This document shows, piece by piece, positions 1-64,000 of a stretch of DNA of 64,000 bases (within the stretch, counting starts at the first letter, position 1; every line of letters starts with the position of its first letter). The notes below the pieces were generated by a model. The model searched no databases. It saw only the letters and a list, made by a program, of their open reading frames with translations, and was not told the origin of the DNA. The position numbers and the translations under genes were made by a program. This DNA is from Nanobdellota archaeon (GTDB taxonomy: Archaea; Nanobdellota; Nanobdellia; Pacearchaeales; GW2011-AR1). The stretch spans positions 2,688 through 66,687 of the forward strand of contig JAHJSH010000017.1 of NCBI GenBank assembly GCA_018830525.1, in the 5' to 3' direction.

Positions 1-503
1 TAATTCGTGGCGGAACTGAGCATGTTATTGATGAAATTGAACGAGCAATGAAGGATGCGCTTGGAGATGTTGCGGCGACATTGAAAGATTCTAAGGTTGT
101 TGCTGGCGGTGGCGCGGTTGAGATTGAGTTATCTAAAAGATTGAAGGAGTATGCTTCGACATTGAAAGGGCGTGAGCGTTTGGCTGTTGAGGAATTTGCT
201 TCGGCTATGGAATTTATTCCGATAACTTTGGCGGAGAACGCGGGGATGGACCCTATTGATGTTTTGACTGAGCTCCGAGCAAGTCATGATGCTGGGATGA
301 AGAATGTAGGGTTGAATTTATTTAATGGGAAGATTGAGGATACTTTGATGCAGGGGATTATCGAGCCATTGAAAATTAAGACGCAGGCGATTGCTTCAGC
401 TTCGGAAGTTGCGATTATGATTTTGAGAATTGATGATGTTATTGCCGCAAAGAAGATGCAAGGGAATTCTGGGAAATTGGGAAATATGCAGGGGTATGAT
501 TAG
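1..503 (+). CDS. ths: Thermosome (group II chaperonin) subunit, C-terminal part; 5' end outside window
   Basis: Frame 3 open from window edge; [13 protein letters not shown] and [33 protein letters not shown] match the conserved thermosome C-terminal equatorial domain. Confidence 0.9.
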
Positions 504-506
504 ATT

Positions 507-653
507 TTACCAACCAATTTTGTCTAAAATACACTCTATGGTTTCTATACAATCATAGAGTTTTCTTTTAACTTCCACTTTTTCTGTTGGTCCTTGGTAA
601 TCTTCTGGAACTTCATATTTTATTGCATCAATTATTCTTGGGATATTATCCAT
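507..653 (-). CDS. Hypothetical small protein (48 aa)
   Basis: ATG..TAA ORF below track cutoff, convergent with thermosome gene: MDNIPRIIDAIKYEVPEDYQGPTEKVEVKRKLYDCIETIECILDKIGW; no family recognised. Confidence 0.3.
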   Translation of the reverse strand: MDNIPRIIDAIKYEVPEDYQGPTEKVEVKRKLYDCIETIECILDKIGW

Positions 654-703
654 ATAATTTTTTTGTATGTATGTTTAAAAATTTAATTGTTCAAGAAGGT
701 TAA

Positions 704-910
704 ATGCGCGGGCCTCTCAAAATTTGCATCTTGGAAAAATATTCTTATTATTTGTTTTCCTCAAAGCGAATTTCTCGGAATCAAACTCCGATTCCCAAAG
801 TATGCGCGGGCCTCTCAAAATTTGCATCTTGGAAAAATATTCTTATTATTTGTTTTCCTCAAAGCGAATTTCTCGGAATCAAACTCCGATTCCCAAAGTA
901 TGCGCGGGCC
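704..910. repeat. 98-bp tandem repeat: two identical units (704-801, 802-899) plus a third copy of the 11-nt core ATGCGCGGGCC (900-910)
   Basis: Read directly. The core is the reverse complement of the 3' end of tRNA-Gly at 12447-12457. Each unit carries TTTGCATCTTGG (723) and CTCAAAGCGAA (760). Confidence 0.95.
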
Positions 911-1008
911 GCTGACTGGGGCTTCATGGCATCTTCATGCGATGTCTCCCAATAAGTTTTTCTACGCTTATTTTATCGAGATAATTTGGGTTTATAAAAC
1001 TTATTGGA
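900..1008. repeat. Imperfect ~105-bp direct repeat, copy 1 (copy 2 at 7354-7458); att/arm-like
   Basis: ATGCGCSGGCCGCTGACTGGGGYTTCATGGC...GCGATGTC...TTTATCGA...TTTATAAAACTTATT shared by both copies. Confidence 0.85.
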
Positions 1009-1026
1009 ACCTTGTTTTAGTCTTCC

Positions 1027-1434
1027 CTATGAACTAAAAAATAATCCAAAAGCTTCTTCAGGTCTAGTAAATTTTATTCCTTGATATTCTTTTAATTTCA
1101 GAAGATGATTATCATAAGAGATAATGTATTCTGCGTTAGACTCAATAGCACATTCTATAATCTTATTGTCATCAACATCTTCTTTTACAATATCAATTTT
1201 TATATTGGGAATTACCAAAGTTAGAAACTGGAGAATTTTTTCAAGTATTTCTCCAATTTCTTGTTCTTTATAATCAAAATCTCTTGCAAGAATTTCTTTA
1301 TATTCTTCAATTATTTCTTGAGAAGAAAAAATTTGAATATTTTCTTTTATGCATTTAAATAAAAATTTTTGAGCCACACTATTGTCCCATAAGGTAGCAG
1401 AGATTAAAACATTAGTGTCGAGTACAATTTTCAT
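1027..1434 (-). CDS. vapC: PIN-domain ribonuclease toxin (VapC-like)
   Basis: MKIVLDTNVLISA N-terminus with acidic residues typical of PIN; 4-nt overlap with upstream antitoxin ORF. Confidence 0.8.
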   Translation of the reverse strand: MKIVLDTNVLISATLWDNSVAQKFLFKCIKENIQIFSSQEIIEEYKEILARDFDYKEQEIGEILEKILQFLTLVIPNIKIDIVKEDVDDNKIIECAIESNAEYIISYDNHLLKLKEYQGIKFTRPEEAFGLFFSS

Positions 1435-1709
1435 TTTTTCTTATTGTTTCTTGCTTTATGAATCAAATCAAGAACATCTTTTTCTTTGATTCCAAGTTTT
1501 TGTGCTCTTTTTGTTCCTTCTTTTGCTATCTCCTTAAGTTCACAGATTAATTCTTCTTTTGAGGGCATTGCAACTTTCTTTAAAACAATGCTGTCCCTTC
1601 CACTGACTATTGCAAACATAGTTCCCTCTGAAGCACATATTTCTGTCCTCATTCCTAGAGGTATTACTATTTGTCCTTTTGAAGACATCTTTACCATTTC
1701 AACTGTCAT
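1431..1709 (-). CDS. vapB: AbrB/SpoVT-family antitoxin (VapB-like)
   Basis: SSKGQIVIPLGMR swapped-hairpin motif; translationally coupled to the PIN gene. Confidence 0.75.
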   Translation of the reverse strand: MTVEMVKMSSKGQIVIPLGMRTEICASEGTMFAIVSGRDSIVLKKVAMPSKEELICELKEIAKEGTKRAQKLGIKEKDVLDLIHKARNNKKK

Positions 1710-1776
1710 TTTGTTTTTTCCTCCTATTCTTACTTGCTTATTGTAAGATATGCTTACTTATAAATCTTCCTATAAC

Positions 1777-2697
1777 TTAAACTATCTCTTCAGCCATCTC
1801 AATTAATAAAGGCTTGAGCTCCTTGACATAAGCATCAAAGTCCTCTTTGCTGAATGGTTTTATTACAAGTGGGCGAACTTCACTATATTGAAACTCTAAA
1901 GTCTGAAGCCTATCTCTTGCTAAAATAAGATTATTTTTATATTTTTCATAGCTGTTTGTTGAATACATTAATTTTTCTTTTGTTTCCTTAAGGAAGTCTT
2001 GAGGTTTTATCTTAAACTTTTTATAAATAAAAAGAAGATCAATTGCATCTCTTGACTTAATTGCTTTTCTTGTTAATATTGAACGAAATTTCTCTGTTAC
2101 AATTTCCTTAAGGTCATAAACTTTCATTTTTATTGTTTTATAGAAGTCAAGAAATTCTTTAAAATAAACTTGATCTTCTTTTGTGAATTGGCTAGGTTTG
2201 ATTAGAGGATTTAGTTCTTTTGTTTTTGGAGTAAATATTATCTTTTCTAAAAAGTTAATTTGAATTTTAATGAAAGAAGGTTTTCCTGTTAAAACAGAAT
2301 CATAATAAACTTTGAAAGTTACAAGTTTATTGTTATTACCAATTTCAACAAAATTTCTATCTGCTTTATCAAACTTAAAGTCAAATCCTACATTCTTTAG
2401 TTGTTCTCCAAAGACATCTATTTTTTCCTTGCAGATTTTCTTTATGCTTTTAGTTGATTTTCCTTCCCAGAGCTTCTGATCAAGAAACGTAAAATCAAGG
2501 TCTTCTGAAAATCTAAAATAGTCTAAATATGCTTTAGCAAGACAAGTTCCGCCTTTGAATACATATTCTCCAAAATTAAGCTTTGAAAGCAGGATATTAA
2601 GATAAAAATCTTTTTCAATTAATTCTTGAGCAGTTATATTTGTTTTATCTTTTACTGAAGTTAAAAAGTTCTTTAGTTTATCTTTATCTATTTCCAT
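1777..2697 (-). CDS. AbiEii/AbiGii-family nucleotidyltransferase toxin
   Basis: FKGGTCLAKAYLDYFRFSEDLDF motif typical of AbiEii NTases; start overlaps stop of upstream AbiEi-like gene. Confidence 0.75.
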   Translation of the reverse strand: MEIDKDKLKNFLTSVKDKTNITAQELIEKDFYLNILLSKLNFGEYVFKGGTCLAKAYLDYFRFSEDLDFTFLDQKLWEGKSTKSIKKICKEKIDVFGEQLKNVGFDFKFDKADRNFVEIGNNNKLVTFKVYYDSVLTGKPSFIKIQINFLEKIIFTPKTKELNPLIKPSQFTKEDQVYFKEFLDFYKTIKMKVYDLKEIVTEKFRSILTRKAIKSRDAIDLLFIYKKFKIKPQDFLKETKEKLMYSTNSYEKYKNNLILARDRLQTLEFQYSEVRPLVIKPFSKEDFDAYVKELKPLLIEMAEEIV

Positions 2698-3299
2698 TAT
2701 AGCATCTCCTTTATTTTCTTTTTGACTATTCGATTATATTTATTTGATTCCTTTAAAAAAAGTGATTTATTAAATTTATATTCTTTTAAGTCTACATTTT
2801 TCTTTAGATAAATCATATCAAGTAATGTTTTTTCTATATTGCTATAATAAATAAATATATTGTTTGAAGTGTTTTCTTTCTTCATATCAAAAAATAAAGA
2901 TGGTTTTAGTTTCATAAAAAAGAAACTTGAGCCAGCGATTTTCATTGGTTTTGTTCTATTGAATTTATCATTAATTACTATATTTACTGGAAACACTTCA
3001 TGAGTTAAGCCAAGAAATTTTAATGCAGTATTCAACCCAAAATACCATTTAACATTTTTCTTTTCTAGACCAAGAGCTAACAACTCATAAGGAGAATATT
3101 TTAAAGAATTTAATTTCTTTTCTTCATAATCTTTTAAATAATAAACTCCCCTAAAAATAGTTATGAGATAACCTTTGTTTAGCATAACTCTTCTTAGTGT
3201 ATCTCTATCGAATTTATACTTAGTTGCCAAGCTATCAAAATCTTTCCTTGTTAAGATTTTACCCTTTGCTTCTCTTAAAATTGTATCTATTTTATTCAT
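2697..3299 (-). CDS. AbiEi-like antitoxin/transcriptional regulator
   Basis: N-terminal wHTH-like region (ILTRKDFDSLA...RGVYYL) and position directly upstream of the AbiEii gene. Confidence 0.6.
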   Translation of the reverse strand: MNKIDTILREAKGKILTRKDFDSLATKYKFDRDTLRRVMLNKGYLITIFRGVYYLKDYEEKKLNSLKYSPYELLALGLEKKNVKWYFGLNTALKFLGLTHEVFPVNIVINDKFNRTKPMKIAGSSFFFMKLKPSLFFDMKKENTSNNIFIYYSNIEKTLLDMIYLKKNVDLKEYKFNKSLFLKESNKYNRIVKKKIKEML

Positions 3300-3563
3300 A
3301 ACTTAATTCACCTTATTAGGTGAAATATAATATGTTTATAAATCTTTCGTCTCAATCCTTCAGTCCTTTAGAATACATATAACTGTCAGAAAACCTATCA
3401 AAACTCCTCAAAAATGCACATACGAAAATTCCGTATGTCTGAGGCTAGTTGTCGTCGTTCTGTCATGCTAAATAAGGTATTTTAGTCAGCTCTGTATATA
3501 TGTAGGTAGGGGTAGGGACTAGGAGGGGATAACTTAACTCTTAAGGATAAAAAAGAGGGAGGA

Positions 3564-6500
3564 CTATTTGAAAACTAAATATTTATTGTGATGTTTTTTT
3601 CTATGTTTAATTCTTATAAATAATAATCCTAGGCCTAATAATATTATAACTAAAACAAAGATAGCAAAATATTTTAAATAATTATTTTCTTTATCTTTGA
3701 TAATTTCATCAGTCTTTTCTTCAACCCCATTCTCTTGCTTAATAATTCCTTTTTCAATGGTTTCATTAATTGATTTAATATAAATATTAGCCATTGTTTG
3801 TGTAACATTATTTAATTTAACATAAATATCATAAGTATTATCATTATTCAAATTAATTTTCCATTCATCTCCAATAAAAAGAGTTTTTGTTTGAGGGGTA
3901 GAAGAGATAGTTATTGTTGCAGTTTTATTTGTGTTATTGATATTAATAACTTTCAGTTTATGATTTTCATTATTTAATTTAAAACTAATTTCCCAATTTT
4001 TCCCAAGAGATTTTGTATAGCCTTGTTCAAGATTTAATTGAGTAGGATAATATGTTGGAAGACCTCCGCCTGAAGATGATGCCGGAGTTTCTTCAACAGG
4101 AACAGCAACACTAAAAGAAACATTCATTGTATCATTTCTATTTCCAGAAGTATCATTGCAGTAAAAGTTTGCAGTATAGCTTCCATCAGCAAGTGAAGAT
4201 AAAGTTTTTGTGAATGTTAAATTATCTGTTGTATCCATTGAAACATTTACCACCCCGACATTTGCCGAATACAAGCATGTTCCATTCTCATCTAGAGTAA
4301 CATTTAGAAGAACTGACGAAGTTGTATAGGTCATTGCTGTCGGAGAATTGATGGTGATTTGTGGACTAATTGAATCTATAAAAAAGGTTGCAGAACTTGA
4401 ATTAATGTTACCCATAATATCTTGTGCGTAAGCAGTTAATATATGGGTCCCTTCAGTTAATTCTGTAAAATTACTAGAGTATTTATTTGTTGAAGCATTA
4501 TATAATGCAAGAATTTCATTGTTAGTAAGAGCTTTATTAAAAACCATAATATCATCTACGCTCCCATTAAAGGGATATGTTGGATCACTAATTACCCATT
4601 GTCCATTAATCTGAGTTAAATTAGTACCATCCCTATCCTTCCAATCAGATAACTCTCCATCTAAATATAAATAGATTTTGTCTTTATCATAAACTGCAAC
4701 AATTTGATGCCATATATTTTTAGTCCAATCTGAATTAGATATTGTTGGTCTAATAGCATGTCCTTCATCTGTAGATATTTTAAGAACTAAAGTATCTGAA
4801 GTTTCACTAAAAAACAATCCTTCATCGGTTGTCGTCCTTAATAAACGACTTCCGGTTGTTAAATCAGAAATACTCCAATCTGTCTTTGCCCAAAGTGCAA
4901 AAGTCATATTACTTGTGATATTTAATGTATTTAATCTTGCTTTTTTATATCTCCCATCATACAATGTAGGATTAATATAAGAACTTGCAACTAATAAAGA
5001 ACCATCTTTTAATTCAGTAAATCCTTCAGTTGTCGATATTCCAGTTTTAGTATGCAAAAAATTAAAATTATCATCATAAACTACATATCTATAAGTAGAG
5101 TTATATGTAGCCAGAACCCAGTTTCCATGGTATCTCTCCATAGCTTCAATTCCATAAGTCCCCCTAGGTTTTTCATCCATAAGAGTATGTTTTTTAACAA
5201 AGCCAAAGGACGAATTAAACTCATAAACCTCCAAAGGTATATCTTCAGCATCATAAGGATATCCACCGAGCATATAAAAACTATTATTATAGCAAGCAAC
5301 ACCCCCATTTGCATATTCTATCTCATCTAAATAATGTGACCCTATTAAAGATAAATCTGTTGCATTATAAACCGTAAGATTATTGTGGCTTGATTCGGTA
5401 TCTCCATACAAATAACCATCAGTCCACCCCCCATATATTTTACCATCGGCATAACAAATATCTCCAAGATGCTTGGACACAGAAGTATTAGTTATGATTG
5501 TCCCATTAAAATACGTTTTTACTAAGTTATTAGTATAACTCCAATATATATTCTCATCATCATCAACGGCAACTCCTTGGAGGTGTAGTGATGTTTGGAT
5601 AGGGCTATAAGTATAATCTTCCTCTTGATAAAAGTCTCCACTAAAACCACTAAGTGATTTCCCATAATAAAGATTAATTACGTCTGCCCCAGGTATCTGT
5701 GCACCAATTCCAAACTTCCCACTACTTATATTATAAGTTGCATTAAATGCATTATTATTATTCATCATATCTCTAAAATAGGATTTCCCATAGAAATCAG
5801 TAGAGAGATTATCAAATCTTATCCAGGTTACTAATGAGTTATCAAAATTATTCACAACAAAATATTCATTTGCATCGGATGAAGAAACATTTACAAAGAT
5901 AGATTTTAATGCATAATGATTAAAATTAATAAGGCTATCCCATATAAATGAAATTAAAGGAAACGTTGTATCTTTAATGAAGTAAATTTCTTCAGTATTT
6001 ATATTACTGGCTGTATCATTACAGTAAAAATTTGCAGTATAACTTCCATCATCAATTGAAGAATGTGTGTAATTATAATCTTCAACGGCAGTAGTATTAG
6101 TCATAGTATAATTTGCAATTCCGCCATTTAATGTAAACCAACAAGAATCGGTAGTACTGTTTAAATCAATGGCAGTCATGTTAAAATTATAAAGATTTAA
6201 GTTATATTTTGAGTTATTTACTGGATAATTTATTGTTATTGCTGGACCCACATCATCTATGCTTTGATTAGTATTAAAGATACTGGTAGCATTTGTGATA
6301 TCCGCTGATGAATCTTGAGAATATGCAATAAGACTATGACTTCCATCAATGAATGATTTTTGATAATTTATAGACGTAGCACTATATAATGCATTAATTT
6401 CTTCTTGGTTTAAGCTTCTATTAAAAACAATAACATCATCTATTGAACCATTAAAAAATCTAACAGCCCCATGATAACCAGCACCAATTATTTCTCCAGC

Positions 6501-7271
6501 ATAGGACAGTATATCTTTCTTTGGTACCGTACCTGAGAGAGTATTTACAGTAGGAATTCCCGCAACAGTATTTTTATAACAAGTAATACTTGTTCCATTA
6601 TAAATTGCAATAATATTGGCCCATTGGTTTAAGCTAACTGCTGGACAATTTGCAATAATAATGTCTGTAGAGTTACCAACAATTGCATGAGGGGTCAAGA
6701 CGTTTATATCTACAGAATAAGCTCTTTTGGGAGCACCCCCTCCATGAGACATTCCAAAGATGTCCGTAGAAGCCTCAAGGTTAGAAACCGGATATATCCA
6801 AGTACTTATTGTAAAATTGCTTCCATCGGGAATTGTTTGTTGTGCTGTTGGAAACATTATATAACCCGAAGTACCATCATAAGTTACAGATTTTCCAAAA
6901 TATCCAGTATCATTTAAAACAATATTTCCAGTGAGGGTCCCATTATTTGTTCCCAGATAATCTGTAATGCTATTTACACTTCCGTTATTATCATCCATTC
7001 TCCACCAAGAAACAAGAGAATTATCTAAATTGATTACAGTAGAGTTAGAATTAGAAGAGATTACATTGATATAGGGAAATGAAGAAACGTTTGAACCATC
7101 AATTGGATTTATTATACTAACTGAAGGTAAAGCAAAACCCAAATTTATTAATAATAACAAACCTACAATCAATCCAAAAATCAAAAATCTTTTCCTAATT
7201 AAATGGAAAGAACTTGCTTCGCCCCCCCCCCAACTAAAATTATTTCCAAATAGTATCGACTCTTTTTTCAT
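3564..7271 (-). CDS. Giant surface protein, 1235 aa, with two LamG/concanavalin-like lectin modules, N-terminal signal/TM and C-terminal TM anchor
   Basis: Two LamG_3-type endings (DDVIVFNRSLNQEEINALY; VDDIMVFNKALTNNEILALYN), Asn/Ser/Thr-rich, C-terminal FAIFVLVIILLGLGLLFIRIKHRKK anchor. Confidence 0.75.
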   Translation of the reverse strand: MKKESILFGNNFSWGGGEASSFHLIRKRFLIFGLIVGLLLLINLGFALPSVSIINPIDGSNVSSFPYINVISSNSNSTVINLDNSLVSWWRMDDNNGSVNSITDYLGTNNGTLTGNIVLNDTGYFGKSVTYDGTSGYIMFPTAQQTIPDGSNFTISTWIYPVSNLEASTDIFGMSHGGGAPKRAYSVDINVLTPHAIVGNSTDIIIANCPAVSLNQWANIIAIYNGTSITCYKNTVAGIPTVNTLSGTVPKKDILSYAGEIIGAGYHGAVRFFNGSIDDVIVFNRSLNQEEINALYSATSINYQKSFIDGSHSLIAYSQDSSADITNATSIFNTNQSIDDVGPAITINYPVNNSKYNLNLYNFNMTAIDLNSTTDSCWFTLNGGIANYTMTNTTAVEDYNYTHSSIDDGSYTANFYCNDTASNINTEEIYFIKDTTFPLISFIWDSLINFNHYALKSIFVNVSSSDANEYFVVNNFDNSLVTWIRFDNLSTDFYGKSYFRDMMNNNNAFNATYNISSGKFGIGAQIPGADVINLYYGKSLSGFSGDFYQEEDYTYSPIQTSLHLQGVAVDDDENIYWSYTNNLVKTYFNGTIITNTSVSKHLGDICYADGKIYGGWTDGYLYGDTESSHNNLTVYNATDLSLIGSHYLDEIEYANGGVACYNNSFYMLGGYPYDAEDIPLEVYEFNSSFGFVKKHTLMDEKPRGTYGIEAMERYHGNWVLATYNSTYRYVVYDDNFNFLHTKTGISTTEGFTELKDGSLLVASSYINPTLYDGRYKKARLNTLNITSNMTFALWAKTDWSISDLTTGSRLLRTTTDEGLFFSETSDTLVLKISTDEGHAIRPTISNSDWTKNIWHQIVAVYDKDKIYLYLDGELSDWKDRDGTNLTQINGQWVISDPTYPFNGSVDDIMVFNKALTNNEILALYNASTNKYSSNFTELTEGTHILTAYAQDIMGNINSSSATFFIDSISPQITINSPTAMTYTTSSVLLNVTLDENGTCLYSANVGVVNVSMDTTDNLTFTKTLSSLADGSYTANFYCNDTSGNRNDTMNVSFSVAVPVEETPASSSGGGLPTYYPTQLNLEQGYTKSLGKNWEISFKLNNENHKLKVININNTNKTATITISSTPQTKTLFIGDEWKINLNNDNTYDIYVKLNNVTQTMANIYIKSINETIEKGIIKQENGVEEKTDEIIKDKENNYLKYFAIFVLVIILLGLGLLFIRIKHRKKHHNKYLVFK

Positions 7272-7324
7272 ATCCTTCTTAATAATTTATACATTTTAAA
7301 CTTTGTCTTTAAAATATTTAACAG

Positions 7325-7365
7325 ACATCGCACAGATTAACCATAAAGGCTTTATGCGCCGGCCG
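7325..7365. repeat. 41-bp direct repeat, copy 1 (copy 2 at 12417-12457), covering tRNA-Gly 3' end plus downstream flank
   Basis: ACATCGCACAGATTARCCATAAARGCTTTATGCGCSGGCCG, 3 mismatches between copies. Confidence 0.9.
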
Positions 7366-7458
7366 CTGACTGGGGTTTCATGGCTTTTCTAGCGATGTCG
7401 CCTAATTAGGGTTTGCGCCAATTTATCGAACTTTGGAGAGTTTATAAAACTTATTAGG
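7354..7458. repeat. Imperfect ~105-bp direct repeat, copy 2 (copy 1 at 900-1008)
   Basis: See copy 1; lies between the att core and the integrase gene, as an element arm would. Confidence 0.85.
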
Positions 7459-7605
7459 TTAGCTTGATATTAGTCTTTCTCCCGTCACCATCTTGTGACA
7501 TAAAAAGTCTAAAAATCATTTATAAATCTTGTCGCATGTCAATGGATATATTCCTTCTCGACAAGATATAAAAGTCGCATTGTCTTACACTTATGTCGAT
7601 GGACA

Positions 7606-8778
7606 ATGGAGAAAATCGACCCCTATAAACATAAAGAAAGATACCTTAGGTGGAAGGAGAAAATACAATCAACAATCCCAGAAATAAGCAAAGAAAATTC
7701 TGATTTAATATTGCAATATCTTAGAGATATGGAAAATGGAGTTAATATTGCAAGAGGTGTTAAAAAGGGCTCAAGAAGCTACATTCGACTTAACACTCTA
7801 AGGCAAAGAATGGTCTTTCTATCTAAAGAGTTTAAGGCTAGATTTGATTTAGACATACTTACTGGAATAAATGAAGCTCAATTATTTGAATTTTTCCAAG
7901 ATTTAAGAAGCGGTAAAATTGCCCGACGAGATGGAAAAACCTTCAAATCAGTTAAAGATTTTGCAAAAGACTTCAAGGCATTTTGGCATTGGTATCAAAA
8001 AAGAAACAAGAAAATAGGGAATGATATTTTTGACATAAGTGCAGATTTAGATGTAACTGGTGAAAAACCCGAATGGGTTTATCTGACAGAGGATGAAATA
8101 AAAAAACTGGCAGAAGCATCAAAATATTATTACAAGGTTTTAATCTGGTTTTTATTTGACTCTGGAATTCGAGCCCCCACAGAACTAATGAACATTAAAG
8201 TTTCGGATTTTTTCAATGACTTTAAGGAGTTAAATATTAGGCAGGAAATTAGCAAGACTTTTGGACGAAGAGTAAAACTGTTGATTTGCCATCAACTAAT
8301 AAAAGAATTTGTAAAAAACAATAATTTAGGTAATGATTCTTATTTGTTTACAACTATGCCCTATGATGTAAATAAATACCTTAAAAGGCTTGGAAAGCGG
8401 GTTCTTGGCGATGAAAAGAGCCCTGCAGGGGAGAAATACTCAAACATTACAATGTACGACTTTCGGCATTGTTCATGCTGTTATTGGCTTCCAAGGTATA
8501 AATCTGAATCTGCTTTGAAATATAGATTTGGATGGAAAAAATCTGAAAAAATCCATTATTATTCTGAATTACTGGGCATGAAAGATACAATCTCTGAAGA
8601 GGATTTATTGATTGATGTTACAAAAATAGAACTTGAGAGAAGAATAGACAAGGCAGAGAAAGAAAATCAAATGTTAAAAGAAGACAACGAGCAGATGAAA
8701 ATTCAAATCGCAACAATCGCTCAGCTTACTGCAGAAATGTATGCTCAAATGAAAGAAATTCAAGAGTTAGAGGCTTAA
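7606..8778 (+). CDS. int: Tyrosine recombinase/integrase
   Basis: C-terminal catalytic region (GIRAPTEL, YDFRHCSCCYW, HYYSELLG); paralogous to the ORFs at 40826 and 60346; adjacent to att repeat. Confidence 0.85.
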   Translation: MEKIDPYKHKERYLRWKEKIQSTIPEISKENSDLILQYLRDMENGVNIARGVKKGSRSYIRLNTLRQRMVFLSKEFKARFDLDILTGINEAQLFEFFQDLRSGKIARRDGKTFKSVKDFAKDFKAFWHWYQKRNKKIGNDIFDISADLDVTGEKPEWVYLTEDEIKKLAEASKYYYKVLIWFLFDSGIRAPTELMNIKVSDFFNDFKELNIRQEISKTFGRRVKLLICHQLIKEFVKNNNLGNDSYLFTTMPYDVNKYLKRLGKRVLGDEKSPAGEKYSNITMYDFRHCSCCYWLPRYKSESALKYRFGWKKSEKIHYYSELLGMKDTISEEDLLIDVTKIELERRIDKAEKENQMLKEDNEQMKIQIATIAQLTAEMYAQMKEIQELEA

Positions 8779-9035
8779 TGGAAAAAACAAAAGAATTAGA
8801 AAAAGAAATGCAGAAATTAAAAAAGAATGCAAAAAGACAAAAATGGATAAATGTTTATCTGCTTTGGAGCAGATAGGAGGCAAAGGTAGAATCAACAATT
8901 TTTCAACAAATAGTCAACCAAAGCACTGAATTTAATAATTCTGTAGACTATGCTCTGAATCTAATTTTTAATGGTTCTTTTTTAACATGGATAATCCTAG
9001 GGATATTTGGGATTTTCGTTTTATGGTTAATTTGG

Positions 9036-9746
9036 ATGAGGATACTCTTAATTTTTGATTTCTTAAACATGAAACATGAACTTAATAAGCCTGAAAAAGT
9101 CCAGAAAAAATATACTGAAAAGAAGATTTCTAAAGGGGTTAAAAAAACTAAAGAAAAAGCAAAAGAAAAGCATAGCAAGATTTGTAAGAAGAAAGAAAAT
9201 GAGGAGAATGATGAAGAGGCAGCGAAACACCCCAACAGAATAACCCCTGAGATGTATACAAAAAGCAAGATAGTTCCTGACCAAAAAGTTTATCTTAAAA
9301 AAGAGCTGGATGAATCTGATTTGGCTTTTTTAACTTCAGAGGGATTTATAGAAACCGAGCAGACAAATATTGATGGTCAGAAAAGAAATTATATAGTTTT
9401 CAATGATAAATTCGAGTCTCCCATCCACATTATATGCATCAAAGAAATTGTTGACTATCTAAAAGATTTTACAGAAGAAATAAAGACCTACAGAACAGTA
9501 ATGCCTGACATTGTTTTTACTCATAATAACAAAGAGCACGCAATAGAGGTTGAGACAGGAGTAATTATTAAGAGAGACAAGAAGAAACTGCGGAATAAAA
9601 TTGATTTGTTGAATAAAAGATATGGAAATAATTGGTTTTTCTTTGTCACAAATAGAAATTTAGAGAAAGAATATTCCAAACTAGGTGAAACTTCAACCAA
9701 AAGAAATATCAAATCAAAAATCAACAAAATCTTTCAAAATTATTAA
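9036..9746 (+). CDS. Hypothetical protein: Lys-rich N-terminus, C-terminal PD-(D/E)xK-like nuclease motif; start uncertain
   Basis: MPDIVFTHNNKEHAIEVETGVIIK resembles a PD..(E/D)xK core; weak assignment. Confidence 0.45.
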   Translation: MRILLIFDFLNMKHELNKPEKVQKKYTEKKISKGVKKTKEKAKEKHSKICKKKENEENDEEAAKHPNRITPEMYTKSKIVPDQKVYLKKELDESDLAFLTSEGFIETEQTNIDGQKRNYIVFNDKFESPIHIICIKEIVDYLKDFTEEIKTYRTVMPDIVFTHNNKEHAIEVETGVIIKRDKKKLRNKIDLLNKRYGNNWFFFVTNRNLEKEYSKLGETSTKRNIKSKINKIFQNY

Positions 9747-9944
9747 AAATAGGCAAATTTGCCACTGAAGAAATCTTGGTGGCACACTGGTTCTTCGTCA
9801 TAAAAAATCTGCAAAAATGGCAAAGAGTCACCCCCAAAATATAGACATATTGATACTAGTGACTGTAGGGGAGAGGGAGCAAGACATCTACTTTATTTTT
9901 CTGAAAAAGAAAATTTAATAAACCTATTTATAATTCTTATAATT

Positions 9945-10724
9945 ATGAAAAAAGAAGGGTTTGATGTAAGGGTTGTTTCTTATGAGCATATCCATAATAT
10001 TCAACCAGAGGATGAAGAGGCAATGATTAAAGCTATAAATCCTAAACCTAAAGAAAAAGTTTTGGATGCTTTTTGTGGTTATGGTGCAGTTGGTAGAAAT
10101 TGTCTGGAAAAAGAGCCGAAAATAGATTTATGGCTTAATGACGAAAGTGAAGTTCAGATTAAAAGAGCTAAGAATAATCTTTCCAAAATTCCAAAAAATC
10201 ACTTTATTTGTAGCGAATTTGAAGAGGCTAATTTTTTGAATTCTTCTTTTGATAAGGTTATTATCAAAATGGGTTTACATGAAGTTCCTAAGAATGAGCA
10301 GTTAATCGTAGCTAAAAAAGTTTTTAGAATTTTAAAGCCAAAAGGCAAGTTTATTGTTTGGGATATTATGTTAACCAAAGAAACTCAATTGTTATGGCAA
10401 GAAATAATCCGTAAAAAAGACGAGTTGTCAGGATTCGATATGCTTGTTAAAGAACGATATTTCTTTAGAGAAGATGAGTTTCTGAGCAATATGAAAAAAG
10501 CGGGATTCAAGAAAATAAAAGAGTTTCGCATTGTTAAGTATAGATTTTCTTCAAGAAAAAGATTAGAACAAGAGTTACATAATGATAAAAAACGTTTAGA
10601 ACAACTTAATGAATTTATTAGAAAGAAATTCCCAGATAACCTAAAGAAAAAATTAAATTATAACGACTTGGGAGATGATGTTCAATTTAATACTATTAAG
10701 AAAATCTTTGTTATGGGAAAGTAA
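9945..10724 (+). CDS. Class I SAM-dependent methyltransferase
   Basis: VLDAFCGYGAVG (motif I) and LKPKGKFIVWD; C-terminal ~110 aa shared with the next ORF. Confidence 0.8.
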   Translation: MKKEGFDVRVVSYEHIHNIQPEDEEAMIKAINPKPKEKVLDAFCGYGAVGRNCLEKEPKIDLWLNDESEVQIKRAKNNLSKIPKNHFICSEFEEANFLNSSFDKVIIKMGLHEVPKNEQLIVAKKVFRILKPKGKFIVWDIMLTKETQLLWQEIIRKKDELSGFDMLVKERYFFREDEFLSNMKKAGFKKIKEFRIVKYRFSSRKRLEQELHNDKKRLEQLNEFIRKKFPDNLKKKLNYNDLGDDVQFNTIKKIFVMGK

Positions 10725-10806
10725 TATTCTATTTAGATAACAGTCTTTTTGTGGTATTTTGTTGCGATGTCGATAAATTTATAACAGCATTAAGAATAAA
10801 TTATAT

Positions 10807-11742
10807 ATGAAAGGAAGAACTTCAGGATTGATTGGGATTTGCTCTCTGATTTTATCTGTAGTGTTTTTATCTAGGAATATAACTGGGTACTCTATTGCAA
10901 ATCTAACTCAAACTTCTTTAAATTTTGCAGGTATTGTCTTTTTCTTGGTTGGCTTATTATGCTCTTTTATTTACATGAAGAGTCCCTATCTTCTGCTTAA
11001 AAGAGACAATGCAAATCTTCATAATATAAGCCAAGTTGATATAAAAAAATTTGTTGATATAGCAGACATAAAAAAAGGGATGTATATTTTAGATGCCATG
11101 TGTGGTAAAAGTGAAATAGGACAAGAGATAGAAAAGATAGACGGAGTCAAACTTTATTTATCAGATAATGCAAAGTTTCAACTAGATGAGGCAAAAAAAG
11201 TTATTAAAAATGCTAAATTTTTTACAGCTTCTGTTCTTGACATGCCTTTTAAAAATAATTATTTTGATAGAGTTTTTATTAAAAGTGGAGTTTACGAAGT
11301 CCCAAAGAAAAATCAGGTTAAATTATACAAAGAAGTTTTAAGAGTCCTTAAACCAAAAGGTTTATTTCTAAATTGGACTTTTTTGTTAAACAAAAATAAT
11401 CAAAAATTCTTCCAAGATATAGTTAGAAATAAAGATAAATCTGCTGGTTTTGAGGATTTATTTAAGAATAGATACTTTATGACTAAAGATGAAGTGTATG
11501 AGGATATTAAAAAGGCAGGGTTTAGGAATATAAAATTTTATGATTTGAATATTTATTATACACTTTCAACAAAAAAATGGTGTGAAGTAGATTTTCAAGG
11601 AGACAAAGCAAAAAAGGTAAAGTTAGGTAATTTTATTATGGAACAAATTGGTGGCAAAGATATAATTGGAATGGAAGTGATTATAGAAAAAGGAGATATT
11701 AAACTTAAAATCCCTGCGTTAATTTCAATAGCAATAAAATAA
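10807..11742 (+). CDS. Class I SAM-dependent methyltransferase paralog with N-terminal TM segments
   Basis: ILDAMCGKSEIG, LKPKGLFLNW, shared KD(E/K)(L/S)(S/A)GF...RYF...KKAGF tail; two hydrophobic helices at the N-terminus. Confidence 0.75.
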   Translation: MKGRTSGLIGICSLILSVVFLSRNITGYSIANLTQTSLNFAGIVFFLVGLLCSFIYMKSPYLLLKRDNANLHNISQVDIKKFVDIADIKKGMYILDAMCGKSEIGQEIEKIDGVKLYLSDNAKFQLDEAKKVIKNAKFFTASVLDMPFKNNYFDRVFIKSGVYEVPKKNQVKLYKEVLRVLKPKGLFLNWTFLLNKNNQKFFQDIVRNKDKSAGFEDLFKNRYFMTKDEVYEDIKKAGFRNIKFYDLNIYYTLSTKKWCEVDFQGDKAKKVKLGNFIMEQIGGKDIIGMEVIIEKGDIKLKIPALISIAIK

Positions 11743-11756
11743 ATCTTATATCAGAA

Positions 11757-12353
11757 TCAATTAGTTTCCGTATTTCTTAAACTTTTTATGTCTCTTGCCA
11801 TATTTTCTTGAAGAAAAGCTAAGGCGGGTTGTTGTGCTCGTAAATATGTATAAAGTCTTTCAGATTCACTTCTTCTGGGGAGTTCTTTAGGAGGTTCTAT
11901 AATTTTTCCTTGCAAAACCTGAAGTCTATATTCGAGTCCTGCTTTAAACATTTCTAATTGTTCTGGCATCAATGGTCTAATATCTGTTCTCTCAAAATGA
12001 TGTTTTGGGTAGCTTCCACTAAAAAATGGGTCGTCTGCAATCATCCTAACTATGCTCTCTGCTTCTTCTTCTGAAATGTCATACGCTAGTTTATTAATTT
12101 GACCATTGCTGATTGTGTAATTTGTAGAATTATTTTTGTGTATCCATCGAGCAACTTCCTGACCAGTTTCATAAAACATTTTATTGTCCCAATTACTGGT
12201 AGAAAATTTATTCTTTGTAAACTTTTTGTCATCTCCACCTAGTTGAAAATTATAATAGCCATCAAAACCTACAAGTATCTCAACAGGACTATCTTTGCCT
12301 GAATTTTGCATTTCTTTAGCAGTTGTTGTTTCATCCATTTTTGAACTTATCAC
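11757..12353 (-). CDS. Hypothetical protein (198 aa)
   Basis: Long ORF with no competing frame; no family recognised. Confidence 0.5.
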   Translation of the reverse strand: MISSKMDETTTAKEMQNSGKDSPVEILVGFDGYYNFQLGGDDKKFTKNKFSTSNWDNKMFYETGQEVARWIHKNNSTNYTISNGQINKLAYDISEEEAESIVRMIADDPFFSGSYPKHHFERTDIRPLMPEQLEMFKAGLEYRLQVLQGKIIEPPKELPRRSESERLYTYLRAQQPALAFLQENMARDIKSLRNTETN

Positions 12354-12416
12354 AGAACTCTTCTTACCCCTAGGCTAATTTAGTAATAGGATGGGGTTTT
12401 TAAGCTTTCCTAACCC

Positions 12417-12457
12417 ACATCGCACAGATTAGCCATAAAAGCTTTATGCGCGGGCCG
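12417..12457. repeat. 41-bp direct repeat, copy 2 (partner 7325-7365)
   Basis: Overlaps the last 11 nt of tRNA-Gly and 30 nt of its downstream flank. Confidence 0.9.
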
Positions 12458-12518
12458 GGAATCGGACCCGGGCCCCAACGTTGGCAACGTCGAATAATAA
12501 CCACTATACTACCCGCGC
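12447..12518 (-). tRNA. tRNA-Gly(GCC), 72 nt, no encoded CCA
   Basis: Hand-folded cloverleaf: acceptor GCGCGGG/CCCGCGC, anticodon arm CGACG-TTGCCAA-CGTTG, T arm CCGGG-TCCGATT-CCCGG (C at position 55 is atypical); TTTATAA box ~27-33 nt upstream. Confidence 0.88.
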
Positions 12519-12520
12519 AT
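12478..12520. repeat. 43-bp perfect direct repeat, copy 1 (copy 2 at 14087-14129), covering the 5' 41 nt of tRNA-Gly
   Basis: ACGTTGGCAACGTCGAATAATAACCACTATACTACCCGCGCAT identical at both sites. Confidence 0.95.
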
Positions 12521-12851
12521 TAAGATTCTATCACTTTAGCGACTTATAAATTTTATTGTCAGGATTGGAAAGTTATGGCGCGCAGATATAAGGTTCCGAA
12601 AGATGAGCTTTTATGGAACAAGATGAAAAAACTATCTATATTTCGGATAGCAAATTGAACGAATTACTTGCTATTGCGAAACGGATAGAAAAATTGACAC
12701 GGGGGAATAGGGTGATTAGGGATTGATAGGGGAAAGAGGTTTTATGATGGTTAGAACTATGTGCATGATTATTTAGGCTTAGTTTTAATCCTTTTAATAC
12801 TTTTTTTATAAAAATAGTTAATTATTTAAACTAAGATATCCTGGGGATTAA

Positions 12852-14009
12852 ATGCCAACAAGATACGATGTATTTGCTAAAATCATTGAAAAATCTCCTT
12901 GTAAACCAAAAGATTTGGGATTTAAAACTCCAGTGTATATACATATCAATTATTTAGAATCTATAGGGTGGATAAAAAAATCTAATCAGGGAATTCTTAC
13001 CCCTATGTTAAATAAAAAAACTACTGAGGCGTTTGAAATTATAAAATGGTCCTTAAAAAATAATGTGAATCTAAATCTCTGGTTCAGTGAAAATTTTAAA
13101 AAAATATTAGAAGTATTAACAAAAAAAAGTCCTAAGATTAATCCAAAACAGCTTTCGGCAAATGCAAGAAATAACATGATAATTGATTTCCTTGTTAAGG
13201 ATCAATTTATCTTAATTTATAAAAAAAGTCCAAAATTAGGGACGTTACTAAATCATAGTATGTTCAATTTTTTAAAGGATTATCACGAACAAAAATTTAA
13301 GATTAATGAAAAATATTTACCTTTCGAAAATATTAGTAAATTGGTGTTAAAAACCAAAAGGAGAGAACTTAATCCATTTGAATTAAAGCTTTTTGAATTC
13401 TTGGCAGGTTCTGCTCAACTTGAGGGGGGAACTGTAACTATTGGAGAGACAGTAGAAATTCTGACAAAAGATGTTTACCCGGATAAACCTGCAAAAGATA
13501 TACAGATGGTTAAAAATCTCAATGAAGCATTTAGATATATTTTAAAACACTTGAATGAAAAGATTACAATGAACCATATTCAGGAGATAAATAAACTGTG
13601 TTTATTCTCCTTACATAGGGGGGCAGGCTTATTTAAAAAAAATCATAATAAAATAGCTGGAAATCCTGATTTTAAAACCGCTCACCCAAAAGAAGTTATA
13701 CCCTTATTACTGAATTTTTGTGAGAAATTTAATTCTATCAAATCAAGAGAAGAAGCATTAAATGAATTAGGATTTATTCACAATGAGTTTCAACATATCC
13801 ACCCATTTTCTGATGGGAATAGTAGGGCTACTCGTCTTATTCTAAATTGGTTTTTAATGAAATTTAAATTACCAATCTTAATTTTAAAGAAAGGTTCCTT
13901 TGAAAAATATATGTCCTTAACCAAAATGTCTAAAATAAGAAATGATAAAGAATTGAAAAATTTCTTGCTTCATATAATTTACCATGAAGAATTAGTTAAA
14001 AATGATTAA
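12852..14009 (+). CDS. fic: Fic/DOC-family protein (putative AMPylase) with N-terminal wHTH-like region
   Basis: HIHPFSDGNSRATRL matches the Fic motif HxFx(D/E)GNxRxxR; paralog at 50162. Confidence 0.85.
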   Translation: MPTRYDVFAKIIEKSPCKPKDLGFKTPVYIHINYLESIGWIKKSNQGILTPMLNKKTTEAFEIIKWSLKNNVNLNLWFSENFKKILEVLTKKSPKINPKQLSANARNNMIIDFLVKDQFILIYKKSPKLGTLLNHSMFNFLKDYHEQKFKINEKYLPFENISKLVLKTKRRELNPFELKLFEFLAGSAQLEGGTVTIGETVEILTKDVYPDKPAKDIQMVKNLNEAFRYILKHLNEKITMNHIQEINKLCLFSLHRGAGLFKKNHNKIAGNPDFKTAHPKEVIPLLLNFCEKFNSIKSREEALNELGFIHNEFQHIHPFSDGNSRATRLILNWFLMKFKLPILILKKGSFEKYMSLTKMSKIRNDKELKNFLLHIIYHEELVKND

Positions 14010-14086
14010 TTTTTATAAATTCTTTATAAAAAAAGTTAATTAATTGATAAACTCTTTTTAAATTTTGAACTGAATTGTTCTCCAGG

Positions 14087-14127
14087 ACGTTGGCAACGTC
14101 GAATAATAACCACTATACTACCCGCGC
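14087..14127 (-). pseudogene. Orphan 5' half of tRNA-Gly(GCC) (nt 1-41)
   Basis: Identical to the 5' 41 nt of the intact gene at 12478-12518; no 3' half follows. Confidence 0.9.
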
Positions 14128-14392
14128 ATGTTTATCTCAAAATTCTTATGTTTAAAAGTTTAATCATAAGATAGATAATTTTAAATAACGTCTTTTTCTA
14201 GTAATTATATGATAAGCTTACGGAGTTATCCCCATCACTTTATGTGAAGATTTTTCTAGTCGTGACTCTATACCCTACCAAATATACAAATTGAATTCGG
14301 CGGGGCATGCTAACAATAAGCTTTTTATATCGGATTCCCAACTAAATAATATGGCTATGAACAACTCAAGAAGTTCAATGGTCAACAATAAT

Positions 14393-14464
14393 GACGGTTG
14401 TAGTTCAATGGTAGAATGTACGGTTGTGGTCCGTGAGACGCGGGTTCGATTCCCGCCTTCCGTC
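14393..14464 (+). tRNA. tRNA-His(GUG) with encoded G-1
   Basis: Anticodon arm TACGG-TTGTGGT-CCGTG, T arm GCGGG-TTCGATT-CCCGC, G-1:C73. Acceptor ACGGTTG/CTTCCGT has two adjacent U:U mismatches (5:68, 6:67). Confidence 0.65.
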
Positions 14465-14465
14465 C

Positions 14466-14570
14466 TTTTGGCGAGAACCGAACAAGTTCAATCCAACTCA
14501 CAATTTGCATTTCGCAAAAATAAAAATAGTGAGATGGTTGCTCAAAGCGAATTGTTCGCACCTCCCGTCC
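14466..14570. repeat. Miniature tRNA-flank module (95 nt) plus 10-nt near-repeat of the tRNA-His 3' end
   Basis: TTTGCATTTCG (14504), CTCAAAGCGAA (14541), hairpin GCGAA-TTG-TTCGC; CCTTCCGTCC (14456) versus CCTCCCGTCC (14561). Confidence 0.6.
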
Positions 14571-14580
14571 TGAGATTAAA

Positions 14581-15774
14581 ATGGTGAAAACTGATAAAGT
14601 AAAGGGCTTTCAGGATTTTGTTGGAGATGAAGCTCTGAAGCGTGCGAAGATTATGAAAATTATTCAGGAGCAGTTTGAACTTTACGGTTTTGAGCCGGCT
14701 GAGACTCCGACGATGGAGTTTGAAGAATTTGTTAAGGGAGATAATCCTAATGATGAAGCGGTACGTGATGTGTTTAAGTTGGAAGATCGGGGTGGGCGGA
14801 AGTTGGCCTTGAGATATGAATTTACTTTTCAATTGAAGAGGATTGCAAAGAACCAGAAGTTGCCGTACAAGAGATTTCAGATTGGTGTTGTCTTTAGAGA
14901 TGAGCCGATTAGGGAGGGGAGAAGCAGACAATTTATCCAGTGTGATGTTGATAGTGTTGGGAGTTCGATAAAAGATGAGGCGGAGATTTTGGCGGTTGTT
15001 GATGGGATTTTTAAGAAGCTTGGGATCTCGGTGAAGGTCTATATTAATAATAGGAAATTGATAAATGAAATTTTGGTTTCAGAGAATATTGCAGAGAGGG
15101 ATAGGGAGCAAGTGATTAGAGAGTTAGATAAATTGGATAAATTGTCTCCAAAGGAAGTTGCAGATACCCTTTCAGGGCACAAGAACCTGCCCGCAGGTAA
15201 TTTGAAAAAGATTGGGGCTGAAAAATTAGTAAAAATTTTTACTGGAAAGGAAAAGGATTTTGTTAAATATAATTTTTATAAGGAAATTAAGGAGTTGAAG
15301 AAATATTGCAAGAGTTATGGGGTTAGTGTTGAGTTTCGGCCTTTTTTGGCGCGGGGACTTTCGTATTATAATGGTTCGGTTTTTGAAGTGTGGTCAAAAG
15401 AATTAAAGGTATCGCTTGCTGGGGGGGGAAGTTACCTTGTAGATAAAGTTCAAGCCAGCGGTATTGCTTTTGGGTTTGAGCCAATTAATTTGTTGGCGAA
15501 GGTGGACGGCGATAAGACCAAGGTTCAGATTATTTCGGTTGGGCAAGATAAGGAAGCGATAGAATTGGCCGGGAAGCTTCGGGGGGCAGGAATTTCTACA
15601 ATTTTACTTTTGGATAAGTCCATTGGAAAGGCCTTGGATTATGCTAATTCAAAAGGTGTTGCAAAGGTTATTTTTGTTGGGGCTGAAGAAGTTAAGAAAG
15701 GAAAGTTTAAGGTTAAGGATATGAAGACTGGGAAAGAAGAATTCTTGGGCGAAGATAAGATTTTGAAGATTTAG
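14581..15774 (+). CDS. hisS: Histidyl-tRNA synthetase
   Basis: Class II motifs: KGFQDFVGDEA, FRDEPIREGRSRQFIQCDVDSVG (motif 2), LAGGGSY (motif 3), C-terminal anticodon-binding domain. Confidence 0.85.
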   Translation: MVKTDKVKGFQDFVGDEALKRAKIMKIIQEQFELYGFEPAETPTMEFEEFVKGDNPNDEAVRDVFKLEDRGGRKLALRYEFTFQLKRIAKNQKLPYKRFQIGVVFRDEPIREGRSRQFIQCDVDSVGSSIKDEAEILAVVDGIFKKLGISVKVYINNRKLINEILVSENIAERDREQVIRELDKLDKLSPKEVADTLSGHKNLPAGNLKKIGAEKLVKIFTGKEKDFVKYNFYKEIKELKKYCKSYGVSVEFRPFLARGLSYYNGSVFEVWSKELKVSLAGGGSYLVDKVQASGIAFGFEPINLLAKVDGDKTKVQIISVGQDKEAIELAGKLRGAGISTILLLDKSIGKALDYANSKGVAKVIFVGAEEVKKGKFKVKDMKTGKEEFLGEDKILKI

Positions 15775-15861
15775 GACCTCTTAGGTGATTCTGGTGAATC
15801 AACCAAGTAGGTCTAGGGAAACCTTTATTAAATTAGATTGAGTATAAAGTTAGAGGTTGAT

Positions 15862-16836
15862 ATGAGAGTAGCTATAAATGGGTTCGGTAGAATCGGGCGA
15901 GTTATCTTTAAGAGAGCGCTTGAGGAAGGGGTAAATATTGTTGCTGTTAATGATAGGTCTAGCGTTGAGACATTAGCTCATCTTTTAAAATACGATACTA
16001 TATATGGAGTATATGATAAGAAAATTGAAGCTGGAAAAGGTTTTATCATGGTGGGCAATAAAAAAATAATTTTTACATCTAATGATAATCCGGAGCAACT
16101 TCCTTGGGAAGAATTAAAGGTTGATGTTGTCGTCGAATGTACCGGGGTGTTTAGGGATCGTGAAGGTGCTTCGAAACATTTGAAGGCGGGTGCTAAGAAG
16201 GTTTTGATTTCTGCTTCGGCTAAGGAACCGGATTTCACAATTGTTCCGGGAGTTAATGATAAGGATTTGAAACCTAGTCATAAAATAATTTCTATGGCAT
16301 CTTGTACAACAAATTGTATTGCTCCAATAATTAAAGTTCTTGATGATAAATTTGGAATTCAGAAAGGTTATTTGACTACAGTTCATGCATACACTAATGA
16401 CCAGGTTATTTTGGATGCGCACCATAAGGACTTTAGAAGAGCTAGGGCTGGAGCGGTGAATATTATTCCTACAACATCCGGTGCTGCTAAGGCTGTTGAA
16501 ACAGTTATTCCTAAATTGAAAGGAAAAATTGATGGAATGGCTTTGAGAGTTCCTGTTGCTTGTGGAAGTATAACTGATTTTGTTTGTACTGTTAAGAAGT
16601 CTGCGACAGTTGAAGCAGTTAACAAGGCGATTAAAGATGCGGCTAAGAATAGACCCAAAGTTTTTGAGTATACTGAAGATGAAATTGTTTCTTCAGATAT
16701 TATCGGTAATCCACATTCGACAATATTTGATTCTAAATTAACTAAGACAAATGGGAATATGATTAAAGTTCTTTCTTGGTATGATAACGAATTCGGATAT
16801 AGTTGCCGGATGGTTGACGTGGTTAAGAGGTTATAA
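15862..16836 (+). CDS. gap: Glyceraldehyde-3-phosphate dehydrogenase, type I (bacterial-like)
   Basis: MRVAINGFGRIGR, ASCTTNC active site, WYDNEFGYS. ATG at 15862 preferred over the track's TTG at 15838. Confidence 0.9.
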   Translation: MRVAINGFGRIGRVIFKRALEEGVNIVAVNDRSSVETLAHLLKYDTIYGVYDKKIEAGKGFIMVGNKKIIFTSNDNPEQLPWEELKVDVVVECTGVFRDREGASKHLKAGAKKVLISASAKEPDFTIVPGVNDKDLKPSHKIISMASCTTNCIAPIIKVLDDKFGIQKGYLTTVHAYTNDQVILDAHHKDFRRARAGAVNIIPTTSGAAKAVETVIPKLKGKIDGMALRVPVACGSITDFVCTVKKSATVEAVNKAIKDAAKNRPKVFEYTEDEIVSSDIIGNPHSTIFDSKLTKTNGNMIKVLSWYDNEFGYSCRMVDVVKRL

Positions 16837-17954
16837 TGAAAACTCTTAGCGATTTTAAATTTAAAAATAAAGTTGTTCTGCTTCGAGCAGATTTGAATTC
16901 TGATATTAAGAACGGCAAGGTTTTATGGAATGAAAGGTTTAGAGAATCGAGTGAGACGATTAAGGAATTGAAAAAGAAAGGGGCAAAAATTATTATTCTT
17001 GCGCATCAAGGTCGTCCAGGGAAAAAAGATTTTATTTCGTTGAAGCAGCATGCTAAGTTGATGGGAATTGAATTTGTCGAAGATATTATTGGAAAGAAGG
17101 CTGAAGATGCTATTACAAATTTAAAAAAAGGTGATGTGATTATTTTAGATAATGTGCGGAAATTGAAAGAAGAATTTAAGCCGGGGAAAAATAAGTTGGT
17201 TGAGTTTTTTATGGGGAAAGTTGATATTTATGTTAATGATGCGTTCTCGGTTTGCCACCGGAAGCAGACTTCAATAGTAAGTTTTCCAAAATATTTTCCT
17301 TCTTGTGCTGGAAGGGTTTTAGAAAAAGAGGTTAAAGCTCTGAAAAAAGTTAATTTGAAAGATTGTTTGTATATTCTTGGGGGTGCTAAGCCGGAAGATA
17401 ATATTAAGCTTCTAGGGAAGAATAAAGTTTTAGCTACCGGGTTTTTCGGACAGCTTTGTTTGATTTCTCAAGGAATTGAATTTGGGGAACATGAAAAGTT
17501 TTTGAGGAAAATGTTGGGGAAAGAATTTGAAGTTGTTAAGAAGTTAAAAAATAAGATGAATAATGTTTTGACTCCGGTTGATTATGCGGTTAAGGCAGCA
17601 GGTCGGCGGGTTGAGCTTTCTCTAGGGGAATTTCCTAGTGGCTTTGCGATTTATGATATTGGTGAGAAGACGATGGACTTATTTGCGAAGGAGATTAAGA
17701 AAGCTAAGGCGATTTATGTTAAGGGTCCATCAGGAGACTGCAGAGAGAGACAATTTTGTAATGGGACGGTTGCGATTTTAGAGGCAGTTTCTAGAGCGAA
17801 AGGATTTAGCTTGATTGGTGGCGGACATCTGAACGATGTAATTGATATTTCTGGAATTCCTAGGAAAAAGTTTGGACATATTAGTTTATCGGGTGGAGCT
17901 TTGTTAAGTTATCTGGCCGGTGAGAAGTTGCTAGGGTTAGAAGCTTTGAAATAA
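16836..17954 (+). CDS. pgk: Phosphoglycerate kinase
   Basis: LLRADLNS, LAHQGRPG, NDAFSVCHR, GGGH..LSGGA motifs; ATGA overlap with gap. Confidence 0.9.
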   Translation: MKTLSDFKFKNKVVLLRADLNSDIKNGKVLWNERFRESSETIKELKKKGAKIIILAHQGRPGKKDFISLKQHAKLMGIEFVEDIIGKKAEDAITNLKKGDVIILDNVRKLKEEFKPGKNKLVEFFMGKVDIYVNDAFSVCHRKQTSIVSFPKYFPSCAGRVLEKEVKALKKVNLKDCLYILGGAKPEDNIKLLGKNKVLATGFFGQLCLISQGIEFGEHEKFLRKMLGKEFEVVKKLKNKMNNVLTPVDYAVKAAGRRVELSLGEFPSGFAIYDIGEKTMDLFAKEIKKAKAIYVKGPSGDCRERQFCNGTVAILEAVSRAKGFSLIGGGHLNDVIDISGIPRKKFGHISLSGGALLSYLAGEKLLGLEALK

Positions 17955-18773
17955 TTTTTGTTTAAAACTCTTACTTATTCCTTCTTTCCAAAATGAAGGT
18001 AGTGGGTTGTTTACAAAACCTCGGAACTTATTTGAATAAATGTGAGTCAGACCTTTATGTTCCTTGAATTTCTCGAAATGTTCTTTTGTTGATTCATATA
18101 TTTTTTGGATTACTTTTCTCTCAAATTCTTTTTGTAGGAGGGATGAAGGTTTTAGCACTAAAAAATCGGCCTGTCGTAAGATATTTATCTCAAGATTTGA
18201 AGAGTTTTGTGATATAAAAAGAATACTTATGTTTTTGTGTCTTGCAATCATTAGTAATTCGCTTAATAATTTATTTGCATTACTCATTGAGCTTCTTGAG
18301 TTGAATAGTATTCCCCCTTCATCTATTAGGACTATTGAATTGTTTTTTATCTCATTTATATTTGAAACGGCGTTTATCCAAGATGGCATTTCTTCTTTTT
18401 GAAATCCAATTGCAAAACAGGTTTTGTTGTGTTTGGCATGAAAATTTTCTAAGAACTTTATTCCAAATGCCGTTTTTCCAGAACCCCGGGCTCCAAGAAT
18501 TAGTCCTATTTGGCTATCAGATCTTGAAACATGATCTATCCAATCAGAATAATCTCCTTCGATTACGTAGAGAATCTTTAATTCTTCATGATTAGACTTA
18601 ACCAAGGCTCTTTTTTGTTTTATCTGAGATTCTTTGGATTTTATAGAGATTTTTTTCCCAAGATTATACGCTCCTCGAAGATAATAATAGGGGAGTTTTA
18701 AAATAAAAGTTAAACTTTTTCCTAAGTATTTTAATAATCTTGACTTATCTCTATTTTTACTCTTTTTGACCAT
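17937..18773 (-). CDS. P-loop NTPase (FtsK/HerA/Zot-like small ATPase), function unknown
   Basis: Walker A GARGSGKT and Walker B IVLIDEGG; 3' end overlaps pgk by 18 nt. Confidence 0.6.
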   Translation of the reverse strand: MVKKSKNRDKSRLLKYLGKSLTFILKLPYYYLRGAYNLGKKISIKSKESQIKQKRALVKSNHEELKILYVIEGDYSDWIDHVSRSDSQIGLILGARGSGKTAFGIKFLENFHAKHNKTCFAIGFQKEEMPSWINAVSNINEIKNNSIVLIDEGGILFNSRSSMSNANKLLSELLMIARHKNISILFISQNSSNLEINILRQADFLVLKPSSLLQKEFERKVIQKIYESTKEHFEKFKEHKGLTHIYSNKFRGFVNNPLPSFWKEGISKSFKQKLFQSF

Positions 18774-18847
18774 ATTTACTAAAAGAGGTTTAGGATTATA
18801 AATTTATGTTTAGAAAAATAGATAAACGCTGATTATTCGTATTTTGT

Positions 18848-34105: not shown

Positions 34106-35025
34106 ATTTCTTCGTTTCTCTTTTCACTTTTTATCCAGATTACCTCAAATGCTCCGATTAGTATAAGTAAAGATCCTATCGCCTGAAGCATAAGAATTGT
34201 TTCTCCTAAAAAGATAACTCCAAGAACTAGGGTTATTACTGGGGCTACTAGCAACATTATCGCCGCTTTTGATAAATTAATGTATTTTAATCCCCAATAC
34301 CAGGTCAGTACATATAGAAATAATAGGGCTCCTGAAATTGTTATGTAAAGAATTTGTTGGGCTGTTAAGGCAACTAGTAATTCTGATTTTCCAGTTAGGA
34401 AAATTATTGCGAATAGGATTATTGAACCGAAGAACATTCGACTGAAGACGACTACCCAATTACTTTCCTTGTCCATCATAGCTTTTTTTGCGATAGTGCT
34501 TTCGATTGCCCAGAGAACCGTCGCTCCGAGCACAAGCATGTCTCCCATTCTTATTTCGGCAGAAAGTTGAGATAGTTGCATTAATAACAATCCGAAAAGC
34601 ATGATAAACATTGCGATTAATTGTTTCTTTGAAATTTTTTCTTTTAAGAAAATGAAGGCTAATATTGCGACGTAGATTGGGAGGGTTTTGTGTATGAACG
34701 CAGCCCGGCCGGCCATCGTCATTTTAAGTCCGATGAAGAATAACCAGAATGCGATGCTTCCCCCGAATGCTCCGATTAAAAGTAGATATTTCCATGATAC
34801 TTTATTGAATTTCTTTTTCGTTGATTTTGAGATATATAATGAGATAAAGAAGAAAACGATACCTATGGCAAGAGCCCTCGTTGCAGTTAAGATTAATGGG
34901 TCGATTGATACTATGAAGAATTTGTTTACAACAATCGACGCACCAGATATTATTGCAGTCATTAGGATTAGGATTGTTCCCCACAACTCTTTTGAATTAT
35001 TCACGCCTTTTTTCATTGGAGTCAT
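34102..35025 (-). CDS. EamA/DMT-family transporter
   Basis: Ten hydrophobic segments in two EamA-like halves. Confidence 0.78.
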   Translation of the reverse strand: MTPMKKGVNNSKELWGTILILMTAIISGASIVVNKFFIVSIDPLILTATRALAIGIVFFFISLYISKSTKKKFNKVSWKYLLLIGAFGGSIAFWLFFIGLKMTMAGRAAFIHKTLPIYVAILAFIFLKEKISKKQLIAMFIMLFGLLLMQLSQLSAEIRMGDMLVLGATVLWAIESTIAKKAMMDKESNWVVVFSRMFFGSIILFAIIFLTGKSELLVALTAQQILYITISGALLFLYVLTWYWGLKYINLSKAAIMLLVAPVITLVLGVIFLGETILMLQAIGSLLILIGAFEVIWIKSEKRNEEI

Positions 35026-35066
35026 AAAAGTAATAATGTATTTAAAGTTTCCTTCGGTATAGGAAT

Positions 35067-35432
35067 ATGAAAGTCCTTGTTTTTGGAAATCCGTTTCTCG
35101 AGAATGATTCTTTGCCGTTGAAACTTTTACCGAAACTTCGAGAGAAATTTCCAGATATTGAGTTTAAAGAAATTGATCCGACAGAGGATTTGGATAAGCA
35201 AGGGAGAGATTTAATTATCTTAGATACTGTTGAAGGAATTGATCGGGTGATTGAATTGAATTCGATTGAGCAGTTGCATGCGAATAAAGTTTATTCGATG
35301 CACGACTTTGATTTGGCTTATAACTTGAAACTTTTGAAGAAGATTGGGAAGATTGATTCAGTGAGGATTATTGGGGTGCCGATGGAGATTGGCGAGGGGG
35401 AGGCTATGAGGGAGATTGGGGAATATTTATAA
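35067..35432 (+). CDS. [NiFe] hydrogenase maturation endopeptidase (HycI/HyaD family)
   Basis: MKVLVFGNPFLENDS, LIILDTVEG, SMHDFDL: the family's three metal-ligand positions. Confidence 0.75.
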   Translation: MKVLVFGNPFLENDSLPLKLLPKLREKFPDIEFKEIDPTEDLDKQGRDLIILDTVEGIDRVIELNSIEQLHANKVYSMHDFDLAYNLKLLKKIGKIDSVRIIGVPMEIGEGEAMREIGEYL

Positions 35433-35454
35433 TCTTCTTAGAATGGGATATTAG

Positions 35455-35991
35455 ATGGTAAAAAAGATTAATGTTAGAAGTAATAATCAGGGTGGAGGAT
35501 TTACTATCGGAGTAATAAATTTAGCTTCTCCCAAAAAGAATAAAAAGAAGTATTCGATTATAGCTGTGAGTATGTTAATACTAATGGTATTGACTTTTTT
35601 TGGAGTAGATAAAATGTTTGGAAAAGATAAAACACCTAGCGCGGAATACCATGTGGAAAGTAATAATCAGAGTGGGGGAATAACTGTCGGTAAGATTGAC
35701 AATGTGAATATTCTTACAGATAAGGAATCGTTGGGAATAAGAGAGCCAAATGGATTATATCAAAATGGGGGAAAAGTTGGAACTGTGATTAATTTTCGGG
35801 CGGATGATTCTTTGGGTACATTTACTATATCTATAATTGAGTTTGACAATCCATTAAGGGATGCAAATGTCGTTTGGCAACCCTATGAATATGGAAAGTA
35901 TACAATCCAAATTAAGAATATTAATCATTTAGTAACTATGATGCCTCCAGGAGCAAGAGAAGTTAGTGGAATTATTCTTAGTAAAAAATAA
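35455..35991 (+). CDS. Membrane-anchored hypothetical protein with internal SNNQ(G/S)GG(F/I)T(I/V)G repeat
   Basis: One TM helix; motif repeated at aa 9 and aa 69. Confidence 0.45.
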   Translation: MVKKINVRSNNQGGGFTIGVINLASPKKNKKKYSIIAVSMLILMVLTFFGVDKMFGKDKTPSAEYHVESNNQSGGITVGKIDNVNILTDKESLGIREPNGLYQNGGKVGTVINFRADDSLGTFTISIIEFDNPLRDANVVWQPYEYGKYTIQIKNINHLVTMMPPGAREVSGIILSKK

Positions 35992-35994
35992 TTT

Positions 35995-37278
35995 TCAAAT
36001 CCAATCTATCTTAAGAAAGTGAGCGGCGCAGGACATGCAAGGGTCGTAAGCTCGAATCATCTTTTCTACTTCGAATGAGATTTCTTCTTTTGTCTTGTCT
36101 TTTTTGATTAGGCTTTCGACATAAGCTGAGATGCTCTTTTCCATATGGAGAATGTTTTGTTGGGTCGGGATGCAGAGGTCCGCGAAAGTCACGATTCCTT
36201 TTTCGTCTAAGTCTAGTCTATAATATAAGGTTCCCCTTGGGGCTTCGATTACTCCGACACCGGTAGATTTTTTTGGTATGATTGTTATAGGCTTTTCAGG
36301 TTTGATTTCGGTGTTTAGAATGTTTATAGAATTATCTGTGATGTTTAACATTTCTATGGCCTGAGCAAGGTTGCTGTCGAAAACATTTGTCGATGGAAAG
36401 ACTTTTAGATATTTTTCGATATATTTTTGAGTATGGGGGTTTAAGTGGTCTTTGTTGATATTCATCCTTGCTAATGCTCCTACGAGATATTCTTTGCTTT
36501 CGAATGCAAATGCGGTCGCATGAGAGTAAGGCAAGACGACCCGATCCAGATGATCTGCAAATTTTTCTTCTGGAATCTCAGTACCCCTTGCAGTTTTCAA
36601 TTTTCCTTCAAGGAAATTATAATCGTTATTTACTAATCCAACATAGTTTGTTTTTCTTTTAAATAAGAAATCTTTTCTTTTATTATAAAGCAAATCGATT
36701 ATTGCGATTATTTTTATCCGGACATCTTTCAATTTCTTTTTAGCCTCGGCGACCTCTTCTTTTGTCGGGAATTTGGTGAATCCTCCAACTATTGCGTTTG
36801 GGGGATGTATAGCTCTTCCGCCGATGATTGTTGAGAGATAGTTCCCAGCTTCTTTTACATCTAGGCCGTAATGAATCCATTTGTGTAGGTCATCCCCGAA
36901 ATCTAATACCGAATCAATTCCGAAAACATCTGGGAGGACAAAGAAGTAAAGATGCATCGCGTGATCTCTTAGATGGCTTGCATTTGCTAAAAGGTTTCTT
37001 AGTCTCATTGTTTGCTCTGTTACTTTGGTTCCAAACGCTTTTTCTATTGCTTCAGTCGAACAGATGACATGGGCCGCGCTACAGGTTCCACAAATTCTTG
37101 ACATTGTCATTGGAACGTTGCTGTATTTTAATCCTACGACTGCTTGAGTAAAGAAACGTTTATTCTCGCTTATTTTTAGATTGCACTCTGCAACTTGTCC
37201 ATCACGAACTTTTAAATCCATGTGGGTATGGCCTTCAATCTTCGAGATGTTCTTTAGGTCTAGGTCGAAGCTATGCAT
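35995..37278 (-). CDS. [NiFe] hydrogenase large subunit (group 3-like, 427 aa)
   Basis: N-terminal RICGTCSAAH (RxCGxCxxxH) and C-terminal DPCMSCAAH (DPCxxCxxH) Ni-binding motifs. Confidence 0.92.
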   Translation of the reverse strand: MHSFDLDLKNISKIEGHTHMDLKVRDGQVAECNLKISENKRFFTQAVVGLKYSNVPMTMSRICGTCSAAHVICSTEAIEKAFGTKVTEQTMRLRNLLANASHLRDHAMHLYFFVLPDVFGIDSVLDFGDDLHKWIHYGLDVKEAGNYLSTIIGGRAIHPPNAIVGGFTKFPTKEEVAEAKKKLKDVRIKIIAIIDLLYNKRKDFLFKRKTNYVGLVNNDYNFLEGKLKTARGTEIPEEKFADHLDRVVLPYSHATAFAFESKEYLVGALARMNINKDHLNPHTQKYIEKYLKVFPSTNVFDSNLAQAIEMLNITDNSINILNTEIKPEKPITIIPKKSTGVGVIEAPRGTLYYRLDLDEKGIVTFADLCIPTQQNILHMEKSISAYVESLIKKDKTKEEISFEVEKMIRAYDPCMSCAAHFLKIDWI

Positions 37279-37738
37279 TCAAATAACCCTCCATCTTTTT
37301 GATAAATAATTTTTGGTCTATGGGGCATCCAGGGATTTCATCATCAATCTTTACGAATTTTTTTATCGGAGAAACGGTTTCTATTTGGTTTAATTTTTTT
37401 ATTAACTCTGCAATTTCTTTTTTCTTTACGTCGTTGAAATCGTTTCTTAAATTTGAAGGCCATCCATTGATTGCTCCAGACCCCAAAGCCACTAGTTTAG
37501 TTGCATTTTTTCGGATTAGTTTTAATTTTCTTATTTCACTCTGGGTGGAGATTGCGCCCTCAACAAAAGCGATGTCCATCGGTCTTATTGGTTTGACTTT
37601 TTTTAAAGCTCGGAGATATTGAATGTCTATTTTTTTTGTCCAATCAAAATATTTTTCGTTTAGAATTTCTATAAAGGAAATCATGCAACCTTCACAGCAG
37701 GTGAAAGAAAAGAACCCAACCTTTATTTTTTTAGCCAT
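37271..37738 (-). CDS. [NiFe] hydrogenase small subunit (short, delta-type, 155 aa)
   Basis: FSFTCCEGC proximal-cluster motif, EGAIST, GCP; 8-nt overlap with the large subunit. Confidence 0.8.
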   Translation of the reverse strand: MAKKIKVGFFSFTCCEGCMISFIEILNEKYFDWTKKIDIQYLRALKKVKPIRPMDIAFVEGAISTQSEIRKLKLIRKNATKLVALGSGAINGWPSNLRNDFNDVKKKEIAELIKKLNQIETVSPIKKFVKIDDEIPGCPIDQKLFIKKMEGYLNA

Positions 37739-37795
37739 TTCAACCTCGTTTTACCTAATCAATAGACTTTTAAAAACAATTCCCTTTTGAAATAC

Positions 37796-38317
37796 ATGAT
37801 ATGTGATACAGTGGTGAATACGTTTATGCAATCTATTGAGAGTTCTGTGCTGGTCTCGATTTCAAAGGCAATTGCTCCGATTTTTGATCCGGTAGTTTTG
37901 ATTGTTCTCTCGTTGGTTGTCGCGCCCTATATTTATATGAAATCTTCTAAGAAAAATGGGATAATATTCGGAGCTATGATTCTTATTACGGGCGGAATTA
38001 TATGGGTATTGAAACAGACTTTTGGAAGATTGCGTCCTTTGGAGGCTTTATCTACGGAGCTAAGTTACTCTTTTCCTAGTGGGCATGCGACAATGGCGGT
38101 TGTTTTCTTTGGGATTCTTATTTATTTATTTGTTAGTAAAAAGTATAGAGTTTGGGGAATTGTTGTTGCGAGTTTGTTAGTTCTCTTTGTTGGATTTAGT
38201 AGACTTTATCTTAGAGTTCATTGGTTGACTGATGTTCTTGGAGGATTTATTATCGGAGGAGTTATTTTGGCGGCAGGAATATGGGCCTTTAACGCGCAAG
38301 GGCGTACCCGTCATTAG
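37796..38317 (+). CDS. PAP2-family phosphatase (membrane)
   Basis: KQTFGRLRP, SFPSGHA, SRLYLRVHWLTDV tripartite PAP2 motif. Confidence 0.82.
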   Translation: MICDTVVNTFMQSIESSVLVSISKAIAPIFDPVVLIVLSLVVAPYIYMKSSKKNGIIFGAMILITGGIIWVLKQTFGRLRPLEALSTELSYSFPSGHATMAVVFFGILIYLFVSKKYRVWGIVVASLLVLFVGFSRLYLRVHWLTDVLGGFIIGGVILAAGIWAFNAQGRTRH

Positions 38318-38336
38318 AGATTCTATGAATCTCGAT

Positions 38337-39530
38337 TTATAACTTGGGCAAAGAATTCTTGATTAGATAAACTTCAGTTCCGTTTTTGACTTTTGACCCG
38401 AATTTGATTCCGATTTCTTGGCCTTTCTTTGCTGTCTTGACATCTTTGCTTTCGAACTCGATGCTTTTGACTTTTGTTCGTTTAATTGGTTCGTCTCCAA
38501 TTAAATATACCTCGTCTCCAACTGAAAGTTTTCCTGCGTTCATTTTTACTGAACATGCTTCGACTTTTGGCCAGTATTTGTAGGTCTTTCCAACAAATTG
38601 TTTTTTCTCGGTTTGATCGCCATGTTCGCTAAAAGAGAAGTCATCTGCTATGGGCATTCTTAGGAAGAATCCTGAACTGAAGCCTCGGTTGTATACTTTC
38701 TTTAGATTAGTGATGCCTTCCAGGATTTCTGTGTGAGTTAATTTTTTATCCAGGGCTTTTCGGTATTCGGTTACAACAGCGTGGACGTATTCTGGGCTTC
38801 GGTTTCGTCCTTCTATTTTGAATGATGTGATTCCTGCTGCTTTCATTTTGTCTATAAAAGGTAAAGTGCATAAATCTTTCGCGGACATTACCCGGCTATT
38901 TTCTAATTTTAATTTGTTTCCACCATCATCAGTTATTTCCCATGCTCTTCGGCAAAGTTGTGCACATTCTCCACGATTAGCTGAAAGTCCGTGAGTGTAT
39001 TGGGACATGAAACATCTTCCAGAGACTGCAACACACATTGCCCCGTGGCAGAATGTTTCTACTTCGATGAATTTGGAGATTTTTTTTATTTGATTTAGAT
39101 TTAATTCTCTTGCTAGAACTACTCTTTCTGCCCCGAGTTTTTTGTAGAATTTTGCGGCCGCGATATTGGAGATGGAAGCTTGTGTTGAAATGTGGAATGG
39201 AATACCATATTTTCTACAGAGTTCGATAACGGATAAGTCCCAACAGATAATTGCATCAACTTTTCCTTTTGTGGCTTTAACAATTTTTTCTAATTTTTTT
39301 AGTTCTTCATCGTATACTACTACGTTGAGAGTTAAGTACATCTTAACATTTCGTTTTGATTCTTTGCAAATTTTTCTTATTTTTGGGAGGTCTTTGATGT
39401 TGAAATTCTTTGCTGCTGCTCGCATGTTGAAACCTTTAATTCCGAAGTATACCGCGTCAGCTCTGGCTGCAATTGCGGCATGTAGATTCCTAAAATCTCC
39501 TACTGGAGCTAATAGTTCGTGTTTTGTCAT
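38337..39530 (-). CDS. Peptidase U32-family protein
   Basis: ELLAPVGDFRNLHAAIAARADAVYFG N-terminus and conserved Cys cluster CHGAMCVAVSGRC. Confidence 0.85.
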   Translation of the reverse strand: MTKHELLAPVGDFRNLHAAIAARADAVYFGIKGFNMRAAAKNFNIKDLPKIRKICKESKRNVKMYLTLNVVVYDEELKKLEKIVKATKGKVDAIICWDLSVIELCRKYGIPFHISTQASISNIAAAKFYKKLGAERVVLARELNLNQIKKISKFIEVETFCHGAMCVAVSGRCFMSQYTHGLSANRGECAQLCRRAWEITDDGGNKLKLENSRVMSAKDLCTLPFIDKMKAAGITSFKIEGRNRSPEYVHAVVTEYRKALDKKLTHTEILEGITNLKKVYNRGFSSGFFLRMPIADDFSFSEHGDQTEKKQFVGKTYKYWPKVEACSVKMNAGKLSVGDEVYLIGDEPIKRTKVKSIEFESKDVKTAKKGQEIGIKFGSKVKNGTEVYLIKNSLPKL

Positions 39531-39810
39531 AGTCTATATTTCGTTTTTCATCTTTTAAACCCTTCTCATACAACTCGCCGATGTATTCCCAATGTATGTT
39601 GTCCCAAAATTCCATCCTTCCCCTCTCCCACTTGGTTGTGTCAATGCGGACGATTTTACCGACGAGATTTTCTGGGCCGTCCATTGAATAATGATATTTG
39701 CCGTCGGAGTCTTTTGAAATCCAAGCAGGATTGTAGCCGAGATTTTTGCCTTCGTCTAGTTTTGTGTAGTAATCGTACACTTCTCGTAGAGGGTTATTAT
39801 AGTCTGTCAT
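39490..39810 (-). CDS. Hypothetical protein (106 aa); 3' end overlaps the U32 gene by 41 nt
   Basis: ORF only; Trp/Tyr-rich; no family recognised. Confidence 0.4.
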   Translation of the reverse strand: MTDYNNPLREVYDYYTKLDEGKNLGYNPAWISKDSDGKYHYSMDGPENLVGKIVRIDTTKWERGRMEFWDNIHWEYIGELYEKGLKDEKRNIDYDKTRTISSSRRF

Positions 39811-39975
39811 CTTAAAAAAGAGAAAGAATTTAGTTGGCTATTGCCATAGCTCGGGCTATTGCGATATCAATTCTCAAATTATTAATTTGTTCTCCGAGCA
39901 TGGAAAGGTATACGGATTAGATATTTTAAAGGTTTTGTCGTAATTCCAGAGTTACTAAAAACACAACTTTTATAA

Positions 39976-40608
39976 ATGCAGAAAAAGTGTAATATTATGG
40001 AAAAATCTGTAGGTCAGGTTGAAAAAAATGTTTCTGCAAGTTTCGCATATGTCAAGAAAGATATGTTGATGTTGAACGATGCTTTTAGCGATCTTCATGA
40101 TAAGATGCAGCATTTGAGTTTGAATCATGCTATGCTTCTTGAAGAGATTGGAAAACTTCGACATGAGATGGCTAAAAAGGTTGAGAAGAAAGTTGATAAA
40201 AAAGTTGTTGTTAAGAAACCGGTAGCTAAAAAGGTTAAGGCTAAAAAAAAAGATGATTTGACTAAGGTTGAAGGCATTGGTCCAGCAATAAAGAAACTTC
40301 TTTGGAAGAATAAGATTGAGACGTTTAAGGATTTATCTAAGACTCATGTTCAGGAACTTAGAGATATTTTAGATAAGAAAGGATCAATGTTTAAGATGCA
40401 TGACCCCTCTACTTGGGCTCGACAGGCAAAGTTGGCTTCTCAGAAAAAGTGGAATGAACTTGAAAAATTACAAGCGAAGTTACAGGGCGGTGTTAAGCTA
40501 GAGAAGAAAGCAGGGGTTAAGAAAAAACCTATGACAAAGACAGAAATTAAGATTCCTAAGAACAAAGAGATAAAAAAGATTGTTAAGGAAACAGTTACTT
40601 ACGAGTAA
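39976..40608 (+). CDS. Lys-rich protein with helix-hairpin-helix-like segment (possible DNA binding)
   Basis: KKVEKKVDKKVVVKKPVAKKVKAKKK tract followed by LTKVEGIGPAIKKLL (HhH GIG motif). Confidence 0.5.
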   Translation: MQKKCNIMEKSVGQVEKNVSASFAYVKKDMLMLNDAFSDLHDKMQHLSLNHAMLLEEIGKLRHEMAKKVEKKVDKKVVVKKPVAKKVKAKKKDDLTKVEGIGPAIKKLLWKNKIETFKDLSKTHVQELRDILDKKGSMFKMHDPSTWARQAKLASQKKWNELEKLQAKLQGGVKLEKKAGVKKKPMTKTEIKIPKNKEIKKIVKETVTYE

Positions 40609-40706
40609 GGAAATCTTTGCATCAGCGATGTACCCCTCGGGCAAAAAGCATTTTTAAGAATATTAAAACGTAATGTTTAAAAAAGGATTCTAACATTTAT
40701 TCTCAT

Positions 40707-40778
40707 GCCTCAATAGTATAATGGTTAGTACACGGCCCTGTCGCGGCCGAGACCCGGGTTCAATCCCCGGTTGGGGCG
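40707..40778 (+). tRNA. tRNA-Asp(GUC), 72 nt
   Basis: Acceptor GCCTCAA/TTGGGGC, anticodon arm CGGCC-CTGTCGC-GGCCG, T arm CCGGG-TTCAATC-CCCGG. Confidence 0.92.
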
Positions 40779-40825
40779 TGAGACAAAAACGAACGGTTTA
40801 AATAAATCGCTTGTTTAGTTATTCT

Positions 40826-41947
40826 ATGAACATTAAGATTGATATTCACAATAGGAACTATGAATCTCGAAGAAAGGTGATTAAGACTTGGGAGATTCCC
40901 GACGTTGAGAAGAAAAAGTTTATTGAATTCTTGGATGAGATGGCTCTCGGCAGAGTAAACAAGGGCAAGAAGATTGGGGAGAATAGGCTATGCAAATATA
41001 TTTCTATGTTAAGAGTTCCTTTTGAATTTTGGAATAAATCTATGACGACACTCACCCTCCAGGATGTTAAGAATTTTGAACAGGATTTTTCATCAGGAAA
41101 AATAAAGACTAAGAATGGTGAAGAATTTGCAGATAGTTCTAAGGTAGATACTCGAAAGGCTCTTAGAATTTATCTTAGATGGCGACTCGGAACTGATAGA
41201 GCAAATAAGTTAGTTGATTGGTTAGACACACGAACCCAAGTCAAAACCCCCGAATTTCTAAGAGAAGAAGAAATTGAATTGCTTTATCGGAGTTGTCGAA
41301 ATGCCAAGGAAAGATTTTTGATTGCAGTATTATTTGATGCGGGTTGTCGTGCGGAAGAATTTCTTAATATCCGATATGAAGACGTATTTACTCCAAAGGA
41401 TTCTTCGAACTTTGTTAAGGTTGCCCTAAAAGAGGAATACAGCAAGACTAAGGGCAGAACTATCTCACTTTATTGGAAACATTCAGTTGAAGCAGTTAGA
41501 GATTATTTAGATGAGAGAAAATTTAGGGGAATAAAATCAACAGAACAAGTATACGAAGGAACTTATGATAAGGCAAGACAATTTATTCGACGGCTTGGAT
41601 TAAAAGTTTTAAACAAGCCTATCCATTTTCACCTATTTAGGCATTCTTCAGCGACATATTATGCTTCTCGATTGAATAGGCAACAACTTTGTATTCGGTA
41701 TGGATGGGCTTTTAGTTCTAATATGCCTGATGTCTATATTTCTCGGGCGGGAATGGAAGACAAGGAACTCGACGAGAGAATGGCAGGGACTAAGATTGAA
41801 AAGATACAAGAAGACTTTTTGAAGAAAGAACAGGAGATGAAAATTGAAATGGGTGAACTCCGAGAAAGATTAGACGGGCAGGAGTCCTTCAATAAACAAA
41901 TTCTTGAGAACATGAAGAAATTTAATCAGACACTTAATAAAAAATGA
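40826..41947 (+). CDS. int: Tyrosine recombinase/integrase
   Basis: FDAGCRAEEF (Arg), HFHLFRHSSATYY (HxxR), MPDVYISRAG (Tyr); 48 nt downstream of tRNA-Asp. ATG at 40826 preferred over TTG at 40811. Confidence 0.87.
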   Translation: MNIKIDIHNRNYESRRKVIKTWEIPDVEKKKFIEFLDEMALGRVNKGKKIGENRLCKYISMLRVPFEFWNKSMTTLTLQDVKNFEQDFSSGKIKTKNGEEFADSSKVDTRKALRIYLRWRLGTDRANKLVDWLDTRTQVKTPEFLREEEIELLYRSCRNAKERFLIAVLFDAGCRAEEFLNIRYEDVFTPKDSSNFVKVALKEEYSKTKGRTISLYWKHSVEAVRDYLDERKFRGIKSTEQVYEGTYDKARQFIRRLGLKVLNKPIHFHLFRHSSATYYASRLNRQQLCIRYGWAFSSNMPDVYISRAGMEDKELDERMAGTKIEKIQEDFLKKEQEMKIEMGELRERLDGQESFNKQILENMKKFNQTLNKK

Positions 41948-42042
41948 AATTTAATATTAAATCAATATTTGAAGCGACGCTGTGGGTGTTTGGGATTCTT
42001 GCGATAGTAGTTCTTATCTGGGGGATAACAAAAACATTCTAG
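41944..42042 (+). CDS. Possible 32-aa single-TM peptide
   Basis: ATGA overlap with the integrase stop; MKFNIKSIFEATLWVFGILAIVVLIWGITKTF. Confidence 0.25.
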   Translation: MKFNIKSIFEATLWVFGILAIVVLIWGITKTF

Positions 42043-42130
42043 AAAGGATATTAATTAAGATTATATTAAAAATTACTTTAAACAAAGTAATATAACAAAT
42101 ACATTGAGTTAATTTAATATTTAATTAATC

Positions 42131-42994
42131 TCAAATTCTAAGACTCATTCTCGCCCCCAATAGGGCATTTACCATTTTCCTATTTATGAGAGTTAGCTCT
42201 TTGATTAGAGTTTCTTTTGATTTTTCCCATGAACTATCATTATAATCTCTAGTTATACCGAATTCTTCATGATGTTTTCCCAATAATGAGTACTTTTTAG
42301 GCATCTCTTTAGGATTGGGAAATTTCTTTTTTGATTTTCTTATGAAATAATATTGTTTAATCTGGGAATCAGAATCGAAAGAAGTTATACCTGGACTATA
42401 ATTCCACATATTATTAATTGTATTTTCTAAAATCTTTCTTATTACTCTTTCATCAATTCCATCTTCATTAATTTCGGGGGCATTTTCTAATCTTTTCTTT
42501 TCAAAAGATATTTCAGAGTAAGGGGTTACAAAATATGAAACATACCATTTTAACATCCCTTCAAGAAAATCTTCATCCCTAGAATATAAACTATAAATTT
42601 CTTGTCTGACAGTTTGACTAAAAAAACAATTCTCTAAAAATTTCTTCTCACTTGGACTAAACTCCATATTTCTCTTTTCTTTGCAATATCTAAAAAAAGG
42701 TTCTATATTGAAAATATACTTTGTAAATTTTTGAGTAGTTCCTATTTTTGTTTTTTCGGGTGATTTTTTTGAGTAAAAAAACTCTTCATCTTTCCATTTA
42801 TTAAATGTTTTGTTGACGTTAGGCATGCTCCAACTTGTTCTTTTGGAAGCTTTATAATATTTTTTCATCGTTTTTTCATACATTTTTTTACTAACACCTG
42901 AAGGATTATTAAACTCAATAAAAAATTTCCACGCAATTTCACGAGTCTTTCCAGTTTTAATTAATTCCAACCAATTTTTATTATTTTTAACCAT
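42131..42994 (-). CDS. Hypothetical protein (287 aa)
   Basis: Long ORF, Lys/Glu/Phe-rich; no family recognised. Confidence 0.5.
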   Translation of the reverse strand: MVKNNKNWLELIKTGKTREIAWKFFIEFNNPSGVSKKMYEKTMKKYYKASKRTSWSMPNVNKTFNKWKDEEFFYSKKSPEKTKIGTTQKFTKYIFNIEPFFRYCKEKRNMEFSPSEKKFLENCFFSQTVRQEIYSLYSRDEDFLEGMLKWYVSYFVTPYSEISFEKKRLENAPEINEDGIDERVIRKILENTINNMWNYSPGITSFDSDSQIKQYYFIRKSKKKFPNPKEMPKKYSLLGKHHEEFGITRDYNDSSWEKSKETLIKELTLINRKMVNALLGARMSLRI

Positions 42995-43054
42995 TTTAAC
43001 CTATCAATACTTTATAGTTAATAGGTTTTATATGCTTTTCTACTATATTCTATT

Positions 43055-43198
43055 ATGGCAATCAAAACATTACCAGTAAATTTGCAAGAAGAAACAATTT
43101 TAGAGATTGACAAAATTGCAAAGGCGGAATTATCTTCGAGAACGAGGATATTAAGATTGGCAATTAGAGAATATTTGGAGAATCAAAATGGAAAATGA
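43055..43198 (+). CDS. Ribbon-helix-helix (CopG/Arc-like) DNA-binding protein, 47 aa
   Basis: Below track cutoff; MAIKTLPVNLQEETILEIDKIAKAELSSRTRILRLAIREYLENQ has the RHH strand-helix-helix pattern. Confidence 0.6.
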   Translation: MAIKTLPVNLQEETILEIDKIAKAELSSRTRILRLAIREYLENQNGK

Positions 43199-43349
43199 AT
43201 TTGACTCCGTCCAGAAAGAAATCTTAAATGAAATGAATAAACTTGGAGCGAATCTGATAGCCTTAGGGCTCCTCAATTCAGATTTTTCGGGGGAGGAATT
43301 TTTGTCAACCTCCCCCCTTTCTTTTAAGCCAGGGGTGAATCATGAGTGA
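43188..43349 (+). CDS. Hypothetical small protein (53 aa)
   Basis: Overlaps the RHH gene end by 11 nt and the next ORF by 8 nt (operon-like chaining). Confidence 0.3.
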   Translation: MENEFDSVQKEILNEMNKLGANLIALGLLNSDFSGEEFLSTSPLSFKPGVNHE

Positions 43350-43512
43350 AATAATATTCCATCTTGTAAAATTAATAAAACGGGGCATTAGTCCGATAGA
43401 GTTGATTAATGATTTTGATTATAGTTCTGATGATGTAAAAACTGCATCTAGAATAATTGCTTATATCGATACTTGTTATAAAAATAAATTAAAGGAGACT
43501 CTTTTAGAGTAG
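43342..43512 (+). CDS. Hypothetical small protein (56 aa)
   Basis: ATG..TAG ORF chained to the previous one: MSEIIFHLVKLIKRGISPIELINDF... Confidence 0.3.
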   Translation: MSEIIFHLVKLIKRGISPIELINDFDYSSDDVKTASRIIAYIDTCYKNKLKETLLE

Positions 43513-43601
43513 TTAGTTAAGTAGTTAGTTAACTAATTAATAATTAATAATATGATACTGAAAAAAGTAAGTGTTAATGAGTTTTCTAATTCAATTAAAC
43601 G

Positions 43602-44108
43602 ATGAGCGGTTCGACAAAGGCATTCTATGCAACTAGTGAAGTTCTTGAGATTATCAAAGGATTTGATAAGGGAATGATTTCAAAAATTTGTAATCAGGCA
43701 CTTCTTGAACACAATAATGAAATTATAGATTTAGATATTCTAGCAAAAAAGGTGGATAGTCTCATCCAAGAAAAAGAAAAGATTAATGCCCAGATTAATT
43801 ACCTAACTCGAAGAAAAAAGGCTTTAGAGGGGCAAGGAGAAACCCAAAAGGTGATTCAAAAAGAAGCCCTAATCCGGGAAGAAAAAAGAGAAAAACAACA
43901 GGGGATAGAAAGAGAGAGAAAGATTCTTGATTCACACATTGAAATTGCACTAAGGGAGTTTGATTTTCCTAAAGAAGTTGCTTTAAAAGTTTCTAAGGAA
44001 TATATGGGACTTCCATCTCAAAAAAGGAAAGGTTTTACAACATTTATAGAATCTCTAGGATACACGAGGAAGGAGAAATCAAAAAGATTCGTTGGGGGAA
44101 AGATATGA
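43602..44108 (+). CDS. Hypothetical coiled-coil protein (168 aa)
   Basis: ORF; Glu/Lys-rich central helix. Confidence 0.5.
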   Translation: MSGSTKAFYATSEVLEIIKGFDKGMISKICNQALLEHNNEIIDLDILAKKVDSLIQEKEKINAQINYLTRRKKALEGQGETQKVIQKEALIREEKREKQQGIERERKILDSHIEIALREFDFPKEVALKVSKEYMGLPSQKRKGFTTFIESLGYTRKEKSKRFVGGKI

Positions 44109-44329
44109 CTACTCCAATTAAATCTATCCGTTTGAAATGTTTGGACTGTTGCTGTGGCTCTAGTTATGAAGTTTCTAAATGTCTTTGTGTTGAGTGTTCC
44201 CTTTATGCATATAGATTTGGAAAAAGACCTAGAAGTATTCAAATATCTAAAAAGATTTCTGAACCCCTGAGTAAGCCCTCTATCGGAGATGAAATAACAG
44301 TATCTCAGGGGGAGGCTCTAGATGGATAA
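44105..44329 (+). CDS. Cys-rich small protein (zinc-binding), 74 aa
   Basis: LKCLDCCCGSSYEVSKCLCVECSLYAYRFGKRP; 4-nt overlap with the upstream ORF. Confidence 0.5.
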   Translation: MTTPIKSIRLKCLDCCCGSSYEVSKCLCVECSLYAYRFGKRPRSIQISKKISEPLSKPSIGDEITVSQGEALDG

Positions 44330-44459
44330 ATGTTTTATTTGTAAAAGGGAAGCGAAAGCTTTTATTTTAGGGAAAAATATATGCAGAAATCACTATGAAT
44401 TAATCTTAAGACTAAGAAATGACAAAAACCTTTGGGAGATTATAGAAAAATCATTTGTA
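44322..44459 (+). CDS. Possible 45-aa zinc-finger peptide
   Basis: MDKCFICKREAKAFILGKNICRNHYELILRL...; overlaps the previous stop. Confidence 0.3.
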
Positions 44460-45510
44460 TAAATAGGATTAATTAAAATATCCATTCGCTCGTTCTGTAT
44501 AGTGTATAAACAAATTTTAGATTTTTCAATTATCCTATTAAATCTCCAATATCACGGGTAATAAATAATAAAAATAATAAAAAATGGTGTATACTCATGT
44601 ATAACAACTTGACTGCTCAGAAAAAAAAGTCATGGAATTTAATCCTTATTTTGTTAGGTGGGGGGCTCTTGTCCCCTATAAAATCTCAAAATATACCCAC
44701 AGATTAGTTTCATATCCGTCCCCTTAAGAGAATGTATAAGCTAAACAGCGTCGAAAAGTTTGCTCATTGGCTAATTATAATCTCCATTTCTTAAGGAATA
44801 AATAATTATCAAGATAACTTCTAGAAACCCCCCCTTATCCCCCTGTGAATTCAAAGTGTCACCCAACTTTTAATGTATAAGCCTAGAACCCTAGAAAAGT
44901 TTGCTTACTGGGTAACTGTAGCATAAATGGATTAAGGGATTTGTATAAGGGCATAGCTTATACGGTGGCTTATACAGATTTCTCTCAGGGATTATTACAA
45001 TCCTTTCATCCAAATTTTTCTTCACAGATGAGTTGATGTTAGAAAAACCTCGTAAATACAACAACTACGTTCTTGTTTATAATATATATAATATATGTGT
45101 TAATAAGTTAATAATCATTTTCTCATTTGTTCCTAGAATCGTCTAACTAAGGTTAGACGGAGGATTTAAAATTACGTTATCCAAATTTTTTTTCAGAAGA
45201 ATTAATGGTGGAATAAAATCTCGCAAATACAACAAATACATATCTAACTAAAATATATATAATACAAGAGGCAATTAATCTATAATCTTATCATCCCTTA
45301 CCCTTAAACTCCACTAATTACTATTAGCGGATATGGTAAAAAAGAAGTTATTATTTGAGCCAAAAGCAGAAAAACCAATATACTCTAATAAGGAAATAAC
45401 TAATAATTCTTATTCAAATGTGCCTATATAACCACTAATGCGTATTAATGGAAGGTTCAGGAAAGAGACAATTTCTAAACGTTTTTAAGCTTTGATTTGT
45501 TGGTTCTTTT
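44460..45510. promoter_or_regulatory. ~1-kb noncoding, repeat-dense region (candidate origin/regulatory hub of the element)
   Basis: AATGTATAAGC..N..AAAAGTTTGCT at 44731 and 44872; TGTATAAG/CTTATACA cluster 44942-44976; ~86-bp imperfect direct repeat 45008-45093 / 45179-45264; palindrome CGTCTAAC..GTTAGACG near 45141. Confidence 0.45.
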
Positions 45511-45801
45511 ATGAATTATCCTCAAAGGGCAATGCTTAGGATTGTTGGAGTTATATTATTTCTACTTGCATTAATCTTTAATATATTTATTATGCCCTCC
45601 TCTCCTAATATTCGGATGGCGGATAATATTTGTAATGTTGCAGGATTATTTGGGGGTTCTGGAACTGAATGCGTTAAGGTTCATTTTCTAAGATTGGGTG
45701 TGGATTATTCTTGGATTCTTTTTGTTGTTGGTGCGGTTCTATTCTTTATCGGAGTTTGGGTAGGTTTAGGGGCGAAGGGAAAGAAGGAGATTCTGGGATG
45801 A
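45511..45801 (+). CDS. Small membrane protein (96 aa)
   Basis: Two or three hydrophobic helices. Confidence 0.5.
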   Translation: MNYPQRAMLRIVGVILFLLALIFNIFIMPSSPNIRMADNICNVAGLFGGSGTECVKVHFLRLGVDYSWILFVVGAVLFFIGVWVGLGAKGKKEILG

Positions 45802-46190
45802 AACCTTGTTGTAAATGTAAGAAAGAAGTTTCTTTTCTTGGAGGTTATACTGATAAGGGGAAAAGATATTGTCGTGAATGTTGGAAAAAGAAAGAAAGCG
45901 GAGAACTAGAAGTTGAAGGAAAAATATGGGAATGTGATTATTGTGGGGAGGAATTTTGTAAAAAGGAAGATTGCGGAAAACACGAGCAGAGGTGTAAAAA
46001 AGAAAGACGATTTAGCAATCACACCCTTATAAAAAATAAGAAAACGAGGGAAAGGTTTATCATAATAAAGAGTAGTAGTTTGATTGGTTGTTTAGTTGGT
46101 GGAAGTTATACTATTAGTAATATTAAAACAAAGGAGATTAAAATGATTACGGGGAATAAATTTGCAAAAGAATATGAGGTTTTGGGATAA
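45798..46190 (+). CDS. Zinc-ribbon protein (130 aa)
   Basis: MKPCCKCKKEVSF...RYCRECW...WECDYCGEEFCKKEDCGKHEQRC; ATGA overlap with the previous ORF, so the track start at 45711 was rejected. Confidence 0.5.
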   Translation: MKPCCKCKKEVSFLGGYTDKGKRYCRECWKKKESGELEVEGKIWECDYCGEEFCKKEDCGKHEQRCKKERRFSNHTLIKNKKTRERFIIIKSSSLIGCLVGGSYTISNIKTKEIKMITGNKFAKEYEVLG

Positions 46191-46191
46191 A

Positions 46192-46632
46192 ATGACAAAA
46201 GTTCACTGGACTCAATGGGTGGGGGCAATACCTTTTTTGTTTCTAATAGGGTTACTTATATTTGGATATTTAATAACCGGATTTACGATAATCCTTAATC
46301 TTATCTTTGTGGCTATATTATTATTAATTTATGTTTCAACATACCTCTTCGCTAATAATTTTTTTGACTTCGCGGAAGCAGGTCTTAGTAATGATATTGA
46401 ATTACTCAAACTAGAAAAAGAAAATTCCGCAATTCTTTGGGCATTTTCAAATGGTATTGGTATAGCATTTTTAATTTCTGGGCTACAAGTAGCTTCTGAA
46501 AATCCATTAATGATTATAATAGGACTTGGAATGTTATCTGTTGGAAATTTAGTCTATGAATTATTTTATTATCCTAGATATGCCTTATTAGTTAAAAAAA
46601 GGGTTATTGAAATCATGGAGAAAAATGAATAA
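46192..46632 (+). CDS. Membrane protein
   Basis: Four hydrophobic segments; ATG at 46192 follows the previous stop. Confidence 0.5.
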   Translation: MTKVHWTQWVGAIPFLFLIGLLIFGYLITGFTIILNLIFVAILLLIYVSTYLFANNFFDFAEAGLSNDIELLKLEKENSAILWAFSNGIGIAFLISGLQVASENPLMIIIGLGMLSVGNLVYELFYYPRYALLVKKRVIEIMEKNE

Positions 46633-46867
46633 AAAACAATTGTATATTTTGGCTTGGGGATTTATGTTAATAGGAACTATGTTCATTTATATAGATACTA
46701 GTGCGGGCGTTCATTTAACTAATAGCCTTTCATCCGAAAGACCTTTTGATATATCCGATGCCTATTATGTAATGAACGCGGAAATGTATGACCCATTTAT
46801 TTGGACATTCTTTTCCTTATGGGTTTTATTTATGATATTGGCTTGGCAGACTAAGGAGAAAAAATGA
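46625..46867 (+). CDS. Small membrane protein
   Basis: Two TM helices; ATG at 46625 overlaps the previous stop. Confidence 0.45.
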   Translation: MNKKQLYILAWGFMLIGTMFIYIDTSAGVHLTNSLSSERPFDISDAYYVMNAEMYDPFIWTFFSLWVLFMILAWQTKEKK

Positions 46868-47508
46868 AAAAGAAATGGCATAGAAAACACGTTAAAGAAC
46901 ACGGAGGTTATACCTCCTATCACCAAAAGAAAAGTTATACTTGGGTTTGGTTTCTAGGGATTATTATTCTAGCAAGTCTTGTTTATGCTTATGATGTTGG
47001 TGGAGTTAAAACCTTAATTGAAGAAAAAATTAATCAAGTTCAAGACAATTCAAATCTCGGGGGGAGTCTTCTAAGTTCTGAATGTCCTGAAGGAATAGTC
47101 CCAGAAGTTATGATTATGGACAATAAGCAATTAACTTTTGTAAAAAATATGACTGGAATTTATAGGGATTATCCTGAAGCTGTATCATTTTCAAGTATGT
47201 TCTATTGGAATGACGGAGTTCAAAGTGATTTAGACGCAACAGATGACGGATTCTATTATTATAATCTCTGTCATAAGGGTCAAAGTGGGGGAGAAAATAT
47301 AAATTATATTTATTGTGAAGATTTACCTTATTCAAAGACTATAACGCCTGTTTCAGATGAGGGAGTTATTGGAAAGTCCGAGACAATCTCCTATTCTATT
47401 GATTTGGTCTTGGAAGAAGAGAGTGTCCGAACTGTTAATGATATGATGTACGGGGATGTTCCGATTAGTTCAAATCGGATTATCTCTTCAAAGTGTAAGA
47501 GACAATAG
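46864..47508 (+). CDS. Membrane-anchored extracellular protein (214 aa)
   Basis: One N-terminal TM helix, then a Cys-containing soluble domain; ATGA overlap. Confidence 0.5.
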   Translation: MKKKWHRKHVKEHGGYTSYHQKKSYTWVWFLGIIILASLVYAYDVGGVKTLIEEKINQVQDNSNLGGSLLSSECPEGIVPEVMIMDNKQLTFVKNMTGIYRDYPEAVSFSSMFYWNDGVQSDLDATDDGFYYYNLCHKGQSGGENINYIYCEDLPYSKTITPVSDEGVIGKSETISYSIDLVLEEESVRTVNDMMYGDVPISSNRIISSKCKRQ

Positions 47509-47593
47509 ATTCTGAGGCTTCTAAATGTCCGCCTTTATTCCGTAATTATTCAATTCCATAAATCCTTATAAAGATTAATATTAATTAATATTG

Positions 47594-48040
47594 ATGGATA
47601 ATAAAATAAAATATTGGACAAAACACCAAGAGCTTGATAAATTTAATTATAATATTTCTTTTTCTTCCCTCATTGGACAATTATCGATGAGTATAGCCGT
47701 TTTAATTGGTGTCTTAGTAATAATAGTAACCACTAAGCAATTAGGTGCTTGGGGGAGAGTAATTTCAGTAGTAATTGTGGGGGGTATTTTCCTTTGGTGG
47801 ATGCAATCCAAACTAATTAAATCTCATCAAACAAAATTGAAAGAGACAAATAGAAGTTTTAGAATAAGAGAAGCGATGTTAAGAGTCTGGTATCAAGAAC
47901 TTGGAGTAGATACAGATTTATTGGATAAACAATATGAAGAAATTAAAGCTAAATCAAATCCAGAAATTCTAGAGAACAAACACTTCGAGAAAATTGCGAA
48001 GAAAGTAATTTTGAAATCTAAAAAGTTGAAGAAAAAATGA
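47594..48040 (+). CDS. Membrane protein (148 aa)
   Basis: Two adjacent TM helices, then a charged helical tail; ATGA overlap with the next gene. Confidence 0.5.
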   Translation: MDNKIKYWTKHQELDKFNYNISFSSLIGQLSMSIAVLIGVLVIIVTTKQLGAWGRVISVVIVGGIFLWWMQSKLIKSHQTKLKETNRSFRIREAMLRVWYQELGVDTDLLDKQYEEIKAKSNPEILENKHFEKIAKKVILKSKKLKKK

Positions 48041-49062
48041 CTAAAGACCATTTCGTTCCAGATTTTATTATTGAGAGTTTTGCCAATTCTGAAGGCAAGA
48101 TAATGTTCTATGATAAGGAGAATCACGAAGTTTCTAATCCGTTTCCTTATTCTACCCAGATGCGGAAAAAGAATTTTTATAGTAGGGAAACTCTTAATAA
48201 ACTAAAAAATCAATTTGATTACATACTTCTTAATCCAATTTTTTTAAAAGGTCAAAACCTTAATTTAGAAGATGCTTTGAGTTTATGTTTAGAGACTCCG
48301 ATGGGGGTTATTGCATCAAAGATTATTTCTGCATTCGGGCAAAAGAAGATGGCTCGCTTGACAGAAGAGGGAAAAAGATTTATAAAAGAGTACATTGCGG
48401 TACAACACATAAGAACCTTAAGTTTCAAAAGAAGGTCTATAGAGTTTAATAAGAAGTTTAATAACTTTCCATCAGAGGTTAAGGACTATCTTATAGAGAA
48501 TGAAAACTCCAGAACAATCCAAATTCGGTCTCTGATAAAACTGAAAAATCCTAATAAAAACACTAAAGAGAGATTTGAGATAGAAAAAGGATGGAGAAAA
48601 AAGCTAAAGAAAAATCCATATCTTATTCAAGAGATAAGAGAAAAACTCTTCAATGAAAAACTAAATAAAATGATGAAAGATGCGGAAGAGAACATTAAGT
48701 ATCTTCTTTTGCATCCCGAAAAACATTCTGTGGATATTATCGATAGGGGTTTTAGGAATAGTTTCTTTAAAAGATGTGATGTAGAAAATTTAAACGTGAG
48801 CATTATAGTAAATCAAACCCCAAACCATTTCGTTTTGACAGACACTGGGATTGTCTTAATGTCCGATAATCCATCGATGAATGAAAATCTTGAGATTTTT
48901 CTTCCCATTCATCCAAGAATTCTTATTCGTCTTTCTAAATCAGAAAAGGAAATCGAAAGTGTGAATAAACCCTTTGTGGATATTTTCAATAAGGTTTCAA
49001 AAGAGGATTCATATAAAAAAGTATACTCTGACTCAAAAGAAATCTTGGAAAGTCTTGTTTAG
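48037..49062 (+). CDS. DUF4238-like protein
   Basis: N-terminal KDHFVPDFIIESFAN resembles the DUF4238 opening motif (HYVPxFYLxxF); weak. Confidence 0.45.
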   Translation: MTKDHFVPDFIIESFANSEGKIMFYDKENHEVSNPFPYSTQMRKKNFYSRETLNKLKNQFDYILLNPIFLKGQNLNLEDALSLCLETPMGVIASKIISAFGQKKMARLTEEGKRFIKEYIAVQHIRTLSFKRRSIEFNKKFNNFPSEVKDYLIENENSRTIQIRSLIKLKNPNKNTKERFEIEKGWRKKLKKNPYLIQEIREKLFNEKLNKMMKDAEENIKYLLLHPEKHSVDIIDRGFRNSFFKRCDVENLNVSIIVNQTPNHFVLTDTGIVLMSDNPSMNENLEIFLPIHPRILIRLSKSEKEIESVNKPFVDIFNKVSKEDSYKKVYSDSKEILESLV

Positions 49063-49261
49063 TAAACTATAAATAGAGGACCTAACTCTTTTAACCATGC
49101 CAAAAATAAGTCCAAAGATTACAGCAGTATTGTCTGCAATAGCATTAATTTATGCGTTGTTTGATAATTTTAATGTATCTGTGGCGATTGCTTCTATTTT
49201 AGTTCTAGTATTGTCTATTGGAATGATTATAGAAGGATAATTCCCTGATTTAAATAAAATC

Positions 49262-49288
49262 GTTCGTTAATGTCACGCACCCGGTTGG
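49262..49288. repeat. 27-bp direct repeat, copy 1 (copy 2 at 49964-49990)
   Basis: GTTCGTTAATGTCACGCACYCGGTTGG; ends in the first 8 nt of the tRNA-Asp core. Confidence 0.85.
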
Positions 49289-49327
49289 ATGAGTTAAATT
49301 TTTAAAAGTATGTTGTCTTAAGAATAT

Positions 49328-49702
49328 ATGACTGATGTAACATTAGAACTTCTTGAATTTCAAGAAGAACAGCCCCTAGAACAAACTCATAAGGTTAATA
49401 CAGATATTGTAAGTAAGCGTCTAAAAAATTTAGGAGGTTTTATATTAAAATTGATAAACAACAAGGACGGCTCAGTTTTCTTTTCTTGCCTCACTTCTTC
49501 TTCGGCGGAAGAAGGGATTTTAAAAGAGATACCTCGAGAGCCATTTCTTAGAGAGTTAAATAATCGCATCTTTGAGCGTAAAACTACTATAAAACAAAAC
49601 TATGTACAGGAAATATTAGATGCTGAATTTAAAAAATCTATAGAAACTTTAGAGGTTATCAAAGTGGGCCATGTGTATCTCTTCAAAGACCACAGAAAAT
49701 AA
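49328..49702 (+). CDS. Hypothetical protein (124 aa)
   Basis: ORF only. Confidence 0.45.
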   Translation: MTDVTLELLEFQEEQPLEQTHKVNTDIVSKRLKNLGGFILKLINNKDGSVFFSCLTSSSAEEGILKEIPREPFLRELNNRIFERKTTIKQNYVQEILDAEFKKSIETLEVIKVGHVYLFKDHRK

Positions 49703-49786
49703 ACTACCCCACTACTATCGGTTGGGAAATTCAACTAAATTTTTTATTTAGTTAATACTTATAAACTCCCCTTACCCATAAATTAT

Positions 49787-49960
49787 ATGAGAAAATGTCC
49801 ATCAAAAAAAGTAATTGAGAAGTTTCGGAACGGCGCCAGAGAAGTAAAGGTCTGTGATAGTAGATATAATCAAAACGCTAAATTCGTTTCAAGGGACGGA
49901 GAGGGCGTTTGCACAAAATATCACAGGGAAGATATTCCAGAAGAGTGTATTAAAGATTAA
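49787..49960 (+). CDS. Hypothetical small Cys-containing protein (57 aa)
   Basis: Below track cutoff; MRKCPSKKVIEKFRNGAREVKVCDSRYNQNAKFVSRDGEGVCTKYHREDIPEECIKD. Confidence 0.3.
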   Translation: MRKCPSKKVIEKFRNGAREVKVCDSRYNQNAKFVSRDGEGVCTKYHREDIPEECIKD

Positions 49961-49963
49961 ACA

Positions 49964-49995
49964 GTTCGTTAATGTCACGCACTCGGTTGGGGCGT
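49964..49995. repeat. 27-bp direct repeat copy 2 plus full tRNA-Asp 3' core CGGTTGGGGCGT (49984-49995)
   Basis: The 12-nt core is identical to tRNA-Asp positions 40768-40779. Confidence 0.8.
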
Positions 49996-50161
49996 AATAC
50001 ACTTTTGGTATATCTAAGTAGTCTCTTTTTTCTAAATGATTTTTATCTTCGATAAAATAAAAAATGGTTAAATTAGTGCTATTTAGCACTATTTTTTACA
50101 AAATATGTAACTTTTAGTACCAAATAGTAACATTTATAAAGATTAGATTAGTAAATACACT

Positions 50162-51403
50162 ATGGCAACAAAGTATGATGTTTTTGAATTAATATATGAA
50201 AATCGTGCCCCTATGAAACCGATTGAAGTAGTTAAGAAACTAAAAAAAGGTGAAGAAGACTATCATAACATCCATAAATTACTTAGAAGTCTAGTTAAGG
50301 ACAGAATATTAATTAAGGTAAAGGATGGATTTGAAATTAAGATCACTCCAAAAACAGAACTGTTATACAAACTAATCTATTATTGTACTCATAATGGTAT
50401 TAATTACAATCTTTTATTAGACAAAAACATAGCAAACTTTATTTATGAATCTTTAAAAAAAGAAGAATTTCAACAAAAATATATTAAAGTTAATCCAAAA
50501 ACATTTAAAAAATATATAGAAATCTTAGATAAATTTGGATTAATTCTGATAAGTTCTAAAAAACCATTAAAAGCAAGAATATTTGATAATGCCCTAATTA
50601 ATAATCTTTTGATTTATTTTGATTTTAAAACAAAACCTCAGAGAAAATACACAATTAATTACTTAGATGAAATAGAAAAAGAATTAAGTTTATACAAAAG
50701 ATTAAGAAAAAATAATGAAAAAGGATACCAAAAAATAGTTGATGAATTTGAAATACATTTTGTTCAACACAGCCTTTCTTTAGAGGGCAACCCTATAACT
50801 CTTCCAGACACAATAAAAATTTTAAAAGAAGAGATAATCCCAAGAGATTTGAAGAATGAAGATGTTGAAGAAGTTAAAAATTATCAAAATGCTATTCTTA
50901 GAATGCTTAGAGAGGCTCAACAAAGAAAATCTTTAACACAAGAATCAATCTTAGAATATCATAAGTTAGCTATGATTAATAAACCAAAAATTGCAGGAAT
51001 AATAAGAGATTACCCTGTTCGTATAGATAAAAATCCTAATTTTAAAACCGCAAAACCAGAAGAAGTAAAACCCTTACTTAAAGAACTATTAGAAAAATAT
51101 AATGAATTTCTTAAAAAGAAAAAAAGTACAATAAAAGAGATAGTCAATTTTTCTGCATATTTTCATAATCAATTTCAATACATTCATCCGTTTGGAGATG
51201 GAAATAGTAGAACTACAAGATTAATTACATTTCACTTATTGCATTTAAAGGGTATTCCTATGTTAGATATCCCTTTCGGATTATTAGATGAATATCTTAG
51301 CTACACTAAAGGTTCAAAGAAAAGAGATGACAAACAACTTTTCGAAAACTTACAAAAAACAATTTTATTTAATCTTAAAAAGATAAATGAAAGGTTAATT
51401 TAA
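50162..51403 (+). CDS. fic: Fic/DOC-family protein with N-terminal wHTH-like region
   Basis: YIHPFGDGNSRTTRL Fic motif; N-terminus MATKYDVFELIYE parallels MPTRYDVFAKIIE of the ORF at 12852. Confidence 0.85.
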   Translation: MATKYDVFELIYENRAPMKPIEVVKKLKKGEEDYHNIHKLLRSLVKDRILIKVKDGFEIKITPKTELLYKLIYYCTHNGINYNLLLDKNIANFIYESLKKEEFQQKYIKVNPKTFKKYIEILDKFGLILISSKKPLKARIFDNALINNLLIYFDFKTKPQRKYTINYLDEIEKELSLYKRLRKNNEKGYQKIVDEFEIHFVQHSLSLEGNPITLPDTIKILKEEIIPRDLKNEDVEEVKNYQNAILRMLREAQQRKSLTQESILEYHKLAMINKPKIAGIIRDYPVRIDKNPNFKTAKPEEVKPLLKELLEKYNEFLKKKKSTIKEIVNFSAYFHNQFQYIHPFGDGNSRTTRLITFHLLHLKGIPMLDIPFGLLDEYLSYTKGSKKRDDKQLFENLQKTILFNLKKINERLI

Positions 51404-51577
51404 ATTAAAAAGAAATTGTTGAAGAGTTCCCCGCATTAAAAGAAAAAAGGTCTTCTTTTGGTTACAGACTTATGTTTTGCAGAACTTATGAAGAATTAAT
51501 GAACACAATCAAGAAATTAAAGAACGAGCCAGTTATGCCTTTGTTGCTGTGGATGTATAAGGAGGGTTAGGGTTTAG

Positions 51578-52099
51578 CTATTTTCTACAACCCATTAGAA
51601 TATTCTTTAAATTCAAATCTTTCTCGTATTTTTCTCCAGTTTTAAGAAAGGCATATCCTACTCCAAGTAAATCAACCCCTGTTAGAATTTGAGGAAAAGG
51701 AGATAACCCATTTTGAGTGAGAAATTCTTCTCTTTCTTTAGGAGCGAGAAACCCATAACATTGCTGAGAAATTCTGCTAGGTTCAAGAAAAACTTTTAAG
51801 GGATTCTGTAATTTTTCATCAACCATCTCTTCTAAAATTAAATACCCACACCCTTTACGAATTGCACTGCCAATTTCCTTATTGGATTTGTTAGCATCAA
51901 AATCATAAAAACTATTCCCATAAGCTATATATTCTTCAATTTTTGAAGAGGGATAAAGAGATTTAATTTTATTATGAATATTTTCTATAACCTCTCGTGC
52001 ATTTAGAATATTCTTTGCAAAGACTTGCTCATATTCATCATCAGAGTCTAGCCTATATTCAGTTTCTCCATGAGTTACAATTGATTTTTTATTTTCCAT
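51578..52099 (-). CDS. Hypothetical protein (173 aa)
   Basis: ORF only; follows the 73-aa ORF with a 4-nt gap. Confidence 0.45.
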   Translation of the reverse strand: MENKKSIVTHGETEYRLDSDDEYEQVFAKNILNAREVIENIHNKIKSLYPSSKIEEYIAYGNSFYDFDANKSNKEIGSAIRKGCGYLILEEMVDEKLQNPLKVFLEPSRISQQCYGFLAPKEREEFLTQNGLSPFPQILTGVDLLGVGYAFLKTGEKYEKDLNLKNILMGCRK

Positions 52100-52103
52100 T
52101 TTA

Positions 52104-52325
52104 TTAACCTCGTTCTAAAACTTTTTCAATCTTAAAGGAAAAATCTTTTTTCTCTGATAGCTCCATTCTATCAACTAACTTGGAATAAGGACATTCTCCA
52201 AAAAACATTCCTCCCTCAAATAAAGCCCTATACCCATTATTTGTCTTTAAAACATTCTTATCACAGATAAGTAAATCATTCCAATTACATCCATGATTTT
52301 TTGGGCATTGATATTCATGTTCCAT
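52104..52325 (-). CDS. Hypothetical Cys-containing small protein (73 aa)
   Basis: MEHEYQCPKNHGCNWNDLLICDK...ECPY; no family recognised. Confidence 0.4.
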   Translation of the reverse strand: MEHEYQCPKNHGCNWNDLLICDKNVLKTNNGYRALFEGGMFFGECPYSKLVDRMELSEKKDFSFKIEKVLERG

Positions 52326-52438
52326 TTTATTTTAATTTTACTTGAAATATACAGGTTTTAGGTATATATAGGATTTACTTACCCATTCATACCCAAAAAA
52401 GGGAAATATTTATAAATAAGGTATATTTATGGTTAAAT

Positions 52439-53455
52439 ATGGTAGAAATAAAGCCCACACTAGACAATAAAGATTTAAAAATATTATTTGAACTTGACAA
52501 GAATTCAAGAATTCATATTTCTAGTTTAGCTAAGAAATTAAGAATTTCAAGAGAGATCATAAAATATAGAATCAAAAAGTTAACTTCCGAAGGGATTATA
52601 AGAAATTTTACAACAATAACAAATCCCTCAAAATTTGGTTATTTAATCTATAAAGTCTACCTTAAATTTCAGAATTTTACAAAAGAAAAAGAAGAAAGAC
52701 TAAATAAATACATTTTATCTAACAAGAATATTTTCTGGATTGCTAAATGTGATGGAAGTTTTGACCTTATTTTGGGAATTTATGTTAAGAATTTAATGGA
52801 ATTTAATAATATCCTACTCGACTTCATGAGCAAGTTCAGCCAAAACATATTATCAAGGCACATTAGCAACTCGGTTTACGTAGACATATATAGAAGAGAA
52901 TATCTAAATCATGGCAAATCGGAAAGGGTAACTTGGGGAGGAGATTTTTCAGAAGAAAAATTGGATAATTTAATGAAAGGAATTCTAAAAATAATCTCTA
53001 AAGATTCTAGGACTTCTGTTGTTGATTTAGCATATAAATTAAAATCAACCCCAAAAACTATTATTTCTAAGATTAAGGAAATGGAGAAAAAACAAATTAT
53101 CTTAGGATATAGGGTAAATTTGGATTTAAAAAAAATAAAAAGGGAATATTTCAAAGCAATCATTTATTTTAGAAATATATCTCACGAAAGAGAAGAGGAA
53201 TTTAAAGAATATTGTCAAAAAAATCCAGATATTGCTTACTATATAAAAACTATAGCCGAATGGGATGCAGAATTAGATATAGAAATAGAAAACTTCACTG
53301 AATTTAATAGATTAACAAGGGAAATAAAAGAAAAATTCGGAGATATAATAAAAACAATAGATACGGTTTTTATTTCAGATGAAATGAAGGGCGAATTAAA
53401 TATCGTTCAGAATCTGTCACCCTCTTATGACAAGCCCTATCCACAAGATATATAA
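52439..53455 (+). CDS. Tandem-duplicated Lrp/AsnC-family transcriptional regulator
   Basis: Two HTH_AsnC-like modules: LDNKDLKILFELDKNSRIHISSLAKKLRISREIIKYRIKKLTSEGII and MKGILKIISKDSRTSVVDLAYKLKSTPKTIISKIKEMEKKQII. Confidence 0.75.
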   Translation: MVEIKPTLDNKDLKILFELDKNSRIHISSLAKKLRISREIIKYRIKKLTSEGIIRNFTTITNPSKFGYLIYKVYLKFQNFTKEKEERLNKYILSNKNIFWIAKCDGSFDLILGIYVKNLMEFNNILLDFMSKFSQNILSRHISNSVYVDIYRREYLNHGKSERVTWGGDFSEEKLDNLMKGILKIISKDSRTSVVDLAYKLKSTPKTIISKIKEMEKKQIILGYRVNLDLKKIKREYFKAIIYFRNISHEREEEFKEYCQKNPDIAYYIKTIAEWDAELDIEIENFTEFNRLTREIKEKFGDIIKTIDTVFISDEMKGELNIVQNLSPSYDKPYPQDI

Positions 53456-53544
53456 ATAAAACCCCCTACACACATTCAACAATAAACACAAGTCCGCAAA
53501 AAGAACTTGTGCATCACTCTATTATACCAAAAAGGGTGCTTTTA

Positions 53545-53556
53545 CGGTCGGGGCGT
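53545..53556. repeat. tRNA-Asp 3' core copy CGGTCGGGGCGT
   Basis: 11/12 match to the tRNA end; followed by TTAGGGGCGTA (53575) and three ACTTTGTNTACRTTA repeats (53563, 53585, 53603). Confidence 0.6.
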
Positions 53557-53621
53557 TGAGTAACTTTGTGTACGATTAGGGGCGTACTTTGTCTACATTA
53601 TCAATTTTGTCTACATTAGAA

Positions 53622-53795
53622 TTAGGAGGCTTCTTTCAAAATCTTAGCATCACCAATTATTCTACATCCATATTCCTCTAAATCAACTCCTAACTTTCCA
53701 CACTTGCAAATATCCATTTTATGATGCTCCTTACTATAACTTTTTAATTTTTCATTACAATGAGGACATTGCCATTCAATTGTTTTATTTATCAT
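53622..53795 (-). CDS. Zinc-ribbon small protein (57 aa), candidate partner/antitoxin of the RelA/SpoT-like gene
   Basis: Below track cutoff; MINKTIEWQCPHCNEKLKSYSKEHHKMDICKCGKLGVDLEEYGCRIIGDAKILKEAS; its ATG lies inside the last codons of the upstream gene (11-nt overlap). Confidence 0.5.
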   Translation of the reverse strand: MINKTIEWQCPHCNEKLKSYSKEHHKMDICKCGKLGVDLEEYGCRIIGDAKILKEAS

Positions 53796-54855
53796 TTAAA
53801 ATTTTCTCCAGATATTTTAAAAACTCTCGTGTGTCTACAAAGTAATTAGGATAAGCCTTTTCTAAATCACTAGCTTTATCTGCCCCAACTAAAACAACAT
53901 CATATCCATGGTTATTTTGATTTATTTTCTCTGCCCTAGAATAATCTGAAATTGCATGTTCCTCATCTTCTTTAGGATATCCTGTTAAGTTAAGTTTTTC
54001 TTGCAAAACATCAAGCTCCAAAAGGAAAAATTTAAGGTTCGGTTTTTCTTTAGCAACTTGTCTAAAAACCCTCACAGCCGATGACCACCCCTTCATGATC
54101 TTTATAACTTGCAATTCTTTTTCTTTTTCTTTTATCTGAGCGTATAATTCTTTCAAATCGGTGGGAGTGTTTGGAACAAGGGGAGTTTTTTCCATTATAG
54201 CGAAAGCTGAACTAACTAGTCTAAAGAAATCTTTCCACTCTTTTTCCCCTTCATTAGATTTTATCGCTTGTCTGGTAAACAAATCTACTGTCTCAATTGC
54301 TGTTGCCCAAAGATGTTGAAGTTTAGACCGTATTTGGATTTCTATTTGTAATCCATTATAATCCTTCTTGCCCTCCTTATTGCTTTTATATTTATATACC
54401 AAATGAATACTACGATAACCATCGGATTTTGGATATGAAATATAGTCTTTCTCGCTGACTTTAGTGTGTTTCAGGTCGCTATGAATATAGCCCTCTTTGT
54501 AGAGTTTTTTTGCTAAAAGAACATTAGACACAACAGCTCTACATCCTGCAATATCTTGCATTCGTGAAAGCTTCATTGAAGATTTCTCTCCAGAATACAC
54601 TCTTTGTAATTTTTTTAAAATAGATGGGAGCCTTTTTAGCCTTTGAACGCTCACAGCATTATTATCAATTTTTTCCGAAACTAATTTTAATCTTTTTTTA
54701 AAAATGTGCATAGGGTATCTATGTATAGCTCTCCAATTATCTAAGATACGAAGTGCCTCATCTTTTTCATCTAAAGAACTATTCTTGTCAATTAGAATAT
54801 TTCCTGCCCAATTCACTCTTTTCTTGCTATATCCTTCAGATTTTACCCAAACCAT
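53785..54855 (-). CDS. RelA/SpoT-domain nucleotide pyrophosphokinase (small alarmone synthetase / toxSAS-like)
   Basis: RLKRLPSILKKL, MQDIAGCRAVV, YISYPKSDGYRSIHLVYKY, IEIQIRSKLQHLWATAIE: the synthetase-fold motif series. Confidence 0.8.
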   Translation of the reverse strand: MVWVKSEGYSKKRVNWAGNILIDKNSSLDEKDEALRILDNWRAIHRYPMHIFKKRLKLVSEKIDNNAVSVQRLKRLPSILKKLQRVYSGEKSSMKLSRMQDIAGCRAVVSNVLLAKKLYKEGYIHSDLKHTKVSEKDYISYPKSDGYRSIHLVYKYKSNKEGKKDYNGLQIEIQIRSKLQHLWATAIETVDLFTRQAIKSNEGEKEWKDFFRLVSSAFAIMEKTPLVPNTPTDLKELYAQIKEKEKELQVIKIMKGWSSAVRVFRQVAKEKPNLKFFLLELDVLQEKLNLTGYPKEDEEHAISDYSRAEKINQNNHGYDVVLVGADKASDLEKAYPNYFVDTREFLKYLEKILNDK

Positions 54856-54888
54856 AATAAATTATAATGATAAGACTATTTAAATCTT

Positions 54889-54986
54889 TGTTTTGGGCGG
54901 TTTTTAATTGATAAAAATATAGTTTTGGGCGGTAATTTTTATGCATAAATCGGTATTTATAGAATAAAAATATAGTTTTGGGCGGT
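54889..54986. promoter_or_regulatory. Iterons upstream of the RelA/SpoT-like gene: TTTTGGGCGGT x3, two within a perfect 23-mer
   Basis: ATAAAAATATAGTTTTGGGCGGT at 54911-54933 and 54964-54986; shorter copy at 54889-54901 abutting a TTTAAATAG TATA-like box. Confidence 0.55.
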
Positions 54987-55172
54987 TTTATTACTTTAAT
55001 TCAATGGCTTTGGGCAACAGTCCAAATTTTACCCTCAAACACATTCATCTCAACTTATACCAACATCTCTTTCACCCCCTAGTGGTCGACAAGATTTACA
55101 AGTAAAACCCACCAACCACAATAAAGCAAACAAAACCGACATCCCTTTAGGATGCACGACTGGGGTCGTGGG

Positions 55173-55184
55173 CGGTTGGGGCGT
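55173..55184. repeat. tRNA-Asp 3' core copy CGGTTGGGGCGT
   Basis: 12/12 match; preceded by hairpin CACGAC-TGGG-GTCGTG and followed by TTAGGGCGTAG, as at 53575. Confidence 0.7.
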
Positions 55185-55270
55185 AGTTAGGGCGTAGCAC
55201 CATCAGCGTCGATAAAACTGATGATTTTTGTGTTTGTCTTCGGTGAAATGCTGATTATCTCAGGTATAAC

Positions 55271-55283
55271 AAAGCTTATATAA
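55271..55283 (+). promoter_or_regulatory. BRE/TATA-like AAAGCTTATATAA
   Basis: 34 nt upstream of the ATG at 55317; a similar AAGCTTTTTATAT precedes tRNA-His (around 14320). Confidence 0.45.
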
Positions 55284-55316
55284 CCCGTTTTTCTTCAAAA
55301 ATATGAGGAAACTAAA

Positions 55317-55418
55317 ATGTCAAAATGTACAGCAGTTCTAGATGCGAAGAAAGTCGAAAGCATCACATTGGAAGATTCTAGTGAATCTTTGAATGCCGAT
55401 ACTGAATCTTTAGATTAA
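55317..55418 (+). CDS. Candidate precursor peptide (33 aa)
   Basis: GAGG 8 nt upstream of the ATG; MSKCTAVLDAKKVESITLEDSSESLNADTESLD; stop lies 13 nt before the radical SAM gene. Confidence 0.4.
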   Translation: MSKCTAVLDAKKVESITLEDSSESLNADTESLD

Positions 55419-55431
55419 GTCTTTCTTTTGA

Positions 55432-56718
55432 ATGGTAAAGAAATTAGATTGCCCTAGTGTACCTCATTTGGTACACATCGAGACCACCTATAGGTGTAAT
55501 CAAAAATGTATTTTCTGTTATAACCCTAATCGAGATTGTTCTATTGATTATGAAAAACTTGATCGGATCGTAGATAGTGTGTCAAAATCAAATATCCCTC
55601 ACGTTTACTTAATAGGAGGGGAGCCTTCAATTTTGAAAATTGAGAAACTGAATGAGTATATAGATAAGCTTTCGAAAACTTCTTCGGTGACAATAGTAAC
55701 AAATGGTATAAGATATCTTGATGGTTTGTCTAAAAATCTTGCATGCATCGGAATTCCAATTCATGGGGATAAGAAAACTCATGAGTATCTAACAAATAAT
55801 CCGGGAGGATATGATACTACAATAACAAATGCTAAGAAATATATCAAGGAAGGTTTTGATGTCAGATGTATTCCCGTCCTTATGTCAATAAATTATAATC
55901 AAATGTATGATGTAATTAAACTTGCAGCGGAAATGGGTATGGAAAGTGTTTTCGTAGACCGTTTTGAATCTGGAGGAATTGGGAGTAAGCTGACAAATGA
56001 ATTGATGCCTTCAAATGAACAATTTTTTAAGGCACTTGATCAAATGATTAAAGCAAGGAAAGATTTTGCAATCCCTCTAGGTTTTGGAACTGCAATTCCT
56101 TACTGCTTAGACAAAAGAATGATTGAAGAAGACATTAAGGCTAATTGTGGTGCAGGAGTTACATTTGGTGCAATTAATCCACAAGGAGATTTTAGAATCT
56201 GTAACCAATCTCTAAAGATATATGGTAATGTTCTTGAGGAACCAGTGGAAAAGATATGGAATAAAAAGGAACTTGACGAATTCAGGGATTTAAGTTGGGT
56301 GACTGAACCTTGTATTAATTGCGATTTGTTACATGAATGTGTTTGTGGATGTAAGGTTGATACAAGTTGTTCTGGAGAGTTCTGTGTCGATTGCTCTGTG
56401 AGGGGATGCAAAGAGCCAGTCAATAAAGTTGCAATTAAAAAAGAAGTTCCGAAGATTGGGGTTCCTGAAAAAATGAGGAGATTTAAACGAAATAAGTATC
56501 TGCGTTTAAATAGTTCACACAAGGAAATTTATCTGGTTACAAGATATCAAACAATAAAAGTTGATAAATTTCTTGAAGAAGTTATTGAGTATATTCTGAA
56601 AAATGAATATATTCTAGAAAAAGAGCTTATTAATAATTTTAATAATATGGCTGATGAAAAGACCATAAGGATTATTCTTTCCAAACTTTGTTTAGTTGGA
56701 GCATTAGATCAAATATAA
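55432..56718 (+). CDS. Radical SAM enzyme with SPASM domain and C-terminal PqqD/RRE-like tail
   Basis: CNQKCIFC (CX3CX2C), LIGGEPS, CGAGVTFGAINPQGDFRIC (CX12GX4C), CINCDLLHECVCGC (CX2CX5CX3C). Confidence 0.85.
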   Translation: MVKKLDCPSVPHLVHIETTYRCNQKCIFCYNPNRDCSIDYEKLDRIVDSVSKSNIPHVYLIGGEPSILKIEKLNEYIDKLSKTSSVTIVTNGIRYLDGLSKNLACIGIPIHGDKKTHEYLTNNPGGYDTTITNAKKYIKEGFDVRCIPVLMSINYNQMYDVIKLAAEMGMESVFVDRFESGGIGSKLTNELMPSNEQFFKALDQMIKARKDFAIPLGFGTAIPYCLDKRMIEEDIKANCGAGVTFGAINPQGDFRICNQSLKIYGNVLEEPVEKIWNKKELDEFRDLSWVTEPCINCDLLHECVCGCKVDTSCSGEFCVDCSVRGCKEPVNKVAIKKEVPKIGVPEKMRRFKRNKYLRLNSSHKEIYLVTRYQTIKVDKFLEEVIEYILKNEYILEKELINNFNNMADEKTIRIILSKLCLVGALDQI

Positions 56719-56720
56719 AA

Positions 56721-58145
56721 ATGGAAATCACAAACTGCGACTGGGAAATCACTACTGGCTGTAATCTCTCATGTAAACATTGTATAATCAACTGTAAACC
56801 TGAAATAGAACTTTCTACAACACAATGTTTTTATGCAATTGACAAGCTTAAGGAATTTGGTTGCAAGCAGATTAATTTTACGGGAGGGGAAGCTCTTTTT
56901 AGAAATGATTTTCCAGAAATTTTAAAATACTCTTTTGAAAAGGGTATCGTAAATACTGTTTTCACAAATGGTATACTTCTTAAAAAAGAAATTTTAGATA
57001 AAATAAAAAAGTATGTAACTTATTTTGCAATCAGTCTGGAAGGTCCTCAAGAAGAAAATGATTCAATAAGGGGAAGTGGCACCTTCACTAAAACATTGGT
57101 CGCAATAAGATTGTTAAAAATGGAAAATATCCCTTTCGGAATACATATAACCTTAACTTCAAAAAATTATTCTTCATTAAATAAAACATTAAATCTTATC
57201 AAAGAATTGGAACCGTTTAATATTAGCATTAATCAATTAGTCTTAAAAGGGAGAGCCTTAGAAAATAAAGAGGAACTTGATTTGGATATTAATGTTGATA
57301 AGATTCTTTCAATTGTACGAGAGATTTTTCCCGAAGAGGAATTTTCTAAGGATAAGGGATGTAAGGCAAAACCTTCTTCGATAGTTTTAACGAGTGAAGG
57401 AAATATTTATTCATGCACAGAAATTAGGCAGAATTGTCCTGCAAGAAATATTGGGAATATCTTAGACGATACCCCTAAGAAAGAATCTGAAATAGTTTAC
57501 AACTCATGCAAATGTCCATATTATTCCTACAATTCAAGGAGGATAAGCATTAATTTTTTAACAGGGGATGGGTGTGCTGCATTAGAAGAAGATAATTGGG
57601 GGGATCAAGAACTCTTCCCAGGCATTGGAGAGATTTGTAAAAATTGTACAATTTGTTGTAAAACTTATGGTTGGTTAACTTCCTCCGAATCAAGGATGTT
57701 TGTTGAGCAAAAAATTCCTACCGTTAAATTTAATGGATGTGTTTCTTGTATTGATTCCTTCGATAAAGATTCAACTGGAGAAAGGATTTTAGAAGAAATT
57801 CCTATTTGTAGATTCTATAAAAATGAAAGATGTCTAATTCAAGATAAAAAGCCATTAGATTGCCAATTGTTTCCAATAAAGATAAAAGTCAGAAATGGGA
57901 ATGTTTTTTTAGGCCTAAGTAGGGATTGCAAATATATTTCATCCCTAAGTGAAAATGAAAAAGAAGCCCTATATCTTAGAGTGATCAGATATCTGAAACA
58001 TAACTTGGATGGAAAGTTAAAAGATTATTTAGATCTGAGAGTTGAGGTAGATAAAATTTCAATGCCAAAAGATTTTGCTATGAAAGAAATAGTCTCTCTA
58101 TCCCAGAAAAAGGGTGGATGGATTATTGAAGAAACTCTAGTCTAA
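56721..58145 (+). CDS. Radical SAM enzyme (twitch-like) fused to a CxxCxxCC (YkgJ/UPF0153-type) metal-binding domain
   Basis: CNLSCKHC, FTGGEAL, CKAKPSSIVLTSEGNIYSC, then CKNCTICCKTYGW...CRFY...C..Q..KP..C..FP. Confidence 0.8.
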   Translation: MEITNCDWEITTGCNLSCKHCIINCKPEIELSTTQCFYAIDKLKEFGCKQINFTGGEALFRNDFPEILKYSFEKGIVNTVFTNGILLKKEILDKIKKYVTYFAISLEGPQEENDSIRGSGTFTKTLVAIRLLKMENIPFGIHITLTSKNYSSLNKTLNLIKELEPFNISINQLVLKGRALENKEELDLDINVDKILSIVREIFPEEEFSKDKGCKAKPSSIVLTSEGNIYSCTEIRQNCPARNIGNILDDTPKKESEIVYNSCKCPYYSYNSRRISINFLTGDGCAALEEDNWGDQELFPGIGEICKNCTICCKTYGWLTSSESRMFVEQKIPTVKFNGCVSCIDSFDKDSTGERILEEIPICRFYKNERCLIQDKKPLDCQLFPIKIKVRNGNVFLGLSRDCKYISSLSENEKEALYLRVIRYLKHNLDGKLKDYLDLRVEVDKISMPKDFAMKEIVSLSQKKGGWIIEETLV

Positions 58146-59069
58146 TTTTTCCAATAGTTTATCTTTAGTTTCTTGAAAATGATCTATCATTTTAACATCA
58201 GATTTTGTTTGGGGTGAAATAATTTTAATTCCATTTATCCCATCAACAAATGCTCTTGTACAGTCATAGACATCATTATGATAGCCCCCCTCTAGAACTG
58301 CAAAAGTAGGAACTCCAAGTTCTCGAAAAAATCTTCCAATATATTGATATCCCCCCAGACTAAAGTTTAGGTTTCCTAAGGGATCTTTTGAATAAGCATC
58401 AAAACCGGCAGATATACCAATCTTCGTAGGGTTAAAATTCCAGATAAGTTTCGCGGCAACATCTAGAGAATCTTTTAGTATATCGTCCCCAGCACCCATA
58501 GGTAATGGGAGGTTTGCATTGCTCCCCCGTCCTCCCGCTTCTCCAATTTCCGAAGTATCCCCCGTATAAGGCCATTTTCCTTCTTCGTGTGTTGAAAAAT
58601 AAAATACTTCAGGATCTTTGTAAAATATGTCTTGAGTGCCGTCACCATGATGGACATCAAAGTCATAAATAAAAACTCTCTCCCCATTTTCCTGAAGGTA
58701 CTTCGCTAAAATTGCCATATTATTAAACAGGCATAAACCTTTAGCCTCATTTCTTTTCGCATGATGTCCGGGAGGATGAATAAGTGCAAAGTTATTTTCT
58801 ATGGCTGCTTCAAGCCCTAAGTTTAAGGAACTCACACAAGAAATATATGATTCGGGAGATAGCCTTGCTTCTGCAAGAGTATAATGATTTTTGCATGCAC
58901 CTTTAATTTTATCGATATGCTCTGGGCTATGAACTAAACTCATAAGTTTTTCTGCAGTATTCACCTCCGAACAAGACCTATTATGGGAAAATCCTGAAAG
59001 ACGATAAGGACCTTCAACCTTACAATTAGGATTATGGCCCATTACAGATTTATTAAACAGTATCTTCAT
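58137..59069 (-). CDS. Histone deacetylase-family (arginase fold) deacetylase / acetylpolyamine amidohydrolase-like
   Basis: HPPGHHA, DFDVHHGDGTQDIFY, SAGFDAY..DPLG, EGGY. Confidence 0.85.
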   Translation of the reverse strand: MKILFNKSVMGHNPNCKVEGPYRLSGFSHNRSCSEVNTAEKLMSLVHSPEHIDKIKGACKNHYTLAEARLSPESYISCVSSLNLGLEAAIENNFALIHPPGHHAKRNEAKGLCLFNNMAILAKYLQENGERVFIYDFDVHHGDGTQDIFYKDPEVFYFSTHEEGKWPYTGDTSEIGEAGGRGSNANLPLPMGAGDDILKDSLDVAAKLIWNFNPTKIGISAGFDAYSKDPLGNLNFSLGGYQYIGRFFRELGVPTFAVLEGGYHNDVYDCTRAFVDGINGIKIISPQTKSDVKMIDHFQETKDKLLEKLD

Positions 59070-59728
59070 TTTATTTTTTTTAAGTCAAGATATAATGTTC
59101 GAGTTCTAGGATTATCAGGGTTTTTAGTTATAATATCTCCTACGAATCCATTTCTTTTAAATATACTTGCAGTTTTCTCTAATTCAGATTCACTTCTAGG
59201 ATAAAATTGAAAAATTAGTGGCGCATTAGTCCCAAGAAGACCATAAGTCCCTTCAGCTACCTGCCGAATATCTCCCTCTTCCTTAAGCCACTGAAGAGCC
59301 GAAACAGAAACAATCCCGTCAAACTGTTGGCCTGCAAAAATTTCTCCGACATTTCTCATATCCCCCACATAAGCCTTAATCCCTCTTTCGTTTGCTTTCT
59401 CAACCATTTGAGGAGTTACATCAAGACCAATAACTTCAAAGCCCATATTTTGATAAACTGCTGAAGTGTATCCAGGACCACAACCCATATCTAAAATCTT
59501 AGAGCCTTTCCCTAAATTTAACATCTCAACAACATTATTAGCAATTCTCTCTTGAGCCTTCCTCATTCCCCCGGAACGAGCAGATTTCTCAACTTCCATA
59601 GGGGTATAAAAGAATAAAGGATTGCCATAGGTTTCCTCCGGCCGATTGTTCTTAACATTCCAGCCTTCATCAAATCGCTTATGACTATGTTTATTCTCAT
59701 ATGCATTTCTACGCCTTGTTTGTCCCAT
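59066..59728 (-). CDS. Class I SAM methyltransferase, Bud23/WBSCR22-like
   Basis: N-terminal RPEETYGNPLFFYTPMEVEKSARS..MRKAQERIANNVVEMLNL, then ILDMGCGPGYTS, parallels the Bud23 N-terminus and motif I. Confidence 0.7.
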   Translation of the reverse strand: MGQTRRRNAYENKHSHKRFDEGWNVKNNRPEETYGNPLFFYTPMEVEKSARSGGMRKAQERIANNVVEMLNLGKGSKILDMGCGPGYTSAVYQNMGFEVIGLDVTPQMVEKANERGIKAYVGDMRNVGEIFAGQQFDGIVSVSALQWLKEEGDIRQVAEGTYGLLGTNAPLIFQFYPRSESELEKTASIFKRNGFVGDIITKNPDNPRTRTLYLDLKKIK

Positions 59729-59804
59729 AAAAGTGGTAAAATCTAGATATTTATAAGCATTTGGGTGTGAAAAGATATAAAAATACTCTAATCAAAAAGA
59801 ATAC

Positions 59805-60227
59805 ATGGAAAACCTAAAAGAAAAATGTATTGATCTCGCGAGATCTTTGCCGGATTGGTTTACTGATGTTGCGATCGAAAACATGAAGATTGACTTCGAG
59901 TTAAATGAAATTATATCTGAAGGAGATTTGGATGGATTTTTAGTTTATAATTCAGACAATGGGACCATTAAGATAATCTGGACTGCAGTAAAGAAAGAAG
60001 CCCAGCGTGGCGGGATTGGGACTCGTTTGATTAATAAGTTAATTGCTAAGGCAAAAGAGCTTGGAGTCAAGGAAATTATAGTTGAAACACTTTCTCCAAA
60101 TCAGGAATATGTTCCATATAATCTAACGCGAGCGTTCTATGAAAAGAATGGCTTCAAGGTTAAGAAGATAATCCCTCCCGAGAAAGAAGGCTGGGATGAA
60201 ATGGTCCTTTATGGGCTGGAATTGTAA
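59805..60227 (+). CDS. GNAT-family N-acetyltransferase
   Basis: VKKEAQRGGIGTRLINKLI (Q/RxxGxG/A acetyl-CoA motif), FYEKNGF. Confidence 0.82.
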   Translation: MENLKEKCIDLARSLPDWFTDVAIENMKIDFELNEIISEGDLDGFLVYNSDNGTIKIIWTAVKKEAQRGGIGTRLINKLIAKAKELGVKEIIVETLSPNQEYVPYNLTRAFYEKNGFKVKKIIPPEKEGWDEMVLYGLEL

Positions 60228-60255
60228 AATAAGCCTAAGTTAAATCCCCATTAGC

Positions 60256-60274
60256 CCCCGGTCGGGGCGTGAGA
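60256..60274. repeat. tRNA-Asp 3' end copy CCCCGGTCGGGGCGTGAGA
   Basis: 18/19 match to 40765-40783 (CCCCGGTTGGGGCGTGAGA); followed by an integrase gene at the same spacing class as at the tRNA. Confidence 0.8.
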
Positions 60275-60345
60275 AAATAGTTTTACGTACTGAAAAGATA
60301 TAATCGTGGTATATAAACCAAAAAAGATTATATCTTTCAAGTACA

Positions 60346-61533
60346 ATGGATATACATAACTACCAAAAAAGATTTGAAAGAACCTTAGAAAGAATTAACG
60401 AAGCTGATACTTGCCAAGAAAACAAGGATTCTATTTTTAGATTTAAAGATTATTTATTGAGTGAAAATCTCAGCATCGCTAAAATTGACAGATACCTCTA
60501 CGACCTGATGAGGTATTGTGATATGCTTTCTAAGCTCATTGAAGCCGCAGATAAGCAAGATCTCCGAAAAGTCGTAGGAATTATTAACCAAAAAATTTGG
60601 ACAGAAGAAACAAAGAAATGTTTTAAGGTAATGTTAAAAAGATATTACAGATTTGTGGCAGGAATTGAAGAAAAAGGAGTTTATCCTGAAATTATAAATT
60701 GGGTAAATACAAATATTGCCGAGAGTAAAAGAAAACTTCCCGAAGAATTATTAAATGAATCTGAAATAAAAAATATTATTCAAAAGTGTACTTGCATTCG
60801 GGATAGAGCTTTAATCTCGGTGTTGGCAGAATCAGGTTGTAGGATTGGAGAAATTGGAACTCTAAAAATCAAGAACATGAGTTTTGAACAATATGGGACA
60901 AGACTTACTGTTAATGGGAAAACAGGAATGCGGAAAATTCTAGTTATTAATTCAACCCCTTATTTGCAAGAATGGATTAATCATCATCCAGATAACGAAA
61001 ATCCTGAAGCTTATATGTGGGTAAGGGCAGATGGAAACACCTTATGCTATGCAAGGATTTCCCATATCTTAAAAAGGTCTGCCCAAAAAGCAGGAATCAA
61101 AAAACGAGTTTACCCTCATCTATTAAGGCACAGCCGGGCAACACATTTAGCGTCAATCATGAGAGAAGCTTCCATGAAACAATATTTCGGATGGACTCAA
61201 AGTTCAAGAATGGCAGGAGTTTATATTCACATGTCAGGGAAAGATACCGACAACGCAATTTTACAAGCAAGTGGAATTAAGATTGAAGAAAAGGAAATCG
61301 CAAGAGATATGCAACCTAAAATTTGCATAAGATGTAGCTCGACAAATCCTGTGACAAATGTTGTCTGTGGAACTTGTGGTCTACCATTAGATAAAAAACA
61401 AGCAGAAGAAATTATTACCAATCAAACTAAGAAGGAGAATATTGATAGTTTTATGAATAAGATTGTAGAAAATCCTGAATTTCTAAAAGTGTTAGTTAAA
61501 AAAATGGCGGAGGTGAATAAGATACAGAAGTGA
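60346..61533 (+). CDS. int: Tyrosine recombinase/integrase with C-terminal zinc ribbon
   Basis: ESGCRIGEI (Arg), YPHLLRHSRATHL (HxxR), MAGVYIHMSG (Tyr), CIRCSSTNPVTNVVCGTCG. Confidence 0.87.
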   Translation: MDIHNYQKRFERTLERINEADTCQENKDSIFRFKDYLLSENLSIAKIDRYLYDLMRYCDMLSKLIEAADKQDLRKVVGIINQKIWTEETKKCFKVMLKRYYRFVAGIEEKGVYPEIINWVNTNIAESKRKLPEELLNESEIKNIIQKCTCIRDRALISVLAESGCRIGEIGTLKIKNMSFEQYGTRLTVNGKTGMRKILVINSTPYLQEWINHHPDNENPEAYMWVRADGNTLCYARISHILKRSAQKAGIKKRVYPHLLRHSRATHLASIMREASMKQYFGWTQSSRMAGVYIHMSGKDTDNAILQASGIKIEEKEIARDMQPKICIRCSSTNPVTNVVCGTCGLPLDKKQAEEIITNQTKKENIDSFMNKIVENPEFLKVLVKKMAEVNKIQK

Positions 61534-61745
61534 AGTGGAAAACGCTGCGCGTTTTCCAGTTTGTTTAAGTTTATATATTTATTCACCTCTTGAGAAATGA
61601 TGATAATACTGAATAATCAGTAATATTATTGAAACATCAATAGTAAATCGTAAATCTCGATACCCCGTGGTAAATCGTTGGGAAAAGATTTAAATACCTG
61701 TTTTTATTGTTTTAGATTATACTATCATACATAGTTTTATCAAAA

Positions 61746-62492
61746 ATGAAAAAAACAAAGAAAAATCAAGGTTTAAGCCCAAATCAGGAAAGAATAATGT
61801 CTATCTTGGAGTATAAAAAAATAACGATCATCGAGAGAAACGAAATAATAGATTTAATAAAAAAACACATGCAAGTAAAAGATGTAGGTGATTTAATTTC
61901 AAAGCTTTTATTTAAGGAAAGACTTATCCCAATAAAAAAGGGTGTCTATGCTGTTATCCCTCTAAGTTCCCTCGATAAAACTACAAAATTAAGTAATATT
62001 GAAATAGTAGATTATCTGTTGAGGGATAATTATTACATCGGACTTTTTAACGCTTACAACTTTCATGGATTTACAGAACAAATTCCCAATAAACTATTTA
62101 TTTTCAATACAAAATATTCTGCAGATAAAAAGATACTAAATTACCAATTTAAACTTTTCAAGGTGAAAAAGGATAAGTTGTTTGGAATTTTAGGCAACCA
62201 ATATTCAGACAAAGAAAGGACAGCTATTGATGCATTAAATTATCCAGAATACTTAGGAGGACTAAAGCAAGTTCTAGACCAAATTAGAAAAATATCCTTT
62301 AATCAGAAAATACTGGTAGATTATGCTATTAGATATAATAGCAATAAAGTAATTAAACTAGTGGGGTTATTAACAGAGAGCAATAAACTATTCAAGTTAC
62401 TTGAAAAAAAGAAGGCTTTGAATTATTATACAACAATTAAAAAAACTGGAACTAAATTATTGAATAAAAAATGGAAACTGAGATTGATTTAA
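61746..62492 (+). CDS. AbiEi-like antitoxin
   Basis: N-terminal wHTH-like region ending KKGVYAVIP; overlaps the AbiEii gene by 22 nt. Confidence 0.6.
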   Translation: MKKTKKNQGLSPNQERIMSILEYKKITIIERNEIIDLIKKHMQVKDVGDLISKLLFKERLIPIKKGVYAVIPLSSLDKTTKLSNIEIVDYLLRDNYYIGLFNAYNFHGFTEQIPNKLFIFNTKYSADKKILNYQFKLFKVKKDKLFGILGNQYSDKERTAIDALNYPEYLGGLKQVLDQIRKISFNQKILVDYAIRYNSNKVIKLVGLLTESNKLFKLLEKKKALNYYTTIKKTGTKLLNKKWKLRLI

Positions 62493-63358
62493 AAGAAGAA
62501 ATTTTAAGAATAGGTGCAAAGAATGGCTTTGCTCCAAGGCTGATAGAGAAAGATTATCATCTTACGAGAATTCTTCATAAAATTAGTGAAAGGAATATAG
62601 AAAATCTAGTGTTTAAGGGTGGAACATGCCTCAATAAATGCTATCTTGGGTTTTATAGATTAAGTGAAGATTTAGATTTTGTTTTGAATCAAGATGTAAA
62701 TAAATTCTCAAGATCACAAGTAAAGAAAATTTTAGACAATTTAAGACGAGAAATTATTGGTATATTGGACGAACTCGGACTAGAAATAAATAAGAAACTA
62801 GGTGTTGGATGGAAAATGCTGACTTCAAAAGAAGCTTCTAAAATATTAGGTTTAGAAGTTGCGACCAAATACAAATCAGTTCTCGATGATACTCTACAAA
62901 ATATAAAAATAGAAATTTCATTCAGAAAGGCATTAATAAATCCTACAAAAAGACAGCCAATTCATCATGATTTTGTTGATGCTCTTGGAGAATTCATTTT
63001 AAAAGAGAATGTCGAGGTAGAAGCAATTGATCTAGTCGAAAATTTTGCGGAAAAATTTAGAGCATTAGTAACCCGGGAAAATATAGCGATTAGAGATATT
63101 TTTGATATTTACTTTATATTAGAAAAAGATATCCTAAATTTTAATGATAAAACTCTTGAATTAGCTTTACTTAAGATAAATGAAACTCCAGAATATTCTT
63201 ACGAGATAAAAGATTTTGAAGAATTTATAAAAGATCTTCATTTAAAAGTAGATGGTCTAAATGAGAAAGAACTGTCGGCGGTTTTAAGATCTAATGGGGA
63301 AGCTAAAATACTCGAGATGATTAAGTTGATTAAGAAAAAAGTTTTGAAATCTAAATAA
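62471..63358 (+). CDS. AbiEii/AbiGii-family nucleotidyltransferase toxin
   Basis: VFKGGTCLNKCYLGFYRLSEDLDF; paralog of the ORF at 1777-2697. Confidence 0.75.
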   Translation: METEIDLKEEILRIGAKNGFAPRLIEKDYHLTRILHKISERNIENLVFKGGTCLNKCYLGFYRLSEDLDFVLNQDVNKFSRSQVKKILDNLRREIIGILDELGLEINKKLGVGWKMLTSKEASKILGLEVATKYKSVLDDTLQNIKIEISFRKALINPTKRQPIHHDFVDALGEFILKENVEVEAIDLVENFAEKFRALVTRENIAIRDIFDIYFILEKDILNFNDKTLELALLKINETPEYSYEIKDFEEFIKDLHLKVDGLNEKELSAVLRSNGEAKILEMIKLIKKKVLKSK

Positions 63359-63619
63359 ATTTCTTCAATTATATTTCAACTACAAAAATACCAAAATCTA
63401 GTACTTTTAGTACCAAATAGAAAGATTTCCTAAATCTCTCCAACAATCCTAATCCCATGCCCCTTAACAATTTCAATTAATTCAAATTCTCTTAATAAAA
63501 ACATTAATTCCCAACATTGTTTTTTATTAATACTAAAATTCCTACATATTTTTTCAAATAAATGTGGAAAGGATATTATTTCTTTATGATATTGTTTTTT
63601 AAGTTCTTTAATTTCCCTT

Positions 63620-63847
63620 GTGGTTTTGTCAATTGTTTATGGAATCTTTGCTTTTTATTTAAGTGGAAATAACGGAATTATTCAGGGCGACGAAATCAAT
63701 ATTATTTGGCACACTATTTTATCAATTATAAATATAAAGAATTTGTTACCTGGGGGATTATATTTTATAATTTTATTTAATATACCTTCACTAATTTATT
63801 TTTTCTTTGGTAAAAAGAAGGAACAATTAAACAATAATCTTAAATAA
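63620..63847 (+). CDS. Possible small membrane protein (GTG start)
   Basis: Two hydrophobic helices; weak. Confidence 0.3.
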   Translation: MVLSIVYGIFAFYLSGNNGIIQGDEINIIWHTILSIINIKNLLPGGLYFIILFNIPSLIYFFFGKKKEQLNNNLK

Positions 63848-63867
63848 TTCATTTCCATTACAATATC

Positions 63868-64000
63868 ATGAAAAAAATAATCTCTTTAATAATATTAATA
63901 TTTTTAGCAGTTAGCGTATCCGCAGCCATGGATCCTGTTCCAGCATATTGTGAACATCAAGGATATACTTATGAATATGGTCAAGATGAAAATAATGAAT
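63868..64000 (+). CDS. Secreted/membrane protein, N-terminal fragment (continues past window)
   Basis: MKKIISLIILIFLAVSVSAAMDP signal-peptide-like start; frame open to the window end. Confidence 0.5.
   Translation, partial: MKKIISLIILIFLAVSVSAAMDPVPAYCEHQGYTYEYGQDENNE

Follow-up and report, generated by a model that had tools for sequence, protein, structure and literature searches.

A head-to-tail array of core-bounded elements at a tRNA-Gly(GCC) gene of a Nanobdellota archaeon

Within the window analyzed here, a 64,000-nt stretch of contig JAHJSH010000017.1 from a Nanobdellota archaeon, about 11.7 kb of foreign DNA lies at the 3' end of a tRNA-Gly(GCC) gene and consists of two tiny repeat modules and two larger elements, E1 and E2. 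Between the thermosome gene and this tRNA there is very probably an array of four inserted segments, joined head to tail and built up by the stepwise insertion of DNA through site-specific integration. This is an ordinary mode of mobile DNA insertion, of which the locus is a very clean example. What is new is a core flanked by mutually inverted att arms, an architecture that recurs at tRNA-Gly in relatives.

The tRNA-Gly locus and its core repeat

The locus is arranged as follows:

3-503, plus strand: C-terminal end of the thermosome (Cpn60/TCP-1; PF00118, 4.8e-56), the conserved left chromosomal flank
504-703: 200-bp spacer with a 48-aa ORF (507-653, minus strand)
704-801, plus strand: core copy 1 (704-714) and an 87-nt mini-module (715-801)
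802-899, plus strand: core copy 2 (802-812) and an 87-nt mini-module (813-899)
900-7353, plus strand: E1, 6454 bp with one core, both att arms
7354-12445, plus strand: E2, 5092 bp with one core
12446-12456: core copy 5, at the tRNA-Gly 3' end (feature span 12446-12518)
12447-12518, minus strand: tRNA-Gly(GCC), the attachment site (ARAGORN; Rfam RF00005, 57 bits)
12478-14129: Fic islet, inserted separately into the 5' half of this tRNA-Gly
12852-14009: Fic gene (Pfam Fic; PADLOC SoFic/PDC-S04)

Five copies of the 11-nt core, ATGCGCSGGCC, are present, with starts at 704, 802, 900, 7354, and 12446, where 0.2 copies would be expected by chance; none of 100 shuffles reached five matches. The initial annotation had recognized these five tandem copies, which are confirmed, and had placed four of the starts correctly, but the last copy begins at 12446 rather than 12447. 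The core had also been read as the last 11 nt of the tRNA. It does correspond to the 3' end, but it comprises 10 nt of tRNA (the discriminator A, the 7-nt 3' strand of the acceptor stem, and 2 nt of the T stem) and 1 nt of trailer. The copies at 900 and 12446 agree over a stretch of 12 nt, and the one at 7354 has a mismatch, with C in place of G at position 7. The tRNA-Gly(GCC) is still intact, and direct repeats matching its 3' end bound the elements. GC content is 0.24-0.33 within the array versus 0.38-0.39 in the flanks.

The search for an empty site, which had been proposed as a check, was successful. In the same-genus genome G013, whose thermosome is 87% identical to the one here, the thermosome stop codon is followed by 17 bp, tRNA-Gly, tRNA-His, and HisRS, and no inserted gene is present. 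Because this site is empty, positions 704-12445 are inserted DNA; the relative lacks the inserted genes altogether, rather than carrying the same genes without the repeats. The thermosome and tRNA-Gly genes are also adjacent in four other genomes (G009, G011, G022, and G027). The octamer AAGGTTAA (696-703) is the native 3' flank of the tRNA-Gly, as indicated by identity with G013 and G002, and the spacer at 504-703 has no match in the spacers of relatives, in the rest of the genome, or in the region upstream of the integrase in G002.

Perfect direct repeats of 43 nt (12478-12520 and 14087-14129), made up of tRNA positions 1-41 plus 2 upstream nt, bound the Fic islet, and the gap from tRNA-Gly to tRNA-His, which is 129 bp long in G002 and 625 bp long in G013, extends to 1875 bp here. 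In its long duplication of the tRNA 5' half, with the functional tRNA lying behind upstream DNA supplied by the element, the islet, alone among these segments, resembles a pTN3-like integration (PMC8371274). In contrast to that system, it contains no integrase or split-integrase fragments, and the room beside the Fic gene is only 331 and 77 bp.

E2, its integrase, and the att arms

The 5.1-kb segment adjoining the tRNA had been described as an integrase element, and the presence of an intact tyrosine recombinase gene bears this out:

7354-7364: E2 core, ATGCGCCGGCC
7365-7477: Y arm
7606-8778, plus strand: tyrosine integrase, 390 aa, intact
9036-9746, plus strand: conserved PD-(D/E)xK-like partner
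9945-10724, plus strand: SAM methyltransferase
10807-11742, plus strand: SAM methyltransferase
11757-12353, minus strand: unknown ORF (orf198)
12411-12445: X arm

The candidate catalytic residues of the integrase (R189, K217, Y284 replacing His, R287, W310, and Y318/Y319) are invariant in 17 homologues, and a C-terminal helix of about 50 aa follows the catalytic region. Pfam PF00589 (Phage_integrase) was not detected in the protein, even at E = 10. Profile matches are to XerA (5hxy, 1.3e-5; 4a8e, 7.4e-5), with Y284-D-F-R287 aligning to the HxLRH of 4a8e, and the best 50 Foldseek matches of an AlphaFold model (pLDDT 79) are all tyrosine recombinases, headed by XerA, Tn1549 Int, Cre, IntI, and lambda Int. 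On this predicted structure, the protein is a divergent tyrosine recombinase with the XerA/Cre/lambda-Int fold. A literature search found no description of its family.

The gene is unsplit, and 241 nt separate its start codon from the core upstream; an integrase of the SSV (suicidal) type is ruled out, since the integrase is intact and the att site is upstream of the gene. An integron was also rejected: with a cut-off of 265 bits, the match to the IntI model reaches only 15, the segments are bounded by tRNA-derived cores and arm repeats rather than by attC hairpins, and they hold several genes in both orientations. The orf198 product, considered as a possible second recombinase next to the tRNA, has no integrase similarity and no family match.

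The X and Y arms are inverted repeats of a motif of about 20 nt, ACATCGCA..A..GCCAT, situated 9 and 15 nt from the core. In all six elements compared, X is the reverse complement of Y, with an observed score that is reached by at most 5 of 500 shuffles; at locus L065, the arm has a different sequence and is still self-complementary. From their sequence, the arm motifs are candidate binding sites for the integrase. Two longer repeats noted in the initial annotation include these arms, and both exist, with revised limits. The repeat given as 41 bp spans 46-47 nt (7319-7364 versus 12411-12456, 41 of 46 positions identical), and the one given as about 105 bp, rightly interpreted as the arm between core and integrase, extends over 900-1024 versus 7354-7477 (101 of 118 aligned positions identical). 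In the proposed mechanism, the E2 integrase would recombine a circular attP, composed of X arm, core, and Y arm, with the tRNA's 3' end; integration would regenerate the tRNA and leave behind one copy of the core at the element's far end.

Of 61 loci from DPANN MAGs that encode a homologue of the integrase, at least 26 have it beside the 3' end of a tRNA gene, and four loci at tRNA-Gly reproduce parts of the present arrangement. L061 is a 4.2-kb element with its integrase at the distal arm, as in E2; L065 has an extra core and a mini-module at its distal end, as in the array; L059 has an X-core-Y tandem junction like that at 7354; and L062 has both junctions, with the integrase at the tRNA-proximal arm. 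The junction of core and Y arm was found in 3 of 201 genomes of the family, a patchy distribution such as is expected for a mobile element. This count comes from a family-restricted search, used after a 16-nt pattern of core plus GCTGA had given chance matches in GC-rich bacteria among the matches listed for genome contigs.

Comparison with known systems places E2 near two of them. As in pNOB8-type integration (class II, lambda-like; She et al., per PMC8371274), the integrase gene remains intact upon integration, the att core overlaps the tRNA's 3' end, and the tRNA is regenerated (PMC8371274). The E2 integrase is likened to this type by the YxxR of the signature R..YxxR..Y (PMC8371274); the pNOB8 family proper is delimited by sequence clustering, at 30% identity over 60% of the length (PMC8371274). 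E2 differs in that its host is a DPANN (Pacearchaeota/Woesearchaeota-type) archaeon, its integrase is missed by Pfam Phage_integrase, is remotely similar to XerA, and has a long C-terminal helix, and the arms of its family are inverted repeats with the integrase gene at either arm. SNJ2, a haloarchaeal pleolipovirus, likewise uses a short core in the 3'-distal acceptor region of a tRNA gene and has conserved P and P' arms, as the arms here are conserved (PMC5861418). Its core is 14 bp (PMC5861418) versus 11-12 nt here, and in E2 the conserved neighbor is the PD-(D/E)xK-like protein and virus genes are absent.

E1, the mini-modules, and the history of the array

The 6.4-kb segment E1 contains the following:

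900-910: E1 core, with the G at 911 shared
911-1024: Y arm
1027-1434, minus strand: PIN toxin of a VapBC-like pair
1431-1709, minus strand: MazE/AbrB-like antitoxin of the same pair
1777-2697, minus strand: AbiEii (Pfam/PADLOC)
2697-3299, minus strand: AbiEi (Pfam/PADLOC)
3564-7271, minus strand: LamG/Big_13 protein, 1235 aa
7319-7353: X arm

The cargo named in the initial annotation (the VapBC-like pair, AbiEi/AbiEii, and the LamG protein) is present, with Pfam and PADLOC matches, and so are both arms. An integrase is absent, and no pseudogene fragment of the integrase or of orf236 was found in E1 when these were looked for. The further statements that E1 is the older element and has lost its integrase are matters of inference. 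E1 is probably related to E2 and would have entered by the same route, retaining its arms; loss of the integrase by deletion is suggested chiefly by homology between the two elements that extends beyond the arm repeat by about 60 nt, reaches into the E2 region that leads to the integrase gene, and ends 3 nt before the stop codon of the PIN gene.

In ICE/CIME accretion in Streptococcus, and in tandem islands at bacterial tRNA genes, an integrase-bearing element lies head-to-tail with an integrase-less one and the att sites are common to both, so that they can be excised singly or as a composite. E1 and E2 show the same arrangement, and E1, like a CIME, is an integrase-less segment flanked by the att sites of the neighboring integrase, its arms being homologous to those of E2. 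The likeness is drawn at the level of sequence, and E1 and E2 differ from ICE/CIME pairs in having no conjugation module and an archaeal host. Archaeal cases are on record both of tandem integration at a single locus and of an integrase gene that was lost later (PMC8371274).

Of the four tandem integrations implied by the initial annotation, E1 and E2 stand, while the other two are not integrase elements. The 98-nt units at 704-801 and 802-899 are 100% identical, and their mini-modules carry the motif pair TTGCAT..CAAAGCGAA, which has eight exact matches, six of them elsewhere in the genome and all six adjoining tRNA genes. (A looser search that allowed mismatches was too noisy in this AT-rich genome, and the exact search was used instead.) The mini-modules belong to a tRNA-associated mini-insertion family distinct from the integrase elements. 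They were also considered as miniature X/Y-arm elements, but by eye their ends are not inverted repeats, and as a structured RNA, but they fold no better than shuffles (z about -1) and have no Rfam match.

Each of the four segments starts with a copy of the tRNA 3'-terminal core ATGCGCSGGCC(G), and in stepwise accretion the mini-modules would probably have stood beside the tRNA first and then been pushed away by E1 and E2. This order of events is a proposed one; position in the array itself gives none. E1, or E1 together with E2, may still be movable by the E2 integrase.

The array may, on the other hand, be fixed and inactive. Parts of its sequence occur in Logan contigs of runs that come from four different samples and studies, and it looks alike in all runs that contain it: contigs run through the junction at 900 in X2, X3, and X4 and through that at 7354 in X1 and X4. 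(X1 may be the source sample of the MAG and hence not fully independent.) In X1, the 98-nt unit has a depth of 44.5 against 18-22 for its neighbors, a twofold excess. When the contigs of the four runs were compared with positions 1-14600, no core-core joint and no empty-site branch was found, although rare variants are dropped from assembled contigs and rare excision events would be invisible there. The attP-type pattern GCCAT-N9-core-GCTGAC had no matches in viral contigs, and its sole match in metagenome contigs, on a GC-rich, non-archaeal contig, is attributed to chance. In addition, the position-7 mismatch of the 7354 core could hinder the excision of E1 or E2 singly. That the array is a fossil, with an integrase that no longer acts on its sites and an island that is now ordinary chromosome, is a serious possibility, though one judged to be somewhat against the odds given the intact integrase ORF with all of its conserved residues and the preserved arms.

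By analogy, E1 could instead be a working non-autonomous cassette, moved in trans by integrases such as that of E2, rather than a decayed remnant. Both of its arm motifs are intact, its five genes are all full length, and L059 likewise has an integrase-less, core-bounded segment distal to its integrase. That segment lacks a Y arm, however, and in E1 the extended homology to E2, broken exactly at the end of a cargo gene, has the look of a deletion scar; this reading is considered unlikely. A little less likely still is the arrival of E1 and E2 together as a preassembled composite, such that accretion occurred in an earlier host and a single integration occurred here. In its favor, the outer cores at 900 and 12446 are identical and the internal one is mismatched, and the X-core-Y junction of L059 lies upstream of the integrase there too, which suggests that composites circulate. 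Nothing, however, separates one event from two sequential ones, the E1 and E2 arms differ at 11-14% of aligned positions, and the E1-E2 pair was found in no other genome, the 201 genomes of the family included. Finally, a native chromosomal interval whose repeats are low-complexity or chance matches or local duplications is scarcely credible, since it can appeal only to the AT-rich background as a source of many weak repeats and has against it the core statistics, the GC drop, the integrase with its cognate arms, the different gene contents of E1 and E2, and the empty site of G013, which refutes it.

Implications for DPANN archaea

DPANN archaea are host-dependent and have tiny genomes; the source organism here is a tiny groundwater archaeon of this group. 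To our knowledge, little has been established about how such archaea acquire defense genes and the large proteins on their surface to which a role in cell contact is ascribed. DPANN archaea are absent from a 2021 review of tyrosine recombinases in archaea (PMC8371274). The present locus, with its empty-site control, indicates that integrase elements stacked at a tRNA gene carry VapBC, AbiE, methyltransferases, and a LamG protein of 1235 aa. Furthermore, an 11-12-nt core, two inverted 20-nt arm motifs, and an intact integrase make up a compact, testable recombination system from an uncultured lineage.

A broader and decidedly speculative proposal is that the core and palindromic arms represent a DPANN-wide, tRNA-anchored cassette system, in which a single family of integrases would pile up, rearrange, and export arm-matched, integrase-less cassettes such as E1, with its toxin-antitoxin and Abi genes and its giant LamG surface protein. 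The integrase tree needs at least two switches of the end at which the integrase gene lies; in such a system, the gene would be found at either end because mirror-image arms let the body of the element flip relative to the core.

Inserted DNA at the 3' end of tRNA-Gly

The window (contig C15:2688-66687) comes from a metagenome-assembled genome (MAG) of 0.96 Mb in 35 contigs, and its sequence is present in groundwater metagenome runs. The initial annotation proposed tandem integrations at the 3' end of tRNA-Gly(GCC), which ARAGORN and Rfam place at 12447-12518 on the minus strand, on the basis of five copies of the core ATGCGCSGGCC. All five were recovered, starting at 704, 802, 900, 7354, and 12446, with 0.2 copies expected and five reached by no shuffle. 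Read in tRNA sense, the core starts with the two final T-stem bases, runs through the 7-nt 3' acceptor strand and the discriminator A, and ends on one trailer base.

Layout of the array
Last position 703: native flank
704-801: core 1 and an 87-nt module
802-899: core 2 and an 87-nt module, a unit identical to 704-801
900-7353: E1, the integrase-less segment, with a PIN toxin and MazE/AbrB-like antitoxin, AbiEii (PADLOC 3.6e-57) and AbiEi (1.1e-37), and a LamG/Big_13 protein of 1235 aa
7354-12445: E2, with the integrase (390 aa), orf236 (236 aa, 3' of the integrase), two SAM methyltransferases, and one unknown ORF
12446-12456: core 5, which runs on into tRNA-Gly

The array between the thermosome gene and tRNA-Gly is inserted DNA. 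The empty site that the earlier proposal called for is present in a genome of the same genus (G013), where the thermosome end is followed by 17 bp, tRNA-Gly, tRNA-His, and HisRS. Identity to the window is 87% for the thermosome (last 166 residues), 99% for the tRNA, and 72% for HisRS, and the 8 nt to the left of the G013 core, AAGGTTAA, equal window 696-703. The thermosome and tRNA-Gly are also adjacent in four more relatives (G009, G011, G022, and G027), while in the window they lie 11.9 kb apart. The GC content of the insert is 0.24-0.33 versus 0.38-0.39 in both flanks, and the Y-arm junction (core + GCTG) occurs in only three of the 201 family genomes that were sampled. Furthermore, the junctions are the same in assembled Logan contigs of four metagenome runs (X1-X4): a single X1 contig covers 4110-12507, the junction at 900 is spanned in X2, X3, and X4, and that at 7354 in X4.

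The 200 bp that separate the first core from the thermosome stop (504-703) include a 48-aa ORF (507-653, minus strand). No counterpart of this stretch was found among relatives, and it may be another remnant.

The modules next to cores 1 and 2 belong to a wider set. The exact pair TTGCAT-N15-50-CAAAGCGAA occurs eight times in the genome; two occurrences are the units at 704-899, and the other six lie no more than 133 bp from tRNA genes (Val twice, His, Ser twice, and Pro), with a chance expectation of about 2%. Paired modules are found at tRNA-Val and tRNA-Ser as well. Given this association with tRNA genes, it looks as if the 704-899 units originally occupied the 3' flank of tRNA-Gly and were moved away from it as E1 and E2 came in. 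One relative's locus, L065, has the same order of module and element. A module between tRNA-His and hisS (14466-14560; TTGCAT..CAAAGCGAA, flanked by CCTTCCGTCC and CCTCCCGTCC) has the opposite orientation to its tRNA from those at tRNA-Gly, Ser, Val, and Pro. The tRNA-Ser at 30315-30395, which adjoins two modules, has the anticodon AGA (A34) according to ARAGORN, unusual for archaea.

Mirrored arms around the core

The X arm, to the left of the core, is repeated at 7319-7364 and 12411-12456 (41 of 46 positions equal), and the Y arm, to the right, at 900-1024 and 7354-7477 (101 of 118 aligned positions). Taking the core as ATGCGCGGGCC, one scheme fits every junction of the subclade that targets tRNA-Gly: GACATCGCAC.A..A.GCCAT + N9 + core for the X arm, and core + GCTGAC + N9 + ATGGCAT.TT...GCGATGTC for the Y arm, the short form of the motif being ACATCGCA..GCCAT. 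In each of the six elements tested, X and Y are reverse complements of one another, and at most five of 500 shuffles score as high. At L065 the arm sequence differs (GAGTGGTCACGAAAAGACCA), yet it too is mirrored on both sides; this co-variation points to the arms being predicted protein binding sites.

The side on which the integrase gene lies is not constant. A 4.2-kb element at tRNA-Gly(GCC) in L061 has it at the distal (Y) arm; L065 carries an additional core and module at its distal end, as in the window, and L059 has an X-core-Y junction like that at 7354. L060 and L062 instead have the integrase at the X arm, beside tRNA-Gly(UCC), and the far junction of L062 has a Y arm. The integrase tree groups L060 with L062 (99/98), and this clade is nested among distal-arm members within a subclade supported at 96/95, whose outgroups have the common tRNA-proximal layout; consequently, the integrase has switched sides at least twice. 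If the mirrored arms recombined with each other, the core would be inverted relative to the remainder of a circular element.

A 17-nt intron is present in the tRNA-Gly(UCC) genes that this clade uses as targets (L060, 5718-5808; L062, 2208-2298; L065, 11874-11963). For the L061 tRNA-Gly(GCC) (10015-10378), the 291-nt "intron" reported by ARAGORN may be an insertion rather than an intron.

The integrase and its partner gene

The integrase has no Pfam match, even at an E value of 10, and only a partial NCBIfam match to XerA (1.2e-8), far under the cut-off. However, a profile built from 17 homologues finds the archaeal XerA structures 5hxy (1.3e-5) and 4a8e (7.4e-5), and the top 50 Foldseek matches of its AlphaFold model (pLDDT 79) are all tyrosine recombinases, including XerA, Tn1549 Int, Cre, IntI, XerH, and lambda Int. 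Residues R189, K217, Y284, R287, W310, and Y318/Y319 are invariant among the 17 homologues. Since Y284 aligns with the first His of HxLRH, the enzyme shows the R..YxxR..Y pattern of pNOB8-type integrases (PMC8371274). With att upstream of an intact gene, the enzyme appears to behave as a class II (lambda-like) integrase rather than an SSV-type one. Past the catalytic Tyr, residues 338-389 (window 8617-8775) are modelled as a lone, coiled-coil-like helix of about 50 residues, kept in the family consensus and missing from the matched XerA, Cre, and lambda Int chains.

This genome encodes four members of the family, and 20 of 41 near relatives have it too; among species-representative genomes it was found at 61 loci, in MAGs labelled Woesearchaeota, Pacearchaeota, or Nanoarchaeota. 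It uses many different tRNAs; in at least 26 of the 61 loci, a same-orientation tRNA gene ends about 50-350 nt ahead of the integrase start. Fic genes are repeated cargo near the family (L060, L071, L083, L111, L114, and contig C22 of this genome).

At more than 20 loci a homologue of orf236 lies immediately 3' of the integrase; these proteins share a conserved C-terminal domain with an H..PD..ExE..K pattern. The orf236 model (pLDDT 85) resembles PD-(D/E)xK nucleases (Cdn1/Can2, YaeQ, Hjc, and NucS), with weak matches (best E value 5.6e-4), and the protein might serve as an accessory or directionality factor. An N-terminal extension of 100-200 residues, membrane or coiled-coil in type, is common in this partner (window 9036-9746; for example, L067 7264-8145).

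Probable growth of the array and its place among known systems

The locus is best read as an accretion array built by repeated lambda-type site-specific integration at a single attB. The earlier proposal was that E1 has lost its integrase; a search of E1 found no remnant of an integrase or of an orf236-type partner gene. Homology between E1 and E2 reaches about 60 nt past the arm repeat and ends 3 nt short of the PIN stop codon, which suggests that the integrase end of E1 was removed by deletion. Because E1 keeps both arm motifs, it could in principle be moved by the E2 enzyme. The core reads the same at 900 and 12446 but carries C for G at position 7 in the 7354 copy; if this position is within the strand-exchange region, excision of an E1+E2 composite would be favoured over excision of either singly. 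No excision product or core-to-core joint was found in the assembled contigs of the four runs.

The 5' half of tRNA-Gly is a target as well, as is known for pTN3-like integrases (PMC8371274). A perfect 43-nt direct repeat (12478-12520 and 14087-14129), comprising tRNA-Gly positions 1-41 and two upstream nt, surrounds a Fic gene (12852-14009), and thus the functional tRNA-Gly stands behind upstream DNA supplied by this islet. The islet (12478-14129) holds the lone Fic gene, with no integrase within it. The 9-mer ATGCGCGGG is present inverted at both ends of the tRNA gene (12446-12454 and 12512-12520). At either end it combines one strand of the acceptor stem with two neighbouring bases, which are upstream nt at the 5' end and the discriminator with one trailer nt at the 3' end; the outer edge of the 43-nt repeat coincides with it exactly. 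Among relatives, the tRNA-Gly of G022 (L055, G022:C3, 7405-7613) carries a two-hairpin insertion of about 104 bp in which some 48 nt from the 5' part of the tRNA are duplicated, and that of G011 (L054, G011:C19, 7926-8063) carries a 55-bp insert flanked by GGCTCGCGCAT. In addition, an X1 Logan contig (depth 16) joins 14457, at the tRNA-His 3' end, back to 13295, within Fic, with 16 other letters between; this may represent the locus of a relative or else a rearranged variant.

Bacterial ICE/CIME arrays likewise contain integrase-less neighbours with common att sites. In archaeal elements, tandem integration at tRNA genes and loss of the integrase gene are documented (PMC8371274), and short 3'-end cores are known, as in SNJ2, whose 14-bp core is at the tRNA-Met 3' end (PMC5861418). 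What is new here is the lineage, a divergent integrase clade with a nuclease-like partner, and mirrored arms with the integrase gene on either side.

Follow-up and report, generated by a model that had tools for sequence, protein, structure and literature searches.

As the 3' end of a tRNA-Asp gene recurs several times along one stretch of DNA from a Nanobdellota archaeon (64,000 nucleotides, hereafter the window), between groups of genes of which only some include an integrase, we were interested whether the recurring sequences mark DNA integrated at this tRNA gene, and how the groups without an integrase arose. The tRNA gene is without an encoded CCA, and its 3' end, CGGTYGGGGCGT, was taken as the core. 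When the window was searched for this pattern with at most one mismatch, five matches were detected at 40768, 49984, 53545, 55173 and 60259, all on the + strand and all confined to 40.7-60.3 kb; the first 40 kb held no copy. The chance expectation is a mean of 0.02 copies, and 0 of 100 dinucleotide-preserving shuffles reached five. The core copies are recombination scars rather than chance matches, and within the window the concern that such 12-mers might simply be frequent is not borne out by these counts. The features of the region are as follows (other loci compared with the window are denoted by L numbers).

40706-40779 or 40707-40778, + strand: intact tRNA-Asp(GTC) gene (ARAGORN; Rfam RF00005, 63.5 bits)
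40768-40779, + strand: core copy 1, anchor of the array, the last 12 nt of tRNA-Asp with one base beyond the discriminator included
40780-49983, + strand: element 1, 9.2 kb (Pfam, NCBIfam, repeats)
40826-41947, + strand: integrase 1, divergent XerA-like tyrosine recombinase without zinc ribbon (PF00589, NCBIfam)
48037-49062: DUF4238 gene of element 1 (Pfam)
49984-49995, + strand: core copy 2, 12/12 (pattern search)
49996-53544, + strand: cassette 2, integrase-less, 3.5 kb (Pfam, PADLOC)
50162-51403: SoFic-like Fic protein of cassette 2 (Pfam; PADLOC PDC-S04/SoFic)
51578-52099 and 52104-52325, - strand: two small ORFs of cassette 2
52439-53455: double Lrp/AsnC regulator of cassette 2 (Pfam)
53441-53456: motif CCACAAGATATATAAA of the left arm closing cassette 2 (motif search)
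53545-53556, + strand: core copy 3, C variant, with a second GGGGCGT at 53579 (pattern search)
53557-55172, - strand: cassette 3, integrase-less, 1.6 kb (Pfam, PADLOC)
53622-53795: zinc-ribbon ORF of cassette 3 (Pfam)
53785-54855: RelA/SpoT-like protein of cassette 3 (Pfam; PADLOC defence candidate PDC-S33, E = 2.9e-117)
54898-54986: tandem 36-nt repeats in cassette 3 (repeat search)
55062-55172: left arm of cassette 3, motif CGACAAGATTTACAAG at 55087-55102
55173-55184, + strand: core copy 4, 12/12 (pattern search)
55185-60258, + strand: cassette 4, integrase-less, 5.1 kb (Pfam, gene calls, translation)
55317-55418: 33-aa ORF of cassette 4
55432-56718: radical-SAM/SPASM gene of cassette 4 (Pfam)
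56688-58145: second radical-SAM gene of cassette 4 (Pfam)
58137-59069, - strand: histone-deacetylase-family gene of cassette 4 (Pfam)
59066-59728, - strand: methyltransferase of cassette 4 (Pfam)
59805-60227: GNAT of cassette 4 (Pfam)
60245-60258: stub TCCCCATTAGCCCC closing cassette 4; the same stub precedes a core in L094
60259-60270, + strand: core copy 5, C variant, left boundary of element 5 (pattern search)
60271-64000, + strand: element 5, running past the window end (Pfam, NCBIfam, PADLOC)
60271-60345: integrase-side arm and palindromic promoter region (alignment, fold)
60346-61533: integrase 2, XerA-like, with a C-terminal CxxC...CxxC zinc ribbon (PF00589, NCBIfam)
61746-62492: AbiEi (Pfam, PADLOC)
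62471-63358: AbiEii (Pfam, PADLOC)

Core copy 5 extends to 60256-60274, CCCCGGTCGGGGCGTGAGA, and is identical to the tRNA at 18 of 19 positions, as the initial annotation had reported; the downstream GAGA included in that match is present, but it is the start of the integrase-side arm common to these elements and not the tRNA trailer. Additional GGG(G)CGT half-copies were seen at 53579 and 55190, and degenerate half-copies flank core copy 4 (CTGGGGTCGT upstream, TTAGGGCGT at 55187-55195). A partial copy had also been noted near 49281 (exact span 49280-49288, CCCGGTTGG). Because 8- or 9-letter core matches occur at 15524, 19482 and 25440 as well, it is meaningless as a lone match, and it is real only as the terminus of a 35-nt repeat, 49254-49288 and 49956-49990 (89% identical), which duplicates the right end of element 1 and takes in the first 7-9 nt of the core. 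Other than the tRNA, no Rfam match was obtained in the region; the G+C content of the island (0.24-0.33) lies below that of the 14-41 kb flank (0.34-0.39).

Elements and cassettes of the array

Two of the five intervals carry an integrase, the number given initially, and both genes are intact. Translated integrase 1 retains the RHS and GW...Y catalytic motifs and aligns with integrase 2 over the same motifs at only 24% identity; in the alignment of integrase 2 (A2), where the motifs are likewise intact, R166, K192, H258, R261, W283 and Y293 are invariant. The closest solved structures are the XerA proteins 4A8E and 5HXY. The ATG of integrase 1 (40826) begins 47 nt after its core and integrase 2 follows its core by 76 nt, and the att-int geometry, previously described as the same, is equal in order and orientation but not in spacing. 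Gene content was as described before in all intervals (Pfam, PADLOC). Element 1, earlier called cryptic, holds integrase 1, DUF4238, a weak RHH match and otherwise anonymous genes, about 14 of them small ORFs downstream of the integrase, and gave no match in PHROGs and PADLOC searches. At the other end of the array, two further arm motifs, each followed by degenerate cores, were detected in the contig about 280-400 nt and about 1.8 kb past the window end, and the array probably continues there.

The remaining intervals, cassettes 2 to 4, have cores at both ends. When these approximately 10 kb (49996-60258) were searched by tblastn, no integrase pseudogene fragments were found; the cassette genes are intact and compact, and the cargo appears to be of defence or toxin type. 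Genes lie on both strands, with separate upstream regions that have their own repeats and TATA-like boxes. Cassettes 2 and 3 retain a conserved arm of about 100 nt reaching the core. The arm of cassette 2 aligns to that at the 55173 core (z = 7.3), and the latter is homologous to L133 across 144 nt (z = 32) and to L093 arms, the left arms 53441-53544 and 55062-55172 forming a family found at both loci. When the 64 kb were ranked for matches to the arm motif, five of the top six lay about 85-170 nt from a core. By its letters the motif resembles a putative archaeal BRE/TATA promoter, which would read across the core into the next cassette and, in a circular form, would drive the cassette's own first gene. 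The motif is shared with the arm of an integrase at 7606-8778, the only one in the window with a matching arm type, which goes with a tRNA-Gly core and not the tRNA-Asp core; an integrase combining the cassette arm type with the Asp core was not found within the window. Right-hand flanks of the integrase-less cassettes showed modest mutual similarity (z = 4-6), and that of core copy 2 (49996-50065) resembles the flank of a degenerate core in L093 (z = 5.0). Across the junctions at least three left-arm types were observed. The array has at least three kinds of element ends, and as the arms vary between junctions no single integrase is indicated.

A second array in the same window, at tRNA-Gly, has its own core distinct from CGGTYGGGGCGT. 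It contains an integrase-less element that shares homology in both the left and the right arm with the adjacent integrase-bearing element (z = 26) and has a perfect 98-nt core-bounded tandem repeat at its far end.

Relatives and the integrase family

Comparison with relatives placed homology breakpoints at the core: homology to L004 begins at 60259, homology to L133 stops at the last base of core copy 4, and homology to L094 breaks at the tRNA and at 60245-60270. As L094 shares the upstream gene and tRNA-Asp and differs in island content and order, this syntenic comparison bears out the association with the tRNA. A truly empty site was not found among the relatives, and exact-protein look-ups turned up neither an excised circle nor an empty site nor any alternative junction, the order being the same in all three assemblies that encode these exact proteins. 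L038 repeats the layout of element 1, with an integrase-like gene 48 nt past tRNA-Asp, and tandem pairs of integrase-like genes are present at L038 and at L042. The same core is present in three copies at L065, and cores recur at L013, L025 (which has stub arrays), L047, L094 and L122 and in three modules of L093; arrays in which some intervals lack an integrase were also seen in other genomes. The RelA/SpoT unit, in which conservation among 65 relatives is limited to gene and promoter, was found as an integrase-less cassette immediately behind tRNA-Asp in L141, behind another tRNA, which has an intron, together with an 11-nt repeat in L122, and at another position of the tRNA-Asp array in L094; most of its relatives (below about 75% identity) do not adjoin a core.

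When integrase 2 was used as a query, 1,836 homologues were obtained (E <= 1e-10). They are tyrosine integrases of the XerA-like kind whose C-terminus carries a zinc ribbon; IMG/VR contained no member, and no published description of these large archaeal integrase families was found. At 30 of 74 GTDB loci the family gene lies 60-110 nt past an intact tRNA end (Asp, Ser, Glu, Gly, Leu, Thr, Pro or Phe), and at 17 of the other 44 a tRNA 3'-end match of at least 11/12 was detected at the same offset, compared to 1 of 101 control regions. At L007/L008, L037, L041, L042, L050 and L072, elements of 3.7-11 kb lie between 12-16-nt direct copies of the tRNA end, and one integrase, P0004, was found in identical form, with its 3.7-kb element, behind two different tRNA-Ser genes. 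Therefore, from five core copies against 0.02 expected, the behaviour of the family and the breakpoints at the core, the tRNA-Asp gene is an integration hotspot with a core-delimited pile-up, as had been proposed.

Origin of the array

We regard it as highly probable that the region is a tandem array of DNA integrated site-specifically at the tRNA-Asp 3' end of a DPANN archaeon (Nanoarchaeota/Woesearchaeota-type). XerA-like tyrosine integrases would recombine the attachment site of a circular element with a stretch of ~12 nt at the 3' end of the tRNA, made up of the T-stem end, the 3' strand of the acceptor stem and the discriminator. Every integration would rebuild the tRNA and leave the displaced core copy at the far end, and repeated events at any existing copy would stack elements head to tail. 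The array would thereby comprise two autonomous elements, one with integrase 1 and the other with integrase 2 and AbiE, and three non-autonomous cassettes. As the cassettes retain attachment-site arms, they are most likely acted on in trans by an integrase encoded elsewhere, as cis-mobilizable elements (CIMEs) are, and some may instead be stripped-down remnants. The initial annotation had left open serial integration with decay or an integrase in trans; serial integration is supported by cores and breakpoints, and the choice between decay and an integrase in trans is narrowed in part.

It is possible, though rather unlikely, that pure decay explains the array, all intervals having once borne an integrase and three having lost it by deletion, with no mobilisation in trans. 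Integrase loss after integration has been reported for archaea (PMC8371274), erosion is evident in the duplicated end of element 1, the degenerate cores past the window and the stub arrays of L025, the flank right of 53545 by eye weakly resembles an integrase-2-type arm, and at five loci (L075, L042, L072, L082, L092) integrase-bearing elements contain or adjoin genes of the Fic, double-Lrp and radical-SAM/deacetylase kinds. Pure decay is countered by intact, compact genes, by zero integrase fragments across 10 kb and by a conserved arm up to the core in two cassettes; moreover, at L122, L141 and L094 the single-gene RelA/SpoT unit follows different tRNAs and no integrase lies within 6 kb of it, and the integrase-less element at tRNA-Gly keeps both arms. 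We consider it improbable that integrase 2 inserts promoter-bearing cassettes in an integron-like manner at the adjoining core or the tRNA, and no less improbable that the array is, as this would make it, a device built for gene capture instead of an accumulation of selfish elements. Integrase-less DNA does lie directly upstream of a core preceding a gene of the integrase-2 type in the window and at L004, L013, L025 and L065, the cassettes are short, some single-gene, with defence cargo, and the junction modules measure about 100-200 nt. Against an integron, the IntI-specific domain is absent by score (39.7 bits against a cutoff of 265 for the integron-integrase model TIGR02249, 21.7 against 435 for PRK15417), four junctions folded on both strands (generic folding and Rfam) gave no common attC-like hairpin and inconsistent z values from -3.5 to +0.4, and the genes lie in both orientations with promoters of their own instead of being co-oriented, promoterless cassettes under one Pc promoter. 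In addition, repeats enclose the integrase-2 gene itself, which travels with its own cargo (L007/L008), the arms beside it are unlike those of the integrase-less cassettes, and the arrays of L093, L094 and L122 have no integrase in the 6-9 kb examined.

Two further explanations concern the core itself. The core-plus-arm modules are very unlikely to be a dispersed repeat, MITE-like or tRNA-derived, inserted between pre-existing ordinary genes, although they are short, two L093 modules are about 90% identical over 168 nt, and some L093 intervals contain genes that read as housekeeping (a cation transporter, a large multidomain enzyme). All copies are co-oriented and contiguous with the tRNA, the other 40 kb has only the tRNA-Gly array, the core is in every case identical to the 3' terminus of the tRNA beside it (Asp, Gly, Ser, that of L122) and is the place of homology breakpoints, and terminal inverted repeats or target duplications were not seen at inspected junctions. 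That integrase 2 is the cell's housekeeping XerA, and the core a dif-like site for chromosome resolution with no more than a resemblance to a tRNA end, is given almost no credence. XerA (NF040815) is indeed its best NCBIfam match, the nearest solved structures are XerA proteins, and the family is unusually conserved (67% mean column identity in a 26-member alignment), but scores of 112.8 bits for integrase 2 and 60.2 for integrase 1 fall far below the cutoff of 220. Furthermore, the gene lies behind many different tRNAs with element-bounding repeats and travels with AbiE, an identical protein occurs at two loci within one population, and two copies are present in some contigs or MAGs, for instance in one contig (L036/L045) and in one MAG (L061/L064).

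Tandem tRNA-anchored islands are known as Islander-type elements and as the tycheposon islands of Prochlorococcus (bioRxiv 10.1101/2020.12.28.424599), and tandem archaeal integrated elements have been reviewed (PMC8371274, PMC6563490). Shared with tRNA-anchored islands are a tyrosine integrase at the tRNA 3' end, the regenerated tRNA, displaced partial copies as boundaries, newcomers displacing older elements, accumulating degenerate ones, and adaptive or defensive cargo; different are the DPANN host, the XerA-like integrases (in one family with a zinc ribbon at the C-terminus), the very short repeats (11-16 nt), and several one- to few-gene intervals with conserved arms and no integrase trace. 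CIMEs are att-bounded and devoid of recombination genes, and their accretion and mobilisation with ICEs has been described in streptococci (PMC5704250). Here too att-bounded integrase-less segments adjoin an integrase-bearing relative, exactly so in the tRNA-Gly array, and at the sequence level the likeness consists of att copies at both cassette ends and no recombinase; conjugation or transfer functions are not visible, the domain of life is another, and several arm types occur in one array. With integrons, which also exist in archaea (PMC9668308), the locus has in common an array of short cassettes, recombination sites between them, a tyrosine recombinase alongside and frequent defence or toxin cargo. 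Unlike integrons, it has sites that repeat a tRNA end directly, as duplex DNA, and not folded attC hairpins; its cassettes point either way and bring promoters of their own, and its integrases are themselves on mobile elements. The pdif modules of Acinetobacter plasmids are integrase-less gene modules between short Xer-type sites, with toxin-antitoxin systems among their cargo, and are presumably mobilised in trans by a Xer recombinase; pdif sites are 28-bp inverted pairs of XerC and XerD half-sites of alternating orientation on plasmids. The sites reported here are co-oriented, tRNA-derived and chromosomal. Archaeal integrases of the pNOB8 type keep their gene intact on integration, and those of the SSV type are 'suicidal' (PMC7253208). 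As in the pNOB8 type, the present genes are intact beside an att site outside the gene; they appear to belong to another sequence family (XerA-like, N-terminal MDIHNY motif, zinc ribbon). The tandem integration island is thus real and of a known kind, and its archaeal setting is new: what is added here are large archaeal integrase families at an already known type of tRNA island.

Copies of the tRNA-Asp end and the intervals between them

An intact tRNA-Asp(GTC) gene is located at 40706-40779 (Rfam, 63.5 bits; CCA not encoded), and no other RNA family was detected in an Rfam scan of 40-64 kb. The 12-mer CGGTYGGGGCGT, referred to as the core, comprises the last T-stem bases, the 3' acceptor strand, the discriminator and one further base of this tRNA. 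With up to one mismatch it occurs exactly five times in the 64-kb window, always on the + strand (40768, 49984, 53545, 55173 and 60259), compared to 0.02 copies in shuffled sequence, and none was found in the first 40 kb of the window when one mismatch was allowed. The recurrence of the tRNA-Asp 3' end downstream of the gene, proposed in the initial annotation, was thus confirmed and chance 12-mers as its source were ruled out by the shuffle test; the match of 18/19 claimed for the copy at 60256 was reproduced (60256-60274). An 8-nt partial copy had also been proposed at 49281. This copy (49280, CCCGGTTGG) is genuine, being the end of a 35-nt repeat of 89% identity (49254-49288 and 49956-49990), but as a type of evidence such short matches were rejected, since 8-mers of the core are also found elsewhere by chance, and it alone was kept. 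Flanks of the cores were compared by anchored comparisons; MAFFT alignment of the raw flanks misplaced the cores. A T/C difference among the cores would lead to an A-C mismatch with the 5' strand of this tRNA-Asp, which suggests that the C-type copies may stem from attachment sites suited to a tRNA that differs slightly from this one.

The cores bound the following intervals:
40780-49983 (interval 1): integrase 1 (40826-41947), about 14 small anonymous ORFs and DUF4238
49996-53544 (interval 2): Fic protein (PADLOC SoFic and PDC-S04 models), two small ORFs and a double Lrp/AsnC regulator
53557-55172 (interval 3): zinc-ribbon ORF and a RelA/SpoT-like protein, a full-length match to the defence candidate PDC-S33 (E = 2.9e-117)
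55185-60258 (interval 4): 33-aa ORF, two radical-SAM genes (one with a SPASM domain), deacetylase, methyltransferase and GNAT
from 60271 (interval 5): integrase 2 (60346-61533), AbiEi and AbiEii

The G+C content of the island (0.24-0.33) is below that of the 14-41 kb flank. The window spans about positions 31864-95863 of a 97.9-kb metagenome contig, whose G+C of about 0.33, tRNA lacking an encoded CCA and XerA-like recombinases mark it as DNA of a DPANN archaeon; one source attributes the integrases to a Nanoarchaeota MAG. For the element of interval 1, PHROGs, PADLOC and Pfam searches for a virus or plasmid showed only the integrase and DUF4238, and scanning IMG/VR with integrases 1 and 2 gave no relatives.

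Several features of the cargo may be mentioned. At 55317-58145 the 33-aa ORF is directly followed by the radical-SAM/SPASM gene and then by the second radical-SAM gene, a layout resembling a peptide-modification (RiPP-like) cluster. The RelA/SpoT-like gene is preceded by a pair of 36-nt direct repeats lying 53 nt apart (54898-54986), each with a terminal TTTTGGGCGGT, which may represent a regulator binding site. A sequence of about 37 nt with TTTTAGTACCAAATAG is common to 50099-50135 (upstream of Fic) and 63392-63428 (downstream of AbiEii), and a 76-nt homologue (88%) adjoins a RelA/SpoT gene in L136 (1386-1461; L-numbers denote related loci from other genomes); this sequence is a putative regulatory module common to cassettes. 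Further Fic-domain genes are found between tRNA-Gly and tRNA-His (12852-14009) and just beyond the window end (11961-12917 in L001, the continuation of the source contig). A 40-nt unit repeated six times with 98% identity (20061-20300) is unconnected with the array.

Integrases and their tRNA targets

Integrases 1 and 2 are only 24% identical, and both retain the catalytic motifs and an N-terminal DIHN.Y motif; integrase 2 also carries a C-terminal four-cysteine ribbon. Both score well under the XerA equivalog cutoff and far under integron-integrase cutoffs, and among solved structures XerA of Pyrococcus and Thermoplasma come closest. At E <= 1e-10 the integrase-2 family numbers 1,836 members, more than 100 of them at 50-63% identity; members of this closer group with a named source come chiefly from Woese-, Pace- and Nanoarchaeota. 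Genes of the integrase-2 family (36-54% identical) are also present on contigs labelled as bacterial (L024, L028, L046, L055, L069, L087 and L089), with labels including Victivallales (one 326-kb contig), Lentisphaerae, Verrucomicrobiota and Planctomycetota (607-kb contig, G+C 0.59), reflecting either mis-binned contigs or a family crossing domains.

Eighty loci were retrieved from GTDB genomes. Upstream tRNAs were scored in the 74 loci with sufficient upstream sequence, given as 77 GTDB loci plus L004, L007 and L008, less nine that were too short. An intact tRNA ends 60-110 nt ahead of the start codon in 30 of the 74, representing eight amino-acid identities. Among the other 44, a match of at least 11/12 to a tRNA 3' end was detected at equal offset in 17, compared to 1 of 101 control regions, and several of these tRNA-less loci show a short core only, with non-tRNA DNA to its left, as at the 60259 site. 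Direct repeats of the tRNA end of 12-16 nt bound elements of 3.7-11 kb in L007/L008, L037, L041, L042, L050 and L072. Moreover, contigs differ in whether an identical integrase (P0004) with its 3.7-kb element follows tRNA-Ser(GCT) or tRNA-Ser(GGA), and the flanks past the repeat differ too. Therefore, from the counts at the tRNA offset, the bounding repeats and the occurrence of P0004 at two tRNA-Ser genes, a 12-nt core is normal for the integrase-2 family and its elements are mobile. In L007-L012 the P0004 element follows either tRNA-Ser GCT, itself preceded by SMC and other genes, or tRNA-Ser GGA, preceded by ribosomal protein S10. It also has two right contexts, and three of the four combinations are seen, suggesting that each genome carries two copies or that the copies have rearranged with one another.

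The arm beside integrase-2-type genes, meaning the conserved DNA adjoining the core, is conserved family-wide including a TATA-like box. In the window this box is surrounded by a palindrome (AAAGATATAATC...GATTATATCTTT, 60300-60340), which is kept in L004 (about 9950-9990), where the changes in one arm are matched in the other (AAAGAATAATC...GATTATTCTTT), and may be an operator for autoregulation.

A third integrase (7606-8778) has about 2,400 relatives; in the context of one of them no tRNA was found within 10 kb. A relative (58% identical) of this integrase stands back to back with an integrase-2-type gene in L044 (8645-11188), with an apparent tRNA-Asp 3' half between the two genes.

Junctions, a second array and related loci

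The labels left and right arm are used by analogy with phage att sites. A left arm is common to the window junctions 53441-53556 and 55062-55184 and to junctions of L133 and L093, and runs from the motif (T)CGACAAGAYTTAYAA through an A/C-rich stretch to the core, which lies about 85-105 nt beyond the motif. Five of the six best matches to the motif in the 64-kb window lie about 85-170 nt from a core. Judged by its bases, the motif (CGACAAGAYTTATAA) may have the form of an archaeal BRE and TATA box aimed at the core, and would then be promoter-like; a small zinc-ribbon ORF begins about 30 nt past some copies of it, among them that of L094. Other left-arm types are GTTCGTTAATGTCACGCAC at 49254 and 49956 and a TCCCCATTAGCCCC stub at 60245. 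Right-hand flanks of the integrase-less cassettes showed weak similarity (z = 4-6), which did not support one shared right-arm consensus. Past the window end, L001 contains two more arm motifs GTAGACCGACAAGATTTATAA, at 11782-11935 (about 280-430 nt) and 13281-13400 (about 1.8-1.9 kb), each with a degenerate core about 100 nt later (CCCCGATGTAGTGTT and TCTGGAGCGTGAC). The array probably extends past the window end, and element 5 may comprise only about 4 kb.

A second array was found at tRNA-Gly(GCC) (12446-12519, minus strand), where the 3' 12-mer CGGCCCGCGCAT recurs in the same orientation at 7354-7365 (11/12), 900-911, 802-812 and 704-714. The first interval carries the third integrase, pointing inward from the far end, and the second (7353-912) is without integrase; both share a left arm of about 116 nt (z = 26) and a right arm of about 30 nt. 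At the far end (704-910), a 98-nt unit with a terminal core is repeated in tandem without a mismatch (2.1 copies, 100% identical), which suggests a recent duplication through recombination between core copies. A comparable run of short core-bounded stubs is located behind tRNA-Asp in L025.

Arrays with at least three cores are present in L013, L025, L047 and L065, the last with the core of the window and an integrase-less interval (MarR and P-type ATPase) in front of an integrase. L093 comprises three modules, and L038 and L042 each contain two integrase-like genes in tandem. L038 has the layout of the window, with tRNA-Asp, an integrase-like gene 48 nt on, a 7.6-kb element, a core and an integrase-2-type gene.

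Breakpoints coincide with cores. In L004, with an 85%-identical integrase and AbiE, homology to the window runs from the core rightwards, and restriction-modification and GmrSD genes replace the window's genes to its left. Homology of L133 to the window extends over 144 nt (z = 32) and stops with the final base of the 55173 core, after which the two diverge. An alternative cassette order, which the initial annotation had suggested looking for in relatives, was revealed by the syntenic L094 (384-kb contig), sharing the upstream gene (82%) and tRNA-Asp (96%) with the window. There, an interval of 1.6 kb with a 478-aa ORF separates the tRNA from a core that has the TCCCCATTAGCCCC stub in front of it, as at window 60245-60258; beyond this core, a 7.1-kb interval (RelA/SpoT, GNAT, methyltransferases, B12 radical-SAM, double Lrp and zinc-ribbon genes) is closed by another core.

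The RelA/SpoT-like gene has 65 metagenome relatives, and conservation of its cassette at the DNA level is limited to gene and promoter (window 53783 to about 55016). The closest relatives adjoin cores or tRNAs in other arrangements: directly behind tRNA-Asp in L141, directly behind an intron-bearing tRNA in L122, where a 1.5-kb unit with no other gene ends at an 11-nt copy of the end of this tRNA, and with a core about 70-80 nt past the stop codon in L095 and L133. More distant relatives are not linked to cores. No integrase was found within 6-9 kb of sequence in L093, L094 and L122.

Origin and significance of the array

We conclude with high confidence that site-specific recombination, acting repeatedly at the 3' end of tRNA-Asp, produced the array. 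The integrase-less intervals may have been mobilised in trans by the integrase of another element, or they may be decayed elements that lost their own. In line with mobilisation in trans, a tblastn search with 29 integrase queries (E <= 10) gave no credible integrase pseudogene in these intervals, their genes are compact and intact and their arms are conserved, and the same unit is found behind different tRNAs, with both arms kept in the tRNA-Gly case. Decay may be favoured by erosion visible as duplicated ends, stubs and degenerate cores, and by the occurrence of the same cargo types inside or beside integrase-bearing elements elsewhere. Neither circles nor empty sites were found, and exact look-ups of four proteins gave an identical gene order in all three assemblies carrying them, both in line with decay; the Logan assembly breaks within the GNAT gene about 360 nt ahead of core 5.

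A more far-reaching reading, which we consider rather unlikely, is a DPANN-wide cassette exchange, with XerA-like integrases inserting, excising and shuffling integrase-less units in trans at tRNA 3' ends, so that tRNA genes would serve as integron-like capture platforms in reduced genomes. A unit would then often consist of one defence or toxin gene and a conserved attachment module of about 100-200 nt, built from an outward promoter-like motif, a spacer and the tRNA-derived core, and the XerA-like integrase families involved would be very abundant. The array itself is not an integron, because IntI model scores and junction folds were negative, as was Rfam.

Tandem integration at tRNA genes with a pile-up of degenerate elements is known from bacteria, e.g. 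Prochlorococcus islands (bioRxiv 10.1101/2020.12.28.424599) and CIME/ICE accretion (PMC5704250), and is named for archaea in reviews (PMC8371274, PMC6563490). No description of DPANN integrase families or arrays like these was found in the open-access literature. Tandem islands at tRNA genes are thus known, and the DPANN setting and the large XerA-like integrase families are newly noted. How DPANN archaea, which are host-dependent and have tiny genomes, gain and exchange genes is poorly understood. In the window and the related loci, tRNA ends are targeted by two or three integrase families that are very large (about 1,800 and 2,400 homologues) and had gone unremarked. Their repeats, at 11-16 nt, are so short that standard island finders may miss such islands, and the arrays gather genes for defence and toxins (AbiE, SoFic-like and PDC-S33 RelA/SpoT-like). 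The array would be an ordinary, though well-documented, tandem island if its integrase-less cassettes are not mobile. If they are truly mobile, defence genes would have a simple route of flux within an uncultured lineage, and the integrases would be a new set of compact archaeal site-specific recombinases with defined short targets.

Follow-up and report, generated by a model that had tools for sequence, protein, structure and literature searches.

A CapRel-like fused toxSAS gene with phased upstream repeats in a tRNA-Asp-linked segment array of a Nanobdellota archaeon

Bicistronic toxSAS toxin-antitoxin modules reportedly include PhRel (Gp29-Gp30) of phage Phrann and the M. tuberculosis CapRel with its antitoxin (Jimmy et al. 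2020; Kurata et al. 2021). CapRel SJ46 of a Salmonella prophage is a fused toxSAS toxin-antitoxin (PDB 7ZTB and 9ERV; Zhang et al. 2022, PMC9712102), in which a toxSYNTH domain is followed by a C-terminal cis-antitoxin domain within one polypeptide. The stand-alone toxSAS antitoxins are homologous to this C-terminal domain (PMC9712102). ToxSAS subfamilies have also been noted in ‘even some archaea’ (Kurata et al., bioRxiv 10.1101/2021.04.30.441581), and hundreds of DPANN homologues of the protein described here have been deposited before under the name ‘RelA/SpoT domain-containing protein,’ so that the novelty claimed in a first-pass annotation for an archaeal toxSAS was overstated. The gene analyzed here lies in a 64,000-nucleotide stretch of DNA from a Nanobdellota archaeon (hereafter the window). 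It shares with CapRel SJ46 the organization in a single polypeptide and the occurrence as a solitary gene on mobile or island DNA. Unlike CapRel SJ46, it has an archaeal promoter and is known from its sequence and a predicted structure alone.

The gene (53785..54855, minus strand, as are its domains, promoter and repeats given below) encodes a CapRel-like fused toxSAS of 356 aa, as indicated by Pfam, PADLOC, PDB, and Foldseek searches. The motifs DIAGCRAVV, GYRSIHLVYKY, and EIQIRSKLQHLWA are all found within this open reading frame. PF04607 (RelA_SpoT) is the only Pfam domain of the protein (E-value 1.9e-18, residues 71-185); no HD hydrolase domain was found by Pfam and the protein contains no recognizable DNA-binding domain. 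The model PDC-S33, the PADLOC candidate that corresponds to the fused CapRel toxSAS family, covers the full length (E-value 2.9e-117, 390 bits), and CapRel SJ46 itself matches this model alone among the PADLOC models (290 bits). PDB entries 7ztb/9erv align over residues 9-351 to 15-368 (E-value 2.9e-44), and the full-length identity to CapRel SJ46 is about 30%. The AF2 model (pLDDT 83) superimposes on CapRel over its whole length in Foldseek (TM 0.72-0.78, 356-360 columns), whereas the match to plain SAS structures is confined to the N-domain, at a query-normalised TM of about 0.4. The first-pass proposal of a toxSAS-type RelA/SpoT synthetase without hydrolase domain is thus borne out by these matches; more exactly, the protein is a full-length fused CapRel toxSAS.

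The N-terminal toxSYNTH (pyrophosphokinase) domain comprises residues ~1-265 (54061..54855), as delimited by alignment to CapRel SJ46. It is followed by a C-terminal cis-antitoxin/sensor domain (residues ~270-356; 53788..54048) that matches CapRel SJ46 and is pseudo-zinc-finger-like, without Cys. Since the CapRel match is full length and includes this domain, the protein carries its own antitoxin domain. It resembles the bicistronic toxSAS modules in its homologous toxSYNTH toxin domain but differs from them in that no separate conserved antitoxin gene is present. The C-terminal domain is the least conserved region of the protein, and likewise of bacterial CapRels. Among pairs with 60-80% identity, the C-terminal identity is 0.69 in the DPANN clade versus 0.63 in bacterial CapRels, with an N-terminal identity of 0.74 in both; a markedly higher conservation of the DPANN sensor domain was considered, but this difference is only modest.

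The catalytic tyrosine, the adenine-site arginines (R72 and R106), the YXXY autoinhibition motif, and the docking-interface residues are all conserved, with residue roles for SJ46 taken from PMC9712102 and 10.64898/2026.04.06.716658. Specifically, R79, R116, and Y155 of SJ46 correspond to R72, R106, and Tyr147, the tyrosine of the G-loop (codon 54415-54417), and V338, L339, A351, Y352, and Y355 correspond to V321, L322, A334, Y335, and Y338. The last two tyrosines delimit YPNY (residues 335-338; 53842..53853). All these residues are invariant in an alignment of 24 sequences (alignment A2), and the longer string AYPNYF is also kept in prophage CapRels.

By homology to CapRel SJ46, the C-terminal domain would hold the N-terminal pyrophosphokinase inactive, with YPNY inserted between R72 and R106 so as to plug the ATP site. 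Binding of a viral protein to the C-terminal domain would release this block, upon which the active enzyme would use ATP to pyrophosphorylate tRNAs at their 3' CCA end, translation would stop, and the infection would be aborted. We should note that no clear sequence signature parts tRNA-modifying from nucleotide-modifying toxSAS (Kurata et al., 10.1101/2021.04.30.441581), and the tRNA substrate is therefore assigned from family membership only.

CapRel SJ46 is found in enterobacterial prophages, while most members of the clade of the present protein come from DPANN archaea and a nested set comes from CPR-like bacteria. Its DPANN homologues are very widespread and well conserved (55-91% identity), and the distribution of the clade, which extends to bacterial genomes, is patchy and linked to islands and tRNA genes. 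Viruses of DPANN archaea are, to our knowledge, barely characterized. A search of IMG/VR showed the clade proper to be essentially absent, with a single clade-type match (L082), and the remaining matches are bacterial prophage CapRels of 30-42% identity that lack the repeats described below. A literature search returned nothing on ‘PDC-S33’ and nothing tying CapRel or toxSAS to DPANN. DNA homology with six close relatives (loci L001, L134-L136, L138, and L140) is restricted to the interval from ~53783-53800 to ~54990-55016. The gene thus travels in a self-contained unit of ~1.23 kb, the module, which is made up of four phased direct repeats, a BRE/TATA promoter, and the open reading frame.

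The core promoter (54877..54890) is archaeal and comprises a TATA box (TTTAAATA in gene orientation, 54877-54884), read from the sequence 29 nt upstream of the ATG, together with an A-rich BRE-like stretch. A TATA at -29/-30 is kept in most homologous loci. Upstream of it, TTTTGGGCGGT occurs at exactly three sites in the whole window (54891, 54923, and 54976), and two of these copies lie within an identical 23-mer, 53 bp apart, in repeat D3 (36 nt, 86% identity). The proximal copy 1 (ACCGCCCAAAA in gene orientation, 54891..54901) abuts the BRE/TATA at -45, copy 2 (54923..54933) follows after 32 bp, and copy 3 (54976..54986) after another 53 bp. A degenerate distal copy 4 (GTTGCCCAAAG in gene orientation, 55008..55018) is found 32 bp from copy 3, where the module common to close relatives has its 5' limit; L001, L058, L134, and L140 have an intact fourth copy with this spacing.

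The repeats next to the TATA-like box, which the first-pass annotation had listed as three copies with two in the 23-mer, are a real and conserved element. Extra copies of a locus's own TATA-proximal 10-mer are present in 36 of 47 anchored loci versus 0 of 42 controls. A repeated exact 9-mer occurs upstream of the gene in 59 of 71 clade loci, versus three of 43 CapRel loci from IMG/VR (mostly prophage), one of which is itself clade-type. All copies are direct, and their spacings cluster at 32, 53-55, 85, and 117 bp. Conservation spans 11-12 nt of each unit (up to 23 nt), without a head-to-tail arrangement of the units. An A/T-rich TATA-like box follows each copy in archaeal loci, and TTGACA takes its place in bacterial ones; the bacterial-context members keep the repeats, fused to TTGACA in place of BRE/TATA. 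The repeats are therefore a conserved, helically phased regulatory-type array (32/53/32 bp) and a specific feature of the present, mainly DPANN, clade.

The sequence of the repeats varies together with one residue of the large protein. This residue, Asn159 (codon 54379-54381), lies in a Lys-rich loop of the toxSYNTH domain, K155-Y-K-S-N-K-E-G-K-K164 (54364..54393). The loop is acidic in CapRel SJ46, and acidic or different in the prophage CapRels. Loci with GCGCAA repeats encode Asp at position 159 in 97 out of 97 cases, while those with GCCCAA repeats encode Asn or Gln (17 out of 17). Column 159 is the sole column of 356 without a residue common to both repeat types. The covariation was found first in genome loci and was reproduced in an independent metagenome set. 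It involves at least four independent switches, with five parsimony changes and a bootstrap minimum of four on NJ trees of this one protein. The 3' flank of the repeat also co-varies with a one-residue deletion in the loop, which is suggestive but confounded by phylogeny.

Since residue 159 tracks the central base of the repeat, the covariation suggests that the CapRel-like protein itself recognizes the repeats upstream of its own gene. The Lys-rich loop probably contacts the repeats, with residue 159 specifying the central G/C base pair, and the bound protein would then autoregulate its promoter without a separate antitoxin or repressor. Such a circuit would resemble type II toxin-antitoxin autoregulation in having several sites that overlap or adjoin the core promoter of the toxin gene and in being self-contained and portable. 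It would differ in that the putative specificity residue is located in the toxSYNTH toxin domain and not in a dedicated DNA-binding antitoxin domain, and in that its sites are not palindromes but direct repeats, spaced by 3, 5, and 3 helical turns. CapRel SJ46 has no counterpart of these clade-specific phased repeats or of their covariation with residue 159. The CapRel and toxSAS literature that we searched for operator or DNA binding and for autoregulation mentions neither. We consider a fused CapRel toxin-antitoxin, carried as a portable module whose repeats are read by its own protein, to be the best explanation of the locus and a probable one. That the toxSYNTH domain is a sequence-specific nucleic-acid reader of its own promoter repeats and acts as its own repressor, in a circuit portable between archaeal and bacterial promoters, is slightly favored over its negation.

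The covariation shows a functional coupling and fits the recognition of DNA or RNA alike. Among the alternatives, the likeliest is that the repeats are read as RNA: transcripts starting at the TATA-like boxes behind the distal repeats would have repeat copies in their 5' leader, and these would bind the nucleic-acid site of the enzyme for translational autoregulation or as an RNA inhibitor, loosely like a type III toxin-antitoxin system or the inhibition of RelQ by ssRNA. The TATA-like box or TTGACA behind each copy agrees with such leaders, and the toxSYNTH fold of CapRel binds tRNA. RelQ, a tetrameric housekeeping SAS, offers a precedent for sequence-dependent nucleic-acid binding by an enzyme of the SAS fold, as its inhibition by ssRNA has been reported (Beljantseva et al. 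2017, ref. 22 of PMC11782079). The ligand of RelQ is mRNA-like ssRNA, and neither gene-linked repeats nor a co-varying residue play a part in that case. However, the best-conserved copy is fixed at -45, upstream of the BRE/TATA and thus outside the transcript of the main promoter, and the helical phasing (32/53/85/117 bp) is a DNA-level property. Unlike in type III systems, the units are short (only 11-12 nt conserved), do not form a head-to-tail array, and are spaced by 32/53/32 bp. An Rfam scan of 53300-55400 gave only sub-threshold chance matches and no family. We therefore favor DNA as the bound form and regard the RNA reading as unlikely.

Less plausible still, and in our view improbable, is a housekeeping or stress alarmone synthetase producing (p)ppGpp or (pp)pApp, with a host transcription factor acting on the repeats. 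Such a role would agree with the other public annotations of homologues (ppGpp synthetase, GTP pyrophosphokinase), with their wide and well-conserved occurrence in DPANN genomes, and with a tRNA substrate that has no signature in the sequence. The CapRel match, however, extends beyond the SAS core to the antitoxin domain and its YXXY motif. The patchy, horizontally mobile distribution speaks against a housekeeping gene, as do the neighbors in the window (Fic and AbiE genes and integrases). A host factor, moreover, can account neither for repeats that persist at archaeal as well as bacterial promoters nor for their covariation with residue 159.

The fused CapRel overlaps a second open reading frame, which the first-pass annotation had seen as its antitoxin and as the factor binding the repeats. 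This 57-aa zinc-ribbon frame with a CxxC...CxC pattern is indeed present (53622..53795, minus strand), its ATG overlapping the last 11 nt of the large gene, and a dN/dS of 0.07-0.24 indicates purifying selection and hence a genuine gene. It matches DUF7695 weakly, under the Pfam cut-off, and its family has only four members in 5.8e9 proteins. We found no homologue by tblastn in any of 160 loci encoding homologues of the large gene (0 of 80 genome and 0 of 80 metagenome loci; best E-values 0.12 and 0.88), not even beside CapRel relatives of 89-92% identity, which keep the repeats. In the 80 genome loci, no other gene is conserved in the 2.5 kb on either side of CapRel, and the DNA homology with the six close relatives ends at the CapRel stop codon. 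The relatives of the zinc-ribbon gene follow other genes instead: a Fic gene in L131 (1-nt gap), a gene of no known function in L130 (with the same 11-nt overlap as here), and an unrelated gene in L132. The Fic gene of L131 has a homologue of 63% identity in a neighboring segment of the window, a Fic/DOC-family gene at 50162..51403 (plus strand; Pfam Fic, E-value 5.6e-14).

The small frame is thus a real gene but not a conserved partner of CapRel; it is a separate gene that was joined to the CapRel 3' end in the present lineage only, and it is unrelated to the antitoxins of the bicistronic toxSAS modules. A role as repeat-binding factor is likewise rejected, because the repeats are kept in all relatives without the zinc-ribbon gene and their sequence follows residue 159 of the large protein. 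A two-gene type II pair of a toxSAS toxin and a zinc-ribbon antitoxin or repressor, for which the overlap suggests translational coupling and the purifying selection and the tight joining of its relatives to preceding toxin-type or other genes also speak, is largely refuted by the co-occurrence survey and very improbable given the rarity of the small family, the cis-antitoxin domain and YXXY motif retained in CapRel, and the covariation of the repeats with the large protein. As a separate observation, an inversion of 51404-53795 was weighed for the Fic-zinc-ribbon order of L131 and the CapRel-zinc-ribbon order found here; it would flip the att copy at 53545. The gene order around the zinc-ribbon gene of L130 differs from both L131 and the present locus.

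Integrative elements are known to accrete in tandem at tRNA genes, and integrase-less att-flanked elements of the ‘CIME’ type are known from streptococcal ICEs. The CapRel module is found in a similar setting. The att-like brackets noticed in the first pass at both of its sides are present and turn out to be copies of the 3' end of a tRNA-Asp(GTC) gene (40706..40779, plus strand; ARAGORN), whose last 12 nt (40768-40779) form the att core. This 12-mer, CGGTYGGGGCGT, occurs five times within 20 kb, with the whole window searched, versus 0.02 copies expected. The left boundary of the CapRel segment is CGGTCGGGGCGT (53545..53556, plus strand), with a partial second copy TTAGGGGCGTA at 53576-53586, and the right boundary is CGGTTGGGGCGT (55173..55184, plus strand), with a partial second copy GTTAGGGCGTA at 55186-55196. 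The flank 55087-55184 is conserved in L001, L140, and L130. Directly behind the tRNA follows a tyrosine recombinase gene (40811..41947, plus strand; Pfam Phage_integrase, E-value 6.5e-10). A further core copy (49984..49995, plus strand) leads from the integrase/DUF4238 segment to the Fic segment. The core copy that matches the tRNA end over the longest stretch is CCCCGGTCGGGGCGTGAGA (60259..60270, plus strand); behind it lie a second integrase gene (60346-61533) and AbiEi/AbiEii. The integrases of the window are only 21-26% identical to each other. Integrase genes thus adjoin two of the other att copies, and the 1.6-kb CapRel segment itself contains none.

The same att core occurs three times in L001, in an analogous bracket, and in L071 a 31-nt duplication of tRNA-Met brackets the CapRel gene. 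The motifs CGACAAGA/TCTTGTCG are found near att cores, both in L001 and here near 7527/7559 and 55087, and are candidate arm-type sites. The att copies appear to bound a tandem array of putative integrated cargo segments, several with defence-type genes. As in CIME-type accretion, successive segments are delimited by direct repeats identical to a tRNA 3' end, some att copies have a tyrosine recombinase gene beside them, and some segments lack an integrase. The array differs in its DPANN setting, its 12-nt core, and segments as small as 1.6 kb with a single defence gene; it is known from sequence alone and its mobility is putative. It would illustrate how a defence island may grow by short integrase-less att-bounded segments beside integrase-bearing ones.

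CapRel is the paradigm for the direct sensing of a viral protein by a bacterial immune protein, and virus defence in ultra-small symbiotic archaea is poorly known. The large conserved DPANN clade, nested with CPR-like bacteria, would extend the CapRel mechanism to these archaea, and the tRNA CCA end, as a universal target, would fit a transfer between domains. The covariation between residue 159 and the repeats predicts a toxSAS domain that reads its own promoter repeats, in which the substitution N159D would swap the site preference. If this is true, it would be a rare specificity switch that is legible straight from natural covariation, and the self-read repeats would represent a new way of regulating toxSAS/CapRel immunity proteins, in which a one-protein toxin, antitoxin, and sensor doubles as its own repressor.

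The large ORF (53785..54855, minus strand) encodes a protein of 356 aa with RelA/SpoT synthetase motifs. PF04607 is its sole Pfam domain (E 1.9e-18), and a hydrolase domain is absent. The first-pass annotation had called it toxSAS-like; this call was correct but incomplete, as the protein is a fused CapRel. Its nearest solved structures are the entries 7ZTB and 9ERV of the Salmonella prophage protein CapRel SJ46 (E 2.9e-44). This alignment spans residues 9-351 of 356 and includes the C-terminal domain, a domain absent from ordinary small alarmone synthetases (SAS). The AlphaFold2 model (pLDDT 83, pTM 0.78) likewise matches CapRel over its whole length (TM 0.72-0.78), and with this model as query RelP/RelQ-type SAS structures match the N-terminal half only (query-normalised TM ~0.4). 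In PADLOC, the protein matches PDC-S33, a single-gene defence candidate (2.9e-117). SJ46 itself matches this model and no other, and more weakly (7e-87), so PDC-S33 represents the fused CapRel family.

The key residues of SJ46 are R79 and R116 (adenine site), the catalytic Y155, the interface residues V338, L339 and A351, and Y352 and Y355 of the YXXY motif (Zhang et al., 2022, PMC9712102). They align to R72, R106, Y147, V321, L322, A334, Y335 and Y338 of the large protein, respectively, all of which are invariant in an alignment of 24 relatives. Given the full-length CapRel match and these invariant residues, the protein is predicted to be a fused toxin-antitoxin with its antitoxin in cis rather than a bare toxSAS needing a partner. 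By analogy with SJ46, the C-terminal domain would dock its YPNY motif in the ATP site, a viral protein binding this domain would open the enzyme, and the opened enzyme would pyrophosphorylate tRNA CCA ends and halt translation (PMC9712102; Kurata et al., 2021). Fused CapRels are a known kind of protein: they are listed in PADLOC as PDC-S33, and examples from many DPANN MAGs have already been deposited.

The collection contains 3332 related protein clusters, the best 120 of which are 64-90% identical to the large protein; all named ones among these come from DPANN archaea. Relatives are encoded by at least 550 stretches of the species-level genome collection, and the best 80 were examined as genome loci. 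There were also 339 metagenome matches, and 80 metagenome loci were examined. The best 80 of the at least 550 genome loci belong mostly to Woese-, Pace-, Nano-, Aenigm-, Micr-, Iain- and Nanohalo-archaeota, with some Methanoperedens and ‘Methanosarcinales’ MAGs and a few bacterial MAGs. A neighbor-joining (NJ) tree separates this mainly DPANN clade from the prophage CapRels (30-42% identity) and nests the copies in a bacterial context within one subclade. The bacterial context is real, the neighbors being trigger factor and TsaD (locus L034), DnaN (L055) or a Sua5-TsaE fusion (L063).

Two labels deserve comment. Locus L068, labeled Patescibacteria, has an archaeal-type TATA at -29 and a neighboring 239-aa protein with Rpb3/RpoA insert and Rpb3/Rpb11 dimerisation domains. 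Its MAG label may be wrong, and taxon labels of these MAG contigs therefore need care. The sole clade-type CapRel homologue in the viral collection (L082, IMG/VR GVMAG-S-1041346-124_000001; 60% identical) lies on a contig assigned to a giant-virus MAG, retains ACCGCGCAA repeats and is probably misbinned. The phyla listed in the CapRel literature consulted are bacterial only, with Kurata et al. noting ‘even some archaea’, and our literature search found no paper connecting CapRel or toxSAS with DPANN. The DPANN/CPR distribution of CapRel appears to be new.

An antitoxin role had been proposed for a 57-aa CxxC...CxC zinc-ribbon ORF (53622..53795, minus strand), whose ATG lies 11 nt inside the large ORF. 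The comparison does not support such a partnership: no homologue of the small ORF was found in the 80 genome and 80 metagenome loci encoding relatives of the large protein, giving no co-occurrence across 160 loci. The CapRel gene is solitary, with no conserved neighbor of any kind in the best 80 of at least 550 genome loci. For six close relatives (84-87% nucleotide identity), homology to the window DNA stops at 53783-53800, the position of the CapRel stop codon. The small-ORF family is tiny, with just four members in 5.8 billion proteins, and dN/dS values of 0.07-0.24 against these relatives indicate a real, selected protein. In locus L131 (63-1500), a 79%-identical copy is located directly 3' of a Fic gene that is 63% identical to the window Fic (50162-51403); in the window, Fic and the small ORF lie 2.2 kb apart on opposite strands. 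In locus L130, the 82%-identical copy overlaps the end of an unrelated gene, again by 11 nt, and the DNA after it is homologous to the att flank 55072-55184. The most distant copy lies within a string of small ORFs. In both L130 (88-98) and the window (53785-53795) the upstream gene ends in the small ORF through the shared overlap ATGRTAAATAA, so that the small-ORF module supplies the stop and last codons of the upstream gene. CapRel ends in ...KILNDK in the window and in ...KILMDVIKP in L001, the locus of a 91%-identical relative. Because it follows Fic in L131 but not in the window, the small gene seems to move between 3' ends of toxin-type genes. Its absence from the loci of the relatives, the homology break at the stop codon and the varied upstream genes identify it as a small and promiscuous island gene that was attached to the CapRel 3' end in the window lineage only.

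The proposal of an att-bounded cassette is supported. The sequence CGGTYGGGGCGT flanks the CapRel segment at 53545 and 55173, each time followed by a partial second copy. The 12-mer att core occurs five times in the window (40768, 49984, 53545, 55173 and 60259) against 0.02 expected, and the copy at 40768 represents the last 12 nt of tRNA-Asp(GTC) (40706-40779). A tyrosine recombinase gene lies 3' of this tRNA (40811-41947) and a second one (60346-61533) directly after the copy at 60259, which has the longest match to the tRNA-Asp end. Four segments lie between the five copies, and a fifth begins after the last. The first (40.8-50.0 kb) has an integrase, small ORFs and DUF4238, and the second (50.0-53.5 kb) has Fic and a double wHTH Lrp/AsnC-like protein. 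The zinc-ribbon ORF and CapRel occupy the third (53.5-55.2 kb). The fourth (55.2-60.3 kb) contains an ORF for a short peptide, a pair of radical-SAM enzymes of which one has SPASM, an HDAC-like protein, a methyltransferase and an acetyltransferase, and the fifth (from 60.3 kb) starts with an integrase, followed by a 248-aa ORF, likely AbiEi, and AbiEii. On this sequence evidence, the CapRel segment is best seen as a short stretch, lacking an integrase, within a tandem series of elements that integrated at tRNA-Asp. In L001, three att cores bound a RelE/AbrB-like cassette and a segment with CapRel and an integrase. In locus L071, a 2.2-kb segment (3530-5803) with a CapRel homologue and two small ORFs, but no integrase, is flanked by a directly duplicated 31-nt tRNA-Met 3' end. 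This cassette is of the same kind but independent, and lies at another tRNA. A tRNA gene is found within 4 kb in 18 of the best 80 of at least 550 genome loci.

Several other genes of these islands were observed. The DUF4238 protein (48037-49062, E 7.8e-23) ends the first integrase-bearing segment. In the segment adjoining that of CapRel, a 338-aa protein (52439-53455) contains two winged-helix (HTH_24/AsnC-type) modules; it was considered as a factor binding the repeats of the CapRel promoter and rejected because it is not conserved near CapRel homologues. On the other side (55317-58145), a 33-aa ORF (MSKCTAVLDAKKVESITLEDSSESLNADTESLD) lies directly 5' of the radical-SAM/SPASM enzyme (55432-56718), which is followed by the second radical-SAM enzyme (56688-58145), an arrangement that looks like a RiPP-type precursor with its maturases. 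In 60259-63358, the att copy and the integrase are followed by the 248-aa ORF and the AbiEii-domain protein, which look like an AbiEi/AbiEii abortive-infection pair, and a further Fic gene past the window end is seen in locus L081. The 0.9-kb segment between two att cores of L001 (2378-3281) encodes a RelE/ParE-like ORF (2556-2867) and a convergent AbrB/SpoVT-like ORF (2859-3131), both identified by reading translations. A third tyrosine integrase of the window (7606-8778) is 56% identical to the integrase beside the CapRel gene in L001 (5273-6400), and is preceded, within 7270-8778, by the inverted pair TCTTGTCG...CGACAAGA at 7527/7559. The TCTTGTCG motif occurs four times in L001, twice (2483 and 3371) at ~90-105 nt from att cores, and in the window its reverse complement lies ~85 nt from the 55173 att core. 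The motifs may be arm-type sites.

Upstream of CapRel, TTTTGGGCGGT occurs in exactly three copies (54891, 54923 and 54976), the only ones in the 64-kb window. Two of them sit in identical 23-mers 53 bp apart, and the proximal one adjoins an archaeal BRE/TATA (TTTAAATA, 54877-54884), 29 nt 5' of the ATG. These repeats had been noted in the first-pass annotation; they are real, and their layout is conserved in relatives. In gene orientation, the window promoter reads ACCGCCCAAAAC three to four times, then AAAGATTTAAATAGT, ~25 nt and the ATG. The same layout is seen in relatives with as little as ~55% protein identity, with the proximal copy at -45, the TATA at -29/-30 and more copies at -98, -130 and -162. 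A TATA anchor is recognisable in 47 loci, of which 36 have at least one extra upstream copy of their own proximal 10-mer (one mismatch allowed), compared to 0/42 equal-sized downstream controls. All copies are direct, and their spacings group at 32, 53-55, 85 and 117 bp, i.e., whole helical turns. An exact 9-mer repeat is present upstream in 59/71 clade loci versus 3/43 IMG/VR CapRel loci (mostly prophage), one of these three being the clade-type contig L082. The module common to close relatives extends from just past the fourth repeat to the stop codon (~1.23 kb). In the bacterial-context members (L034, L035, L046, L054, L055 and L063), the archaeal TATA at -29 is absent, and the place of the BRE/TATA is taken by a -35-like hexamer, TTGACA, to which the GCGCAA repeats are fused (GCGCAATTTGACA in the L034/L046 type). 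The module seems to have been adapted to bacterial transcription.

The loci vary at the central base of the repeat (GCGCAA or GCCCAA), and the copies agree within each locus. Alignment column 159, Asn in the window protein, separates both repeat types perfectly in the 80 genome loci. In the independently fetched metagenome loci, N159 occurs with GCCCAA in 12 and D159 with GCGCAA in 57, with zero exceptions; six further D159 loci have too few or mixed repeat copies and were left unclassified. In the combined non-redundant set, D159 is found in 97/97 GCGCAA loci and N159 (16) or Q159 (1) in 17/17 GCCCAA loci. It is the only one of 356 columns with no residue common to both repeat types, the next best having six sequences with a residue present in both. 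Residue 159 lies within a Lys-rich loop, K-Y-K-S-[D/N]-K-E-G-K-K, flanked by the G-loop strand on one side and the EIQIRS strand on the other. In SJ46, the equivalent loop is acidic (SCFDEENGNNPWSK); the prophage CapRels, which also have no repeats, have a different loop. Shared ancestry or linkage could produce such an association, but NJ trees built without column 159 require five character changes (at least four in 100/100 bootstrap replicates), and a tree on residues 1-158 only, the part nearest the promoter, requires four (at least three in 99% of replicates). Because of these repeated changes, the association is not simple shared ancestry or linkage.

The simplest reading of this covariation is that the protein itself would recognise its own upstream repeats. 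We favor DNA as the probable recognised form, because the proximal site keeps a fixed position immediately 5' of the BRE/TATA, the spacing of the sites follows the helix, and the coupling of the sites to the core promoter element is retained in archaeal and bacterial loci alike. Given this coupling, repression by occlusion would also fit better than activation. Recognition of the repeats as RNA is a possible alternative, since SAS enzymes are able to bind ssRNA according to a reference cited in PMC11782079. The covariation suggests that the protein binds its own repeats via the 155-164 loop and most likely represses its own promoter. In the CapRel and toxSAS papers searched, CapRel is not described as binding an operator or regulating its own gene. 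A clade-specific, probably self-recognised operator array appears to be new.

Follow-up and report, generated by a model that had tools for sequence, protein, structure and literature searches.

The window, a stretch of 64,000 nucleotides from a Nanobdellota archaeon, contains a cassette in which a 33-codon gene precedes two radical SAM genes, here called rSAM-1 and rSAM-2, and dozens of ultra-small bacteria (CPR) and archaea (DPANN) carry the same cassette. We consider it probable that the cassette represents, in DPANN archaea, a conserved, undescribed RRE-dependent system for modifying a peptide made on the ribosome. The analysis shows which genes are present and conserved, that the peptide ORF is coding, that the rSAM-1 tail has an RRE fold, and to which families the domains belong. 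From the gene linkage and the RRE fold, it is likely that the peptide is the substrate of the radical SAM enzymes, and we infer the modified residues, the chemistry, and the role of the product. No relevant description of the cassette was found in the literature that could be searched.

A short peptide gene with a conserved N terminus

The cassette opens with the following features:

55271–55283, plus strand: predicted TATA/BRE-like promoter element, AAAGCTTATATAA, about 34 to 46 nt upstream of the small-ORF ATG, as read from the sequence
55306–55309, plus strand: Shine-Dalgarno (SD)–like GAGG, 7 nt 5' of the same ATG
55317–55418, plus strand: precursor-like peptide gene of 33 codons (33 amino acids), MSKCTAVLDAKKVESITLEDSSESLNADTESLD, with homologues in 66 of 82 loci

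The preliminary description of this DNA had proposed an unannotated 33-codon ORF at this position, preceded by a promoter and a GAGG ribosome binding site and separated from the next gene by 13 nt. All of these elements were found where it had placed them: the ORF ends with TAA, and the ATG of rSAM-1 (55432) follows after 13 nt. The ORF recurred next to rSAM-1 homologues in 66 of the 82 related loci, so that, as expected of a RiPP system, a precursor-like peptide gene is co-located with predicted modifying enzymes. The 16 loci in which it was not found include 11 that are interrupted by contig ends, while a recognisable peptide ORF was absent from five loci with complete flanks. An A/T-rich, TATA-like stretch lies at a comparable distance upstream of the ORF in its relatives, and 46 of 58 loci have an SD-like motif ahead of the homologous ORF.

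The small ORF is a real gene, and its peptide is under selection at the amino acid level. The summed entropy for codon positions 1, 2, and 3 was 13.5, 8.5, and 27.4, respectively; codons 1 to 9 accumulated 5153 synonymous versus 1031 nonsynonymous codon differences; and both TCN and AGC codons are used for Ser2. An alignment of 22 peptides revealed that M1, S2, K3, C4, and D9 are invariant, and some of the homologous ORFs outside this alignment start with GTG or TTG. The conserved part comprises the N-terminal ~19 residues with the segment MSKC.A.LD..K, which is probably the part that is modified, while the C-terminal tail differs between homologues in its sequence, its length, and its charge. 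The peptide had been characterised as acidic and Ser/Thr-rich with a single Cys. The single Cys was confirmed, but the acidic, Ser/Thr-rich character is confined to the nonconserved tail and to this lineage, most homologues carrying a Lys-rich tail instead. A conserved extreme N terminus, a variable tail, and one Cys make an atypical layout for a RiPP, and a leader/core arrangement with a peptidase or exporter was not found. The peptide matched no family in Pfam or NCBIfam. Genes of this kind are frequently overlooked or annotated as "hypothetical."

Two radical SAM enzymes and their accessory domains

The two enzymes and their predicted regions occupy the remainder of the cassette:

55432–56718, plus strand: rSAM-1, a 428–amino acid radical SAM/SPASM enzyme with a predicted C-terminal RRE domain; Pfam Radical_SAM and SPASM matches above gathering cut-offs
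56146–56406, plus strand: SPASM auxiliary-cluster region of rSAM-1, CX12GX4C ... CX2CX5CX3C with further Cys; Pfam SPASM at residues 239–298
56479–56715, plus strand: predicted C-terminal RRE of rSAM-1, a winged helix with an invariant TRYQ motif, from AlphaFold2 and Foldseek
56721–58145, plus strand: rSAM-2 fused to a CxxCxxCC-type Cys-cluster domain, 474 amino acids; Pfam Radical_SAM match of 83 bits
57360–57575, plus strand: twitch-like auxiliary-cluster region of rSAM-2, with four Cys invariant in 54 homologues
57591–58142, plus strand: putative CxxCxxCC/YkgJ-like Cys-cluster domain, with CKNCTICC at 57636–57659 and seven family-invariant Cys

From its motifs and profile matches, rSAM-1 classifies as a member of the radical SAM superfamily and of the SPASM subfamily, whose hallmark is two auxiliary 4Fe-4S clusters. 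It scored 50.7 bits against Pfam Radical_SAM (PF04055; gathering cut-off 29.5) and 31.9 bits against SPASM (PF13186; cut-off 21.5). Every motif previously listed for it is present at its place, namely CNQKCIFC (CX3CX2C), LIGGEPS, and the SPASM motifs CX12GX4C (C239..G252..C257) and CX2CX5CX3C (C294..C307). The family alignment showed that C239, C257, C294, C297, C303, and C307 are invariant, as are the radical SAM motifs (CX3CX2C and GGE) of both enzymes across their families. Full-length homologues that are 50 to 75% identical occur in DPANN and CPR genomes. The nearest solved relatives by sequence are PqqE (2e-14), followed by SkfB, SuiB, CteB, and anSME, all of which modify peptides or proteins; rSAM-1 looks like a peptide maturase.

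The tail of rSAM-1 had been read as a PqqD/RRE domain, and here the fold and the family score diverged. The isolated tail did not match Pfam PqqD (PF05402) even at E ≤ 10, and a tail profile searched against PDB sequences retrieved only a BlaI winged helix at E = 0.43. In contrast, the AlphaFold2 model of residues 338–428 (pLDDT 93.5) consists of strands followed by three helices (42–53, 59–66, and 72–84), and 20 of its best 25 Foldseek matches in the PDB are RRE-containing RiPP proteins, including TruD, McbB, PqqD, LynD, TigE, ThcOx, TbtB, lasso B1, NisB, PbtF, MccB, and CteB (TM 0.52 to 0.72 for the best matches). The tail is thus modelled as an RRE fold, a putative peptide-recognition domain.

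rSAM-2 starts either at TTG 56688 (485 amino acids) or, more likely, at ATG 56721 (474 amino acids), 3 nt past the rSAM-1 stop. It scored 83 bits against a Radical_SAM cut-off of 29.5 and carries all of the motifs attributed to it (CNLSCKHC, FTGGEAL, CX12GX4C, and the C-terminal CKNCTICC). Beyond CX3CX2C, residues C215, C233, C266, and C286 are shared without exception by all 54 homologues. Because Pfam SPASM did not match and only these four extra Cys are conserved, rSAM-2 appears to be twitch-like, with a single auxiliary cluster. Among solved proteins, its nearest relative is SkfB (4e-15), an enzyme of the sactipeptide type. Some lineages lack rSAM-2.

We tentatively assign the C-terminal domain of rSAM-2, at the family level and by sequence, to the CxxCxxCC (YkgJ-like) family. 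The same assignment had been proposed earlier, with PF03692 as its check. It was borne out for the family, 21 of whose 27 members match PF03692 at E ≤ 0.01 (best 9.4e-8), but the window's own domain stayed below the threshold (E = 0.78; 10.9 bits versus a cut-off of 23) while carrying all seven family-invariant Cys. The domain had no structural neighbour in the PDB. It is normally encoded by a standalone gene, is fused in several other lineages, and in the nearest relatives the rSAM-2 and CxxC halves are separate, overlapping genes. The fusion, which the preliminary description did not know from any characterised maturase, is no special feature of this locus: at least 16 other loci join the domain to rSAM-2, and further ones join it to rSAM-1.

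Partners, gene order, and genomic setting

The family is sporadic: among 185,579 species genomes, it occurs at 61 distinct loci. The companions of the radical SAM pair are the peptide, a CxxCxxCC-type protein, and the RNHCP protein, and none of the three had a competing family annotation. RNHCP (PF12647), a highly conserved zinc-ribbon protein, is the fifth component in most CPR loci. In most loci its gene immediately precedes rSAM-1, and in some cases the two are fused; the window and the whole window clade lack it. This partner was not visible from the window alone. The parts of the cassette are tied together by natural fusions: RNHCP::rSAM-1, rSAM-1::rSAM-2, rSAM-1::CxxC, rSAM-2::CxxC, and an in-frame CxxC::peptide. 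An Amidohydro_2 hydrolase neighbours the cassette in 18 loci and a PLP aminotransferase lies inside it in 9; both are absent from the window and from most loci. Among the neighbours of the cassette, no protease or peptidase, exporter or transporter, or immunity gene recurs, and no cofactor-dependent partner enzyme is consistently linked. The preliminary description had named three findings that would speak against its RiPP-like reading: no conservation of the small ORF beside homologous radical SAM genes, a tail that does not score as RRE/PqqD, and a radical SAM pair tied to a cofactor or lipid pathway. The core of that reading passed all three checks, the tail by its RRE fold and not by a Pfam PqqD match.

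The position of the small ORF shifts between lineages, although it always remains inside the cassette: in the archaeal clade it comes before rSAM-1, in most CPR loci it closely follows the CxxC gene, and in the aminotransferase subtype it is upstream and divergent. This bears on whether the ORF could be a regulatory uORF, a translational-coupling device, or a structural subunit, with the radical SAM enzymes acting on another protein (RNHCP) or on a nonpeptide substrate. Such a role would fit the start of rSAM-1, which lacks an SD sequence of its own and lies 13 nt past the small ORF, and the conserved RNHCP gene that directly precedes or is fused to rSAM-1. Moreover, the AlphaFold2 model of a natural CxxC::peptide fusion gave no confident docking of the peptide (pLDDT 33 to 60 over the peptide part), which also speaks against the peptide as substrate. 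However, because the peptide genes of most CPR loci are distal in the operon or encoded on the other strand, they are not leader ORFs for rSAM-1 there. Selection acts on the amino acid sequence, with Ser2 drawn from two codon families; the window clade retains the RRE-bearing enzyme and the peptide without RNHCP; and an RRE fold implies a peptide ligand. We therefore regard a nonsubstrate role of the peptide as very improbable.

Two further features lie downstream of the cassette:

59066–59728, minus strand: class I SAM methyltransferase adjoining the cassette, kept throughout the archaeal clade; a candidate partner only
60256–60277, plus strand: att-like copy of the tRNA-Asp 3' end, matching 40765–40786 at 20 of 22 positions

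One alternative is a RiPP that is secreted as an antimicrobial or a signal and travels here with an integrative element at tRNA-Asp, in line with the mobile-looking cassette of the preliminary description. The gene set does obey RiPP grammar, the region holds tRNA-Asp att-like copies, two integrases, and defence-type genes, and the patchy distribution across bacteria and archaea suggests horizontal transfer. However, of the two tRNA-Asp core copies said to bound the cassette, only that at 60256 was substantiated, the left one at ~55173 sharing no more than a 12-nt core, CGGTTGGGGCGT. The actual tRNA-Asp gene occupies 40706–40779. An integrase gene (60346–61533; Pfam Phage_integrase match) follows the copy at 60256, which marks the edge of an integrated element and not clearly that of the cassette; no integrase lies between the two copies. 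The claim of a mobile cassette comes down to the 12-nt match and one good att copy, the latter going with the integrase next to it, and the evidence for mobility is weak. A methyltransferase homologue, 36 to 55% identical, lies beside the cassette at 14 distinct loci of the archaeal clade; at 13 of these it is downstream and convergent, and at L019 it is upstream. A scan of 13 archaeal relatives for tRNA genes placed none beside the cassette, and most of these relatives share the flanking methyltransferase, which suggests an ordinary chromosomal setting. A secreted product is further disfavoured by the lack of a recurring transporter, peptidase, or immunity gene and by the near-invariance of the presumed core, since the cores of antimicrobial peptides tend to be hypervariable. 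We consider this explanation most improbable.

Proposed mechanism and relation to known systems

The peptide-modifying system that we favour would consist of the precursor-like peptide, rSAM-1 with its RRE, rSAM-2, the YkgJ/CxxCxxCC domain, and, in most CPR, RNHCP. The RRE of rSAM-1 would hold the peptide, probably through a conserved hydrophobic stretch around residues 12–19, so that the invariant segment S2-K3-C4...D9 at the N terminus of the peptide reaches the active site. There, rSAM-1 would use radical chemistry for a modification with Cys4 at its centre; PapB and QhpD suggest, by analogy, a Cys4-Asp9 thioether cross-link as the most likely candidate product. rSAM-2 would then add a second modification, and the Cys-cluster domain may provide a metal or Fe-S function or handle the peptide. 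Because no protease, exporter, or immunity gene is linked and the segment is near-identical in bacteria and archaea, a modified micro-protein or cofactor-like compound that stays inside the cell is a more likely product than a secreted toxin.

The genomes of CPR bacteria and DPANN archaea are very small and encode little biosynthetic capacity; a four- to five-gene cassette that is 50 to 75% identical across domains is thus likely to serve a function important to the lineages that keep it. More tentatively, this could be the first recognised peptide-maturation system that CPR bacteria and DPANN archaea have in common, with an inverted layout (the core, S-K-C...D, at the N terminus of the peptide, the recognition segment after it, and the RRE at the C terminus of the enzyme), assisted by RNHCP and YkgJ-like metal-binding partners and yielding a new intracellular modified micro-protein or peptide-derived cofactor through chemistry new to radical SAM enzymes; we hold this fuller version to be possible but doubtful. 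The cassette would also give a first functional context to the "unknown function" families RNHCP (PF12647) and YkgJ/CxxCxxCC-like, and the rules of RiPP genome mining would gain a layout with a C-terminal RRE and an N-terminal core. Mining pipelines probably overlook or misclassify such loci because the peptide gene is often missed. The short, near-invariant peptide and the ordinary-sized enzymes make the cassette directly testable.

Like the PqqA/PqqD/PqqE set, the cassette joins a radical SAM-SPASM enzyme to a peptide that is short and highly conserved and to an RRE of the PqqD type for presenting that peptide; PqqE is the best solved sequence relative of rSAM-1, and PqqD is among the top structural matches of its tail. 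It differs in that the RRE is fused to the C terminus of the enzyme, the peptide lacks a Glu/Tyr pair, and PqqB, PqqC, and PqqF are absent, while rSAM-2, CxxCxxCC, and RNHCP are additional. Mycofactocin (MftA/MftB/MftC) likewise combines a conserved small peptide, an RRE, and a SPASM radical SAM enzyme; its product is intracellular, as we infer for the cassette, and the MftC model is among the top NCBIfam matches of both window enzymes. However, MftA is reportedly modified at its C-terminal Val-Tyr, whereas the conserved segment here is N-terminal, and the cassette has no equivalents of MftD, MftE, or MftF.

These likenesses raise the possibility of a peptide-derived small molecule or redox cofactor, made by modification of the N-terminal residues and freed by a hydrolase for use by other enzymes. 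The top NCBIfam matches (PqqE, MftC, and NirJ/Ahb), a core as invariant as those of PqqA or MftA in bacteria and archaea, the lack of linked exporter or immunity genes, the Amidohydro_2 hydrolase and PLP aminotransferase of some loci, and metal or Fe-S accessory proteins all point this way. In contrast, the scores lie far under the cut-offs (PqqE model TIGR02109, 69 versus 381 bits; mycofactocin, 59 bits for rSAM-1 and 91 for rSAM-2 versus 265), the hydrolase and aminotransferase are missing from the window and most loci, no cofactor-dependent enzyme is a consistent partner, and the family is sporadic. We judge a freed cofactor unlikely. Identity with the PQQ, mycofactocin, or heme d1/Ahb equivalogs was not supported, since all scores fell under the curated cut-offs (rSAM-1, at best 59 to 71 bits versus 265 to 500; rSAM-2, 91 to 109 bits versus 265 to 650); no NCBIfam equivalog came near its cut-off for either enzyme.

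rSAM-2 resembles SkfB in having a radical SAM core followed by a single twitch-like auxiliary-cluster region, but it lacks an RRE of its own, carries a C-terminal CxxCxxCC domain in the window, and scored 56 bits against TIGR04403 (cut-off 300). We found no link between the YkgJ/CxxCxxCC family (PF03692, UPF0153, putatively zinc- or iron-chelating) and radical SAM peptide maturases described in the literature; the likeness to this family lies in CxxCx2-4C near the N terminus and PxC...C...RPxxC..YP...DC.

Last, the cassette shares RRE-dependent SPASM radical SAM enzymes with ranthipeptide/QhpD-type maturases (PapB-freyrasin, QhpD-QhpC, and CteB-SCIFF), and CteB was found in both the sequence and fold searches of rSAM-1. 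In contrast to these systems, the peptide has a single Cys and no Cys-rich core, and the RRE is C-terminal, whereas in the solved relatives it is presumably N-terminal. The PapB, SCIFF, and sactipeptide NCBIfam models all scored far under their cut-offs (rSAM-1, AlbA 32.6 versus 850 and SCIFF 32.3 versus 425; rSAM-2, StsB 86 versus 625; the rSAM-2 homologue of locus L001, PapB 51.8 versus 340). The single Cys and these scores do not support a sactipeptide or ranthipeptide maturase of the AlbA, SCIFF/CteB, PapB, or StsB type. The invariant Cys of the cassette peptide, with an invariant Asp five residues on, appears to resemble Cys-Asp thioether motifs.

The cassette and its small peptide gene

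The cassette comprises three co-directional genes in the window: a 33-codon ORF encoding a precursor-like peptide, the radical SAM/SPASM gene rSAM-1, and rSAM-2, a radical SAM gene fused to a Cys-cluster domain. The small ORF and the elements preceding it were read from the sequence.

Cassette genes and upstream elements in the window
55271, 5' of the small ORF: TATA-like AAAGCTTATATAA
55306, 5' of the small ORF: GAGG
55317-55418, plus strand: small peptide ORF, 33 codons
55432-56718, plus strand: rSAM-1, starting 13 nt past the small-ORF stop
56721-58145, plus strand: rSAM-2, from its likely ATG start, 3 nt past the rSAM-1 stop

A TTG further upstream, at 56688, is an alternative open start for rSAM-2. 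Pfam assigned Radical_SAM and SPASM domains to rSAM-1 and a Radical_SAM domain to rSAM-2. All Cys motifs quoted in the preliminary description were found in the window sequence, and its core call of a peptide with a radical SAM cassette proved correct. Neither enzyme approached the cut-off of any NCBIfam equivalog; the highest-scoring models were generic ones for SPASM/twitch peptide or cofactor maturases (60-110 bits; cut-offs, 265-650). The small ORF matched no family in Pfam or NCBIfam. An oligo-T terminator after the peptide gene is not claimed: several relatives carry T6-T8 runs, the window only T4.

Several features border these genes. A histone-deacetylase-family (Zn amidohydrolase) gene (58137-59069, minus strand) is convergent with rSAM-2, whose last 9 nt it overlaps; a nearby homologue was seen in one relative only (locus L074). 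The RimI-like GNAT gene at 59805-60227 has cassette-neighbouring homologues in five other loci (L074, L022, L011, L025, and L033). Upstream of the cassette, the intergenic region contains two direct repeats of 36 nt (54898-54933 and 54951-54986) that are 86% identical and offset by 53 nt.

Full-length homologues of rSAM-1, 50-75% identical, were found in Woese-, Pace-, and Nanoarchaeia (DPANN) and in larger numbers in Patescibacteria (CPR). A set of 82 loci, each encoding an rSAM-1 homologue, was assembled from neighbourhood look-ups, 61 species-representative genomes, and metagenome contigs, and their genes were mapped by HMM. The recurrent order was RNHCP (a zinc-ribbon protein of ~105 aa, PF12647), rSAM-1, rSAM-2, sometimes a PLP aminotransferase, and a Cys-cluster protein of ~187 aa. 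The RNHCP gene lies directly 5' of rSAM-1 in most CPR loci (L003:5676-5987, L004:5598-5978, and ~50 others); it is absent from the whole 64-kb window, and the window's clade is without it. Eleven loci with an intact downstream gene have no rSAM-2, and there the Cys-cluster gene directly follows rSAM-1.

All archaeal loci that lack RNHCP and are intact upstream carry the peptide ORF, 70-170 nt 5' of rSAM-1. Clustering of all small ORFs around the RNHCP-type loci revealed that the peptide is also encoded there, usually immediately 3' of the Cys-cluster gene, with which it often overlaps; loci of the aminotransferase subtype have it upstream in divergent orientation. With relaxed patterns and GTG/TTG starts, we found the peptide in 66 of the 82 loci; contig ends truncate 11 of the remaining 16. 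Five loci escape a search for "MSKC" because the peptide gene there apparently starts with a codon other than ATG, namely, GTG in L036, L038, L039, and L040 and TTG in L047. The idea that the peptide is a remnant or mimic of RNHCP, or a mutually exclusive replacement for it, was dropped because this wider search showed that loci with RNHCP also encode the peptide; the RNHCP HMM also gave only 2-3 bits on the peptides, with inconsistent placement.

In an alignment of 22 peptides, M1, S2, K3, C4, and D9 were invariant (some later-found homologues begin with GTG/TTG). Position 6 held a small residue, Pro in a few homologues; positions 7, 8, 13, 16, and 18 were hydrophobic; and the tail varied in charge and length (21-56 aa overall). 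The tail is usually Lys-rich and is acidic only in the window and L019, so the acidic character given for the peptide in the preliminary description is not general; the conserved segment is N-terminal. Among 50 distinct 57-nt peptide-gene sequences, the summed entropy at codon positions 1, 2, and 3 was 13.5, 8.5, and 27.4. Codon differences within codons 1-9 were 5153 synonymous versus 1031 non-synonymous, and both TCN and AGC codons are used for Ser2. With this strong coding signature, the small ORF is a real, conserved gene. Its family comprises 78 entries of 30-53 aa in the protein database, all unnamed or "hypothetical".

Partner proteins and the C-terminal domain of rSAM-1

Repeated natural fusions tie rSAM-2 and the Cys-cluster domain to the peptide/rSAM-1 pair. 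We found fusions of RNHCP to rSAM-1 (protein P0081, loci L017 and L018), of rSAM-1 to rSAM-2 (P0079, L012, L013, L015, and L076), and of rSAM-1 to the Cys-cluster domain (P0088 and L032). The peptide itself is in frame with the preceding Cys-cluster ORF, with no intervening stop, in L017:6291-6878, L022:7168-7848, and L044:6278-7066, the first retaining only 12 peptide residues; P0199 and P0200 are called proteins of this fusion type. The rSAM-2::Cys-cluster fusion, which the preliminary description did not know from any characterised maturase, is shared by at least 16 other loci. In the window's nearest relatives (64-75% identity) the two genes are separate and overlapping; thus, the window fusion is one of several independent fusion events and its architecture is not unique.

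Many CPR loci, such as L024, L027, L031, L054, and L080, carry extra neighbours upstream on the minus strand, which may be lineage-specific tailoring enzymes. Among the CPR neighbours, a divergent third radical SAM/SPASM-like enzyme (~400 aa) occurs in 13 loci and a B12-binding radical SAM enzyme in 8; another methyltransferase is found in 11 and an Amidohydro_2 hydrolase in 18.

Pfam PqqD did not match the rSAM-1 tail even at E<=10, and a profile of the tail gave only a marginal winged-helix match among PDB sequences. Whether the tail is a RiPP recognition element (RRE) was settled by structure comparison alone. An AlphaFold2 model of rSAM-1 residues 338-428, built from a 49-sequence alignment, had a pLDDT of 93.5 and showed beta-strands followed by three helices. 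Foldseek against the PDB matched almost exclusively RREs, namely, those of TruD, McbB, PqqD, LynD, TigE, ThcOx, TbtB, lasso-peptide B1 proteins, NisB, PbtF, MccB, and CteB. Query-normalised TM-scores were 0.52-0.72 for these matches, and the Foldseek probability was 0.8-1.0 for the 25 best. TigE, an RS-SPASM enzyme, forms cyclopropylglycine (PMC10878394). In the rSAM-1 tail, a TRYQ motif is invariant, and the tail profile retrieved only 38 matches from 1.84 billion representative proteins. By its modelled fold, the rSAM-1 tail is a compact, family-specific RRE at the C terminus of the enzyme.

In addition to CX3CX2C, rSAM-2 has exactly four more invariant Cys (C215, C233, C266, and C286) and would therefore hold one auxiliary cluster, making it a twitch-like and not a SPASM enzyme. 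Among solved structures it is closest to SkfB, and the closest solved relatives of rSAM-1 and rSAM-2 are all peptide or protein maturases. The Cys-cluster domain of the window matched PF03692 only at E=0.78; it has all seven family-invariant Cys, and 21 of 27 family members match PF03692 at E<=0.01. At the family level, these sequence features point to a YkgJ/CxxCxxCC-type metal-binding domain. In an AlphaFold2 model of the P0199 fusion (14-sequence alignment), the Cys-cluster domain was moderately well predicted and the peptide part had a pLDDT of 33-60. This model gave no evidence of peptide docking and had no structural neighbour in the PDB. RNHCP contains two CxxC pairs, an invariant GYT[ND]HC..CL.SKHVD.NPGDR block, and one further Cys.

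Genomic setting of the cassette

The region surrounding the cassette contains the following features.

tRNA-Asp copies, integrases, and defence-type genes
40706-40779: tRNA-Asp gene
40811-41947: integrase gene, after tRNA-Asp
49981-50002: copy of the tRNA-Asp 3' end, 17/22 positions matching
50162-51403, plus strand: Fic-domain protein (PADLOC SoFic/PDC-S04-like, down to 7e-29)
53785-54855, minus strand: RelA/SpoT-like protein (PADLOC candidate defence family PDC-S33, 5.7e-117)
~55173: 12-nt core of tRNA-Asp
60256-60277: copy of the tRNA-Asp 3' end, 20/22 positions matching
60346-61533: integrase gene, after the tRNA copy at 60256

The Fic and RelA/SpoT-like genes look like defence-island cargo just 5' of the cassette. 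The tRNA-Asp copies, integrases, and defence-type genes therefore make 40706-61533 look like an integration hot-spot with defence-type cargo. The cassette itself is unlike cargo, because the methyltransferase at 59066-59728 adjoins it in 14 distinct archaeal-clade loci and no tRNA gene lies beside it in any of the 13 archaeal relatives scanned. The preliminary description had taken the cassette to be mobile-looking and bounded by tRNA-Asp copies; the copy at ~55173 is a 12-nt core only, and a mobile cassette is weakly supported. An anti-phage defence role was rejected, as PADLOC gave only generic viperin-model matches to the radical SAM cores and none for RNHCP.

A partial copy of the sequence around the tRNA-Asp 3' end lies at 49254-49288. 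A 57-aa zinc-ribbon ORF (53622-53795, minus strand) with a weak DUF7695 match (E=1.3e-4, below gathering) lies just 3' of the RelA/SpoT-like gene. The window also encodes a 1235-aa Laminin_G_3/Ig-like surface protein (3564-7271, minus strand) and a [NiFe]-hydrogenase large-subunit-like ORF (35995-37278, minus strand), with the housekeeping genes for HisRS, GAPDH, and PGK around them.

Proposed maturation and comparison with known systems

Together, these data show a small gene that looks translated and is tightly linked to a SPASM enzyme bearing an RRE. We propose that the RRE of rSAM-1 binds the peptide, probably via residues ~12-19, and that the enzyme would modify the invariant S-K-C...D segment. 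Our leading guess for its product is a Cys4-centred thioether to Asp9, by analogy with PapB and QhpD. rSAM-2 may then make a second change on the peptide.

No recurrent peptidase, exporter, or immunity gene was found among the cassette neighbours, and the core is near-invariant across two domains of life; we therefore favour an intracellular product, either a modified micro-protein or a cofactor-like molecule, over its main rival, a cofactor released in the manner of PQQ or mycofactocin. Support for the released cofactor comes from some lineages in which an Amidohydro_2 gene neighbours the cassette (18 loci) or an aminotransferase gene is present (9 loci).

The cassette failed every specific family test run (NCBIfam equivalogs and Pfam PqqD), and NCBIfam holds no models for the Cys-cluster domain, RNHCP, or the peptide. 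The searchable literature, which leaves most subscription-journal papers outside, yielded no account of the cassette, and we classify it as a variant on RRE-dependent radical SAM peptide maturation that is undescribed in that literature. It shares this maturation logic with the PQQ, mycofactocin, sactipeptide, and ranthipeptide systems. In contrast to them, its RRE is C-terminal on the enzyme, and its peptide has a single Cys and a conserved N-terminal core followed by a variable tail. It further differs from these systems in its RNHCP and YkgJ-like partners and in being mainly confined to CPR and DPANN.
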